A stretch of DNA of 32,000 bases, taken from contig NZ_CP042911.1 in NCBI RefSeq assembly GCF_008065095.1, positions 1,320,001 to 1,352,000 on the forward strand. The letters are read 5' to 3'. The position numbers and the translations under genes are program-made. The notes under the pieces were generated by a model, which was not told the DNA's origin, did not search any database, and saw only the letters and a program-made list of their open reading frames with translations. Numbering within the stretch: the first letter of the stretch is position 1; the number at the start of each line of letters is the position of its first letter. This document shows, piece after piece, positions 1 through 32,000 of this stretch. The stretch comes from Gemmata obscuriglobus. Lineage in GTDB: Bacteria; Planctomycetota; Planctomycetia; Gemmatales; Gemmataceae.

Positions 1-2026
1 TCGTCGGGGGGCGGTTCACCGCGATCAGAAACGCCCGGCCCACGAACTTCTCGCGGTCCGCGCCCGCCTCTTTCGTCACGCGGGCGGCCAGTTGCTTCCC
101 GAACCCGATCACCAGCGCGTCGTTCAGCATCGCCAGCGATTGCGGGGCGGTCGTCGTCACGAACCGGCGCGCACAGGTTTCGTTGCGGTCCGGCGCGTCG
201 AACAGCGTGAACAGCGGGTAGCGCAGGTTCCGCTTCACGAAGACGTACACGCTCCGGCGGTTGCGCTCCGACACGTCTGCGGTCGGCGTCCACCGCCCGG
301 CGGAGGACTTCTGCAACTCGGCGGGCAGTTCCGGGAACACCCCGGGGCCGCCGGCCTTCAGGTTCAACTGGCCCGACACCGCCAGCATCGCGTCCCGCAG
401 CGCCTCCCCGTCGAGCCGGCGCCGCGGGTACTGCCACAGGAGCTTGTTGTCGGGGTCGGCCGTGGCGCCCGCTTCTTCTCCCCTGGCCCCCTGGCGGAAC
501 GCCGCCGACAGCACCATCAGTTTGTGAACGTGCTTCAGTGACCAGTTCTTCGCAACCAGCTCGTCCGCGAGCCAGTTCAGCAGCTCGGGGTGCGTCGGGC
601 GGTCGCCGGTCACGCCGAAGTCGCTCGACGTGCGCACGATCCCGTACCCGAACCGCTGCTGCCACAGGCGGTTCACGATTACCCGCGCGGTGAGCGGGTT
701 CTCGCGCGACGCGACCCAGCCGGCGAGCGCGGCCCGGCGCCCGACGGAGCCGTTCGTCGGCTGGGGGGCTGCGTCGCGGTCGTCGATGGTGGCGATGAAC
801 CCCGGGTCCAGTTTCGCGCCGGGCTTTTGCCAGTTCCCGCGCTTGTAGAGGTTCGTGGGGGGCGGCGTCGGGAGGTCCGTCATCGCCATAGCCCGCGGCG
901 GTTCCGGGGGCTTCTCGTTCGCCCACTGTGAGAGCTGCGCTTTCAGCGCGGCCACCCGCTCTTTCTCCGCGGGCTTGAGGCTCTTGGATACGTCCCCGCG
1001 GACGTTGACCTGCTTGTCGATCAGTTGCCCGAGCTGCTTCTGAATGGGGGTGCGGCTCTCGAACGGGATGTCGAGCAGGCTCGCGTACTCGTCGGGGAAC
1101 CGGGTCCGCTGCTTCGCGCTCGCCTTCTGGTGGTACGGCCCCTCGATCGCCTCGATCGCGGCCCGGATCTCGGCCGTTTTCGCCTCCCACGCGGCGAGCT
1201 TCTTCTGGTACTCGGCCCGCGCGCCGGGTGTCAGCAGGACCGCCTCGGTCGGCCACATGCCGGCGAAGAACGCCTGGAGCCGGAAGTAGTCCTTCTGCGT
1301 GATGGGGTCGTACTTGTGGTCGTGGCAGCGGGCGCACCCGGACGTGAGCGCGAGGAACGTGCCCGAGGTCGTGTCGGTGATGTCGGTCAGCACCTCGTAG
1401 CGGCGCTGCTCCAGGTTGACCGCGTTGTACTCATCCGGGTAGTGCCGCAGGAACCCCGTGGCGACGAGGGCGTCCGGGTCGTCGGGGTACAGCTCGTCCC
1501 CGGCGAGTTGCTCCTTCACGAAGCGGTCGAAGGGCTTGTCGGCGTTGAAGCTCTTGATGACGTAGTCGCGGTACCGCCACGCGTTCGGGCGCGGCGCGTC
1601 GGCGTTGAACCCGTCGGTCTCCGCGAACCGGACCACGTCGAGCCAGAACAGCGCCTGGCGCTCGCCGTACTGCGGCGATGCCATCAGCCGGTCGACCAAC
1701 TTTTCGTAAGCGCCGGGAGAGTTGTCGCGCGCGAACGCTTCGACCTCCTCCGGGGCCGGCGGCAGGCCGATGAGGTCGAAGTACGCGCGGCGGATCAGCA
1801 CGCGGCGGTCCGCTTCTGGCGCGAACGTCAGCTTGTGTTCGGCAAGTTTCGCGAGCAGGAACCGATCGATGTCGTTCCGTGCCGCCGTCTTCTGTGCGGG
1901 GACGTCCGGCACCGCGGGCCGCTTGAACGGCTTGTACGCCCACTCCGCGCCGGGTTCGGCGGCGGGGGCGGACGCGGCGACGATCAGCAGAAGAGCCGCG
2001 GCGGAAAAACGGGGCAGCGACCGCAT
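1..2026 (-). CDS. DUF1549/DUF1553 (PSCyt2 + PSD1) family protein, 3' end cut by window edge
   Basis: Absent from the ORF track because it is edge-truncated. Reverse translation from ATG at 2026 gives MRSLPRFSAAALLLIVAASAPAAEP (signal peptide) ... DIDRFLLAKL ... GCARCHDHKYDPITQKDYFRLQAFF (DUF1549-type CxxCHDHKxDP) ... NPLTARVIVNRLWQQRFG ... RRSVYVFVKRNLRYPLFTLFDAPD (DUF1553-type). The frame stays open to position 1. Confidence 0.85.
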   Translation of the reverse strand, partial: MRSLPRFSAAALLLIVAASAPAAEPGAEWAYKPFKRPAVPDVPAQKTAARNDIDRFLLAKLAEHKLTFAPEADRRVLIRRAYFDLIGLPPAPEEVEAFARDNSPGAYEKLVDRLMASPQYGERQALFWLDVVRFAETDGFNADAPRPNAWRYRDYVIKSFNADKPFDRFVKEQLAGDELYPDDPDALVATGFLRHYPDEYNAVNLEQRRYEVLTDITDTTSGTFLALTSGCARCHDHKYDPITQKDYFRLQAFFAGMWPTEAVLLTPGARAEYQKKLAAWEAKTAEIRAAIEAIEGPYHQKASAKQRTRFPDEYASLLDIPFESRTPIQKQLGQLIDKQVNVRGDVSKSLKPAEKERVAALKAQLSQWANEKPPEPPRAMAMTDLPTPPPTNLYKRGNWQKPGAKLDPGFIATIDDRDAAPQPTNGSVGRRAALAGWVASRENPLTARVIVNRLWQQRFGYGIVRTSSDFGVTGDRPTHPELLNWLADELVAKNWSLKHVHKLMVLSAAFRQGARGEEAGATADPDNKLLWQYPRRRLDGEALRDAMLAVSGQLNLKAGGPGVFPELPAELQKSSAGRWTPTADVSERNRRSVYVFVKRNLRYPLFTLFDAPDRNETCARRFVTTTAPQSLAMLNDALVIGFGKQLAARVTKEAGADREKFVGRAFLIAVNRPPT

Positions 2027-2148
2027 TTCCGATCCCTCGGGGGGCACGAGTACCTGCCACGATCTTACTTCAGTGCCGCGCGAGAAGAAATCGGAAACTG
2101 GCGACGTACAACAGCCCGGCACGATCACACCCGATCCTGAGGTCCCTC

Positions 2149-2616
2149 ATGGGCGAACGCGAACAGAAGCTCGAAGCCGCCGGTTTCCCACTCGACCGCG
2201 GTCCGAAGGAGGGACCCGTCATCGACCTGCTCTCGGTCCTCGGCGACACGGTCTACGCGTCGGGCCAGGTGCCCTACGACGCCGGCGTGTTGACCAGCAA
2301 GGGCAAGGTGCCGTCGCAGGTGTCGGTGGAGGAGGCGACCCGCGCCGCGGCGCTGTGCGCGGCCAACATCCTCCGCGCCGTCGTGCTCAAGCTCGGCTCG
2401 CTGGACCGCATCGAGCGGGTGGTGCGCGTGACTGGGTACGTGAACACCGACCCCGACTTCACCGACTGCCACCTGGTCATCAACGGGGCCACCGACCTGC
2501 TGAAAGCCGTGTTCGGGCCGGACGCCGGGCGCCACGCCCGTACCGCCCTGGGGATGGGCCAGTTGCCGCTCGGCACGAGCGTCGAAGTGGAGGCGATTTT
2601 TCAACTCCGGAAGTGA
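2149..2616 (+). CDS. RidA/YjgF/endoribonuclease L-PSP family protein
   Basis: 155 aa. VYASGQVPYD...KGKVPSQVSVEEATRAAALCAANIL...RVTGYVNTDPDF...ARTALGMGQLPLGTSVEVEAIF is a typical RidA-fold signature. ATG start. Confidence 0.8.
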   Translation: MGEREQKLEAAGFPLDRGPKEGPVIDLLSVLGDTVYASGQVPYDAGVLTSKGKVPSQVSVEEATRAAALCAANILRAVVLKLGSLDRIERVVRVTGYVNTDPDFTDCHLVINGATDLLKAVFGPDAGRHARTALGMGQLPLGTSVEVEAIFQLRK

Positions 2617-2690
2617 CCCCACGGCCGCCGGGCGCCGGGCGCATTCGGCCCCGCGCGTTGACGGTGGAACGGGGGGCGATATCTTGGAGA

Positions 2691-2877
2691 ACGCTGGACG
2701 GGTTCCGTGCCGCCCCCATCGGGCGGCGCGGACGAAGAGGGAAGCCGGTGCGATTCCGGCGCAGGGCCGCTGCTGTGTTCGGCCAGAGCTTCGCGCAACT
2801 TGAGCCACTGCGGGCGACCGCGGGAAGGCCGCGCGAGGCTCGCTAAGAGCCGTTAGCCAGAAGACCTGCCCGTCAGC
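2691..2877 (+). promoter_or_regulatory. Cobalamin (B12) riboswitch, copy 1
   Basis: P1 pairs CGCTG(G)ACGGG (2691-2701) with CCCGTCAGCG (2868-2877). Core is AGAGGGAAGCCGGTGCGATTCCGGCGCAGGGCCGCTGCTGT, followed by GAGCCACTGCGGG...CGCGGGAAGGC. B12 box AGCCAGAAGACCTGCC lies at 2854-2869. Confidence 0.85.
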
Positions 2878-2902
2878 GATTCCACTGTTCGAGGCCCCGG
2901 AC

Positions 2903-2962
2903 CGGGCCGGCGGACGGGCGACTGCTTCTTCGTGCTGCGCGCGCAGCCGGCTGGCCCGTTTT
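2903..2962 (+). terminator. Putative expression-platform terminator of riboswitch 1
   Basis: GGGCCGGC (2903-2910) can pair with GCCGGCtgGCCC (2945-2956), followed by GTTTTT. This is the only T5 run in a very GC-rich leader, and it lies between the aptamer and the AAGGAG RBS (3007-3012). Confidence 0.4.
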
Positions 2963-3019
2963 TGCGCTCCCGGTCCGCCCGAACCGCTCTCGCCCGACCC
3001 GGCGAGAAGGAGCCGACCC

Positions 3020-3832
3020 GTGCGCCGTTCGCGTCCGCAGTCCTTTTCACAATTCGCCTCACGCCTTCAGACGCGCCGCCGCGCGTTCACGCTGATCGAG
3101 CTGCTGGTCGTGATCGCGATCATCGCCATTCTCATCGGGTTACTGCTGCCCGCCGTCCAGAAGGTCCGCGCGGCGGCAGCGCGGATCAAGTGCGCCAACA
3201 GCCTGAAACAAATCGGACTTGCGCTGCACAACCACGCCGACACCAACGGCGGCCGGTTCACCGTTTCGTCGATGAAGTCGTCTCCGAACGTCACGTTCAC
3301 CGATTGGTACTGGTTCGGGTTGATCACCAACAACACCTCCACCCCGCGGGTGATGGACCCGAGTAAGGGCATTTTGTCCCCCTACCTCGAAGGGAACCGG
3401 GCGATCGTGCAGTGCCCGAATTTCTCTCCTGAACGATTCGCACTCCGATTCGACGTTCCGGTCGCCAGTTACGCGTACAACGACAACTTCAGCAGTTGGG
3501 ACGTGGCGGGCGAGACGATCGTGTCGGTGAGCAACCGGCGTGGCACGTCCGCAACGATCGCGTTCGCGGACTCGGCCAACGCACCCAGCAACACCCCGTT
3601 CGACAAGCTGACCGAGAACTGGTACCTGTCGTCCCCGTCGCAAAAGTACCCCAACGTACACTTCCGGCACGACGGGATTGCGAACGTGTGTTTCGCCGAC
3701 GGGCACGTCGAGACCCGCACCCCGACGATTAACGGGGCACCGTCCTGGGAGAACCCGGCCGCGACGGTCCTGCGCAATAAGGAGGTCGTCTGGGACATCG
3801 GAGCCAGCGACATCGAGTTCGGTAAAGAGTGA
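3020..3832 (+). CDS. DUF1559 family protein (prepilin-type N-terminal cleavage/methylation domain + H-X9-DG motif)
   Basis: GTG start 8 nt after [40 protein letters not shown] is the class III signal/methylation motif. C-terminal [18 protein letters not shown] is H-X9-DG-like. Confidence 0.9.
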
Positions 3833-3873
3833 AGCTAGCCCAGACCATTCACAGTAGTGCTCACGTGTCCATA

Positions 3874-3910
3874 ATTCTCAAGGTGCGTAATCCCTGGGGG
3901 GATTGAGAAT
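3874..3910 (+). terminator. Hairpin downstream of DUF1559 gene 1, possible intrinsic terminator
   Basis: ATTCTCAA...AATCCC tggg GGGATT GAGAAT (outer arms 3874-3881 / 3903-3910) followed by TTTCTGATT. It sits in an unusually AT-rich intergenic stretch (3840-4020). Confidence 0.4.
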
Positions 3911-4201
3911 TTCTGATTGAGTGTCAAGTCAAATATTGCGCGAGCGATCACTGATATTAAACTATCAATATCTTCGCAAGCAACTACCTCGCAACCGTTT
4001 GTGCCGATATCGTGAATGGTCTGGTGAAGCTAGCCGTGAACCCTTCTGTGTCTGGCATCGTCCATCCCGGCTCCGACGGACGAGCAGCCGCGGGACACCG
4101 GGTTCCGCCCCTGCCGGATCGGGTGCGTGGCGCCGTGCCGGACACCGGGGCATTAGCCCCCGGCGCGTTGACGGTGGAGCGGGGTGCGATATCTTGGAGA
4201 A

Positions 4202-4387
4202 CGCTGGACGGGTTCCGTGCCGCCCCATCGGGCGGCGCGGACGAAGAGGGAAGCCGGTGCGATTCCGGCGCAGGGCCGCTGCTGTGTTCGGCCAGAGCTT
4301 CGCGCAACTTGAGCCACTGCGGGCGACCGCGGGAAGGCCGCGTGAGGCTCGCTAAGAGCCGTTAGCCAGAAGACCTGCCCGTCAGCG
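4202..4387 (+). promoter_or_regulatory. Cobalamin (B12) riboswitch, copy 2
   Basis: Same P1 (4202-4212 / 4378-4387), same GGGAAGCCGGTGCGATTCCGG core, and B12 box AGCCAGAAGACCTGCC at 4364-4379. Confidence 0.85.
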
Positions 4388-4412
4388 ATTCCACTGTTCG
4401 AGGCCCCGGACC

Positions 4413-4472
4413 GGGCCGGCGGACGGGCGACTGCTTCTTCGTGCTGCGCGCGCAGCCGGCTGGCCCGTTTTT
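4413..4472 (+). terminator. Putative expression-platform terminator of riboswitch 2
   Basis: Duplicate of 2903-2962, ending in GTTTTT. Confidence 0.4.
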
Positions 4473-4528
4473 GCGCTCCCGGTCCGCCCGAACCGCTCTC
4501 GCCCGACCCGGCGAGAAGGAGCCGACCC

Positions 4529-5410
4529 GTGCGCCGTTCGCTTCCGCAGTCCTTTTCACAATTCACCTCACGCCTTCAGACGCGCCGCCGCGCGTTCACG
4601 CTGATCGAGTTGCTGGTGGTGATCGCGATCATCGCCATTCTCATTGGGTTACTGCTACCGGCCGTCCAGAAGGTCCGCGAAGCGGCGGCGCGAACCAAGG
4701 GCCAGAACAACATGCGGCAGCTCACCCTCGCCGCGATGAACTTCGAGTCCGCTCACGGCACCCTCCCCCACGCCTACGAGCTTCAGACCGCCGACTACCT
4801 TCAGGCCAAGTACCTGTTCGGGTACGCGACCTCGGCCCCGCCCAGTTACGCGGTCGTCTCGGTGGACCCGACCCAGGGGATTCTCAGCCCGTACTACGAG
4901 GGCAACAACACCATCAACGTGTCCCCGAAGTTCGACGCGCTGCGGTCGAGCATCGCCCCCGTGTTCCTCGGCTCAACGGGGGGGTACGCCTACAACCGGA
5001 ACCTGATCTCGAACCCGGCCAGCCCGCAGTCGTACACCGTCAAAGTGCCGGTGAAGGGGCGGACCATTTCCACCATCCCCGCCACCTCGCAGACGTACAT
5101 GTTCGCGGAGGTGCTGCTGCTCAACTCGAGCGGGAGCCTGACGGAACAGGGGTCGTGTATGTTCGGCTCGCCGCTCATCACGAACCAGGCGACGAGCAGC
5201 TACGGCGCGGCGTTCTCGCCGTTCTGGTGGAACGGCCAGTCGATGGTGTCGTTCGTGGACGGGCACGTGGAGCTGCGCGGCCCGATGACGCCGGAGCCGT
5301 CGGTAGCGCCGTTCTCCCAAACCACCTGGGACACGGCGAAGACCACCTACAAGTCCATTCAGCTCGGCTTCCTGCCGCACGCGGCGGACGGGCGCTACAC
5401 CACGGACTGA
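4529..5410 (+). CDS. DUF1559 family protein (prepilin-type N-terminus, H-X9-DG)
   Basis: GTG start. [35 protein letters not shown]-terminal [16 protein letters not shown]. The body diverges from gene 1 after about residue 55. Confidence 0.9.
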
Positions 5411-5491
5411 ACCCGCGGGCCGGCCCCCCTGTCGTTGCAAGGAGCTGCGCCGCGTGCGCGGCTCCTCTTATTCCCAATTGGGCTGCCGCTG

Positions 5492-6121
5492 ATGAGCCAC
5501 GTCGTTCTGCTGGGCGATTCGATCTTCGACAACGCTCTCTACGTTCCGGACCGGCCGCCGGTGATCGAGCAGGTGCGCCGCGGGTTGCCCGCAGGTTGGA
5601 AGGGCACGCTGGTCGCCGTGGACGGGGCTACCGTTGAGGGCATCGCGTTGCAACTGCCGCGCGTGCCCGCCGACGCCAGCCACCTCGTGCTGAGCATCGG
5701 CGGGAACGACGCGCTCCTGGCCGCGGGGCTCTTGCGCGAGCCGGCCGTGACCGTGGGCGACGCGCTCGCCACCCTCGCGGAGGCGCTGGCCGAGTTCCGC
5801 ACCGCATATCAGCGGATGTTGCAGAGCGTCCTCGCGCTCAAGAAGCCGACCGCCGTTTGCACCATTTACGACGCGATCCCCGTGATCGGTGCCGCGGAGC
5901 GGGCCGCGCTGGCGGGGTTCAACGACACCATCGCGCGGGCCGCCGTCGGGTCTGGGCTGCCGCTCGTCGATTTGCGGGTGGTCTGCGACCACGCCGACGA
6001 CTACGCGCCGGTGTCGCCCATCGAGCCGTCGGTGGTGGGCGGGGCGAAGATTGCGGACGCCATTTGTCGAATGATTGCGGGCCACGACTTCGGCGTGGCG
6101 CGAACGGTGGTGTGGGTGTGA
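5492..6121 (+). CDS. SGNH/GDSL-type hydrolase
   Basis: MSHVVLLGDSIFDN (block I GDS), LSIGGNDA (block II), C-terminal D..H region. I place the start at ATG 5492 rather than the track start 5435. Confidence 0.75.
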   Translation: MSHVVLLGDSIFDNALYVPDRPPVIEQVRRGLPAGWKGTLVAVDGATVEGIALQLPRVPADASHLVLSIGGNDALLAAGLLREPAVTVGDALATLAEALAEFRTAYQRMLQSVLALKKPTAVCTIYDAIPVIGAAERAALAGFNDTIARAAVGSGLPLVDLRVVCDHADDYAPVSPIEPSVVGGAKIADAICRMIAGHDFGVARTVVWV

Positions 6122-6308
6122 CCGACCGGAGCAGGCGTTGCGTTCTGCGCGGTTTTGCACGGGCACGAATCGCGCCGAGCACACGGGCGGGCCTGTCTCG
6201 GAAAAGCCATTCTTTCGGTTTATTGTTCTAGATTCGATCTGGTGTGCTTCACACCAAACAGCCGGACCACCCGGCACACACTACCACGTCTTGTTTTGAA
6301 GGTCTCGT

Positions 6309-7190
6309 ATGTGCTCTCCCGTTTCGCGCTCGCGGCGTGGGTTCACGCTAATCGAGCTGCTGGTCGTCATCGCCATCATCGCCATCCTGATCGGGCTGCT
6401 GTTACCGGCCGTGCAGAAGGTGCGCGAGGCCGCGTCCCGCATGAAGTGCCAGAACAACCTCAAACAAATGGGGCTGGCGTTCCACAACTACAACGACACG
6501 GCCAACAAGCTGCCCACCGGGTGGGTCACGACCGCCGCCACCAAGCCCAACCCGGGTTGGGCCTGGGGCGTGCTGATCCTGCCGATGCTCGAGCAGGACA
6601 ACATGTACAAGTCGCTGGCCCCGGACCTGGTCACCCCTGGCACGGCGCCGGTCAACTCGCTCACCCAGAGCAAGCTGGCGGTCTTCCGCTGCTCCTCCGA
6701 TCCGGCCAGTGACGACACCCACCCGGGGTACCAGTCCTACGCCCGTTCTAACTACGTGGTGAACCGCGAGGTGACCGGGCCGGACGCCAACAACAACCCC
6801 ACCAACCTGACGATCCAGACCATCAGCGACGGGTCCAGCAACACCATCCTGGTGGGCGAGCGGGACTCGGTCATCACCAGCGGGGCGGTCTGGCCCGCCC
6901 GGTCCAGCGTGTCGTCGGCGAGCTTCGAGGGGCGCCCGGGGCGCGGGCTGAACGTCAAGCACTCGAACGTGACCAGCCCCGGCTCCGACTGCGCCCGGCT
7001 CGGGTTCACCAGCCAGCACTCCGGCGGGGTCAACTTCCTGCTGGGCGACGGGTCCGTGCGGTTCATCCGCCAGAGCATCGACGCGGACCAGTCGGCGGAC
7101 CAGTGCGCGTACCCGGCCGCCACCGGCAACTACACGTTCCAGAACCTGATCCACCCGTCCGACGGGTACCCGATCAGCGGCAACTTCTGA
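6309..7190 (+). CDS. DUF1559 family protein (prepilin-type N-terminus, H-X9-DG)
   Basis: ATG start. [53 protein letters not shown] ... [17 protein letters not shown]. No riboswitch upstream. Confidence 0.9.
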
Positions 7191-7285
7191 CGCCCCTGCG
7201 GGCACGCACTCGGAGCCGCGGGGGGCCGCGGCCCTCTCCCATCATCCCCGGCGCCCGGCGCGGCGCCGGCACACCGAGGACGACC

Positions 7286-7750
7286 ATGCGCAAATTCGGG
7301 TACACGATCCGGGCCGCCGGTTTATTCCTGTTCCTCGCCGCGCTCGCTGGGTGCGGCGGCGGCGGTGCGTCCGTCGAGGGGACAGTGACGTTCAACGGCG
7401 AACCGGTCGATGAGGGCGGCATCAACTTCGTGCCGGTCGACGGAAAGGGCACCAAGATGGGTGCCGAGATCAAGAACGGGAAGTACGCCGTACCGTCCGA
7501 CCGCGGCGCGCAACCGGGCAACTACAAGGTCGAGGTCTACTGGAACAAGAAGACCGGTCGGACGTTGACGGACACCGCCGACACCGGCGCCAAGACGAGT
7601 GAAACGAAGCAGGTGATCCCGGAGCAGTTCAACACCAAGACGACCCTGACCGCCGACCTCAAGGGCGGGAGCAACGCCGCAGTCAACTTCGACCTGAAAG
7701 GGACCGCAGCGGGCGGCAAGGGTAAAGGCCCCAAGGCGGTCGGGGACTGA
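7286..7750 (+). CDS. Lipoprotein with carboxypeptidase-regulatory-like beta-sandwich (common DUF1559 partner)
   Basis: ATG 7286 after GAGGA. LFLFLAALAGCGG is a lipobox. VEGTVTFNGEPVDEGGINFVPVDG...NGKYAV...PGNYKVEV. The track ORF (7103) has an implausible N-terminal extension. Confidence 0.7.
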   Translation: MRKFGYTIRAAGLFLFLAALAGCGGGGASVEGTVTFNGEPVDEGGINFVPVDGKGTKMGAEIKNGKYAVPSDRGAQPGNYKVEVYWNKKTGRTLTDTADTGAKTSETKQVIPEQFNTKTTLTADLKGGSNAAVNFDLKGTAAGGKGKGPKAVGD

Positions 7751-7855
7751 TGTCAGGTTCGTTTGATTCGTTGCCGGGGTAACCGGCGCGGGTGCCGGAT
7801 CGGGCGCTTCGCCGCACGCGGCGCACGTGTTTCCGGCCCGGGTTGCGTGTCGCCA

Positions 7856-8284
7856 TCACGCCGGATCGGGCGTTGCGGCGGCGAACGCCTTCGCGGTGTC
7901 GTACAGCTCGAAGTAATCGACCGCGAGGCCGTCGCGGAACCGCCACCGGTTCGCGACGTGCGTTTCCGCGGTTTTGCCCGTCTTGAGGTTGCGGAACGCA
8001 CACACCCCGAACACCGCCACCCGGTCCCCGAAGGCGATGATGTCGTGTACGGTGTAGTGGACCATCTCCCATTCCGCGCTGAGGGCGGAGAAGTACCCGC
8101 GGGCCGCGTCCTTCCCGGCCCGCGCGGCCGAGAACTTCATGCCCGGGGCGCCGTCCGCCACGGAGCGCATCTGGATGTCGTCGGCCAGGAGCGCGACCCA
8201 CGTTTCGACACTGCGGCCGCGCGAGTCGTGCCACTGCTGGTATGCGTTCCGCAACTTCGCGACGACCTCATCACTCGCGCTCAC
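7856..8284 (-). CDS. SnoaL-like / NTF2-fold (ketosteroid-isomerase-like) protein
   Basis: GTG 8284 sits 6 nt after GGAGA. DEVVAKLRNAYQQWHDSRG...WVALLADDIQMRSVA...VHDIIAFGDRVAVFG...HVANRWRFRDGLAVDYFELYDTA. The upstream part of track ORF 7856-8629 looks non-coding. Confidence 0.7.
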   Translation of the reverse strand: MSASDEVVAKLRNAYQQWHDSRGRSVETWVALLADDIQMRSVADGAPGMKFSAARAGKDAARGYFSALSAEWEMVHYTVHDIIAFGDRVAVFGVCAFRNLKTGKTAETHVANRWRFRDGLAVDYFELYDTAKAFAAATPDPA

Positions 8285-8537
8285 GGTACGTCTCCTGGTT
8301 GCCTGTAGGCGAATACCCGTTGTTGGGGGCCGACCGATTACGCAGCCGCAGTTGCACCGCACTGCGCTGATGCGCCCGAAGCGTGAGTGACGGCAACCGT
8401 TGTCCCGTGCGTGTGCTTCGAGTTTATCCCGGTACCGAACCGCGGCCACGTGTTCGGTCGGCGGTCGGTGCGGGAAGTCGTACCGAAGCGTGTGGGCGAG
8501 ATCCCAGCAGGCGAACGTGTTCGCGCTGCACTTTCTG

Positions 8538-8597
8538 ACGAGCCACGACCGCAAGGGAGCGGGGAACGTATTGCGCTCCCTTGCGGTCGCGGCTCGT
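8538..8597. repeat. 24-bp-stem hairpin of unknown function
   Basis: ACGAGCCaCGACCGCAAGGGAGCG / CGCTCCCTTGCGGTCGcGGCTCGT, 23/24 paired with a 12-nt loop. No T tract on either side. Confidence 0.3.
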
Positions 8598-8681
8598 TCC
8601 CAAACGTTACCAACACCCCAGCCGTGCAATTAGACTTATGCCCGCAGCTTATACCGTGCGTTTATGAGGTACAAGCGAAAA

Positions 8682-8727
8682 CGCGGACGGCCGCTCGTCG
8701 AGTCACTCGACGAGCGGCCGTCCGCGG
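8682..8727 (-). terminator. Intrinsic terminator of the giant minus-strand gene
   Basis: Perfect 19-bp stem GCGGACGGCCGCTCGTCGA / TCGACGAGCGGCCGTCCGC about 20 nt after the stop at 8746. On the minus strand it is followed by GTTTTCGCTT. Confidence 0.6.
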
Positions 8728-8745
8728 AAACCGGCGTGGGTGCGA

Positions 8746-11700
8746 CTAGTGGTCGTGCCCGGCGCCGAAGAACTTGCTCTTCGGGTCACCGCGGCTCCAC
8801 ACATACGCGACCAGGTCCAGCACCTCGTCGCGCGACAGCTTGTCCAGCAGCCCCTTCGACATCATCGACGTCGGGGCCTTCTTCTGCTCGGCGATGTCGG
8901 CACGCTTGATCTCCCGCGGCTTGGCGCTCGCCAGCGGGTTCTCGATGACCTTCACCACGCCGTCCTTCTCCTCGACGATCATCCCCACGAGGGCCTTCTC
9001 GTCGTTCAGGACGAACCGGTGCGCGGCGTACTTGTCGTCGATCCGCTTGGACGGCTCCAGGATGTGGTCGAGCACGTCCGCCGCGGTCTTGAACACCTTG
9101 GGGTCGAGCTTGGCCAGGTCCGGGCCGAACTCGTTCCCCTGGCCGCCGAACTTGTGGCACGCCACGCATGTCGCCACGGTGAACATCTGCCGCCCGTTGG
9201 CGAAGTTGCGGCCGCCCTTCATCTCCATCTCCTGCACCGCGTCGGCCAGCTCTTCGAGCTTCCACTCGGTGCGCGGGCGGTTGAACTTCAGCAGGTCGTC
9301 CTTCACGGGCAGCGGGTTCTTCGCGAGGTACGCCTCCGGGTTCTCCTGGTACGCCTCCAGGTCCGCGACCACGTAGAGCGCGCCGTGCATCCGCCGCCAG
9401 TGGCCCGGGTACGTGCAAACGTATGGGTAGATGCCCGGCTCCTTCGGCGCGGCGAACTTCAGTTGCTCGCTCTGCCGGGTCTGGAGCAGCTTGCTCTTCA
9501 GCAGCACCACCCCGCTCGGCATGTCGGGCACGTACTGCTTCGCCGCGGCGGCCGGCGTGGTCGCGAACGCCTCGGCCGCCGCGCCCACCTTTTCGAGATT
9601 GCCGGGCGCCACGATCACGAAGTTGTGCGGCATGATGTCCGTGTTCTCGAACACGAACTCCACCGGCTTGCCGGCCGCCACCACGAACCGCTCCTTGTCG
9701 TAGCTCATCTGGTCGAACAGCGTGCCCACGCGGATCACGCGGACCCCGATGTCGGCCAACTCCTTGCGCGCCGCCTTGGCCGCGGCGGGGTCGAGCAGTG
9801 CCGCGAGGCTCTCGCCGAGCTGCATGAAGTCGAGGGCGGTGGGCGCGGTGCGCTCCGCCACCGGCAGCGAGCGGATGTACTTCAGCACCACGTCGAGCGT
9901 GGCCTGCGCCTCGTCCTTCGGCCAGTCGCGCGACTGGATGCGCAACAGCGCCTGCACCGCCGCGGCGCGGTCGCCCTCGTCGCCGAGGAACTTCGCGATC
10001 GCCTTGAACGCGTCCGCTTCTTGGCCGCGGACGGTCGCCAGCGCGAACATCGCGGCCCGGCGGATGACCCGGTCCGGCGAGCCGCTGCCCACCTTGAACT
10101 CGGCCTTATCCTTCGGGGCCGGGTTCTTGACCGCCTGGAACACGGTCCGCTTGTCGGCGTCGAGCACCCGCACCACGAAGTTGTTCAGCCGGCTCCCGAG
10201 GTTGCCGTCGGTGCGGTTCCACACCACGACCGTCTCCACCGGCACCTCGCGCCCGAGGTCCACCTCCCACCACGGGTCGTCGGTGCCCTCCTGGGTGTGG
10301 GTCGAGGTGCCGTCGTTGTACGCCCCGCTCGTCTTACCATCGATCGCCCGGCCCGCGGCCCCGCCGGCCCCGGTGCTGCTCTGGGTCGCCTTGCCCTTGA
10401 GGGCGGCATTCGCGCCTTCGGAGAACACCTGCACCTCGGCCAGCGTGAGCGTGCGCTGCTTGCCGGGCAGCTCGATGCGCACGTACCGGCCGCTCACGCT
10501 CTTGCCGGCCGCGACCGTCTTCGCGAGTTCCGGCGGCAGCGCGGTGAGCAGTTCCTTGACCTTCGGGTACAGGGCGGCCCGCGCGCCGGGGTCGCGCACC
10601 ATCGGGGCAGCGTTGATGAAGTCCGTCAGCGCGCCCACCGACTTGGTCGCCGCGGCCCACGCCTGCTCGACGGCGCCGTCGGCGGCGATGAGCGCCACGT
10701 GCCCCATCTGCCGGGTGGTCGCGGTGCGGCCCTTCTGGGCGAGGCCGGCCAGTTCGGCGCGGGCCGCGGCCAGTTCAGCCTGGGGCCGCGAGGTCAACAG
10801 CCGGGCCAGATCGAACGCCACGCTCTCCTCCGTGGCGGCGGACTCGTCGTGCTGGGTGATGACGTTGACGAGCACCGCCAGTTCCGGCTTCTGGTCCTGC
10901 TTCGCCAGGGCCGCCAGCGCCTCGCGGCGGAACTCGTCGCGCACGCCCGGGCGGAACAGCAGTTCCAGGTACACGGCCGGGGTGCGGTCCATCTTGAGCA
11001 GGTCGTCGGTCGCCACGGACTTCAGGAAGTACCGGGCGCCGGCGGGAGTGGTGAACTTGATCGGCCGCTTATCGGCGATCGCCTTCTTCACGATCGGGTC
11101 GAGCGCCCGCATCGTCTCCTTCGCGACGTGCTCGACGAACTGGTCCGCCGGCCGGTCCTGCGCGACGAAGACCACCTCGGCGGCCTCCGGCACCGTGTAG
11201 AAGCTCGCCGCCCGGACCGCTTCCAGGCGCACGCGCGGGTGCGCGTCCCCTGCGAGCTTCTTGAGCAGTTCGAGCGAGTCCGGCACGCGGTCGCGCCAGT
11301 AGCACAGCACCCGCACCGCCGCGGCGCGGGCGCGGAAGTCCTTCGACTGGAGCACCTGCTTCAGCAGGGCGGTGTCGACGACGTTGTGGTACTGGTGCAG
11401 CCACAGCACTTCGAGCTGGAAGTGCTCGTCGGCTTCGGCGTTGCGATTAAAATTCGTCGCCCCTTGCCTCATCATCAGATCGAGCATGGCGAGTTGGAGA
11501 ACCTCTTTCGAGTCCCGCGCGCCGAGTTCGATCTTGGCGCGGGCGCGGACGCGGTCCTCCGGGTGCGCCAGGAGCTTCACGAGTTCTTCGGTCTTCTCGC
11601 CGCTGATCTTCGGCGCCTGCGAGGGCTGGCGGCCGTCGTAGGTGACCTTGTAGATGCGGCCCTTGGTGCGGTCGCGGCTGGGGTCCCGCAGGTTGTGCTG

Positions 11701-13890
11701 CATGTGCCCGATGATCGGGTTCTGCCAGTCGATGAAGTACAGCGCGCCGTCCGGCCCGGTCTTCGCGTCCACCGGGCGGAAGTTCGGGTCGCTGCTGCTG
11801 AGGATCGGCTCCTGCTCCTGGCCCGTGATGCTCCCGCCCAGGTCCGAGAGGCGGTACCGCAGGATGCCCTGGAACCCGATGCAGTTGGTGACGATCAGGT
11901 TCCCCTCCCAGTCCGCCGGGAAGTGCTGGCTGGAGAGGATCTCGATGCCGCCGCACGGCCGGGTGCGCTGCTGGTACACCTGCGGGGTGCGGCCGTGCTT
12001 CTGCGGGTACGGCAGGTGGCCGCTGAACAGCGCGGCGTGGTACGGGTTCGCGCCGGTGCCGTCCACGACGATGTCCTGGCCCCACTTGTCGAACACGTGC
12101 CCGTGCGGGTTGGCGAACCCGTAGGTCACGTACACGTCGAACTTCTGGGTGCGCGGCTCGTACCGGAACACGGCCCCGTTGGCGACCCGCTTCACCGGCC
12201 CGTAGGGGTCTTCGACCTGCGAGTGGTGGAACGTCCCTTCCTGGAAGTAGACCGCGCCGCCCGGGTCGAGGGCGAAGCTGTTGGAGGTGTGGTGCGTGTC
12301 CGCGGTGTCGAGGCCGTGGAGGACGCGCTCGCGCACGTCGGCCTTGTCGTCACCGTTGGTGTCCTTGAGGAACACCAGCTCCGGCGCCTGGGCGACGAGC
12401 ACCCCGCCGTTGTAGAACTCGAACCCGGTCGGGTTCTGGAGCCCGCCGGCGAACTCGGTCATCTTGTCGGCCTTGCCGTCGCCGTCGGTGTCCTCGAAAA
12501 TCAGGAGCTTGTCGTTGTACGGCTCGCCCGGCTTCCAGTGCGGGTAGCTGGGCCACACCGCCACCCACAGCCGGCCCTTCGCGTCCCACGCCATCTGCAC
12601 CGGCTTCGCCAGCTCCGGCCACTTCTCCTCGCTGGCGAACAGTTGGACCTTCAGCCCCTTGCCGATCGTCATCTTCTGAATGGCCTCTTCACCCGAGAGG
12701 AAGAGGTGCGTGCCGTTCGGGCCGGCGCCGGGCTTGTTGGTCGTGACCGGCACCTCTTTGGGCAGGTTGCTGTCGTCGGGCTTCGCCTCCTGCCCCTTCG
12801 CCGCGGCCCAGATCACCTTGTCGCGGTTGGCGGTCATCACGTCGAGCCGTTCCAGCTCCTTCTGCACCACCTCGTAGTTGCTCTGCCCGCCGACGAACTT
12901 GAGCCACGCCCGGCCGCCGTAAGTGGAGTAGCCGTCGGTGACGCGGTACCGCTGGTACCAGTGGAACGCCTTGTCCTGTACCGCCGGGCGGAGCTTCTCA
13001 AACAGCTTCTCGTCCAGCTTCCCTGCACCCGGGAAGAGGCCCCCATCGATCACTTTGGCGAGAAGCTGGTGCCCGCTTTCGGCCAGGTGAATGCCGTTGA
13101 TGGTGAACCGGGGGGTGTGCCAAGCTGGCGCCGCAACGGTGCCCTCGTACAGCGCTTTCATTGGCGCGAACAGATCGACGAAATGAACTCCGTTCGCTTT
13201 CGCCACTTCGGAAATGGCGCCGGTGTACAGCTCCAGGTTCTTGTTGATCGCGACGACCGCTTCGCCTGTCGGCAGGTTCGGCGACTTGTGGTCCTCGAAC
13301 GCGATCGGCGAGAACAGCACCAGCCGCGGGGCCGACTTGCCGTTGTATTTCTGGGCCAGCGTGTGCTTGACGAACGCTTCGAGGTCGCTCTTGAACTTCG
13401 GCAGGCCGGCCTCGCCGGCCCACGACTCGTTGTAGCCGAAGAAGGCGAAGATCACGTCGGCGTTGGTGCCGGCCTTCTCGAACCGGTTCGGGTTCACGAC
13501 GCTCTTGTCCGCGACCAGGTTCGGCTTCGGCACCGGGGCCTTGGCGGCGAGCCACTGGTCCGGGGTGCCGAAGTCCTCGCTCCGCAGCCGCAGCCCCGGC
13601 TCGTCGCCGGAGTAGCCCAGGTTGCGGACCGTGAGGTCGAGGTCCGGGTTGCGGGCGTACAGGAACGTCTCGACCCAGCCGTCGTGCTGCATCCGGTCGG
13701 CGAGGGTGTTGCCGATGATGCAAACGTGGTCGCCCTTTTCGAGCTTGAACGGCCCGGGGGCCGCGGCGGTCGTGGTGGTCGCGCCGGCCGCCGCGGGCGC
13801 GGGCGTGCCGGCCGGGCGTTTGAGCGCGAGCAGCACCGCCGCCGACCCCAGCACGAGGCCGACGGCGAGGAGAGTGCGGCCGACAGGCAT
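8746..13890 (-). CDS. PVC-type multidomain heme/copper protein (SGNH-like + beta-propeller dehydrogenase-like + HEAT repeats + F5/8-type-C + cupredoxin + cytochrome c)
   Basis: About 1,714 aa from ATG 13890 (GGAG 8 nt upstream; alternative start 14010). TM/signal LLAVGLVLGSAAVLLAL. Discoidin-like GRYVRIELPGKQRTLTLAEVQVFSEG...DDPWWEVDLG. Type-1 copper ligands MPHNFVI...YVCTYPGHWRRMHG. C-terminal heme motif CVACHKFGG. Confidence 0.9.
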   Translation of the reverse strand: MPVGRTLLAVGLVLGSAAVLLALKRPAGTPAPAAAGATTTTAAAPGPFKLEKGDHVCIIGNTLADRMQHDGWVETFLYARNPDLDLTVRNLGYSGDEPGLRLRSEDFGTPDQWLAAKAPVPKPNLVADKSVVNPNRFEKAGTNADVIFAFFGYNESWAGEAGLPKFKSDLEAFVKHTLAQKYNGKSAPRLVLFSPIAFEDHKSPNLPTGEAVVAINKNLELYTGAISEVAKANGVHFVDLFAPMKALYEGTVAAPAWHTPRFTINGIHLAESGHQLLAKVIDGGLFPGAGKLDEKLFEKLRPAVQDKAFHWYQRYRVTDGYSTYGGRAWLKFVGGQSNYEVVQKELERLDVMTANRDKVIWAAAKGQEAKPDDSNLPKEVPVTTNKPGAGPNGTHLFLSGEEAIQKMTIGKGLKVQLFASEEKWPELAKPVQMAWDAKGRLWVAVWPSYPHWKPGEPYNDKLLIFEDTDGDGKADKMTEFAGGLQNPTGFEFYNGGVLVAQAPELVFLKDTNGDDKADVRERVLHGLDTADTHHTSNSFALDPGGAVYFQEGTFHHSQVEDPYGPVKRVANGAVFRYEPRTQKFDVYVTYGFANPHGHVFDKWGQDIVVDGTGANPYHAALFSGHLPYPQKHGRTPQVYQQRTRPCGGIEILSSQHFPADWEGNLIVTNCIGFQGILRYRLSDLGGSITGQEQEPILSSSDPNFRPVDAKTGPDGALYFIDWQNPIIGHMQHNLRDPSRDRTKGRIYKVTYDGRQPSQAPKISGEKTEELVKLLAHPEDRVRARAKIELGARDSKEVLQLAMLDLMMRQGATNFNRNAEADEHFQLEVLWLHQYHNVVDTALLKQVLQSKDFRARAAAVRVLCYWRDRVPDSLELLKKLAGDAHPRVRLEAVRAASFYTVPEAAEVVFVAQDRPADQFVEHVAKETMRALDPIVKKAIADKRPIKFTTPAGARYFLKSVATDDLLKMDRTPAVYLELLFRPGVRDEFRREALAALAKQDQKPELAVLVNVITQHDESAATEESVAFDLARLLTSRPQAELAAARAELAGLAQKGRTATTRQMGHVALIAADGAVEQAWAAATKSVGALTDFINAAPMVRDPGARAALYPKVKELLTALPPELAKTVAAGKSVSGRYVRIELPGKQRTLTLAEVQVFSEGANAALKGKATQSSTGAGGAAGRAIDGKTSGAYNDGTSTHTQEGTDDPWWEVDLGREVPVETVVVWNRTDGNLGSRLNNFVVRVLDADKRTVFQAVKNPAPKDKAEFKVGSGSPDRVIRRAAMFALATVRGQEADAFKAIAKFLGDEGDRAAAVQALLRIQSRDWPKDEAQATLDVVLKYIRSLPVAERTAPTALDFMQLGESLAALLDPAAAKAARKELADIGVRVIRVGTLFDQMSYDKERFVVAAGKPVEFVFENTDIMPHNFVIVAPGNLEKVGAAAEAFATTPAAAAKQYVPDMPSGVVLLKSKLLQTRQSEQLKFAAPKEPGIYPYVCTYPGHWRRMHGALYVVADLEAYQENPEAYLAKNPLPVKDDLLKFNRPRTEWKLEELADAVQEMEMKGGRNFANGRQMFTVATCVACHKFGGQGNEFGPDLAKLDPKVFKTAADVLDHILEPSKRIDDKYAAHRFVLNDEKALVGMIVEEKDGVVKVIENPLASAKPREIKRADIAEQKKAPTSMMSKGLLDKLSRDEVLDLVAYVWSRGDPKSKFFGAGHDH

Positions 13891-14033
13891 AGAGCGTCTC
13901 CGAAAAGCGGCGTTGAGGAGCGATTTCGGGTAGGAGAGGTTTGTTGTACCAGACGCGACGGGCGGGGGAAACGGGAACTGACGCGCGGCCGTCTTCACGG
14001 CCGCGCGCACCGGGTCCTCAGAAACGAGGGGCG

Positions 14034-14567
14034 TTAGCGGAAGCTGTCGGGGTTCAACGCGGCCCGGCGGCGCTGGTACGCGGCGTAAGCCCGACCAAAC
14101 GCCTGAGCCTTAACGATTTCTCGGACGCTCTTTTTGATGCCGTAAGCGGCAACCCCGATCCCGATCAGCGGGAAGAGCACCTTGGCCAGAACGAACGGTC
14201 CGTTGGACGGAAATTGGCTCGTAATTCCAAACGCCATTGCGGTCCAGAACCCGCCGAACACGCCGACGGCGATCGCGGCACTGAACCCCTCACCTGTGGT
14301 TGGGGCGTACTGCCGCCCGTCCTTCGCGGTCACCAAGTGCCGCTCCCGCTCCTGCTCCCACTCTCGGTCGATGCGCTCGATCGCGTCCCGGTAGCGAGTC
14401 GCCGCGCGGTGCCGCGCCTGGGCCTCGGCCACCGGATCGGGCCGCGGTTCCGGCGCGGGTCCCAGTTGTGCCAGGATTGCGGCCTTTGCGTGCGCGAACT
14501 CCGTGTCCGTCAGGGTGCCGTTCCAGCGCAGCCCTTCGAGCTTTTTCAACTCGTCCGCGATGCTCAC
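14034..14567 (-). CDS. Membrane protein with N-terminal SHOCT-like motif
   Basis: GTG start overlaps the upstream TGA (GTGA at 14564-14567). ADELKKLEGLRWNGTLTDTEFAHAKAAIL resembles SHOCT. Two hydrophobic helices (AAIAVGVFGGFWTAMAFGI, VLFPLIGIGVAAYGI). Confidence 0.6.
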   Translation of the reverse strand: MSIADELKKLEGLRWNGTLTDTEFAHAKAAILAQLGPAPEPRPDPVAEAQARHRAATRYRDAIERIDREWEQERERHLVTAKDGRQYAPTTGEGFSAAIAVGVFGGFWTAMAFGITSQFPSNGPFVLAKVLFPLIGIGVAAYGIKKSVREIVKAQAFGRAYAAYQRRRAALNPDSFR

Positions 14568-15724
14568 GTCGATCCCCCTTCACCTGGAATGAGGAGGCAA
14601 GCCAGCAGTTCGCGCTCGAACACGGCCCAGTCCAGCCCGGTGGCGAACACCTCGACCCGACTGTCGCGCCGGTACGCCGTGGGATTCACGCTGAGCGCGC
14701 TCCCCGCCCGGTTCACGGCCGCCCACTCGTCCGGCAGGTGAAACACGCCCTTCAGGCGCGTGACCTCACGGGTATTCGCCAGAAGGGCGAGCAGCTTGGC
14801 CTCGTCGAACACGATTTGCGGGTCGAACACCCACCCGCACGCCGGCCCGCCGGCCGAAAGGTAACGTTTGACGCCGGAATGTTTCTCCTCGTTCCCTTCG
14901 GGGGGAGAGAAAGGCAACCTGCCCCCCGGCCCCCTCCCTGAAGGGAGGGGGAGAGAAGCCGCTTCTCCAGTGGCTTGCGAGTCTGGTGCGCTCAGCGGAC
15001 CAGACGAACTCCCCCTCCCTTCAGGGAGGGGGCCGGGGGGTAGGTTGCCTTTCTCTCCCCCTCCTTTCCCAGGGGCGGGGGCCGGGAAGCGAGGTTGCGG
15101 GAACAGCGGCAGCCGTTCGTCGTTCGCGCTGAGGTCGAGCCACGCCGGATCGAGGCGCCCCTGCGTCGTGCCCGCGATGAGGAGCTTGGGCGGGAACAGC
15201 CCGTTCGCCCAGCTCTGGAAGTCCGAGACGAGTTCGGGCGCGGCGGCGTCGAGCTTGTTCATCACCAGCACGTCCGCCATCTGGATCTGGTCCACGAAGA
15301 CCGGGTTGTCGCGCATCTCCGGCTTCGCGAAGTCGTGCGGATCGACGATGCCGATCGTGGCCCGCACGTCGAGCCGCCCGTGGTAGCTCATGCGGAGCGA
15401 GTCGAGGAGGCGGGCCGGGTGCCCGAGCCCCGTGGTCTCGATGATGAGCCGTTCGGGCCGGGCCTCGAGCAGCAGGAAGTGGATCGCCACCGGCAGGAAC
15501 GGCGCGCTGGCACAGCACACGCACCCGCCGCCCACCTCGCGCACCGTGACGCCCTCGGGGGCGCTGCCCTCGATCAGGGCGTCGTCGATGGAGACGGCGC
15601 CGTACTCGTTCACCAGCACGGCCCACCGCGAGCCCTTCTCCTTGCGCTGAAGGAGGTCGATCACGGCGGTGGTCTTCCCGACCCCGAGGAAGCCGGTAAT
15701 CAGGTTGGTCGGGACGGCGTGCAT
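14564..15724 (-). CDS. COG0523 / CobW-family G3E GTPase (metallochaperone-like) with repeat-encoded linker
   Basis: ATG 15724. ITGFLGVGKTT (P-loop), GGGCVCC (CxCC metal motif), IIETTGLGHP, LVMNKLD. CobW_C-like tail GWVFDPQIVFDEAKLLALL...RLKGVF. The track ORF start (16174) is an extension. Confidence 0.85.
   Translation of the reverse strand: MHAVPTNLITGFLGVGKTTAVIDLLQRKEKGSRWAVLVNEYGAVSIDDALIEGSAPEGVTVREVGGGCVCCASAPFLPVAIHFLLLEARPERLIIETTGLGHPARLLDSLRMSYHGRLDVRATIGIVDPHDFAKPEMRDNPVFVDQIQMADVLVMNKLDAAAPELVSDFQSWANGLFPPKLLIAGTTQGRLDPAWLDLSANDERLPLFPQPRFPAPAPGKGGGEKGNLPPGPLPEGRGSSSGPLSAPDSQATGEAASLPLPSGRGPGGRLPFSPPEGNEEKHSGVKRYLSAGGPACGWVFDPQIVFDEAKLLALLANTREVTRLKGVFHLPDEWAAVNRAGSALSVNPTAYRRDSRVEVFATGLDWAVFERELLACLLIPGEGGST
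14901..15061. repeat. 161-bp palindromic (MITE-like) element embedded in frame in the COG0523 gene
   Basis: 52-nt arms 14901-14952 and 15010-15061 are reverse complements at 51/52 positions (GGGGGAGAGAAAGGCAACCTGCCCCCCGGCCCCCTCCCTGAAGGGAGGGGGA). Each arm holds a nested CCCTCCC..GGGAGGG hairpin, and the centre has two more small hairpins. Confidence 0.75.
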
Positions 15725-15786
15725 CGGCTCTTTCGTGCGGTGAAGCGGCGCGGCTGGCACCGTTACTATACCGCGCGCGGTCGAGT

Positions 15787-16191
15787 TCAATCGCGGCGCT
15801 GCCCCGCCTTCTCCACGGGCTTCGTGGGGGCGGCAAAGTACCTCTTCGCCTCCGCCAACGTCTTGAACTCGGTCATCTGCACCACGTCGGACACCGGCGT
15901 CCAGACGCGCTTGCCGGCCGCCGCCTTCGCGGCCTCGTCGTCGCCGTAGTCGGGTACGGTGCCGACGATGAACGCGCGGCCCCCGAGGTGGGCGATCGTC
16001 GGCTTCTCGTACAGCGCGTACCCCGAATCGCTTTTCGAGTCCTTCGGTTTTGTGACGATGTAGAGGACAATGTCGCCGAAGGAGTGCTCGATCTCCGTGC
16101 CCCTGACGGGCGGTTCCCCGCCGGCCCGGCCGAAAAGAAGAACGACGCACGTGGCGGCGACCGCGAGCAGGCACATCGAACCGTATCGCAT
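15787..16191 (-). CDS. Hypothetical exported protein
   Basis: ATG 16191 after GGAGA. MRYGSMCLLAVAATCVVLLFG is signal-like. No family recognised. Confidence 0.5.
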   Translation of the reverse strand: MRYGSMCLLAVAATCVVLLFGRAGGEPPVRGTEIEHSFGDIVLYIVTKPKDSKSDSGYALYEKPTIAHLGGRAFIVGTVPDYGDDEAAKAAAGKRVWTPVSDVVQMTEFKTLAEAKRYFAAPTKPVEKAGQRRD

Positions 16192-16984
16192 CCGTAATCT
16201 CCGCGTCGAAGGTGCCCGAACCGTGTTGCGCGACGACATGGGCGCAGGAGTGCTGCCGGGTCGTCCGGGATAGTGATGCTATTCAGTCACTGCAACGGGT
16301 GCAAGAACGAACACGCGCGGTGCGTGTGCAATGTCAACGACGGGCCACGGACGCGAGCGTCGCGCCGTCGCGGGGACGGCAAGACGCCGGAAGTTGGACC
16401 GCCCGGACCGGCAGCGGGGCGGGGGCGGGGGGATCACTTCGACCGGCCCACCGCGGACCAACCGCCGCTGACGATCATCCGGCCGCGCCAGCACCCGACC
16501 ATCAAGATACTCGGGTTACGGCTCGGGGTGCCCGACTCGACCGTCAGTCGGGTCCGGAACCGGTGCGTGCCGCCGGCCGTCGCACCGAACCGGTCCGTCG
16601 TGTCGATTCGGGGCCGGACGTTTCAGGGTGCGTCCGCGGTTTGATCCGTGCGACTTTCGAGTTCCCAGGCTCCGTTTGTCTGCGGGCTATCGGCCCTCCG
16701 TGCGAACGGGAGTTACCGGACGGCCCCTTCGAGCGTGAACGAAACGGTGTTTGGAGACGGTGCCCCCCGGCCGGGGGTGAAGTGCTTGGTGACTGGTAAC
16801 GCCCCAACTCTTGAGCCGCGACGGTCGGCACAATTCTAATTCAATCGCACAAATACACGAAGTCGCACAAGGTCCAGATCGAAAGCGACAGGACTCGGTT
16901 CCACCTACTCAAACGAAAGGATTTCCCCTCGATTCGGCGTAACGGCTCCCCAAAAGACGCTGTTCTTGATTTCTTGCCGCACGG

Positions 16985-17050
16985 AGCCCACACCTCCTTG
17001 CGCACCAGCGCCGGGGTCTTGCACCGCAGCACGTCCATCCCCAACATCAC
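16985..17050 (-). pseudogene. Possible IS4-family transposase C-terminal fragment
   Basis: LGMDVLRCKTPALVRKEVWA resembles the conserved C-terminal ...RxKxPxMVRxExW... stretch of IS4-type DDE transposases. It is only ~20 aa and abuts the IS110 fragment. Confidence 0.25.
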
Positions 17051-17880
17051 CGTGGAAGTTCACCCGGCTGAAGCGCAAGACGGACCACGACGCCGCCCAG
17101 CGGCTGGCCGAGCTCGAGGCCATCGGCCAGTTGCCCACGGTCACCATGCCCGACCCGCGCACCCGCCAGCGGCGGCTGCTGATCGCGTTCCGACAGGAGT
17201 TGGTCGGGCAGCGGGTGGCCTGTCAGAACCGGATCCGCGCGCTGTTCGCGGCCCACGCGGTGGCCATGCCCGCCGGTGCCAAGGCGTGGACCGCGGACGG
17301 GCTGGACGTACTCGACGCCGAGGCCCGGGAGCTGAGCGACTGTGGCCCGGACGAGTTGTGGCGCGGGATGCTCGGGATCGCGGTGGCCCAGTACCGGGAC
17401 CTGGAGCACCGGATCGCCGAGACCGAGCGGGCCCTGGACCAGCTGAGCGCGGCCGACCCGGGCACCCAACTGTTGCTGTCGATCCCGGGCGTGGGTCCAC
17501 GCACCGCCGAGGCGGTGGCCGCGCACCTGGGGGATGCCAACCGGTTCGCGTCGGGCAAGCAGGTGGGCGCGTACGCGGGCCTGGTGCCGACCCAGTACCA
17601 GAGCGGTGTGACGGACCGCAAGGGGCGCATCACGCGGCGCGGCCCGGCGGTGCTGCGGAAGCTGCTGGTCGAGTGCTCGTGGTGCATGTTGCGGTACAAC
17701 CCGTGGGCCCAGGCCCAGTACAAGCGGCTCACCGGTGGCGGGACCGCGCGCAAGAAGCCGGCCATCGTGGCGGTGGCGCGGAAGCTGTTGGTGCGGTGCT
17801 GGGCCATGCTCCGCACCAACCAGCGGTGGCGCGACGACACACCCCGACCCGAAGCCACGACCGCACCCGCGACCGGATGA
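17041..17880 (+). pseudogene. IS110-family transposase, 5'-truncated (DEDD N-terminal domain missing)
   Basis: KRKTDHDAAQRLAEL...LLSIPGVGPRTAEAVAAHLGDANRFASGKQVGAYAGLVPTQYQSGVTDRKGRITRRGPAVLRKLLVECSW is the Transposase_20 / IS110 C-terminal domain. The homology starts about 90 aa into a normal protein, and there is no credible start codon. Confidence 0.8.
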
Positions 17881-18134
17881 CCGCGCCGGGGCGGCAACAA
17901 TCGCCGGATTAATTGCAGTCGCGATGAGACAGTCGATCGAACACACGTGGGCCTGTCCGCGTTAGCTCGGAGTTTGTTGCGGGGTGGGTCACCAACCTCG
18001 GCCGAACGAATGGGCGGCGCGGCGGATCGGATGGGTGGGGCCGGGCGAAGGTCCGTGACCCCGGATAGTCGAGTGCGGTTCACGCGTGGGTGTGATCGGC
18101 GGTGACGTGGGACCCGGTGCCGGACCGGGCCGTG

Positions 18135-18196
18135 GGTGTTGTCGTGCCCGCACGCGGCCCAGCGAGGGCGGGGGCCGGTGCGGGCACGACAACACC
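18135..18196. repeat. Perfect 19-bp-stem hairpin next to the array end
   Basis: GGTGTTGTCGTGCCCGCAC / GTGCGGGCACGACAACACC with a 24-nt loop. Confidence 0.4.
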
Positions 18197-18198
18197 AC

Positions 18199-18226
18199 AG
18201 AAAACGAGCGGGAAAACAATCGCTCG
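18199..18226 (-). terminator. Putative intrinsic terminator closing the cassette array (minus strand)
   Basis: The minus strand reads CGAGCG attgttttcc CGCTCG TTTTCTG, about 25 nt downstream of the last attC-like repeat. Confidence 0.45.
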
Positions 18227-18251
18227 TACATTTGACCGGTACGCGGCTTCA

Positions 18252-18341
18252 TAGTCATACACAGTTCACCTGCACCGCCATGATACAGTGAGCGACACAA
18301 CTATGGCCGATGGCGGTGTCAGGTGCAGCGCCGGGTTCGGC
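18252..18341 (-). repeat. attC-like repeat 1 (array-terminal, outer R box lost)
   Basis: CACCTGCACCGCC ... GGCGGTGtCAGGTGcAGCGCCGGGTTCGGC is intact. The left R box is TAGTCAT instead of GCCGAAC. Loop type b (..GTGAGCGACACAAC..GATGG). Confidence 0.6.
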
Positions 18342-18687
18342 TCGCTCACCTCCGCGGTTCCGGGCGATACGCTTCGCACCGCGCATCCGCGGAGCCCGGG
18401 CCACCGGTGCGGCTCTGCGGAGCACCACCGACCCCACGCGCCGTGTCCCGGCACATCGGAGACCACCCACCACCGACACCCGCGGCGGCGAGCCGCGCCG
18501 ACCACCGACGGGCGCCACGCGGAGCACCACCGACCCGCAATCACCGTGTCCCCGCCCGCAACCGGCCACGCCCAACCGCCACTCGCGGCGACGAGCCGCG
18601 CGGGCCATCGGCGGGGACCACACGACCGTCTGACCCGACGCGGACCACACCGTCAGCGCCGCACGCGCCCTCATGCGGCTTGGGGTG
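18342..18687. repeat. Low-complexity ORF-less cassette, copy A
   Basis: 346 bp, C/A-rich and T-poor on the + strand. GGAGCACCACCGACC recurs at 18419 and 18521 (102-nt period). Homologous to copies B-F. Confidence 0.7.
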
Positions 18688-18778
18688 GCCGAACATAAAG
18701 CTCACCTGCACCGCCATCATCGGATGAGCGATGCGTTCCAGATCAGCGGGCGGTGTCAGGTGCAGCGCCGGGTTCGGC
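18688..18778 (-). repeat. attC-like repeat 2
   Basis: 91 nt: GCCGAACATAAAGCTCACCTGCACCGCC-[loop a]-GGCGGTGTCAGGTGCAGCGCCGGGTTCGGC. Confidence 0.8.
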
Positions 18779-18783
18779 CGATG

Positions 18784-19274
18784 CTACTCCCGCCCCAACC
18801 CGATTACGAGGTGACACCATTCCTGGATCTCAGGCTCATTGGGTGACCGTCGGAAGATGGCATAATACCGGCCCCCGTCCGAGCCTTCTACCAGGTAGCA
18901 CACACCATCTACCCCGTAGTCCGAAACCAGCACGGGCTGTGACCACAGCGATAGATGGCCAGCGCCCGCTCGACCTCGGCAGACTCTACGGCGGTCAATC
19001 CACGCTCCTCGAACTCCTGCGGCTGGTCTATGGCCGCGTCCTGAGGCAAGAACCCTCGCCTGCGGGTCACCCGCCACCCGCTCGCGGCGACTTCCAACCG
19101 GATGCTGCACCGGCGGCCCCAGGTCGGCTCGGCGTAGAGCCGGTATGCCCGCACCCCATCGCCACGGGGGAGCGGCAACTCGCCCATCGCCCGCAGCATG
19201 GTGGCAAGCCCGTGTGACACCTTCTCGGGGTTGCACAGGTCGGGCGGCCACGGCAATCCCGAGAAGTACTCCAT
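18784..19274 (-). pseudogene. Cassette ORF, orphan, interrupted by a 1-nt frameshift
   Basis: ATG 19274 (AGAGG upstream) reads MEYFSGLPWPPDL...ERALAIYRCGHSP and stops at 18909. The protein-like continuation PVLVSDYGVDGVCYLVEGSDGGRYYAIFRRSPNEPEIQEW... is in another frame and runs to TAG 18784. The shift lies in the C run near 18925-18935. Confidence 0.6.
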
Positions 19275-19289
19275 CTGTGTACCTCTGGT

Positions 19290-19380
19290 GCCGAACAATA
19301 AGCTCACCTGCACTGCCAGGATCGAGTGAGCAACACAACGCAGATCAGATGGCGGTGTCAGGTGCAGCGCCGGGTTCAGC
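19290..19380 (-). repeat. attC-like repeat 3
   Basis: 91 nt, loop type b. The right R box is GTTCAGC (1 mismatch) and the L box is CACCTGCACTGCC. Confidence 0.75.
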
Positions 19381-19424
19381 ATTTTGGGCCGGCCGGGTAA
19401 CTTGCTAAGCCAGGACACACCGCC

Positions 19425-19823
19425 TCATTCGAGTGGCCTCAAGACCAACGGGGGGAACCGCCCTGGCTCGAAACGCTCGGCCTGTCCGACGATTCGCATG
19501 TGGTCCTCGTGTTCGCTGATCTGATCGACCGTTGCGATCACCCACTCCCAGTGGCGCACCTCGGGAGACGGGGAGCACTTCGACAATGCGCCCAACCAGA
19601 ACCGAACGCTCATTGAGCCGAGATTCTCCAATTCTGACCTAAGGAACTCCGGCAAGTTCGGTGATTCAGCCTGGTCTTCACCCCAATCGAAGACATCAGC
19701 CCACAATGATCGGGGCACAACGACCTCATACCCCGTCGGTTGAAAGGGGCGCGTCTTCAGTTTAACCCACGCGGCCTTGAAGGGAACAGCGGTGCCACCG
19801 ATGGTGAAGGACGGTGTTTGCAT
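19425..19823 (-). CDS. Cassette ORF, hypothetical (132 aa)
   Basis: ATG 19823 is 5 nt after GGAGG and 14 nt after repeat 4. It has its own TGA 44 nt before repeat 3. Lower GC than the surroundings. Confidence 0.65.
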   Translation of the reverse strand: MQTPSFTIGGTAVPFKAAWVKLKTRPFQPTGYEVVVPRSLWADVFDWGEDQAESPNLPEFLRSELENLGSMSVRFWLGALSKCSPSPEVRHWEWVIATVDQISEHEDHMRIVGQAERFEPGRFPPLVLRPLE

Positions 19824-19836
19824 CGCACCTCCGGCC

Positions 19837-19926
19837 GCCGAACAGAAAGCTCACCTGCACCGCCAGGATGGAGTGAGCGACACAACGGCGGCTGATGGCG
19901 GTGTCAGGTGCAGCGCCGGGTTCGGC
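19837..19926 (-). repeat. attC-like repeat 4
   Basis: 90 nt, loop type b. Confidence 0.8.
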
Positions 19927-20286
19927 TCGCTCGCCTCCGCGGTTCCGGGCGACACGCCGAGCTTGGCGCATCCGCGGAACCCGCGGCACCGGTGCGGCCG
20001 AGCGGAGCCCCACCGACTCGAATCGCCGTGTCGCGGCCCACCGGTGGCCACCCATCACCGCACCTCGCGGCGACGAGCCGCGCCCGCCCTGACGCGCGCC
20101 ACGCGGAGCACCACCGACCCGAACCGCCGTGTCCCCACCCGCACCCCGGCCACGCCCAACCACACCTCGCGGCGACGAGCCGCGCCCGCCCCGACCGGCA
20201 CCACGCGGAGCCACCACCGACGCGTGGGCGTCACCTTCGCGGACCACACGCCCACCACCGCACGCGCGATCCAGAACGCGAAGGTG
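19927..20286. repeat. Low-complexity ORF-less cassette, copy B
   Basis: 360 bp. GCGGAGC.. unit starts at 20002, 20103 and 20205 (101/102-nt period). Confidence 0.7.
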
Positions 20287-20377
20287 GCCGAACATAAAGC
20301 TCACCTGCACCGCCATCACACGATGAGCGGTGCGTCACAAGTCAGCGGGCGGTGTCAGGTGCAGCGCCGGGTTCGGC
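20287..20377 (-). repeat. attC-like repeat 5
   Basis: 91 nt, loop type a. Confidence 0.8.
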
Positions 20378-20733
20378 TCGATGCCCTCGGCGGTTCGGGG
20401 TCGCACGCCGAGCGCCGCGCATCCGCAGAGCCCGCGGCACCGACGCGGCTGGGCGGAGCACCACCGACCCGACGCGCCGTGTCCCGGCACACCGGAGGCC
20501 GCCCACCACCGCACCTCGCGGCGATGAGCCGCGCCGACCACCCACGGGCCACACGCGGAGCACCACCGACCCGCACCGCCGTGTCCCGACACATCGGAGG
20601 CCACGCCCAACCGCAAGCTCGCGGCGATGAGTCGCGCCAGACCCGACCGGCACCACGCGAAGCCCGACGCGCGCGGTTCACCACCGCGGACCACACGCAC
20701 ACCGCCGCACGCGCGCTCCTGCACGCGATGGTT
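20378..20733. repeat. Low-complexity ORF-less cassette, copy C
   Basis: 356 bp. Unit starts at 20453, 20555 and 20657 (102-nt period). About 25 T in 356 nt by hand count. Confidence 0.7.
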
Positions 20734-20824
20734 GCCGAACATAAAGCTCACCTGCACCGCCATCATACGATGAGCGGTGCGTTCCAAGTCAGCGGGCGGT
20801 GTCAGGTGCAGCGCCGGGTTCGGC
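20734..20824 (-). repeat. attC-like repeat 6
   Basis: 91 nt, loop type a. Confidence 0.8.
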
Positions 20825-20831
20825 GCTGCGT

Positions 20832-21316
20832 TTACTGCCCATCCGGCTGCCTGTTGCGCATGTGCGCGAACAATTTGGGGTATGGGAGGTCCACACGGTT
20901 CCAATCCGCGTAGCAGGCGGTGAGCCCGCAGGCCACGCACCGGCACCCGATATACACCCAGCGCACGTCCTCGCTGCCTTCGTACAGTGAAGCCCCGACC
21001 GTGATCTCGTAGTGCGTTGGCCCGCGCTCGGTACAAGGGCACCCGCAGCACTCGGTGTCGGCCCCAGGGTCACCCTCATAGTAGCCGTCGATGTTACGGT
21101 CGTGGGACAGGTAGTGGGCGCCGCACGCCTTGCAGAACCACGCGCCTCGCCATACTCCTCGTCGATCTGCAGCGAGAACACCCGGCCACTGCAGTCGCAC
21201 ACCGCGTCGGCAAAGACTGTGAGCGGGTCGGCCTTGCCGCAGGTGCGGGTCAGCACCTCACGGATGTCCGCGGCGGTGTCGCCGTACCAGAACTCGCCCC
21301 GCTCCCGGATCGCCAC
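20832..21316 (-). pseudogene. Cassette ORF, Cys-rich (zinc-ribbon-like) protein interrupted by a 1-nt frameshift
   Basis: GTG 21316 (AGGAG 9 nt upstream) reads AIRERGEFWYGDTAADIREVLTRTCGKADPLTVFADAVCDCSGRVFSLQIDEEYGEARG. The sensible continuation AWFCKACGAHYLSHD...CCGCPC...CRCVACG...RQPDGQ* is in another frame (switch near 21140-21150). Confidence 0.6.
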
Positions 21317-21333
21317 GCCATGCGTCTCCTGCT

Positions 21334-21424
21334 GCCGAACATAAAGCTCACCTGCACCGCCATCACCCGATGAGCGATGCGTCACAACTCCGCGGGCGGT
21401 GTCAGGTGCAGCGCCGGGTTCGGC
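21334..21424 (-). repeat. attC-like repeat 7
   Basis: 91 nt, loop type a. Confidence 0.8.
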
Positions 21425-21470
21425 TTCTGCGACCCCCGCGCCGTGCATTTGCGGGGCGGGGCCAGCCGGC

Positions 21471-21725
21471 CTACAAGGATGGACGCGGCGGGTCGGGCCA
21501 GTTGGCCTCAGACTCGCACTCACGCTGGTACTCCCGCCACGACCGCAACCCTTGGGCCCGCCGCTTGGCGTTGCCCTTGCGCCGCCGCCGCTCCTCGCAC
21601 CGCTTGGTGAACTCGTCGTGCCAGCGGTACTCGTACATCACGTTCGCCGACCGGACGTACTTGCGGAACCTCCGCAGGGCCGACGTGAGCGACTCGCCCT
21701 CGCAGACCTCCACTCGGACACCCAT
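21471..21725 (-). CDS. Cassette ORF: ribosomal protein bS21-like paralogue (84 aa)
   Basis: MGVRVEVCEGESLTSALRRFRKYVRSANVMYEYRWHDEFTKRCEERRRRKGNAKRRA lines up with bS21 (MPxIxV.E.ES.E.ALRRFKR...E.R.RE.YEKP.E.RKR...A.KR). Confidence 0.7.
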   Translation of the reverse strand: MGVRVEVCEGESLTSALRRFRKYVRSANVMYEYRWHDEFTKRCEERRRRKGNAKRRAQGLRSWREYQRECESEANWPDPPRPSL

Positions 21726-21777
21726 CGCTATGCGGCTTGTACGGCTGCCGCGACGCCGGTTGAAAGAGCTTTCTGGG

Positions 21778-21868
21778 GCCGAACAAATAGCTCACCTGCA
21801 CCGCCATCACCGGATGAGCATTGCGTCCCGAATCAGATGGCGGTGTCAGGTGCAGCGCCGGGTTCGGC
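21778..21868 (-). repeat. attC-like repeat 8
   Basis: 91 nt, loop type a. Confidence 0.8.
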
Positions 21869-22165
21869 ATCTGTAGCGGCTGCGGTGAAGCGACCGCCCT
21901 GGAACCCGAGCCGCAACGGCGCCCAGCCCGCGGTTGATGGCCAGCCCAGCGACGCCGCGAACCGCACCGCTTCGGCCACGAACCGGGGCGTGACCACGTG
22001 AGGCTCGGCCCCCGGCCCGTCCGGCTCTAGCCAGTCCCGCCAGCCCCAATCGACGTAGAACTGGGGGCCGCTGCGGTCGCCCGGGATGACGACCAACACG
22101 TCGTTGAACCGCCAGCGGAACGGCCGGCCGTCAACCACGATCCGCCGTAGTGGTCCCCACCCCAT
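21833..22165 (-). CDS. Cassette ORF, hypothetical (110 aa), stop codon supplied by the attC-like repeat
   Basis: ATG 22165. MGWGPLRRIVVDGRPFRWRFNDVLVV...GWPSTAGWAPLRL. It reads in frame into repeat 8 (...TDAEPGAAPDTAI*). The IS3 element is inserted 13 nt upstream of the ATG. Confidence 0.6.
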   Translation of the reverse strand: MGWGPLRRIVVDGRPFRWRFNDVLVVIPGDRSGPQFYVDWGWRDWLEPDGPGAEPHVVTPRFVAEAVRFAASLGWPSTAGWAPLRLGFQGGRFTAAATDAEPGAAPDTAI

Positions 22166-22243
22166 CGTGCGCCCCGGTTATAGTGGACCCCGAAAACTGG
22201 ACCGCCGGTTAAGCTATACCGGAGGCCCAGGAAAGGGGAACCC

Positions 22244-22531
22244 ATGGCGGGCAAGCGGAAGAGTCACTCGGCGGCGTTCAAGGCCCAGGTCGCGCTGGCG
22301 GCCCTCAAGGGCGACAAGACCATCAACGAACTGGCGAGTCAGCACGGCGTCCACCCGACCCTGATTCATGGGTGGAAGAAGCAGTTGCTCACCGGGGCCG
22401 AGGCCGTGTTCGCCTCGGGGGCGAAGGGCACCGGCCCCCCGGAAGACAAGACGACCGAGTTGTACGAGCAGATCGGCCGCCTCAAGGTGGAACTCGACTG
22501 GGTGAAAAAAAAATCGGCCGCCCTCGGCTGA
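22244..22531 (+). CDS. IS3-family transposase OrfA (HTH)
   Basis: MAGKRKSHSAAFKAQVALAALKGDKTINELASQHGVHPTLIHGWKKQLL. Coiled-coil tail. An A9 run (22505-22513) lies near the 3' end. Confidence 0.85.
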   Translation: MAGKRKSHSAAFKAQVALAALKGDKTINELASQHGVHPTLIHGWKKQLLTGAEAVFASGAKGTGPPEDKTTELYEQIGRLKVELDWVKKKSAALG

Positions 22532-22601
22532 GGCCAAGCGTGCCCGGATCGAGGCCGAGCACCCGGAGCTGAGCGTCCGGCGCCAGTGCGAGCTGATCGG
22601 A

Positions 22602-23372
22602 TTGAACCGCTCGACGGTGTACTACGAGCCGACCCCGGAGAGCGCGGAGAACCTGACGCTGATGCGGTTGATCGACGAGCAGTACACGACGTGCCCGTTC
22701 TACGGGAGCCGGCGCCTGGCCGCGTGGCTGGGCACCCAGGGCCACGAGGTGAACCGCAAGCGGGTGCAGCGGCTGTTGCGGATCATGGGGTTGGAGGCCC
22801 TGTACCCCAAGCCCAAGCTGTCGGTCGGGTCCGGGCACAAGGTGTACCCGTACCTGTTGCGGGGCGTGGCCATCGACCGGGTCCATCAGGTGTGGAGCAC
22901 GGACATCACGTACATCCCGATGCCCACCGGGTTCATGTACCTGGCCGCAACGATGGACTGGTTCAGCCGGTACGTGGTGGCCTGGCGACTGTCCAACACG
23001 TTGGACGGGTCATTCTGCCAGGACATGCTGGAGGAGGCCTTGGGCCGGGGCAAGCCGGAGGTGTTCAACACGGACCAGGGAGTCCAGTTCACGGCCGCCG
23101 CGTGGGTCGGGCGATTGGAGCGGGCCGGGGTCGCGGTGAGCATGGACGGGCGGGGCCGGTGCCTGGACAACGTGTTCGTGGAGCGCCTGTGGCGGAGCGT
23201 CAAGTACGAGGACGTGTACCTCAAGGGTTACGAGTCGGTGCCGGCCCTGGAGAGTGGGCTCCGGGCGTACTTCGGGTTCTACAACACCGAGCGGTTACAC
23301 CAGTCCCTGGACTACCGCACCCCGGCTCAGGTGTATGGCGTCGGAGCCACGAAGGCCCCGACGAAACAGTAG
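22602..23372 (+). CDS. IS3-family transposase OrfB (rve/DDE integrase core)
   Basis: The frame is open from 22506. HPELSVRRQCELIGLNRSTVYYEP...VWSTDITYIPM...FNTDQGVQFTA...MDGRGRCLDNVFVERLWRSVKYE (D, D, E blocks). It is in the +1 frame relative to orfA. Confidence 0.85.
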   Translation: MNRSTVYYEPTPESAENLTLMRLIDEQYTTCPFYGSRRLAAWLGTQGHEVNRKRVQRLLRIMGLEALYPKPKLSVGSGHKVYPYLLRGVAIDRVHQVWSTDITYIPMPTGFMYLAATMDWFSRYVVAWRLSNTLDGSFCQDMLEEALGRGKPEVFNTDQGVQFTAAAWVGRLERAGVAVSMDGRGRCLDNVFVERLWRSVKYEDVYLKGYESVPALESGLRAYFGFYNTERLHQSLDYRTPAQVYGVGATKAPTKQ

Positions 23373-23425
23373 CGAAGGATAGCAACTTTTTGGTCTAGAC
23401 AATGGGGTCCACTGTAGGCCCTCCC

Positions 23426-23515
23426 GCCGAACGAACAGCTCACCTGCCTGCCCCGTCGGAGGACGCGCCGGGCGCCACGTTAGCGGGGCAGGTCAGGTGC
23501 AGCGCCGGGTTCGGC
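23426..23515 (-). repeat. attC-like repeat 9 (divergent L box)
   Basis: 90 nt. GCCGAACGAACAGCTCACCTGCCTGCCCC ... GGGGCAGGtCAGGTGCAGCGCCGGGTTCGGC. The L-box change is compensated on both arms. Confidence 0.75.
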
Positions 23516-23588
23516 CTCTTGGGGGATGTAGTCCAGAAACACCGGTTGGTGCTCTTGAACCACGAAGTCCCAACAGTACCGCTCGGTG

Positions 23589-23969
23589 TCATTGTTGGGC
23601 GGACTCAAAGGCTGCGATGACGTGATCGATGTCTCTGGGGATCGGGCGAGGGAGCTGCCCGTGTGGCGCTGGGTCGATGCAAACGTGCTGGGTTCCATTT
23701 TCTCTGGCCCTTCGCAGGTAGTAAGTGGCTTCGTGCCGGGTGTACGGTCTGAATCCCGCAAGACCTGGCACGGTGCCGATGTGGTCTTGGGCGAAACGTT
23801 CCGCGAGATCGCTGTCACTGAAGAGTGGCAGCATACGCCCGGCACGTGATCCGTCGGCCACGAGGTCTACGGTGAAAAGTCTTGGCGGATCACCGTGGAC
23901 CATGAACCACGGCAGCCCGATGAGAACGAAAACATTCGGCGATTTGGCCGACTCTTCACCCATTTGCAT
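23589..23969 (-). CDS. Cassette ORF, hypothetical (126 aa; weak SseB-like flavour)
   Basis: ATG 23969 or 23963 after GGAAGG. ...RMLPLFSDSDLAERFAQDHIG... It has its own TGA. GC is clearly lower than in neighbouring cassettes. Confidence 0.6.
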   Translation of the reverse strand: MQMGEESAKSPNVFVLIGLPWFMVHGDPPRLFTVDLVADGSRAGRMLPLFSDSDLAERFAQDHIGTVPGLAGFRPYTRHEATYYLRRARENGTQHVCIDPAPHGQLPRPIPRDIDHVIAAFESAQQ

Positions 23970-23989
23970 TACCTTCCGTTGACTTCAGT

Positions 23990-24079
23990 GCCGAACGGAC
24001 AGCTCACCTGCACCGCCATGCCCCCTTTAGGCTCGCACCTGCTGACGATGGCGGTGTCAGGTGCAGCGCCGGGTTCGGC
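23990..24079 (-). repeat. attC-like repeat 10 (unique loop)
   Basis: 90 nt. Standard R and L boxes with loop ATGCCCCCTTTAGGCTCGCACCTGCTGACGATGG. Confidence 0.8.
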
Positions 24080-24088
24080 GGATTGGGA

Positions 24089-24790
24089 TCAGGGCATGCT
24101 TGATGACTGCGGAGCGGCTTGGGTATTCGGTGTTTGTTTGTGCTTGTCAATCTCTGCGAAGTAGCGACCGCCGAAGAACGCCACGACCGAGGCGATGCCC
24201 GCGAGAAGGACTGTGGTAACTGCCGTGATGACCGCGAGACGCTTCTTGTAGCTGTAATCCTGAGCCGTTCGCTTCGATTCTTGCGACTCTTGCCACGCGC
24301 GGCGATCCTTCTCTTGGGCTTCTTGCCACTGGCGGTTCTTCTCATCCTTCTCGTCCTGCTTGCGGTCGCGTTCATTCTGCCACTGTCGCGCCTTCTCGGC
24401 TTCGGCGGCTTGGTGAGCGCGGTTTTTGTCGGCTTCGGTCGCGTTCTTCTCTTGCACTTCTCGCGCGACCTCTCTTGCGGTAATCATTTCGGCATGCTCC
24501 TTTGGACTGTGCCCAGATTCAAATGCACAGTAATCGGAACATGCTCGCTCTGAGTTGATGGCGGCTACATACGATTTCTGCTTGTCCCGCGTATCCTCGA
24601 ACTGGCGTTTGTAATCCTCTTCGGGTCCGGCGTGGCCGTGGAAACAGAACGGCGAATGTCGAGCACCAGGAAAAGAGGTTGACTTGCCGGTGCGGCGCCA
24701 CTCCAAGTCAACGAGCTTCAACTCGGGGTCGTGATCCACTTTCCCGGAGAGGAACCCACAGTTAGCGCATCGGACCTTGGGCGATTCCAT
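24089..24790 (-). CDS. Cassette ORF: zinc-ribbon / charged coiled-coil / C-terminal TM protein (233 aa)
   Basis: ATG 24790 after AGAGGGG. CANCGF...FCFHGH. EAEKARQWQNERDRKQDEKDEKNRQWQEAQEKDRRAWQESQE. TM helix LAVITAVTTVLLAGIASVVAFFGG. The most AT-rich cassette in the array. Confidence 0.7.
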   Translation of the reverse strand: MESPKVRCANCGFLSGKVDHDPELKLVDLEWRRTGKSTSFPGARHSPFCFHGHAGPEEDYKRQFEDTRDKQKSYVAAINSERACSDYCAFESGHSPKEHAEMITAREVAREVQEKNATEADKNRAHQAAEAEKARQWQNERDRKQDEKDEKNRQWQEAQEKDRRAWQESQESKRTAQDYSYKKRLAVITAVTTVLLAGIASVVAFFGGRYFAEIDKHKQTPNTQAAPQSSSMP

Positions 24791-24810
24791 CCGCGCATTC
24801 CCCTCTGGTT

Positions 24811-24901
24811 GCCGAACATAAAGCTCACCTGCACCGCCATCATCGGATCAGCGATGCGTTCCGAATCAGCCGGCGGTGTCAGGTGCAGCGCCGGGTTCGG
24901 C
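24811..24901 (-). repeat. attC-like repeat 11
   Basis: 91 nt, loop type a. Confidence 0.8.
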
Positions 24902-24906
24902 GTGCC

Positions 24907-25311
24907 TTATTGGGCGTCGCGGGCCTCCTGCCGCAGCTCCGCCAGATACACCTCGAAGCTGCCGTACCGCTCCTCGACCTCGTGGGCCTCGTGTTGGTAG
25001 AACCCGACACCCCACATGGCACCACCGCGGTCCACGAACCAGTAGTCCCCAGCCCCGTTGGTGCCGACGACGAGGTAGCTCGCTGGCCACGGCTCCTCGT
25101 CCTCACCAACGGTCATCCAGGCCGCCCGCTGCCGCGCCGCCAAATTCTCTCGGATGATGGCATCCGCGTCGGTCCACAGCACAGCGCGTTGCGGGAGGGT
25201 CGCCTTGATCCGGCGAACTTCGTCAGCGTGGCGGCGGAGGAAGTCGCGGTACTCGCCGGGCAGCGGATGGCCGAGCGCCGACTCGATCCGGGCAACCTCG
25301 GCTTCGCCCAT
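24907..25311 (-). CDS. Cassette ORF: SMI1/KNR4 (SUKH-1) family immunity-type protein (134 aa)
   Basis: ATG 25311 is 8 nt after GGAGGG. VARIESALGHPLPGEYRDFLRRHA ... YLVVGTNGAGDYWFVD ... SFEVYLAEL. Confidence 0.75.
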   Translation of the reverse strand: MGEAEVARIESALGHPLPGEYRDFLRRHADEVRRIKATLPQRAVLWTDADAIIRENLAARQRAAWMTVGEDEEPWPASYLVVGTNGAGDYWFVDRGGAMWGVGFYQHEAHEVEERYGSFEVYLAELRQEARDAQ

Positions 25312-25328
25312 CCGAGAGCCCTCCGGGT

Positions 25329-25419
25329 GCCGAACGAACAGCTCACCTGCACCGCCATCACCGGATGAGCGGTGCGTCACAAGTCAGCGGGCGGTGTCAG
25401 GTGCAGCGCCGGGTTCGGC
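25329..25419 (-). repeat. attC-like repeat 12
   Basis: 91 nt, loop type a. Confidence 0.8.
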
Positions 25420-25753
25420 TCGCTCACATCCGCGCCGCGCATCCGCGGATGCCCGCCCACCGGTGCGACCGGGCGGAGCACCACCGAACCACGGCGCCGT
25501 GTCCCGACACATCGGGGGCCACCCACCACCGCCACACGCGGCGATGAGCCGCGCCCGCGACCGATCGGTCTCAGCGGAGCACCACCGACCCGCACCACCG
25601 TGTCCCCATCCGCACCCGGCCACAACCACCGCAAGCTCGCGGCGACGAGCCGCGCCAGCCCCAACCGGCACCACGCGAAGCCCGACGCGCGCGGTTCACC
25701 ACCGCGGACCACACGCACACCGCCGCACGCGCGCCCTCATGCACGCGATGGTT
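25420..25753. repeat. Low-complexity ORF-less cassette, copy D
   Basis: 334 bp. Unit starts at 25473, 25574 and 25675 (101-nt period, not a multiple of 3). Confidence 0.7.
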
Positions 25754-25844
25754 GCCGAACATAAAGCTCACCTGCACCGCCATCACCCGATGAGCGGTGC
25801 GTCACAAACGAGCGGGCGGTGTCAGGTGCAGCGCCAGGTTCGGC
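25754..25844 (-). repeat. attC-like repeat 13
   Basis: 91 nt, loop type a. Confidence 0.8.
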
Positions 25845-25845
25845 A

Positions 25846-26091
25846 CTACAGCGTCTCGATCCAGTTGGCGCGGCCTGTGGTGGTGCTCACGCACACGGGC
25901 CAAGTGCCCGGCGTGTCGAACGCGATGGTGCCGTCGCCCAGGTCGAGCGGTTCGGGCACCAGATGCACCACCCAGGTCTGCCCGCCGTCCCGCGACAGCA
26001 CGTCGCCGACCCGCTCGACCTTCTGGTACGGACTCGGCGGGTCGTCCGAGGCCAACCTCAGTGCCATCGCAACGGCTTCGTCACGGCCCAT
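25846..26091 (-). CDS. Cassette ORF, hypothetical (81 aa)
   Basis: ATG 26091 after AGAGGG. TAG lies 1 nt before repeat 13. Confidence 0.55.
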   Translation of the reverse strand: MGRDEAVAMALRLASDDPPSPYQKVERVGDVLSRDGGQTWVVHLVPEPLDLGDGTIAFDTPGTWPVCVSTTTGRANWIETL

Positions 26092-26109
26092 CCGCTACGC
26101 CCTCTGGTG

Positions 26110-26263
26110 GCCGAACTTCGGAGCTCAGGCGCGCGCGGCTGGATAAAGCTGCGCTCCCGAGCCGCGACCGCGCGTCGCCTGCAGCGTCTGGTTCGGCGGC
26201 GCATCACACTTCGCAGGCTTTGCGAGGATGTGACGCACCCCGCGCCTGAGCTACGAGGTTCGG
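26110..26263 (-). repeat. attC-like repeat 14, sequence-unrelated 'twin-arm' variant (154 nt)
   Basis: The left arm GCCGAAC-TTCGG-AGCTCAGGCGCGCGCGG pairs either with the inner arm CCGCGaCCGCGCGtCGCCTGcAGC-GTCTG-GTTCGGC (ends 26197, bulged) or perfectly with the outer arm CGCGCCTGAGCT-ACGAG-GTTCGGC (ends 26263). Confidence 0.65.
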
Positions 26264-26407
26264 CCTGGTCGCGCCGAGCCCCGAGTTCGCGGGACCACCA
26301 CCCCGGGCCGGGTTCCGGGGCGGCGCCGTCGCGCTTGGGAGGGGGGCGACGGGTCCCCACACTGTGCCGCACCGGAACCCGCGGTTGCAGAGAACCGGCG
26401 CGACCAG
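26264..26407 (-). other. ORF-less mini-cassette (144 bp) with terminal 12-bp inverted repeat
   Basis: CTGGTCGCGCCG (26264-26275) pairs with CGGCGCGACCAG (26397-26408). No credible ORF or SD. Confidence 0.5.
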
Positions 26408-26498
26408 ACCGAACGAACAGCTCACCTGCACCGCCATCACCGGATGAGCGGTGCGTCACAAGTCAGCGGGCGGTGTCAGGTGCAGCGCCGGGTTCGGC
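26408..26498 (-). repeat. attC-like repeat 15
   Basis: 91 nt, loop type a. The left R box is ACCGAAC. Confidence 0.75.
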
Positions 26499-26506
26499 CT
26501 CGCCAC

Positions 26507-26857
26507 CTACACCCGGAAGAGGCGAGCCGCGATGGCCGCAACCGCGCCGACCTGCTCCGTGGGTACGAAGATAGTGAACCGCGTAGTGCGATATCTCCGC
26601 CCGCGGAACTCAGCGAAGTATCGCACCCCAATACGGGCCATCTCTTGGTCGAACAGGTAGATGTTGTGCTCTGCGGTCTCGCGGAACACGCCTGCGTACT
26701 CGACAGCCCCAACCGGCTGGGGCAACTCAGCGACCGACCCGACCATGTGTTGCGCGCGGCGCTGCCACGCGCCCACCGGCCTCTTCTTGCGGGCTCCGCC
26801 GGGGCGGCCGGGCCAACGTCGGGCGCCCTTACCGCGACTTCGTGGCGAACGGCACAT
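26507..26857 (-). CDS. Cassette ORF, hypothetical (116 aa)
   Basis: ATG 26857 after AGAGG. The Arg-rich N-terminus is doubtful. The C-terminal half (VEYAGVFRETAEHNIYLFDQEMARIGVRYFAEF...) looks protein-like. Confidence 0.5.
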   Translation of the reverse strand: MCRSPRSRGKGARRWPGRPGGARKKRPVGAWQRRAQHMVGSVAELPQPVGAVEYAGVFRETAEHNIYLFDQEMARIGVRYFAEFRGRRYRTTRFTIFVPTEQVGAVAAIAARLFRV

Positions 26858-26877
26858 CTGAAGTCTGCGCCTCTGTA

Positions 26878-26990
26878 GCCGAACATACAGCTCACCTGCC
26901 CGGCCGGGATCGCAACCAGCCTACACGAAGGCGCGGTGAGCGACACGAAACAAATCACGTGGCCGGGTCAGGTGCAGCGCCGGGTTCGGC
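26878..26990 (-). repeat. attC-like repeat 16 (113 nt, divergent L box)
   Basis: CACCTGCCCGGCCGGG ... GGCCGGGtCAGGTG. Compensatory change relative to the modal CACCGCC/GGCGGTG. Confidence 0.75.
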
Positions 26991-27383
26991 CGCGGTCTGC
27001 CCGCAAATGGGGCAATACATGCGCCCGCCCCGACCCTCCGAAACGCGCATGTTCACAAGCCATCTGTGGTAACAGCAACCCAAGGCCTTTGCCGCTGTGG
27101 TGTGGGCCGAGCCCCCGACATCGGACGTGTCGCGAATCTCGGACAAGGCCTTCCGGAGCCGCACCAACTCGTCCTCCATCCGGCACAGGTGCTCGATCAG
27201 GTTCACCGTCCAACGGGACTCGTACTCGCCCGGGACGTGCACGTCGAATGTACGGGGATTGGCCGCGGTCGCCACCTCCACCCACGATGACGTGTCGAAG
27301 CAGATGCTCCAACTGCCCTTGGAGTAGTCGGCTTGTTGGCCGCCCTCCGTCCAACCTCGGGCTTTCAGTTCATCGGCGAACAT
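26955..27383 (-). CDS. Cassette ORF, hypothetical (142 aa), stop supplied by the attC-like repeat
   Basis: ATG 27383. ...CCYHRW...MYCPICGQTA then an in-frame AEPGAAPDPAT* tail from repeat 16. Confidence 0.6.
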   Translation of the reverse strand: MFADELKARGWTEGGQQADYSKGSWSICFDTSSWVEVATAANPRTFDVHVPGEYESRWTVNLIEHLCRMEDELVRLRKALSEIRDTSDVGGSAHTTAAKALGCCYHRWLVNMRVSEGRGGRMYCPICGQTAAEPGAAPDPAT

Positions 27384-27422
27384 CGGCTACTAGCGCCCAC
27401 CTGAGGCGCTCTCCGCGGGGTG

Positions 27423-27513
27423 GCCGAACAAATAGCTCACCTGCACCGCCATCACCGGATAAGCGGTGCGTCCCAAGTCAGACGGCGGTGTCAGGTGCAG
27501 CGCCGGGTTCGGC
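27423..27513 (-). repeat. attC-like repeat 17
   Basis: 91 nt, loop type a. Confidence 0.8.
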
Positions 27514-27930
27514 GTCTGTGAGCCACCGCACTGCGAAGTGGTCGTAGTGCAGGGCCGCGAACCGCTCGCGGAGTTGGGCCGCGAGCCACCAGAACTTGGC
27601 CCGGCGGTCGGCGGTCAGACCCGGGTCGGACCACACAGATAGCCGGCGGGAGCACCCGGCGACCACCTCCGGCGGGGCCGGTAGGTCAGGGCCGGCGGCC
27701 AGTTCTGCGCTGTCGGCCAACACCTCCGCTCCCTCCTCCAACCACGCCACCACGGCCCAGGAGGTGAACCGCACCCGGAAACCGGTTGGGCTACGGGCTT
27801 CGGGTGCTAACTCGGCCTGGACCGACCGCCGACCGCACTGTCGGCCATCGAAGTACGCGACAGCCGCAGCCAGAGAGAAGTCACTCGACGCCGGCAAGTG
27901 CGCCAACATCTTCAGACGACCGTTGCTCAT
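27478..27930 (-). CDS. Cassette ORF, hypothetical (150 aa), stop supplied by the attC-like repeat
   Basis: ATG 27930 after AGAGGG. Ends ...AVRWLTD + AEPGAAPDTAV*. Confidence 0.6.
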   Translation of the reverse strand: MSNGRLKMLAHLPASSDFSLAAAVAYFDGRQCGRRSVQAELAPEARSPTGFRVRFTSWAVVAWLEEGAEVLADSAELAAGPDLPAPPEVVAGCSRRLSVWSDPGLTADRRAKFWWLAAQLRERFAALHYDHFAVRWLTDAEPGAAPDTAV

Positions 27931-27945
27931 CCGCGGCCCTCTGGT

Positions 27946-28035
27946 GCCGAACAAATAGCTCACCGGCCGCGCACGCCGCGACACGGTCTACCGAGTGCGT
28001 AGTTTACAGCGGTCCGGTGCAGCGCCGGGTTCGGC
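27946..28035 (-). repeat. attC-like repeat 18 (CACCGGCCGC subtype)
   Basis: 90 nt. AGCTCACCGGCCGC ... GCGGtCCGGTGCAGCGCCGGGTTCGGC. Confidence 0.75.
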
Positions 28036-28041
28036 GGGCCT

Positions 28042-28482
28042 TTACTCGGCAGGCGGCTCCCGCCCGGCCGCGACCTCGTCGATAGTGGCGTTGACCCGCC
28101 ACGCTGCGTCCAAGTCGCAAGCTCGGAGCTGCGGCGGCACATGCCCCCGGCCGCGGATCCGGGCGACGAGCGCGTCGGGCAACCGCAGCCCGTGCCGCTC
28201 GACGTAGTGCGCCAGCGTGTGCGGCCAGAGCCACTCCCCATCCCACCGCCAGGTCGCATTGTCGGTCAGCGACTCGCCGCACAGCGAACATGGGCAGTAG
28301 CTCGGCTGCGTGGACCAGCACACCGGCGTCTGCCGCAGGTACTCCAGCAGTTCCGCTCGGTCCGCCACCTGCCAGGACGCATCGAGGAGACGACCGAGGG
28401 ACGGGAACACATCGTCCTGCGTGGACTCCCAGCAGAAGAAGCCGAACCATCGGTGGGGCCAGTCCCGCCACAGGTCTGCCAC
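28042..28482 (-). CDS. Cassette ORF, hypothetical Cys-containing protein (146 aa)
   Basis: GTG 28482 is 9 nt after AGAGGG. CPCSLCGESL...WDGEWLWPHTLAHYVERHGLRLPDALV. Confidence 0.6.
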   Translation of the reverse strand: MADLWRDWPHRWFGFFCWESTQDDVFPSLGRLLDASWQVADRAELLEYLRQTPVCWSTQPSYCPCSLCGESLTDNATWRWDGEWLWPHTLAHYVERHGLRLPDALVARIRGRGHVPPQLRACDLDAAWRVNATIDEVAAGREPPAE

Positions 28483-28499
28483 CGCCTAAGCCCTCTCTT

Positions 28500-28589
28500 G
28501 CCGAACAATAAGCTCACCGGCCGCGCACGCCGCGACACGGTCACCGAAGTACGCACTTTACAGCGGTCCGGTGCAGCGCCCGGTTCGGC
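28500..28589 (-). repeat. attC-like repeat 19 (CACCGGCCGC subtype)
   Basis: 90 nt, close relative of repeat 18. Confidence 0.75.
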
Positions 28590-28923
28590 TTCTGCGCTGG
28601 CATTTGCGGTTCCGCGGAGCCCGCGCCCGCGTCGCACATCCGCGGAGCCACCACCGATCCGCACCACCGTGCCGCGGCACACCGGGGGCCACCCAACACC
28701 GCACCTCGCGGCGGTGAGCCGCGCCAACCCCGACCGGCACCACGCGGAGCACCACCGACTCGCACCACCGTGTCCCAAGGCACTGCCAGCCACGCCCACC
28801 CGCACCTCGCGGCGGTGAGCCGCGCCCGCACCCACGGGCACCATGCGAAGCCCGACACCCGGGGTTCACTTACGCGGACCACGCGCCCACCACCACCGCA
28901 CGCGCGATCCAGCAGCGTCGGGT
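28590..28923. repeat. Low-complexity ORF-less cassette, copy E
   Basis: 334 bp. Shares the TTCTGCGCTGGCAT.TGCGGTTCCGCGGAGCCCGCGC leader with copy F. Confidence 0.7.
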
Positions 28924-29076
28924 GCCGAACCAGGAGCTGAGCTGCAAGCCGCCCCTCTCAGGACGGTCTCCCCTTGCTCCCGCAGCGGCTTGTCAGCTCC
29001 AGCGGGGGGTTCGGCCGACGGCCGCCTCCTTCCGCCAGAGGATGAGTGAGCGTTGCAGCTCAGCTCCGGGTTCGGC
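28924..29076 (-). repeat. attC-like repeat 20, second sequence-unrelated 'twin-arm' variant (153 nt)
   Basis: The left arm GCCGAAC-CAGGA-GCTGAGCTGCAAGCCGC pairs with the inner arm GCGGCTTGtCAGCTcCAGC-GGGGG-GTTCGGC (ends 29015) or with the outer arm TTGCAGCTCAGCT-CCGG-GTTCGGC (ends 29076, no bulges). Confidence 0.65.
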
Positions 29077-29249
29077 CGCCGCCGGATGAGCTCAGCCCAC
29101 CGGGGACATCGCACGGCGGGAGATCACCATGCGACCTCAGGCCGCTCGGATCGGCGGGCCCTCGCCGGTCGCCTTCACCGAGGTGGAGGTGGCGACAACC
29201 TTACGACCGCCCGCCGATCCGCGGCGCGTGCAACCACCTCACGGCGGCG
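29077..29249 (-). other. ORF-less mini-cassette (173 bp) with nested hairpins
   Basis: CGGATCGGCGGG (29147-29158) pairs with CCCGCCGATCCG (29210-29221), enclosing GTCGCC..GGCGAC. Only ORFs of 13 codons or fewer on the minus strand. Confidence 0.5.
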
Positions 29250-29340
29250 GCCGAACATAAAGCTCACCTGCACCGCCCTCACCGGATGAGCGGTGCGTCC
29301 CGAATCAGCCGGCGGTGTCAGGTGCAGCGCCGGGTTCGGC
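29250..29340 (-). repeat. attC-like repeat 21
   Basis: 91 nt, loop type a. Confidence 0.8.
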
Positions 29341-29748
29341 GTTTGGGGATAACCCGGCGGCCAGGAACGCGGGGAACGAAGGGGCCATCTCGTGGATGCC
29401 GCCAAAGTCGTGATCCTCGACCAGCACTCGCCCGGACGAGAGCTCGATGCCGAACGGGTTGCCGCCGCCATCCCAACCGATGATGAACACTCCTCGCATG
29501 TGCCAGAACTCGTTGTCCGCTCGGAACTGGCGGTGCGAATCGGCCAACTCGGGCAGCCCGTCGATCCACTCGCCGTCACCGCCCACGCGCCCGCCGCACA
29601 CCGTCAGGTACTCGCGGAACGCTGGCGGGATCGTCCCGAACTCGACCTCGAACGCCCGCAGGTCGCCCTCGGCGGCCGGCGGGTGGCGTTCCTCCTCAGG
29701 GCAGGCGTGCCACGCCGCGACAAGGAGTTGCCGCAGTCGCTCGTTCAC
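29305..29748 (-). CDS. Cassette ORF: SMI1/KNR4 (SUKH-1) family immunity-type protein
   Basis: Likely GTG 29748, 7 nt after AGAGGG (the track uses TTG 29754). LRAFEVEFGTIPPAFREYLTVCGG ... FIIGWDGGGNPFGIELSSGRVLVEDHDFG. Ends ...SPN + AEPGAAPDTAG* inside repeat 21. Confidence 0.75.
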   Translation of the reverse strand: MNERLRQLLVAAWHACPEEERHPPAAEGDLRAFEVEFGTIPPAFREYLTVCGGRVGGDGEWIDGLPELADSHRQFRADNEFWHMRGVFIIGWDGGGNPFGIELSSGRVLVEDHDFGGIHEMAPSFPAFLAAGLSPNAEPGAAPDTAG

Positions 29749-29764
29749 ATGCAAGCCCTCTGTG

Positions 29765-29854
29765 GCCGAACATAAAGCTCACCTGCACCGCCATCATCGG
29801 ACAAGCGATCGTTCCAGATCAGCGGGCGGTGTCAGGTGCAGCGCCGGGTTCGGC
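29765..29854 (-). repeat. attC-like repeat 22
   Basis: 90 nt, loop type a variant. Confidence 0.8.
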
Positions 29855-30235
29855 GTCTTCGCTATCCGTCCAAGGAAAGCTGCCGATGAACATGGGGTCG
29901 GCAGCAATGGGGACGTACACCCGCGATGGATCGTATGCGTAGTTGTACTGTGCAACGGCCCAGAATGCGGTGCGGATTCCCCTCGCTTCGGCGGCGCGAA
30001 TTGCCGCGGCGAGAAATGATCGCGAGTAGGATAGTTGCCGTAGTACCTCCACGGCCGGCGCCTCCTCGAACTCTCCAACCGCAACAACGTCTTGGAAGTC
30101 CCGATCGTAGGCTTGCACCCCACATAAGTCGCGGAGAATGTCATCCTCGCTGTCGCGCCGTGGTCGGGTCAAGCCGATCCAAACGGAGACCACGCCATCT
30201 TTGTCGAAGTAGTCGCTCCGCTCCACACACGTCAC
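29819..30235 (-). CDS. Cassette ORF: Imm22-like polymorphic-toxin immunity-type protein
   Basis: GTG 30235 or 30226. GVVSVWIGLTRPRRDSEDDILRDLCGVQAYDRDFQD...LRQLSYSRSF...WAVAQYNYAYDP matches my memory of the Immunity-22 pattern. Ends ...SED + AEPGAAPDTAR* inside repeat 22. Confidence 0.6.
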   Translation of the reverse strand: MTCVERSDYFDKDGVVSVWIGLTRPRRDSEDDILRDLCGVQAYDRDFQDVVAVGEFEEAPAVEVLRQLSYSRSFLAAAIRAAEARGIRTAFWAVAQYNYAYDPSRVYVPIAADPMFIGSFPWTDSEDAEPGAAPDTAR

Positions 30236-30242
30236 TCCGCTC

Positions 30243-30333
30243 GCCGAACGAACAGCTCACCTGCACCGCCATCACCGGATGAGCGGTGCGTCCCGAATCA
30301 GCGGGCGGTGTCAGGTGCAGCGCCGGGTTCGGC
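30243..30333 (-). repeat. attC-like repeat 23
   Basis: 91 nt, loop type a. Confidence 0.8.
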
Positions 30334-30341
30334 GCCTGCGG

Positions 30342-30680
30342 CTAGAAAGGCAGGTCATCCGGTCCAGGCGGGGGCGTGACCTCGGCCGCCGGCTCGGACG
30401 GCCCCGGCCCGAGTACCCGCACCGTCACCTCGTCTCCGGGGGCGAGCGGTGCGTGGGTCCACCGCATCTCCCCAGCCGCGTCGTCATGGGCGAACACGGC
30501 CAGCACCAGCGACTCGCCCCCGTTGTCACCATCGTAGTCAGTGACCGGACGCAGCAGGCGCAATGGGGCGAGCCGGCAGTACTGCACTTGGGCGTTCAGG
30601 CAGCCGTCGCCGGCCTGCCCGGCGAGGCACACCCGCCGACCGTTGACCAGCACCTCGAACCGCACCACCGCCTCCGCCAC
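30342..30680 (-). CDS. Cassette ORF, hypothetical (112 aa)
   Basis: GTG 30680 is 8 nt after AGAGGG. It has its own stop 8 nt before repeat 23. Confidence 0.55.
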   Translation of the reverse strand: MAEAVVRFEVLVNGRRVCLAGQAGDGCLNAQVQYCRLAPLRLLRPVTDYDGDNGGESLVLAVFAHDDAAGEMRWTHAPLAPGDEVTVRVLGPGPSEPAAEVTPPPGPDDLPF

Positions 30681-30697
30681 ACCGGTGCCCTCTGCGT

Positions 30698-30787
30698 GCC
30701 GAACGAACAGCTCACCTGCACCGCCAGGATGAAGTGAGCATCACAACTGCGGCCGATGGCGGTGTCAGGTGCAGCGCCGGGTTCGGC
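30698..30787 (-). repeat. attC-like repeat 24
   Basis: 90 nt, loop type b. Confidence 0.8.
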
Positions 30788-31122
30788 TTCTGCGCTGGCA
30801 TGTGCGGTTCCGCGGAGCCCGCGCTTGCACCGCGCATCCGCGGAGCCACCACCGACCCGCACCACCATGCCGCGGCACACCGGGGGCCACCCACCACGGC
30901 ACCGCGCGGCGATGAGCCGCGCCGCCCACCGACCGGTATCGGCGGAGCACCACCGATTCGACGCGCCGTGTCCCCACGCGCCTCCGCCCACGCCCAACCG
31001 CACCTCGCGGCGATGAGCCGCGCCAGACACGACCGGCACCACGCGGAGCACCACACGCGAGGTTCACCCATGCGGACCACACGCTCAGCGCCGCCGCACG
31101 CGCGCTCCAGAACGCGAGGGTG
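30788..31122. repeat. Low-complexity ORF-less cassette, copy F
   Basis: 335 bp, closest to copy E. Confidence 0.7.
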
Positions 31123-31213
31123 GCCGAACAAATAGCTCACCTGCACCGCCATCATCGGATGAGCGGCGGGGTCCGAATCACATGGCGGTGTCAGGTGCAG
31201 CGCCGGGTTCGGC
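31123..31213 (-). repeat. attC-like repeat 25
   Basis: 91 nt, loop type a variant. Confidence 0.8.
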
Positions 31214-31480
31214 TTCTTGCGGCGCCTCTGCCAGACCGCGCATCTGGTATCGACGAGGCCCCTCGACGGTGACCGCGGCCCCGCCTTCGCAGATGACATG
31301 CGTGCCGTAGGCCGACTCGACAACCGTCAGCGACGGCACCGCGTCCAACCCGACAGCGGTAACGACGCACTCCTCGCCGGGTCGAAGGGCGACGCTGAAG
31401 TCGCTTGGGACGACCTCCACTAACCGGTCGGCCCCGCTGTCAGCGTCGTTGCACACACACAGGCGAACGACGAGGCTCAT
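31178..31480 (-). CDS. Cassette ORF, hypothetical (100 aa), stop supplied by the attC-like repeat
   Basis: ATG 31480 after AGAGGG. MSLVVRLCVCNDADSGADRLVEVV... Ends ...APQE + AEPGAAPDTAM*. Confidence 0.6.
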   Translation of the reverse strand: MSLVVRLCVCNDADSGADRLVEVVPSDFSVALRPGEECVVTAVGLDAVPSLTVVESAYGTHVICEGGAAVTVEGPRRYQMRGLAEAPQEAEPGAAPDTAM

Positions 31481-31498
31481 CCGATGCGTCCCTCTGGT

Positions 31499-31589
31499 GC
31501 CGAACAATGAGCTCACCTGCACCGCCACCTCCAAGGGAGCGGTGCGTCCCACGTCAGATGGCGGTGTCAGGTGCAGCGCCGGGTTCGGC
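31499..31589 (-). repeat. attC-like repeat 26
   Basis: 91 nt, standard boxes, variant loop. Confidence 0.8.
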
Positions 31590-31596
31590 GCCTGGG

Positions 31597-31950
31597 CTAC
31601 TTCCCTGGGGCAACGATGTCGAGTACCCGCTGGACCGGAACCCCGAGTTGCCGCGCCCGGCTGAGGGCGAACGGCACGACGTAGTACGCGGAATCGGAGT
31701 CGAACGGGTCCACGGCCGCCGTCTCGTTGTACAGGGTCTTGAGGCAGATCTCCTCGAAGGCGTACTGCCCCTGCCGCAACCGGTCCGAGGTGCCGAGCCA
31801 GCGGCGTCGCACCTCGTCGAATAGGCGGTGGGCGGCCGGCCACTGCTTGGGGTCGGCCGCGAGCGCCACCACCCGTGCGGCGGACTCGGGATCGGGAGCG
31901 TGCGGCGCGAACAGCCGCAGGAACGCCACGATGTCTTCCGCCATCCCCAC
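31597..31950 (-). CDS. Cassette ORF, hypothetical (~115 aa)
   Basis: GTG 31950 or ATG 31944 after AAGGAGGG. It has its own stop 7 nt before repeat 26. Confidence 0.6.
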   Translation of the reverse strand: MGMAEDIVAFLRLFAPHAPDPESAARVVALAADPKQWPAAHRLFDEVRRRWLGTSDRLRQGQYAFEEICLKTLYNETAAVDPFDSDSAYYVVPFALSRARQLGVPVQRVLDIVAPGK

Positions 31951-31966
31951 CCCGAAGCCCTCCTTA

Positions 31967-32000
31967 GCCGAACGAACAGCTCACCTGCACCGCCATCACC
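31967..32000 (-). repeat. attC-like repeat 27 (cut by window edge)
   Basis: GCCGAACGAACAGCTCACCTGCACCGCCATCACC is the left arm and the beginning of a type-a loop. Confidence 0.7.

Follow-up and report, generated by a model that had tools for sequence, protein, structure and literature searches.

Within the 32,000-nt stretch of Gemmata obscuriglobus DNA analysed here (the window), positions 18,252-32,000 hold 28 co-oriented attC-type sites, mostly 90-91 nt long, and between them lie 18 units with one short minus-strand ORF and eight units without an ORF. Twenty-four sites are complete (15 of 91 nt, seven of 90 nt, one of 92 nt and one of 113 nt), and the other four comprise a divergent complete site (26110-26197), a terminal site (18252-18341), a half-site (29017-29078) and a site cut by the window end (31967-32000). 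A reading of the sequence alone (the sequence-only reading) had counted 27 copies; their shared orientation and coordinates stand, and the count differs by one with the counting rule. A strict arm pattern recovered 24 left and 24 right arms on the plus strand and none on the minus strand, and GCCGAACATAAAGC with up to 3 mismatches gave 25 matches versus 1.5 expected from shuffles, 23 of them inside the array and all on the plus strand.

When folded with DNA parameters, the plus strand of every complete site took the canonical attC shape, as that reading had predicted from its consensus GCCGAAC-ATAAA-GCT-CACCTG-CACCGCC-[~33-nt loop]-GGCGGTG-t-CAGGTG-c-AGC-GCCGG-GTTCGGC. A 7-bp R stem is followed by a 5x5 internal loop and an L stem in which a bulged C separates the first 3 bp from the next 6 bp and a bulged T separates these from at least 7 bp more; the L stem closes a variable loop. 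Both bulges always lie on the 3' arm of the plus strand, again as proposed, and because the extrahelical bases sit there the plus strand is the bottom strand. Fold energies of complete sites ranged from -24 to -32 kcal/mol (z about -4 to -4.7 versus shuffles). Across the attC alignment (mean pairwise identity 76%), 97.7% of pair cells are paired, versus 27-42% in slid controls, and compensatory changes occur in five L-stem pairs; none of 500 shuffles reached the observed pairing and compensation values. A covariance model scored the sites at ~100 bits on the plus strand and ~40 bits on the minus strand. Neither this model nor the strict pattern detected an attC site in the opposite orientation, and the model found none in window positions 1-18,150. 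In ~41 kb of non-array flank, a set that leaves out the stretch upstream of locus L140 (itself an array), only isolated attC-arm matches to a loose pattern occurred.

The sites, all with the minus strand as top strand, begin after the terminal one with the attC at 18688-18778 (108.7 bits, z = -4.7). Fold and covariance model both identify those at 19290-19380, 19837-19926, 20287-20377, 20734-20824, 21334-21424, 21778-21868, 23990-24079, 24811-24901, 25329-25419, 25754-25844, 26408-26498, 27423-27513, 29250-29340, 29765-29854, 30243-30333, 30698-30787, 31123-31213 and 31499-31589. The same holds for several sites with altered stems, namely those at 23426-23515 (compensated L stem, evident also in the alignment), 26878-26990 (113 nt, with a longer loop and a compensated L stem), 27946-28035 (variant L box with compensatory changes) and 28500-28589 (variant L box). 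At 28924-29015 the fold shows a fully compensated L box (GAGCTG/CAGCTC), and the divergent site (49.3 bits, fold) has a wholly different L-stem sequence with pairing and both bulges kept. The extra R''/L'' half-site lies 61 nt from the preceding site, a spacing that is present again in all four arrays compared, and the site cut by the window end was identified by the covariance model.

Units between sites are 210-731 bp long, except for a 1,557-bp unit with an IS3-family insertion, and not the 144-730 bp first given, although the claim of one minus-strand ORF in each of 18 units was borne out. These ORFs carry a coding signature (GC3 0.64-0.92, GC2 0.44-0.60) and begin at a distance of 7-52 nt from the R' box, in most cases preceded by a ribosome-binding site of the AGAGG type; the sequence-only reading had given 15-50 nt. 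A scan of the window array detected no sigma-70-type promoter. From the distal end, the cassette ORFs encode proteins of 121 aa (18909-19274) and 132 aa (19425-19823), both without a Pfam match. They are followed by a coding region apparently split over two frames (20832-21316), which may be a disrupted gene, and by an 84-aa ribosomal protein S21 paralogue (21471-21725; PF01165, E = 3.9e-11) that has four identical copies in two arrays. The next ORF (21833-22165, 110 aa) shares its cassette with the IS3-family element, which lies on the plus strand at 22244-23372 and consists of OrfA (22244-22531) and OrfB (22602-23372), with HTH_Tnp_1 and rve matches. Further ORFs encode 126 aa (23589-23969), 233 aa (24089-24790), a 134-aa SUKH/SMI1_KNR4 immunity-type protein (24907-25311), 81 aa (25846-26091), 116 aa (26507-26857), 142 aa (26955-27383, ending inside an attC), 150 aa (27478-27930), 146 aa (28042-28482), a 147-aa SUKH/SMI1_KNR4 protein (29305-29748), 138 aa with a weak Immunity protein 22 match (29819-30235), 112 aa (30342-30680), 100 aa (31178-31480) and 117 aa (31597-31950).

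A GC-rich family of cassettes without an ORF, built of tandem ~101-nt units, makes up about 38% of cassettes and is represented, on the minus strand, at 18342-18687, 19927-20286, 20378-20733 (RNA fold z = +0.36), 25420-25753, 28590-28923 and 30788-31122; a short ORF-less cassette of 210 bp lies at 26198-26407.

At the distal end of the array, the terminal attC (72 bits, fold) retains its R'' and L boxes and its loop, while unrelated sequence stands in place of its outer R' box and spacer. This truncation is not recent, because the same terminus and flank exist in another Gemmata species (locus L019) at 85% identity; recent loss of the outer R box was rejected on this basis. Just downstream, a strong minus-strand hairpin (18137-18196; stem about 20 bp, -38.5 kcal/mol, z = -7.6) is likewise kept in L019. 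The sequence-only reading took it for a terminator; the inverted repeat is real, but it has no T tail and fails the terminator scan.

The array continues well beyond the window. In CP025958.1, whose plus strand corresponds to the window minus strand, the element occupies about 6,641,959-6,682,104, with 82 attC sites between genome position 6,643,426 and the window terminus at 18,252. The whole array of 82 sites and cassettes spans 39 kb, of which the window holds the distal 13.7 kb, and 25.3 kb more lie past the right end of the window before attI and intI. Spacing between attC sites has a median of 449 bp and a largest gap of 1,647 bp, and the sites run uninterrupted from the attI region to 18,252. 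Three assemblies, all of the same strain, were 99.99% identical and colinear, and the draft contig ABGO01000017.1, which by its length extends to ~72,000, agrees with CP025958.1 as read up to window-equivalent 41,950.

The window and the 19 kb to its right contain no intI. Both intI and attI were nonetheless found beyond 32,000, where the sequence-only reading had placed them. The integrase gene lies at window-equivalent ~57,429-58,397, 25.4 kb past the window, and is called as a 322-aa product with PF13495 and PF00589, the full length coming from the gene call and the last 118 residues having been read. These C-terminal residues align to TIGR02249 profile positions 198-315 of 315 (E = 1.1e-53) and include the IntI-specific insertion, the HxxR motif and the catalytic Tyr. 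The intI stop codon is followed immediately by two CC(G/T)TGTTATTG(C/T)GC repeats (the attI region) and then by the first-cassette junction CACACTAAACACTG|GTTCGGC. The gene and the cassettes share one direction of transcription, and a divergent arrangement was rejected both here and in five related loci. In those loci the same attC type adjoins full TIGR02249 integrases, always in the same arrangement (465.8 and 398.7 bits for related-locus integrases versus a cut-off of 265), and the IntI of a related Gemmata species shares 72% identity with a Methylomonas methanica IntI. The attC type, which had been thought distinctive, is shared across Gemmataceae and also occurs in contigs binned to other phyla.

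Across the genome, attC sites (at least 259 in total, those of the window's array included) are confined to a few arrays and to one orientation. Four or more additional arrays lack an integrase gene next to them, yet each opens with an attI-region copy, preceded in arrays B, D and E by a common leader of ~250 nt. No intI was present at the 5' ends of arrays B, C and D, or in the roughly 7 kb that precede the leader of array E. IS elements are located in and beside arrays. Cassettes recur among the arrays as precise units: the cassette of the 147-aa SUKH ORF has at least 8 further near-identical copies in arrays B, C and D, and this 515-bp cassette recurs at least eight times across arrays A, B, C and D with 0-3 mismatches. 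Identity between copies stops at the R' boxes, and their 250-nt flanks are unrelated, with one exception in array D, where the downstream 250 nt is nearly identical to that in the window (6 mismatches). Arrays A and B also have 27 cassette-sized segments in common, at 90-99.6% identity and in different order. Copies with 0-3 mismatches per 515 bp in unrelated contexts point to recent cassette movement.

Taken together, these data show that the window repeats are genuine integron recombination sites, and positions 18,252-32,000 are very probably the distal 35% of a complete sedentary chromosomal integron of Gemmata obscuriglobus. Bulge position, covariance scores and contiguity with intI and attI support this reading, with the minus strand as top strand. 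The possibility that the repeats are REP/MITE-like palindromes or terminator hairpins punctuating an island of small genes, for example immunity genes, and unrelated to integron recombination, is the least probable of the alternatives. GC-rich palindromes between short co-oriented genes would suit it, as would the repeats having no family in Rfam and several ORFs being of the SUKH immunity type, genes of which are often grouped in islands. Such palindromes would not be expected, however, to number at least 259 in a few arrays of one orientation, with only isolated loose arm matches in the flank and nothing found by the covariance model in the window before 18,150, or to begin at an integron integrase gene and attI junction, with the same linkage in five other loci. 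In addition, duplicated units end exactly at R' boxes, the asymmetric bulges are kept even where the stem sequence is replaced, and the terminator scan found no T tails after the hairpins.

Only slightly less improbable is the idea, also raised by the sequence-only reading, that the window segment is a CALIN, an attC cluster separated from any integrase. Although the nearest 19 kb to the right contain no intI and other arrays in the genome are of this kind, the attC sites that lead from the window to intI and attI are nowhere more than 1.65 kb apart, barring a misjoin of CP025958.1 in this repeat-rich region, so the array belongs to a complete integron. It is unlikely, though less so than either of these, that the array was built by an integrase and is now inert, its repeats relics and its cassettes a frozen gene island. 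The four other arrays without adjacent intI, the IS elements in and beside arrays, the apparently disrupted cassette ORF and the 25-39 kb between the window segment and attI are all consistent with such a fossil. Against it stand the intI called at full length with an intact catalytic C-terminus, attC pairing kept at 97.7% with compensatory changes, and the nearly unaltered cassette copies in unrelated contexts.

For a complete and still working integron, of which we infer both the present-day integrase activity and the mode of cassette expression, the following model can be proposed. The attC bottom strand (window plus strand) folds as a hairpin mimicking a double-stranded recombination site, and its two bulged bases mark the strand used by the integrase. 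The integrase, encoded 25.4 kb away, would excise a cassette via two neighbouring attC sites at G|TTCGGC, and the excised circle would be reinserted at attI, which adjoins the intI stop codon. Each cassette carries either no ORF or a single one, which has no promoter but has its own ribosome-binding site just past the R' box, and ends with its attC. At such a distance from attI, cassettes probably form a reserve with little expression, unless they are served by internal promoters.

This organisation resembles the Vibrio superintegrons (V. cholerae, VCR repeats) in its chromosomal array of tens to hundreds of cassettes, its highly similar species-type attC sites, its mostly short ORFs without known function and its single intI and attI at one end. 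Gene-less cassettes are also shared, with nine found in the V. cholerae N16961 superintegron (PMC11014356) versus one family at about 38% of cassettes in Gemmata. The Gemmata element differs in its planctomycete host (68% G+C), its 90-91-nt attC with GCCGAAC/GTTCGGC boxes and its at least four extra intI-less arrays carrying attI copies; moreover, Vibrio intI reads away from the cassettes and Gemmata intI towards them. The 'inverted integrase' group of integrons, of which Treponema denticola is a member, is defined by an intI in the same orientation as the cassette array. By orientation alone, the integron described here and the five related loci, with intI co-directional with the cassettes, resemble this group. 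The name of the group is that used in PMC3575428. CALINs are attC clusters without an integron integrase (Cury et al. 2016, PMC4889954), and Gemmata arrays B, C and D, and E within about 7 kb upstream, are alike in this respect. The window's own array differs in adjoining intI and the intI-less arrays in each starting with an attI-region copy, a feature of which we found no account for CALINs in the literature consulted. The covariance model for the Planctomycetes chromosomal attC class (Ghaly et al. 2021, PMC8352920) has in common with the repeats an R'' box of 7 nt with a terminal AAC, a spacer of 5 nt, 3 base pairs and a single unpaired top-strand G, after which come the stem and a GTT-purine-rich-C end. 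The sequence filter part of this model matched full-length repeats, on the minus strand only, although weakly (E = 0.006 to about 1); the model differs in its L-box sequence and prefers U at position 4, where Gemmata sites have G. The locus is thus a gene-capture system of an already known kind, unusually large here and with some odd extras.

From window position 18,252 to the right end, an imperfect palindrome of 90–91 nt recurs every ~450 bp. In a strict pattern search, the + strand gave 24 copies of each arm, left and right, and the minus strand gave none. The left-arm 14-mer (≤3 mismatches) occurred 25 times against 1.5 expected from shuffles, and the same repeat families were also recovered by a repeat finder. 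Altogether, 28 attC sites were located in the window: 24 complete copies (91 nt, n = 15; 90 nt, n = 7; 92 nt, n = 1; 113 nt, n = 1), a divergent complete site at 26110–26197, a terminal site at 18252–18341 without the outer R box, an extra half-site at 29017–29078, and a last site interrupted by the window end. When folded as single-stranded DNA, every complete copy adopted one common shape, with a 7-bp R stem (GCCGAAC/GTTCGGC), a 5 × 5 unpaired spacer, an L stem in which a bulged C and then a bulged T separate segments of 3, 6 and at least 7 bp, and a variable loop of ~33 nt; for representative sites, the fold scored z = −4.0 to −4.7 relative to shuffles. Mean identity between attC sites was 76%. 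In an alignment of 25 sites, 97.7% of pair cells were paired and five L-stem pairs carried changes on both sides, while none of 500 shuffles reached the observed values and slid partners paired at only 27–42%. The site at 26110–26197 has a wholly different L-stem sequence, with pairing and both bulge positions kept. Recombination sites of the attC type are defined by R''/R' and L''/L' boxes, an unpaired central spacer, extrahelical bases and a variable loop (PMC12614218), and by folding and alignment the window sites possess all of these, with the extrahelical bases on one arm.

Since it is the 3' arm of the + strand that carries the extrahelical bases, + is the recombinogenic bottom strand and the cassettes are read from the minus strand. 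With a covariance model based on the window sites, scores were ~95–110 bits on the + strand and ~30–44 bits on the minus strand. The half-site at 29017–29078 (R''/L''), which has no bulged bases, is positioned 61 nt from a complete attC of the GAGCTG/CAGCTC variant. This 61-nt spacing is the minimum in each of arrays A–D (A being the window's own array and B–D arrays elsewhere in the genome), and its recurrence in all four argues that the double-armed site travels with its cassette.

The repeats were also compared with published models and other repeat classes. The covariance model for Planctomycetes attC sites, printed in the supplement of Ghaly et al. 2021 (PMC8352920), has a layout like that of the minus strand here (GCCGAAC-CCGGC-GCT-g-CACC): both share a 7-nt box ending in AAC, a 5-nt spacer, three pairs, an unpaired G and a stem. 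Run as a sequence filter only (nhmmer), it gave 19 matches with E < 10, of which 16 fell on the repeats, all on the minus strand, 14 at full length and two covering only the first third of the model. The E-values of individual matches were weak (0.006 to ~7, mostly below ~1), and the result is consistent with attC identity, not decisive. Rfam returned no family for the repeats across the whole window at gathering thresholds. A REP- or MITE-type element, which would be scattered among intergenic regions in both orientations and had been named in advance as an outcome that would overturn the integron interpretation, was looked for, and no such dispersal was seen in the regions scanned.

One minus-strand ORF is present in each of 18 of the 26 intervals between repeats, as the sequence-only reading had stated, and these ORFs show a coding signature (high GC3, low GC2). 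The assignment, in that reading, of the minus strand to the cassettes and the + strand to the folding sites agrees with the position of the extrahelical bases. The ORFs start 7–52 nt past the R' box, and most are preceded by (C)AGAGG(G), 2–6 nt after GTTCGGC. Each such unit consists of one promoterless ORF and one attC in the same orientation, as expected of a gene cassette; a search of the window for consensus sigma-70 promoters returned none, and planctomycete promoters are poorly defined. Clear Pfam matches were obtained for only three ORFs, two encoding SUKH/SMI1_KNR4 immunity-type proteins and one a paralogue of ribosomal protein S21, and one further ORF matched Imm22 weakly. The S21 paralogue (21471–21725, minus strand, 84 aa, PF01165, E = 3.9e-11) has four protein-identical copies, divided equally between arrays A and B. 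An IS3-family element (OrfA and OrfB, 22244–23372, + strand) sits within a cassette, opposite to the cassette orientation. Many 'genes' of 60–400 aa called along the CP025958.1 arrays cross attC sites or GC-rich cassettes that lack an ORF; annotations of the same sequence disagree on them, and these calls are probably spurious.

The attC sites carry on past window position 32,000. Exact matches of cassette proteins assign the window to the complete G. obscuriglobus genome CP025958.1 (8,998,893 bp) and to draft record ABGO01000017.1. Window coordinate w corresponds to position 6,700,356 − w of CP025958.1, where the minus strand of the window is the plus strand. Records LR593888.1 and the ABGO draft represent the same strain as CP025958.1 (99.99% identical, colinear). 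No intI was detected in the 19 kb right of the window, nor did that of array A appear among the top 120 homologues of a related IntI, and the start of the array was reached by upstream walking with cassette proteins. The locus retrieved there (L148) begins with the final 357 nt of a called 322-aa gene (PF13495 and PF00589). Only the C-terminal 118 aa were read, the full length being that of the gene call, and these match the integron integrase profile TIGR02249 over positions 198–315 of 315 (E = 1.1e-53) and hold the 23-aa IntI-specific stretch, the HxxR motif and the catalytic tyrosine. The gene corresponds to window-equivalent positions ~57,429–58,397, on the cassette strand with its stop at 57,429. 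Directly after this stop follows a ~160-nt putative attI region with two CC(G/T)TGTTATTG(C/T)GC repeats, ending in CACACTAAACACTG immediately before GTTCGGC (ACTG-GTTCGGC), exactly where the first cassette starts; this is where an attI × attC junction would be expected. The sequence-only reading had placed both components to the right of 32,000: an IntI-type recombinase with the IntI-specific segment indeed lies there, and the conserved region adjoining its stop is a candidate for attI.

Between the putative attI and 18,252 the array comprises 82 attC sites over 39.0 kb, with a median spacing of 449 bp and a largest gap of 1,647 bp. The array had been described as either a sedentary chromosomal integron or a CALIN. 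The latter comprises at least two attC sites with gaps below 4 kb and no intI in the same cluster, and is rejected since the array is continuous to intI, its largest gap included. The former is recognised by a chromosomal location, more than 10–20 cassettes (a threshold discussed in PMC9024848) and homogeneous attC sites, and the present array combines 82 homogeneous attC sites over 39 kb with a 9.0-Mb chromosome. Because the sites run without a break from intI to 18,252, the window covers 35% of a complete sedentary chromosomal integron, at its distal end. The original observation is thus confirmed and its integron interpretation supported, with corrections.

At the distal end, where a terminator on the minus strand had been proposed, a strong hairpin is present but lacks a T tail, which leaves the proposed terminator unconfirmed. 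Over 212 nt, the truncated terminal attC together with its flank and the hairpin shares 85% identity with the end of an intI-linked integron of two cassettes in a metagenome-assembled Gemmata sp. genome (L019). As the terminus is conserved there, the array end is ancestral, and the two loci appear to be orthologous. An IS110-family transposase gene (Transposase_20, DEDD domain partly matched) is located at 16966–17880 (+), ~370 nt beyond the terminus. Elements of the IS1111-attC group target attC sites, and an insertion of this kind could be invoked as the maker of the truncated site. This was rejected because the same terminus plus 100 nt of flank is 85% identical in another Gemmata species; the other half of the terminal attC was not found left of the element. 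Further out lie a CobW-family gene (14564–16174, minus strand) and, beyond it, two cobalamin riboswitches ~1.5 kb apart (RF00174, 96 and 98 bits; 2683–2887 and 4193–4396, +).

At least four more attC arrays are present in the G. obscuriglobus genome, all on the same strand: array B (~2,790,700 to beyond 2,841,459; at least 103 sites), array C (2,509,788–2,531,101; 50 sites), array D (3,613,223 onward; at least 24 sites) and array E (on draft contig ABGO01000243.1). The genome thereby contains at least 259 attC sites in ~150 kb of array. No integrase was found at the 5' ends of arrays B–E by tblastn or Pfam. Each of the four starts with a copy of the ~160-nt attI region, beginning exactly at the position that corresponds to the array A intI stop; these attI-type starts lie at 5230–5640, 6570–6985, 6940–7350 and 4480–4672 of the retrieved loci L141, L133, L140 and L129, respectively. 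In arrays B, D and E the copy is preceded by a common ~250-nt leader with a promoter-like TTGAGC-N17-TACACT (TAGACT in D), a match at 8 of 12 positions in arrays B and E, in a phylum whose promoters are poorly defined. The attI-region start of the fourth intI-less array is cut by an IS630-like element. Upstream of the leader in L140 (positions 1–7300, on ABGO01000243.1) there are 11 matches to the attC-arm pattern and eight to the unit motif of the ORF-less cassettes described below; this stretch is itself an attC array, and two arrays therefore stand in tandem with the leader between them.

Comparison between arrays bears on cassette mobility. A 515-bp cassette encoding a 147-aa SUKH protein has copies in arrays A, B, C and D with 0–3 mismatches, and on each side of all copies but one 140–187 of 250 flanking positions differ; the exception, in array D, has a downstream 250 nt that differs from that of the window at only six positions. 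Identity between copies stops within a few bases of the predicted crossover points in the R' boxes. Arrays A and B have 27 cassette-sized segments in common (90–99.6% identity), in a different order. On this computational evidence the cassettes behave as discrete mobile units, and copies and reordering of this kind are predicted by integrase-mediated excision and insertion but not by segmental duplication.

Six window intervals of 334–360 bp (18342–18687, 19927–20286, 20378–20733, 25420–25753, 28590–28923 and 30788–31122) have 75–77% G+C, show no coding signature and form one family. Its members share a conserved head and tail around 1–3 tandem units of 100–104 nt (~101), each with a CGCGGC-TCRTC-GCCGCG hairpin and the motif TCGGTGGTGCTCCGC. 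The family also occurs throughout loci L123–L133 and L148, and in four arrays it makes up 96 of 255 intervals (38%), always in the same orientation. G. algarum has traces of the family, and the Gemmata sp. integron of L019 has the head and tail. Several roles were considered for these cassettes. Structured RNA was rejected for the units: the consensus fold had no covariation support (term −0.06), and the fold of a whole cassette was no better than shuffles (z = +0.36). An Rfam E-value search of 19,900–20,800, covering two of the cassettes, returned no family. Coding repeats were rejected on the lack of 3-nt periodicity (p = 0.29) and the near equality of GC1, GC2 and GC3. By analogy with Vibrio gene-less cassettes, for which such activity has been shown, the obvious hypothesis is that they act as internal promoters.

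Relatives were sought by scanning one genome per species with a 20-nt attC arm. Among the matches listed were Gemmata sp., G. algarum, Gemmata sp. IIL30, Zavarzinella, Fimbriiglobus, Frigoriglobus and other Planctomycetota, as well as contigs binned to other phyla, and many matched loci form same-strand arrays by the covariance model. An IntI homologue was found in five loci with the same attC type, and two that were checked scored 465.8 and 398.7 bits against TIGR02249 (cut-off 265). In each of the five loci intI has its 3' end towards the array; the co-directional layout is thus characteristic of the lineage rather than an artefact of assembly. The same attC type was also seen in contigs binned to Betaproteobacteria (Alcaligenaceae), Isosphaera and other taxa (L026, L020, L100 and others), with some copies above 100 bits on the Gemmata model and one adjoining an integron integrase gene. 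These off-taxon copies reflect either cross-phylum cassette exchange or contig mis-binning.

A joint reading, offered tentatively and as possible rather than probable, is that of one integrase with many platforms, together with an ORF-less family amplified by that integrase as a non-coding functional or selfish cassette. The intI-less arrays, at least four in number, would then not be debris but live platforms for insertion and expression, on which the single IntI acts in trans, and the ORF-less cassettes might act, for example, as internal promoters or insulators where arrays are too long for one Pc. The interest of the system is moderate and comes from how many cassettes the genome carries, from satellite arrays that begin with attI copies, and from a dominant family of non-coding cassettes. 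Several attI platforms under one integrase, the effect on expression of an integrase reading into its own array, and the cause of the spread of one non-coding family to more than a third of cassette positions could all be tested here. For genome annotation, gene calls across GC-rich non-coding cassettes and attC sites deserve caution, many probably being spurious.

Integrons are mostly known from Proteobacteria, and a complete one with a very large cassette complement (82 at the intI locus) in a well-studied planctomycete provides a useful non-proteobacterial model. Integrons of the inverted integrase type include those of Treponema and planctomycetes. Such an 'inverted integrase group' is recognised (PMC3575428), and chromosomal integrons in Planctomycetes are known from genome surveys (PMC2674596, PMC2426708, PMC4889954, PMC8352920); no account of the G. 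obscuriglobus arrays was found in the literature searched. With respect to gene-less cassettes, a screen of the V. cholerae N16961 superintegron found nine (PMC11014356), whereas in G. obscuriglobus the one ORF-less family occupies 96 of 255 intervals.

Follow-up and report, generated by a model that had tools for sequence, protein, structure and literature searches.

The window analysed here, a stretch of 32,000 nt of Gemmata obscuriglobus (contig NZ_CP042911.1, assembly GCF_008065095.1, forward strand 1,320,001-1,352,000), was found to contain six homologous units of 334-360 nt apiece, each filling one inter-attC slot, and the locus raises the question of what such a repeated unit is, and what it does, within an integron cassette array. 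Copy A (18342-18687, 346 nt) was found to be the final cassette of the array, with the long type of 3′ tail, an attC boundary and an nhmmer E-value of 1.4e-74. It was followed by copy B (19927-20286, 360 nt), which was also found with nhmmer and bounded by attC, and by copy C (20378-20733, 356 nt), which lies immediately 5′ of B on the sense strand. Copy D (25420-25753, 334 nt) contained the short type of 3′ tail, and copies E (28590-28923, 334 nt) and F (30788-31122, 335 nt) contained the third type. All six copies were found on the minus strand. Their mutual homology and positions, as described in the original prediction, were recovered both in a six-way alignment (75% mean column identity) and with nhmmer (E-values of 1e-74 to 1e-87). 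For copy B, an identical cassette was found in this genome's other array (locus L020, 7712-8071).

The attC sites of the main type were 90-91 nt in length, and 24 of them were present in comparison with 0 expected by chance. The attC of copy C (20287-20377, minus strand, 91 nt, main type) was found between C and B, followed by the presence of the attC of copy B at 19837-19926 (minus strand, 90 nt). At its sense-upstream boundary, copy E was found to meet, at 28923, an attC whose sequence belongs to a second type (28924-29016), so the claim that every copy fills exactly one inter-attC unit holds for E as well.

The family was found to account for 39 of 125 sampled cassettes (~31%), with a copy at about every third cassette. 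In the complete genome CP025958.1, about 49 family cassettes were found among at least 148 attC sites in two arrays (at least 84 and at least 64 cassettes), and every family match in the loci scanned in that genome fell within these two arrays. The family was also found in three further Gemmata genomes, at least four in total. The original prediction had considered six such units unusual for a cassette array, and the wider sample makes the case more strongly. The orientation of the family matched that of attC in all 13 loci holding both (36 element matches), and all copies with available context were bounded by attC. The family is tied to attC sites and abundant, and its identity as an integron cassette is borne out by the attC boundaries and the fixed orientation. 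No match to the family profile was found in the non-array part of the window (1-18 kb), in L020 at 1-4.5 kb or in the flanks of L022 and L029, and with all copies attC-bounded, a generic dispersed satellite, which would have spoken against a cassette family, was not seen. Plasmid and viral contigs did not contain any match. Three pattern matches in metagenomes and the matches in non-Gemmata genomes (L002, L006, L011, L013 and L015) were not confirmed by the family profile and were set aside as chance. The reading of the family as gene-less integron cassettes specific to the cassette arrays of Gemmata is given a probability of about 0.9.

Family copies were found to occur in runs more often than by chance (17 adjacent pairs vs 11.4 ± 2.3, P = 0.012). 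Identity between copies was about 79% throughout, with a median of 78% within a genome, 78% between species and 80% between adjacent copies, so recent tandem duplication was rejected as the origin of the runs, adjacent copies being no closer than distant ones. Coding cassettes repeated in one genome were 100% identical. The units did not show any similarity to attC, and a derivation from attC was rejected; the attC profile found nothing in cassette interiors at E-values up to 10 with --max. In the 4.5 kb preceding array 1, no ORF contained an integrase domain and no Pc promoter was seen; the arrays may be integrase-less attC clusters (CALIN) or may be served by an intI sited elsewhere.

The family cassette, 333-361 nt in length, was found to open on the sense strand with a 5′ leader, which is followed by a partial unit, by two full tandem units (about 101 nt each), by a 3′ tail and by the attC. 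The tandem units of 101-102 nt claimed earlier were borne out by Tandem Repeats Finder (TRF), which gave a period of 101-103 nt and about two copies in A, B, C and E, and by the spacing of the unit hairpin, which gave a period of 100-105 nt at all loci. In copy C, the full unit that is 3′ on the sense strand was found at 20453-20554 (minus strand, 102 nt, TRF period 102), followed by the second full unit at 20555-20656 (minus strand, 102 nt, from TRF and the unit listing) and the partial third unit from 20657 to about 20700 (minus strand). The number of full units was variable, and variants with one or three units instead of two were found. The 3′ tails were of three types across the family. 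Copies E and F had been described as carrying a different leader from the other four; a different segment was indeed found in them, but read on the sense (minus) strand it is the 3′ tail.

Each unit contained one 6-bp GC hairpin with a 5-nt loop, the palindrome CGCGGC-N5-GCCGCG. This invariant hairpin was found in copy C at 20517-20533 (unit 1) and 20620-20636, and also at 18481-18497 and 18584-18600 in copy A, 20066-20082 and 20168-20184 in copy B, 25537-25553 and 25638-25654 in copy D, 28707-28723 and 28808-28824 in copy E, and 30905-30921 and 31006-31022 in copy F. Across the family 99-99.5% of cells were paired and 8 of the 12 pairs did not contain any variation. Changes on both arms of GCGGC-N5-GCCGC, on which the original prediction had drawn, were not found, the hairpin being essentially invariant. 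For a second hairpin, GTGTCCCGGCAC versus GTGCCGCGGCAC, the exchange of T-A for C-G was confirmed, but the pair was broken in most copies and the count did not exceed shuffled controls.

The sense motif G(G/C)GACACGG was found with its core GACACGG at 20477-20483 of copy C (minus strand, plus strand CCGTGTC), and this core was present once per unit in 12 of 12 full units of the window. The conserved sense block TCGGTGGTGCTCCGC (plus strand GCGGAGCACCACCGA) was found once per unit, at 20453-20467 in copy C (minus strand); with up to two mismatches allowed, 10 of the window's 12 units matched it. Across 58 units, blocks of 9-17 nt were invariant or nearly so and neighbouring positions varied freely, which supports the earlier suggestion that the family is constrained and under selection. 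Alternating purine/pyrimidine runs of at least 9 bases were found within the first 40 sense nucleotides in 47 of 57 cases.

The plus strand of the copies was found to contain 45-47% C and 7-8% T, in agreement with the earlier description of a C/A-rich, T-poor strand and with the roughly 25 T that it counted by hand in copy C. The sense strand contained 46% G and 8% A, and A was shunned even in variable alignment columns. The G+C content of the family was 76%, with a sense GC skew of +0.22 and an AT skew of -0.35. Third codon positions of the neighbouring cassettes were unskewed (GC skew -0.02, AT skew +0.03), so local mutation bias was rejected as the source and the strand skew is intrinsic to the family. 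The dinucleotides TA and GG had odds ratios of 0.27 and 0.79, respectively. A G-quadruplex on the G-rich strand, raised in the original prediction, was not supported, the motifs being depleted in comparison with shuffles: four-tract G3 motifs were found 0.22 times per copy (0.73 in shuffles) and the G4Hunter maximum was 1.46 (2.05 in shuffles). G-quadruplexes and the G-clusters of R-loops were rejected on this basis.

The family is non-coding. The lengths of 35 unique copies were distributed 10/15/10 over the three remainders of division by 3, and the copies differed by many indels, most of the alignment gaps being 1 nt long. The pN/pS ratio was about 1 over the six frames (range 0.4-9) without a consistent frame, and even when the most coding-like frame was chosen for each block, the ratio was 0.73 on the sense strand and 0.65 on the antisense strand. 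The positive control, an equally diverged domain of a coding cassette from these arrays, scored 0.36 in its true frame, and the other two frames scored 1.25 and 2.50. No period of 3 was found in the column variability of the family alignment. Coding cassettes were found to open with a CAGAGGG/GGAGG Shine-Dalgarno sequence followed by a start codon, as the original prediction had noted, and neither a conserved Shine-Dalgarno sequence nor a conserved start codon was found in the family. All six frames were nearly free of stops at about the rate predicted from composition; the long ORFs are artefacts of sequence poor in A and T, and the disbelief already expressed in them was justified.

As to what such cassettes do, a tentative reading is that repeated binding modules are displayed by the sense strand in single-stranded form, probably as RNA. 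What functions would be a single strand of defined polarity, most probably the G/U-rich RNA of the sense strand that array transcription yields, and instead of a global fold it would use short modules, one of each per unit. The candidate modules are the 6-bp GC hairpin with its 5-nt UCRYC loop, GGGACACGG and UCGGUGGUGCUCCGC. A host factor that binds nucleic acids may recognise these sites, and the RNA would then be its scaffold or sponge. With a makeup rich in G and poor in C and A, hundreds of untranslated nucleotides could cross an operon-like array without recruiting Rho or RNase E. We infer array transcription, RNA over single-stranded DNA as the active form, protein binding and Rho evasion from the modules and the composition. 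Read-through transcription is an assumption, since the 4.5 kb upstream of array 1 yielded neither an integrase nor a Pc promoter, and the conserved hairpin, being perfectly palindromic, would form on either strand.

An unlikely alternative is that the family consists of selfish or neutral gene-less cassettes whose interior is without host function, persisting because their attC is efficiently recombined and a short non-coding cassette is cheap. This would fit the very high copy number in both arrays, the clustering in runs, the variation of the unit number from 1 to 3 (as slippage-prone DNA should show) and the fact that no function could be assigned to the family. It does not account for interior blocks of 9-17 nt that stay near-invariant over 58 units despite variable flanks, nor for a skew that local mutation bias does not explain. 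Active copy-and-paste should also yield near-identical copies, as the duplicated coding cassettes are, whereas young copies were not in excess and identity was about the same within genomes, between species and between neighbours.

It is distinctly unlikely that the family acts at the level of DNA, with the palindromes, the skewed strand or the purine/pyrimidine leader modulating attC folding, recombination, supercoiling or replication, or with the 6-N5-6 palindromes as dimer operators. Strong conservation of pairing is confined to a perfect palindrome found twice per cassette, the fold stability at the alignment level was equal between strands, the alternating runs were concentrated at the sense 5′ end, and integron recombination acts on folded single strands. 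A double-stranded operator, however, would not need a strand skew over 340 nt; the units were unrelated to attC, G3 tracts and quadruplex motifs were below shuffle levels, and the enrichment of alternating runs was modest (10.4 vs 8.8 nt).

By analogy with the gene-less cassettes of Vibrio and Treponema, each copy could be a promoter cassette whose sense promoter would drive the downstream cassettes of very long arrays that may lack an integrase platform. This was judged improbable. Sense promoter activity was found in most of the gene-less cassettes tested from Vibrio chromosomal integrons (PMC11014356), and the spacing of the copies at about every third cassette and the lack of a visible integrase platform beside array 1 are consistent with such a role. 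The conserved GTGAAC and GGAACC, among the few motifs containing A, may resemble ECF-type -35 boxes. However, sigma-70-like sites numbered zero in 14 kb; TANNNT was found 4 times per strand in 35 copies (0.11 per copy) without a conserved position, and for the internal expression signal suggested in the original prediction a sigma-70-type promoter is unlikely, TA being almost absent (odds ratio 0.27). Neither a sigma-70 promoter nor an intrinsic terminator was found within the family, and both were rejected. The geometries of sigma-54 (TGGCAC-N5-TTGC) and ECF (GGAAC-N16/17-CGT) promoters, examined by eye, were also rejected, their spacing and conservation being unfitting. The distance from GGAAC to attC was 15 or 19 nt depending on the tail type, one tail type did not contain the motif, and four to five consecutive promoters would be redundant. 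The family contains 76% G+C, whereas the Vibrio authors tied promoter activity to AT-richness.

The lead of the original prediction, a structured RNA whose fold is defined and conserved (as in a riboswitch, a ribozyme or a large non-coding RNA), is now very improbable. Tandem units of some 100 nt have the size of an aptamer, local hairpins are present, and the consensus fold of the alignment was more stable than that of column shuffles (z = -5.7 and -6.5), similarly on both strands. Against this, no Rfam 15 family was found inside any copy with cmscan at the gathering threshold, and at E-values up to 5 across 18000-32000 there were three weak matches, all of them outside the copies; ARAGORN did not find any tRNA or tmRNA. 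The minimum free energy was not lower than that of dinucleotide shuffles (z = +0.36 and +0.37 for the two strands), the RNAalifold covariation term was -1.37 kcal/mol, and RNAalifold folded the two homologous units differently. The top mutual-information pairs did not contain any Watson-Crick helix, and the covariation measures of hand-drawn helices were reached by 40-469 of 500 shuffles, with power limited by the 76-77% identity and the sampling of a single genus. The helix GCCG-GGACA-CGGC of unit 1 was paired in 97.9% of cells and contained 19 G-U cells, tolerable on the sense strand only and so a sign of strand-specific constraint; this tolerance concerns one 4-bp helix that was not conserved in the other unit (74% paired). 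No covarying fold was seen in the family, and a global RNA fold was rejected for want of both excess stability and covariation.

A low-complexity protein gene, Arg/Gly/Trp-rich or Pro/His/Thr-rich, can be dismissed as extremely unlikely: long ORFs are present in each of the six frames and some were called by GenBank/Prodigal (e.g. C1280_11385 and a 414-aa gene spanning three copies), but the frames are stop-free as composition alone predicts, the lengths and indels break them, the pN/pS values, the absent period of 3 and the missing start signals differ from the coding control and cassettes, and only 2 related called proteins were found among 5.8 billion.

Gene-less cassettes are a recognised, poorly understood part of integron arrays. 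To our knowledge, their only role tested so far is promoter activity, in AT-rich cassettes of Vibrio and Treponema, and integrons have hardly been studied in the planctomycete phylum. The closest comparison is with the gene-less cassettes of Vibrionaceae chromosomal integrons with promoter activity (Blanco et al. 2024, PMC11014356), of which 9 were found in V. cholerae N16961 and 29 over four species, the activity being tied to AT-richness; the same paper cites two Treponema cassettes. Like the Gemmata family, the Vibrio cassettes are attC-bounded, gene-free and interspersed in a large sedentary array, and both are proposed to act on the array and not to encode a product. They are few and AT-rich, whereas the Gemmata cassettes form one homologous family that makes up about a third of the cassettes and is 76% G+C, near TA-free, strand-skewed and tandem-repeated, without a sigma-70 motif.

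If the Gemmata family acts as RNA, it resembles sRNA-Xcc1, an integron-cassette-encoded small RNA of Xanthomonas, in being a non-coding RNA borne on an integron cassette. It differs from sRNA-Xcc1, probably an Rfam family, in size and repeat architecture, and cmscan against Rfam 15 gave no match inside the array to this or any other family, even at E-values up to 5. The family resembles REP/BIME elements and MITEs in its non-coding nature, in the large number of diverged copies in a genome and in a GC-rich hairpin that is short and invariant. Unlike these, its copies are not dispersed but lie exactly between attC sites in matched orientation, lack terminal inverted repeats and contain 101-nt tandem units within 340 nt. 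The tandem repetition of a non-coding unit recalls type III antitoxin RNAs (ToxI-like), whose repeats of about 36 nt act as RNA by binding a protein; the Gemmata unit is 101 nt long, occurs 1-3 times per cassette and is not accompanied by a toxin gene in the cassette.

In the literature on integron cassettes of Gemmata and Planctomycetes, no description of the family was found. One GC-rich, TA-free and skewed family fills about one third of two arrays, with dozens of diverged copies over Gemmata species. Spurious proteins of up to 414 aa called across its units inflate the counts of 'hypothetical protein' cassettes. Possibly, though doubtfully, the Gemmata arrays depend for their function on the family as a dedicated non-coding part, acting as RNA or as a single-strand module that is inserted at about every third cassette and often in runs. 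Such a part could provide anti-polarity or antitermination across more than 80 cassettes, act as a scaffold titrating a host RNA- or DNA-binding protein, or control cassette recombination, and its conserved handles combined with variable segments could give each copy a specificity of its own. The function, if real, would be a new kind of non-coding integron component, and the many natural variants would make the family a ready system for testing the roles of non-coding cassettes.

The integron-type cassette array was found to span from about 18.25 kb to the end of the window and contained 24 attC sites of 90-91 nt (plus-strand sequence GCCGAACATAAAGCTCACCTGCACCGCC...GGCGGTGTCAGGTGCAGCGCCGGGTTCGGC), where chance predicts none. 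A second attC type (GCCGAACCAGGAGCTGAGCTGCAAGCCGC...GGGGGGTTCGGC) was present at 28924-29016, followed by a partial attC up to 29076, and cassettes of a different attC lineage have therefore been mixed into the array. The cassette ORFs were found on the minus strand, each preceded by a CAGAGGG- or GGAGG-type ribosome-binding site, so that the minus strand is the sense strand. The window was 100% identical to ABGO01000017.1 and 99.99% identical to the complete genome CP025958.1 near 6.67 Mb. In that genome, the ORFs that precede the first attC site in array 1 (CP025958.1 2,786,661-2,791,196, positions 1-4536 of locus L020) gave no integrase-domain match, and the arrays may be clusters of attC sites that lack a neighbouring integrase.

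The array end at about 18250 adjoined chromosomal genes for CobW and DUF1559 proteins and two cobalamin riboswitches. The two aptamers (2683-2887 and 4193-4396, plus strand; 96 and 98 bits) were nearly identical, lay 1.5 kb apart on either side of a DUF1559/N-methyl (pseudopilin-like) protein gene, and look like a local duplication; the second was located just 5′ of the ORF 4441-5637. At 8740-14037, ORFs of about 1750 aa were open on both strands, the real gene being the minus-strand ORF (DUF7133, HEAT, F5/8 type C, cupredoxin, cytochrome c). An IS110-family transposase gene (PF02371, PF01548; 16966-17880, plus strand) abutted the last attC of the array (18251-18341), which had lost its GCCGAAC...AGCTC end, an arrangement resembling the IS1111-attC group of insertion sequences, which target attC sites. 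On the plus strand, the 1557-nt 'cassette' at 21869-23425 encodes an IS3-family transposase (rve, HTH_21); it is an insertion sequence within the array, not a cassette gene.

The gene-less family was represented by copies A (18342-18687), B (19927-20286), C (20378-20733), D (25420-25753), E (28590-28923) and F (30788-31122), all with the minus strand as sense. Their alignment gave a mean column identity of 75% and the profile built from them recovered each copy with E = 1e-74 to 1e-87, in agreement with the original prediction of six mutually homologous copies. Each was found to fill exactly one inter-attC slot, as had been proposed, with the second attC type forming the right-hand (plus-strand) boundary of copy E. 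The predicted tandem units of 101-102 nt were recovered by TRF (periods of 101-103 nt, about two copies), with a unit spacing of 100-105 nt across the family, and the plus strand was C-rich and T-poor as described (45-47% C, 7-8% T). On the sense strand, a leader with a partial unit was followed by two full units and one of three alternative 3′ tails; a few copies differed in unit number (1 to 3). What had been described as a separate leader of copies E and F proved to be one of these tails.

In a pattern scan that took a single genome for each species, the family was limited to Gemmata, with matches across numerous G. algarum JC673 contigs and in one Gemmata MAG; the remaining genome matches and three metagenome matches were rejected by the family profile as chance, and there were no matches on viral contigs or plasmids. 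In a search of 5.8 billion proteins, two called 'hypothetical proteins', one from the second G. obscuriglobus array and one from Gemmata sp. JC717, led to further copies. By walking along assemblies, array 1 of CP025958.1 (2,791,196-2,835,929) was found to contain at least 84 attC sites and about 29 family cassettes, and array 2 (up to 6,682,097) at least 64 and about 20. Over non-redundant stretches the family accounted for 39 of 125 cassettes (31%), which bears out the view that its share is unusual for an array; the whole superintegron of V. cholerae N16961 contains nine gene-less cassettes (PMC11014356). Copies occurred in runs of 4-5 cassettes, and adjacent pairs numbered 17 against 11.4 +/- 2.3 by permutation (P = 0.012). 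The orientation relative to attC was constant in all 13 loci containing both (36 element hits) and no copies were found in the non-array flanks, so the family is tied to attC and is not a dispersed satellite.

The median identity was 78% for non-adjacent copies within one genome, 78% for copies from different species and 80% for adjacent copies, and the 3′ tail subtypes occurred in more than one species. Recurrent coding cassettes (24902-25328, 27514-27945, 29341-29764 and 31214-31498) were 99.8-100% identical to their counterparts in L020 whereas family copies were typically about 79% identical, except for B and D, which recurred at 99.7-100% in the other array. The contrast is striking, and together with the identities and the shared tails it shows the family to be an old, diversified and maintained pool, neither a recent duplication burst nor homogenised. 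A selfish or neutral cassette is the likeliest of the alternatives, itself improbable. Many cassettes encoded SUKH/SMI1_KNR4 or Barstar-type immunity proteins. A ribosomal protein S21 paralogue (TIGR00030, PF01165) was also found as a cassette (21471-21725, minus strand; 10001-10255 in the genome loci L026, L027 and L028), in four identical copies across the two arrays of CP025958.1.

Among 58 units, the blocks GGCGCGGCTC..CGCCGCGAG, GG(G/C)GACACGG and CGGGTCGGTGGTGCTCCGC were invariant or nearly so, separated by variable segments with 1-nt indels; no similarity of the units to attC was found. The nucleotide A was shunned even at variable columns, and the dinucleotide odds ratios were TA 0.27, GG 0.79, GT 1.44, TG 1.29 and CG 1.29. 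The sense strand was skewed (GC +0.22, AT -0.35) whereas third codon positions of neighbouring cassettes were not (-0.02 and +0.03), so the skew is a property of the family and not of local mutation pressure. Over the whole 340 nt it matters only for a single-stranded form, RNA or ssDNA. An element acting at the DNA level is somewhat less probable than a selfish cassette. Alternating, Z-DNA-prone runs were concentrated within the first 40 nt of the sense strand, although their enrichment was modest, and G-clusters of the G-quadruplex or R-loop kind were depleted relative to shuffles.

A promoter cassette is slightly less probable again. Gene-less integron cassettes as such are already known, and those of Vibrio are AT-rich, with promoter activity tied by the authors to AT content (PMC11014356), whereas the Gemmata family was nearly free of TANNNT and contained neither a sigma-70 promoter nor an intrinsic terminator. 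The searched literature and Rfam yielded no single gene-less family in Planctomycetes that matches this one in abundance, composition and repeat architecture.

A defined structured RNA, as originally suggested, is unlikely, and no folded RNA could be demonstrated for the family. Searched against Rfam 15 both at the gathering threshold and with E relaxed to 5, the array yielded no match; ARAGORN found nothing, and copy C folded no better than dinucleotide shuffles (z = +0.36 and +0.37 for the two strands). RNAalifold on 23 copies gave a covariation term of -1.37 kcal/mol and different folds for the two homologous units; mutual information (58 units) tracked unit-type differences and alignment neighbours, not helices, and six hand-drawn helices with three alternatives did not exceed shuffled controls (35 copies). 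Column-shuffled alignments folded worse (z = -5.7 sense, -6.5 antisense), a strand-symmetric effect of conserved local palindromes. The sole robust structural element was a CGCGGC-N5-GCCGCG hairpin, once per unit, paired in 99-99.5% of cells, its loop (UCRYC) varying almost only by transitions; it had been listed among hairpins with changes on both arms, but 8 of its 12 pairs never varied. The hairpin GCCG-GGACA-CGGC was 97.9% paired in unit 1, with 19 G-U cells, and was not retained in unit 2.

A protein is very improbable and is rejected on frames, gaps, lengths and substitutions. The six frames were nearly stop-free at the rate predicted from composition, the 35 unique full copies (333-361 nt) were spread over length mod 3 as 10/15/10, single-nucleotide gaps were the majority, and 3-nt periodicity of column variability was absent. 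The pN/pS was scattered about 1 in all frames of all ungapped blocks, and even the most coding-like frame per block gave pooled values of 0.73 (sense) and 0.65 (antisense). In the positive control, a C-terminal domain from a coding cassette present in four loci (72-79% identity), the true frame gave 0.36 and the remaining frames 1.25 and 2.50. Neither a start codon nor a ribosome-binding site was conserved across copies, consistent with the reported lack of a Shine-Dalgarno sequence. The long ORFs across family copies, rightly doubted at the outset, are artefacts, among them a 378-aa ORF (19777-20913, plus strand) that is stop-free through copies B, C and attC sites, and a 414-aa called gene of the public assembly (locus L024, 4357-5601, minus strand) that crosses three family copies and attC sites.

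The reading preferred here, tentatively and with a probability of roughly 0.3, is that of a non-coding cassette whose sense strand would be active in single-stranded form, most likely as RNA transcribed from the array, and would present a host factor with short recognition modules in two to three copies. Rut sites and the preferences of RNase E are well established; from composition we infer that the G-rich, C- and A-poor sense strand would suit an untranslated stretch avoiding Rho or RNase E.

Follow-up and report, generated by a model that had tools for sequence, protein, structure and literature searches.

The window analysed here (G000:1320001-1352000, 32,000 nt in full; positions without a prefix refer to it) lies in the 9.0-Mb, single-contig genome of Gemmata obscuriglobus, which has a GC content of 67%. 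From position ~18250 to its end it consists of the distal part of a ~39-kb integron cassette array that spans 1.338-1.377 Mb of the genome. The head of the array carries a co-oriented integron integrase gene on the minus strand (G000 1377432-1378373; 427 bits against TIGR02249, cut-off 265), the product of which is the only full-score match to this model in the genome and is 97% identical to its closest named relative, the integrase of Gemmata algarum JC673. The 'inverted integrase' layout, with attI downstream of an integrase gene that has the orientation of the cassettes, was found in this genome (G000 1377070-1378373) and in a MAG labelled Fimbriiglobus (L106:10001-11083). A genome-wide search revealed ~340 attC-like hairpins with GCCGAAC...GTTCGGC cores, which belong to one integron and to several arrays that lack an integrase. 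Outside the cassette arrays there are also perfect palindromes ending in CGAAC...GTTCG (G000 695318-695441, 706281-706354, 711845-711896 and 8795083-8795131), hairpin repeats that probably have no relation to attCs.

The distal end of the array is adjoined by an IS110-family transposase ORF (16966-17880, plus strand; Pfam Transposase_20 and DEDD_Tnp_IS110), and a gene encoding a CobW-family GTPase is located at 14564-16174 on the minus strand. Two cobalamin riboswitch aptamers (Rfam RF00174, 96 and 98 bits) were identified at 2683-2887 and 4193-4396 on the plus strand. They belong to a direct repeat of 1.5 kb and precede one paralogous gene each; the start of these genes, translated by eye, encodes a prepilin-type 'FTLIELLV' N-terminus. 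Inside the array, gene-less cassettes made of ~100-nt tandem units with a small GCGGC-TCATC-GCCGC hairpin are located at 18400-18650, 19990-20240, 20440-20700, 25460-25730, 28650-28900 and 30850-31100, and in the main integron this type also provides the first cassette behind attI. Ordinary attCs likewise have a CTCATC-type loop in their terminal loop, and so do the sites described below in their interval X.

Anatomy of the twin-arm attC

The element under study is a compound, twin-arm attC of 155 nt on the minus strand (family A, 26110-26264). The minus strand was assigned as top strand because the extra bases sit on the arm bearing 5'-AAC-3', following the published rule that the top strand has its extrahelical bases on the AAC-bearing R''-L'' arm (PMC5027507, PMC2727003). 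On the minus strand, this arm also carries the two extra bases in the array's ordinary sites, and cassette ORFs with ribosome-binding sites directly after R' are found on this strand too. Read in this direction, the gene-less cassette starts at the crossover point in the R' box of an upstream ordinary attC (GTTCGGT, 26402-26408). Its first 12 nt, s1 (CTGGTCGCGCCG, 26390-26401), are followed by the cassette body (26277-26389), a long conserved hairpin with a C-rich loop (CCCCCCTCCCAAG) and without a conserved frame, and by s1' (CGGCGCGACCAG, 26265-26276), which is complementary to s1, adjoins the outer arm and prolongs its helix beyond the R box. The outer, putatively masking arm of 24 nt (26241-26264), a bulge-free complement of L'-R', is composed of R''o (GCCGAAC, 26264-26258), the outer spacer CTCGT (26257-26253) and L''o (AGCTCAGGCGCG, 26252-26241). 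It is separated by an interval X of 43 nt (26198-26240) from the inner, canonical arm (26168-26197), which comprises R''i (GCCGAAC, 26197-26191), the unpaired spacer CAGAC and L''i (GCTgCAGGCGaCGCGCGG) with g and a as extrahelical bases; the outer arm lies 67 nt upstream of the inner one. The variable terminal structure (VTS) of the inner attC, 29 nt in length, occupies 26139-26167, and the crossover arm L'-R' common to both pairings (26110-26138) consists of L' (CCGCGCGCGCCTGAGCT, 26138-26122), the spacer CCGAA (26121-26117) and R' (GTTCGGC, 26116-26110).

An earlier, sequence-only reading of the same DNA had described such an element with its outer end at 26263; all the parts it listed were indeed present on the minus strand, the outer end being 26264 instead. 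Two successive R''-L'' arms sharing one downstream L'-R' arm were both located, and the stretch between the arms, said to form a hairpin of its own, corresponds to X (26240-26198), which folds as a hairpin of GCGTCACATCCTCGCA and TGCGAAGTGTGATGC. The inner site (26110-26197, 88 nt) has two extrahelical bases, which had been called typical of the repeats and which recurred in the same way in 288 other attC pairs of the genome. Its spacer CAGAC is complementary to CCGAA at 0/5 positions and was unpaired in the constrained fold, and its core boxes GCCGAAC/GTTCGGC are RYYYAAC-like and GTTRRRY-like, with a G at position 4 as in the ~340 sites of the genome. With these core boxes, L''/L' arms with extrahelical bases, an unpaired spacer, a place in an array with co-oriented neighbours and mobility as a unit, the inner site is an attC, the folded bottom strand of which would be the form recombined by the integrase. 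The outer pairing consists of a 7-bp R box and a 12-bp L box, both perfect, and a spacer paired at 3/5 positions, with no extra base, in agreement with the absence of bulges noted before. It does not qualify as an attC: extra bases were absent from the outer pairing in 15/15 lineages, and its spacer was complementary in most.

The same layout was found again at 28924-29076 on the minus strand (family B), as the sequence-only reading had stated. There, the outer arm spans 29076-29053, X 29052-29016, the inner arm 29015-28985, the VTS 28984-28954 and L'-R' 28953-28924. The remainder of this gene-less cassette (29077-29256, minus strand) contains s1' (CGGCGGCG, 29084-29077), the body, s1 (CGCCGCCG, 29249-29242) and the upstream R' (29256-29250). 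A third L''-like copy without an R'' box is located at 29089-29096 on the minus strand; it lies ~15-45 nt upstream of the outer R'' and changes in step with L' across lineages.

Recurrence, mobility and covariation

A scan of the ~340 attC pairs of the genome revealed a second R''-L'' partner only in twin-arm families, and a second L'-R' partner for one R''-L'' arm in no case. The twin-arm plan is no accident, as had been argued from the two examples of the window: the scan excludes chance, and the plan recurs and covaries. In total, the genome contains 18 twin-arm sites in four sequence groups, namely family A (two identical copies, one in the window and one at G000 5213452), family B (10 copies), family C (one copy) and group D' (five copies, related to C). 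The original claim had been made dependent on further examples, and besides these 18 sites, the same plan was found in homologues from at least eight other Gemmata genomes and from the MAG labelled Fimbriiglobus (L106), where attI is immediately followed by two family-B cassettes in tandem. Outside the Gemmataceae, no twin arms were present among 32 recognisable attCs from 79 other integrase loci, a sample too small for a conclusion. In the literature searched (Gemmata integrons, ORF-less cassettes and alternative attC folds), we found neither a description of a second partner arm nor a paper on Gemmata integrons, and within this literature the element stands as a first example.

The family-A cassette has a length of 298 bp, and all twin-arm cassettes measure 282-333 bp with 139-173 nt ahead of the compound site. 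All carriers are gene-less, start codons and frames being broken by 1-2-nt indels between G000 and its homologues in G018. A reverse-strand ORF of family B, with an SD and an ATG, was discarded, since neither start nor frame was kept in G018. The identical 298-bp copy at G000 5213452 is followed by different downstream DNA, the 10 family-B copies have differing neighbours, and a copy follows an attI-like leader in G018. Since their neighbours differ, the twin-arm copies have moved as precise cassettes bounded at R' (G|TT). The cassette body forms a long hairpin with compensatory changes in 14/32 pairs and a conserved C-rich loop. Rfam, at gathering and E-value thresholds, gave nothing relevant to the element. 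Family A aligns here with families C/D/E, and the claim that the two examples of the window are unrelated in sequence did not fully hold, family A sharing this conserved body hairpin with those families. The replication orientation of the twin-arm arrays showed no consistent pattern, since their bottom strand serves as lagging-strand template in one replichore and as leading-strand template in the other. In subfamily D' (L060:1594-1740, corresponding to G000 7594304-7594450, plus four paralogues), the cleaved triplet of the bottom strand is AAT, not AAC; D' appears to be recombination-proficient, because its five copies have different neighbours.

In 15 lineages, 20-25 of 25 ungapped positions of the outer arm match the reverse complement of L'-spacer-R'. 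Seven outer spacers (GGCGG, CGCGG, GATGG, GTGG, AGCG, GATGA and CAGGA) complement their own 3' spacers fully or nearly, and a further one, CACGA, was found in L106; the inner spacers of the 15 lineages are not complementary to the 3' spacers. The R box covaries as well: in group D', R' is ATTCGGC and the outer R'' is GCCGAAT, the inner R'' still being GCCGAAC, and both spacers of the outer helix are jointly shortened to 4 nt. Over the alignment, 13/25 pairs of the outer arm and L'-R' had changed on both sides and 92.5% of the cells were paired; 0/500 shuffles attained these values, and pairing amounted to 25-41% with the partner slid by 1-3 columns. The paired-change counts were taken over an alignment of lineages that are related by descent and therefore overstate the number of independent events, but the number of distinct compensated states is nonetheless large. 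Between G000 and G018, both arms of family B are identical at 24-25/25 positions, at an overall cassette identity of 75%, and the extrahelical bases differ in identity but keep their position. The inner arm of family B has disruptive changes in 5/10 copies, and departures in the outer arm are confined to a single spacer position (two copies) and the terminal position.

The complementarity extends across the crossover point. Just upstream of the outer R'', s1' is complementary to s1, the first cassette bases after the upstream R', over 12 nt (A), 8 nt (B), 6 nt (C), 5 nt (D') and 7 nt (L106); the corresponding extension amounts to 0-3 nt in ordinary cassettes (n=282) as opposed to 5-12 nt in twin-arm cassettes. 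A family-A homologue in G011 has a compensatory change in the s1/s1' stem. With the cassette ends joined, as in a circle or in tandem copies, s1'-R''o-spacer-L''o and L'-spacer-R'-s1 form a continuous helix of ~30-36 bp, and the excised circular bottom strand was predicted to fold into a rod made of this helix and the body hairpin. An inverted attC composed of the cassette start and the outer R'' was considered and discarded, as both strands read 5'-GTT...AAC-3', the reverse of attC polarity.

Predicted folds and a proposed self-masking site

Folds were calculated with DNA parameters and refer to naked DNA at equilibrium, ignoring SSB, the integrase and the order of strand exposure. On either strand, the minimum-energy fold used the outer pairing. 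A comparison of the folding energies of the two conformers, as the sequence-only reading had proposed, came out in favour of the outer fold by 10-18 kcal/mol, and blocking the outer arm cost 14-25 kcal/mol. In the full element, the inner R box was paired with a probability of 1e-7 (A), 4e-8 to 9e-14 (B) and 8e-12 (C). With the outer 24 nt removed, this probability was 0.86-0.95 (A, B) and 0.16-0.19 (C), and the median for 22 ordinary attCs from this array, taken with flanks of equal length, was 0.81. In the array context the inner fold still reached no more than 3e-3, the predicted ensembles being messy because all R boxes are identical. A recombinogenic fold well below 0.1, which defines a low-pfold site, was obtained only when the outer arm was counted.

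Integron recombination depends on the folding of attC into a recombinogenic hairpin. On balance, and with moderate confidence, we propose that the element acts as a conserved self-masking, bistable attC of a 298-bp gene-less cassette, in which the outer arm would be a cis-encoded mask or switch. To the anatomy, recurrence, covariation, thermodynamic dominance of the masked fold and continued cassette mobility established here, this proposal adds that the masked fold would form in vivo, would lower recombination and would be of benefit. When the bottom (recombining) strand is single-stranded, the outer arm would outcompete the inner arm for L'-R' and zip the crossover site into a continuous helix with neither extrahelical bases nor an unpaired spacer, presumably a very poor substrate for the integrase; in an excised single-stranded circle, the crossover helix and the body hairpin would yield a rod-like molecule. 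The canonical fold could be reached transiently during 5' to 3' unwinding of the bottom strand, which would expose the inner arm first, or by extrusion from duplex DNA, where only the inner site could extrude, or alternatively by integrase capture. Because twin-arm cassettes are clearly mobile, the mask would be no tight lock but at most a brake, and the active fold would have to be reached kinetically or through integrase capture.

The sequence-only reading had considered a switch between recombination-competent and incompetent folds. The competition of two partners for one L'-R', predicted to be won by the outer one, supports this idea, and the inactivity of the masked form is suggested by analogy with published mutants. 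Recombination of mut20-VCR, which has no extrahelical bases and a fully paired spacer, was 'drastically affected' on both strands (Bouvier et al. 2009, PMC2727003). VCR-flanked cassettes with pfold values of 3e-3 and 8e-6, whose most stable fold is non-recombinogenic, showed no detectable excision, and natural attC sites with pfold down to 1e-7 were noted in the same study (Loot et al. 2017, PMC5371416). Deletion of the extrahelical bases alone did not lower bottom-strand recombination at some attC sites (Nivina et al. 2016, PMC5027507). We also considered the outer, strand-symmetric fold as the recombining form; it was expected to insert in both orientations, and against this expectation the twin-arm copies were co-oriented with their own arrays in 18/18 cases and permuted in none. 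Co-orientation does not discriminate between the folds, because a bottom strand excised as a circle would be inserted in the canonical orientation either way.

Compared with the canonical attCs of sedentary chromosomal integrons, such as the VCRs of Vibrio cholerae, the inner site is alike in R''/R', L''/L', extrahelical bases, spacer and loop, and VCR arrays, like the array described here, are headed by an integron integrase and have their boundaries at G|TT of R'. Unlike the VCRs, the twin-arm sites possess a conserved, covarying third arm outside the attC, which pairs with L'-R' and the first bases of the cassette; furthermore, their R box is GCCGAAC, with a G at position 4 of RYYYAAC, and the integrase is co-oriented with the cassettes. 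The outer conformer resembles mut20-VCR in that R box, spacer and L box are paired without bulges, but mut20-VCR was engineered from another site and assayed with IntI1 (PMC2727003), whereas the conformer described here is a natural one beside a canonical one. Low-pfold attCs share with the twin-arm sites a most stable fold that is not recombinogenic (PMC5371416). Their competing folds lie inside the attC, in its long VTS, whereas the sites described here have a dedicated 24-nt arm outside, which alone accounts for the predicted drop of P from 0.9 to 1e-7 or lower and which is conserved across lineages. The competing attC folds described so far arise incidentally from within the site; in the twin-arm sites, the external arm is dedicated to this pairing, conserved and covarying, and is predicted to lower the canonical fold by at least seven orders of magnitude and to pair across the junction of the cassette ends. 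The short, multi-copy Vibrio ORF-less paralogous cassettes (Boucher et al. 2006, PMC1382264) likewise have no conserved frame; the cassettes studied here differ in being GC-rich and in having a long conserved hairpin and a twin-arm attC. In its way of working, and in this respect only, the arrangement resembles the pairing in attenuators and riboswitches, in which one segment has two mutually exclusive partners that give an active and an inactive fold. Here the molecule would be ssDNA and not RNA, and the output would be site-specific recombination.

If the arm works as predicted, cassettes can encode their own recombination control, which would help to explain the persistence of large gene-less cassette arrays and would offer a natural design for switchable, structure-specific recombination sites. 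A more far-reaching version, which we put forward tentatively, is an ssDNA conformational switch gating integron recombination, in which a selfish or host-domesticated superfamily of gene-less cassettes would use its extra arm to toggle both the attC and the joined ends of the circle between the active canonical hairpin and an inactive, completely paired helix. If true, such cassettes would set their own rates of excision and insertion, or arrays would be stabilised, adding a new layer of control in integrons. For annotation, tools that score only R''..R' would miss the arm and rate these sites as highly recombinogenic.

Alternative explanations

The alternative that survives best, although we consider it unlikely, is a non-adaptive by-product: an R''-L'' unit of ~55-65 nt would have been tandem-duplicated by slippage, and its outer copy, devoid of any role, would have been perfected against L'-R' by template switching or by mismatch correction in the hairpin and tolerated since the cassette is gene-less. 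Quasi-palindrome correction is an established mutational process, and the covariation could stem from intrastrand repair or gene conversion in the hairpin and not from functional selection. In line with a duplication, the sequence ahead of the outer R'' resembles the interval X ahead of the inner R'', and the third L''-like copy further upstream also tracks L'. A single old duplication, however, would decay, whereas the arm was kept through many compensatory changes, including spacer indels and the change of the R box. That these changes keep the arm across species and genera also leads us to reject the fossil of an aberrant recombination or fold-back event that the sequence-only reading had listed. 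If the direct repeats were homogenised, the outer arm would also acquire the extrahelical bases and the spacer of the inner one, which was not seen, the complementarity reaches into the cassette start and thus outside any duplicated unit, and in family B the disruptive changes are found in the inner arm (half of the copies) and the outer arm is nearly unchanged. A mutational origin by tandem duplication and palindrome correction may account for the rise of the arm, but not for its pattern of conservation.

Less probable still, but a serious alternative because the ~30-36-bp helix is complete only across joined cassette ends, is a role in the circle instead of a brake, in which the free cassette would be protected by its rod fold, or the rod would be a signal, for instance for protein binding or the priming of the complementary strand, and these selfish gene-less cassettes would thereby become more successful. 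The multi-copy state of the cassettes, their occurrence as first cassettes after attI and the conserved loop motif of the body hairpin are compatible with such a role. The idea is entirely inferential, however, the same helix buries the R box that has to be cleaved for insertion, and we know of no integron step that needs a signal on the circle.

We regard a role in RNA or transcription as improbable. The GC-rich stem and the body hairpin would then be an insulator, a terminator, a processing site or a small RNA, and the match to L'-R' would be a way of making a stem from an attC. A gene-less cassette with conserved, covarying hairpins would suit this explanation, and regulatory roles of gene-less cassettes are discussed for other integrons (PMC8876359). 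Against it, no Rfam match and no U-tract after the stem were found, and the stem is made precisely of the integrase-binding boxes and spans the crossover point. Several mismatches in this helix, moreover, read as G-T in the bottom strand of the DNA and as C-A in the transcribed-sense strand, a weak signal from a hand tally (12 vs 6).

Finally, the two successive R'' boxes at ~60-nt spacing could recall a separate, degraded attC or the bound of a 62-nt 'empty' cassette, as the sequence-only reading had offered, but we reject this as very improbable, as there is no L'-R' arm between the two boxes, the outer arm is devoid of the extra bases present in every ordinary R''-L'' arm here, all copies move as one unit with a single boundary pair (R' boxes 282-333 bp apart), and the outer unit is neither missing from any copy nor found by itself.

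Two rearranged homologues were observed among the relatives. In the family-A homologue of G011 (L053/L038, G011:C354:6422-6800), both A-type R''-L'' arms are kept and the L'-R' arm is foreign, being identical to that of the upstream attC, which makes it a chimeric site in which neither arm has its partner. In a family-B homologue (L006, G019:C1235:878-1186), the outer and inner arms are kept and the sequence diverges abruptly at the expected L'-R', by truncation or rearrangement.
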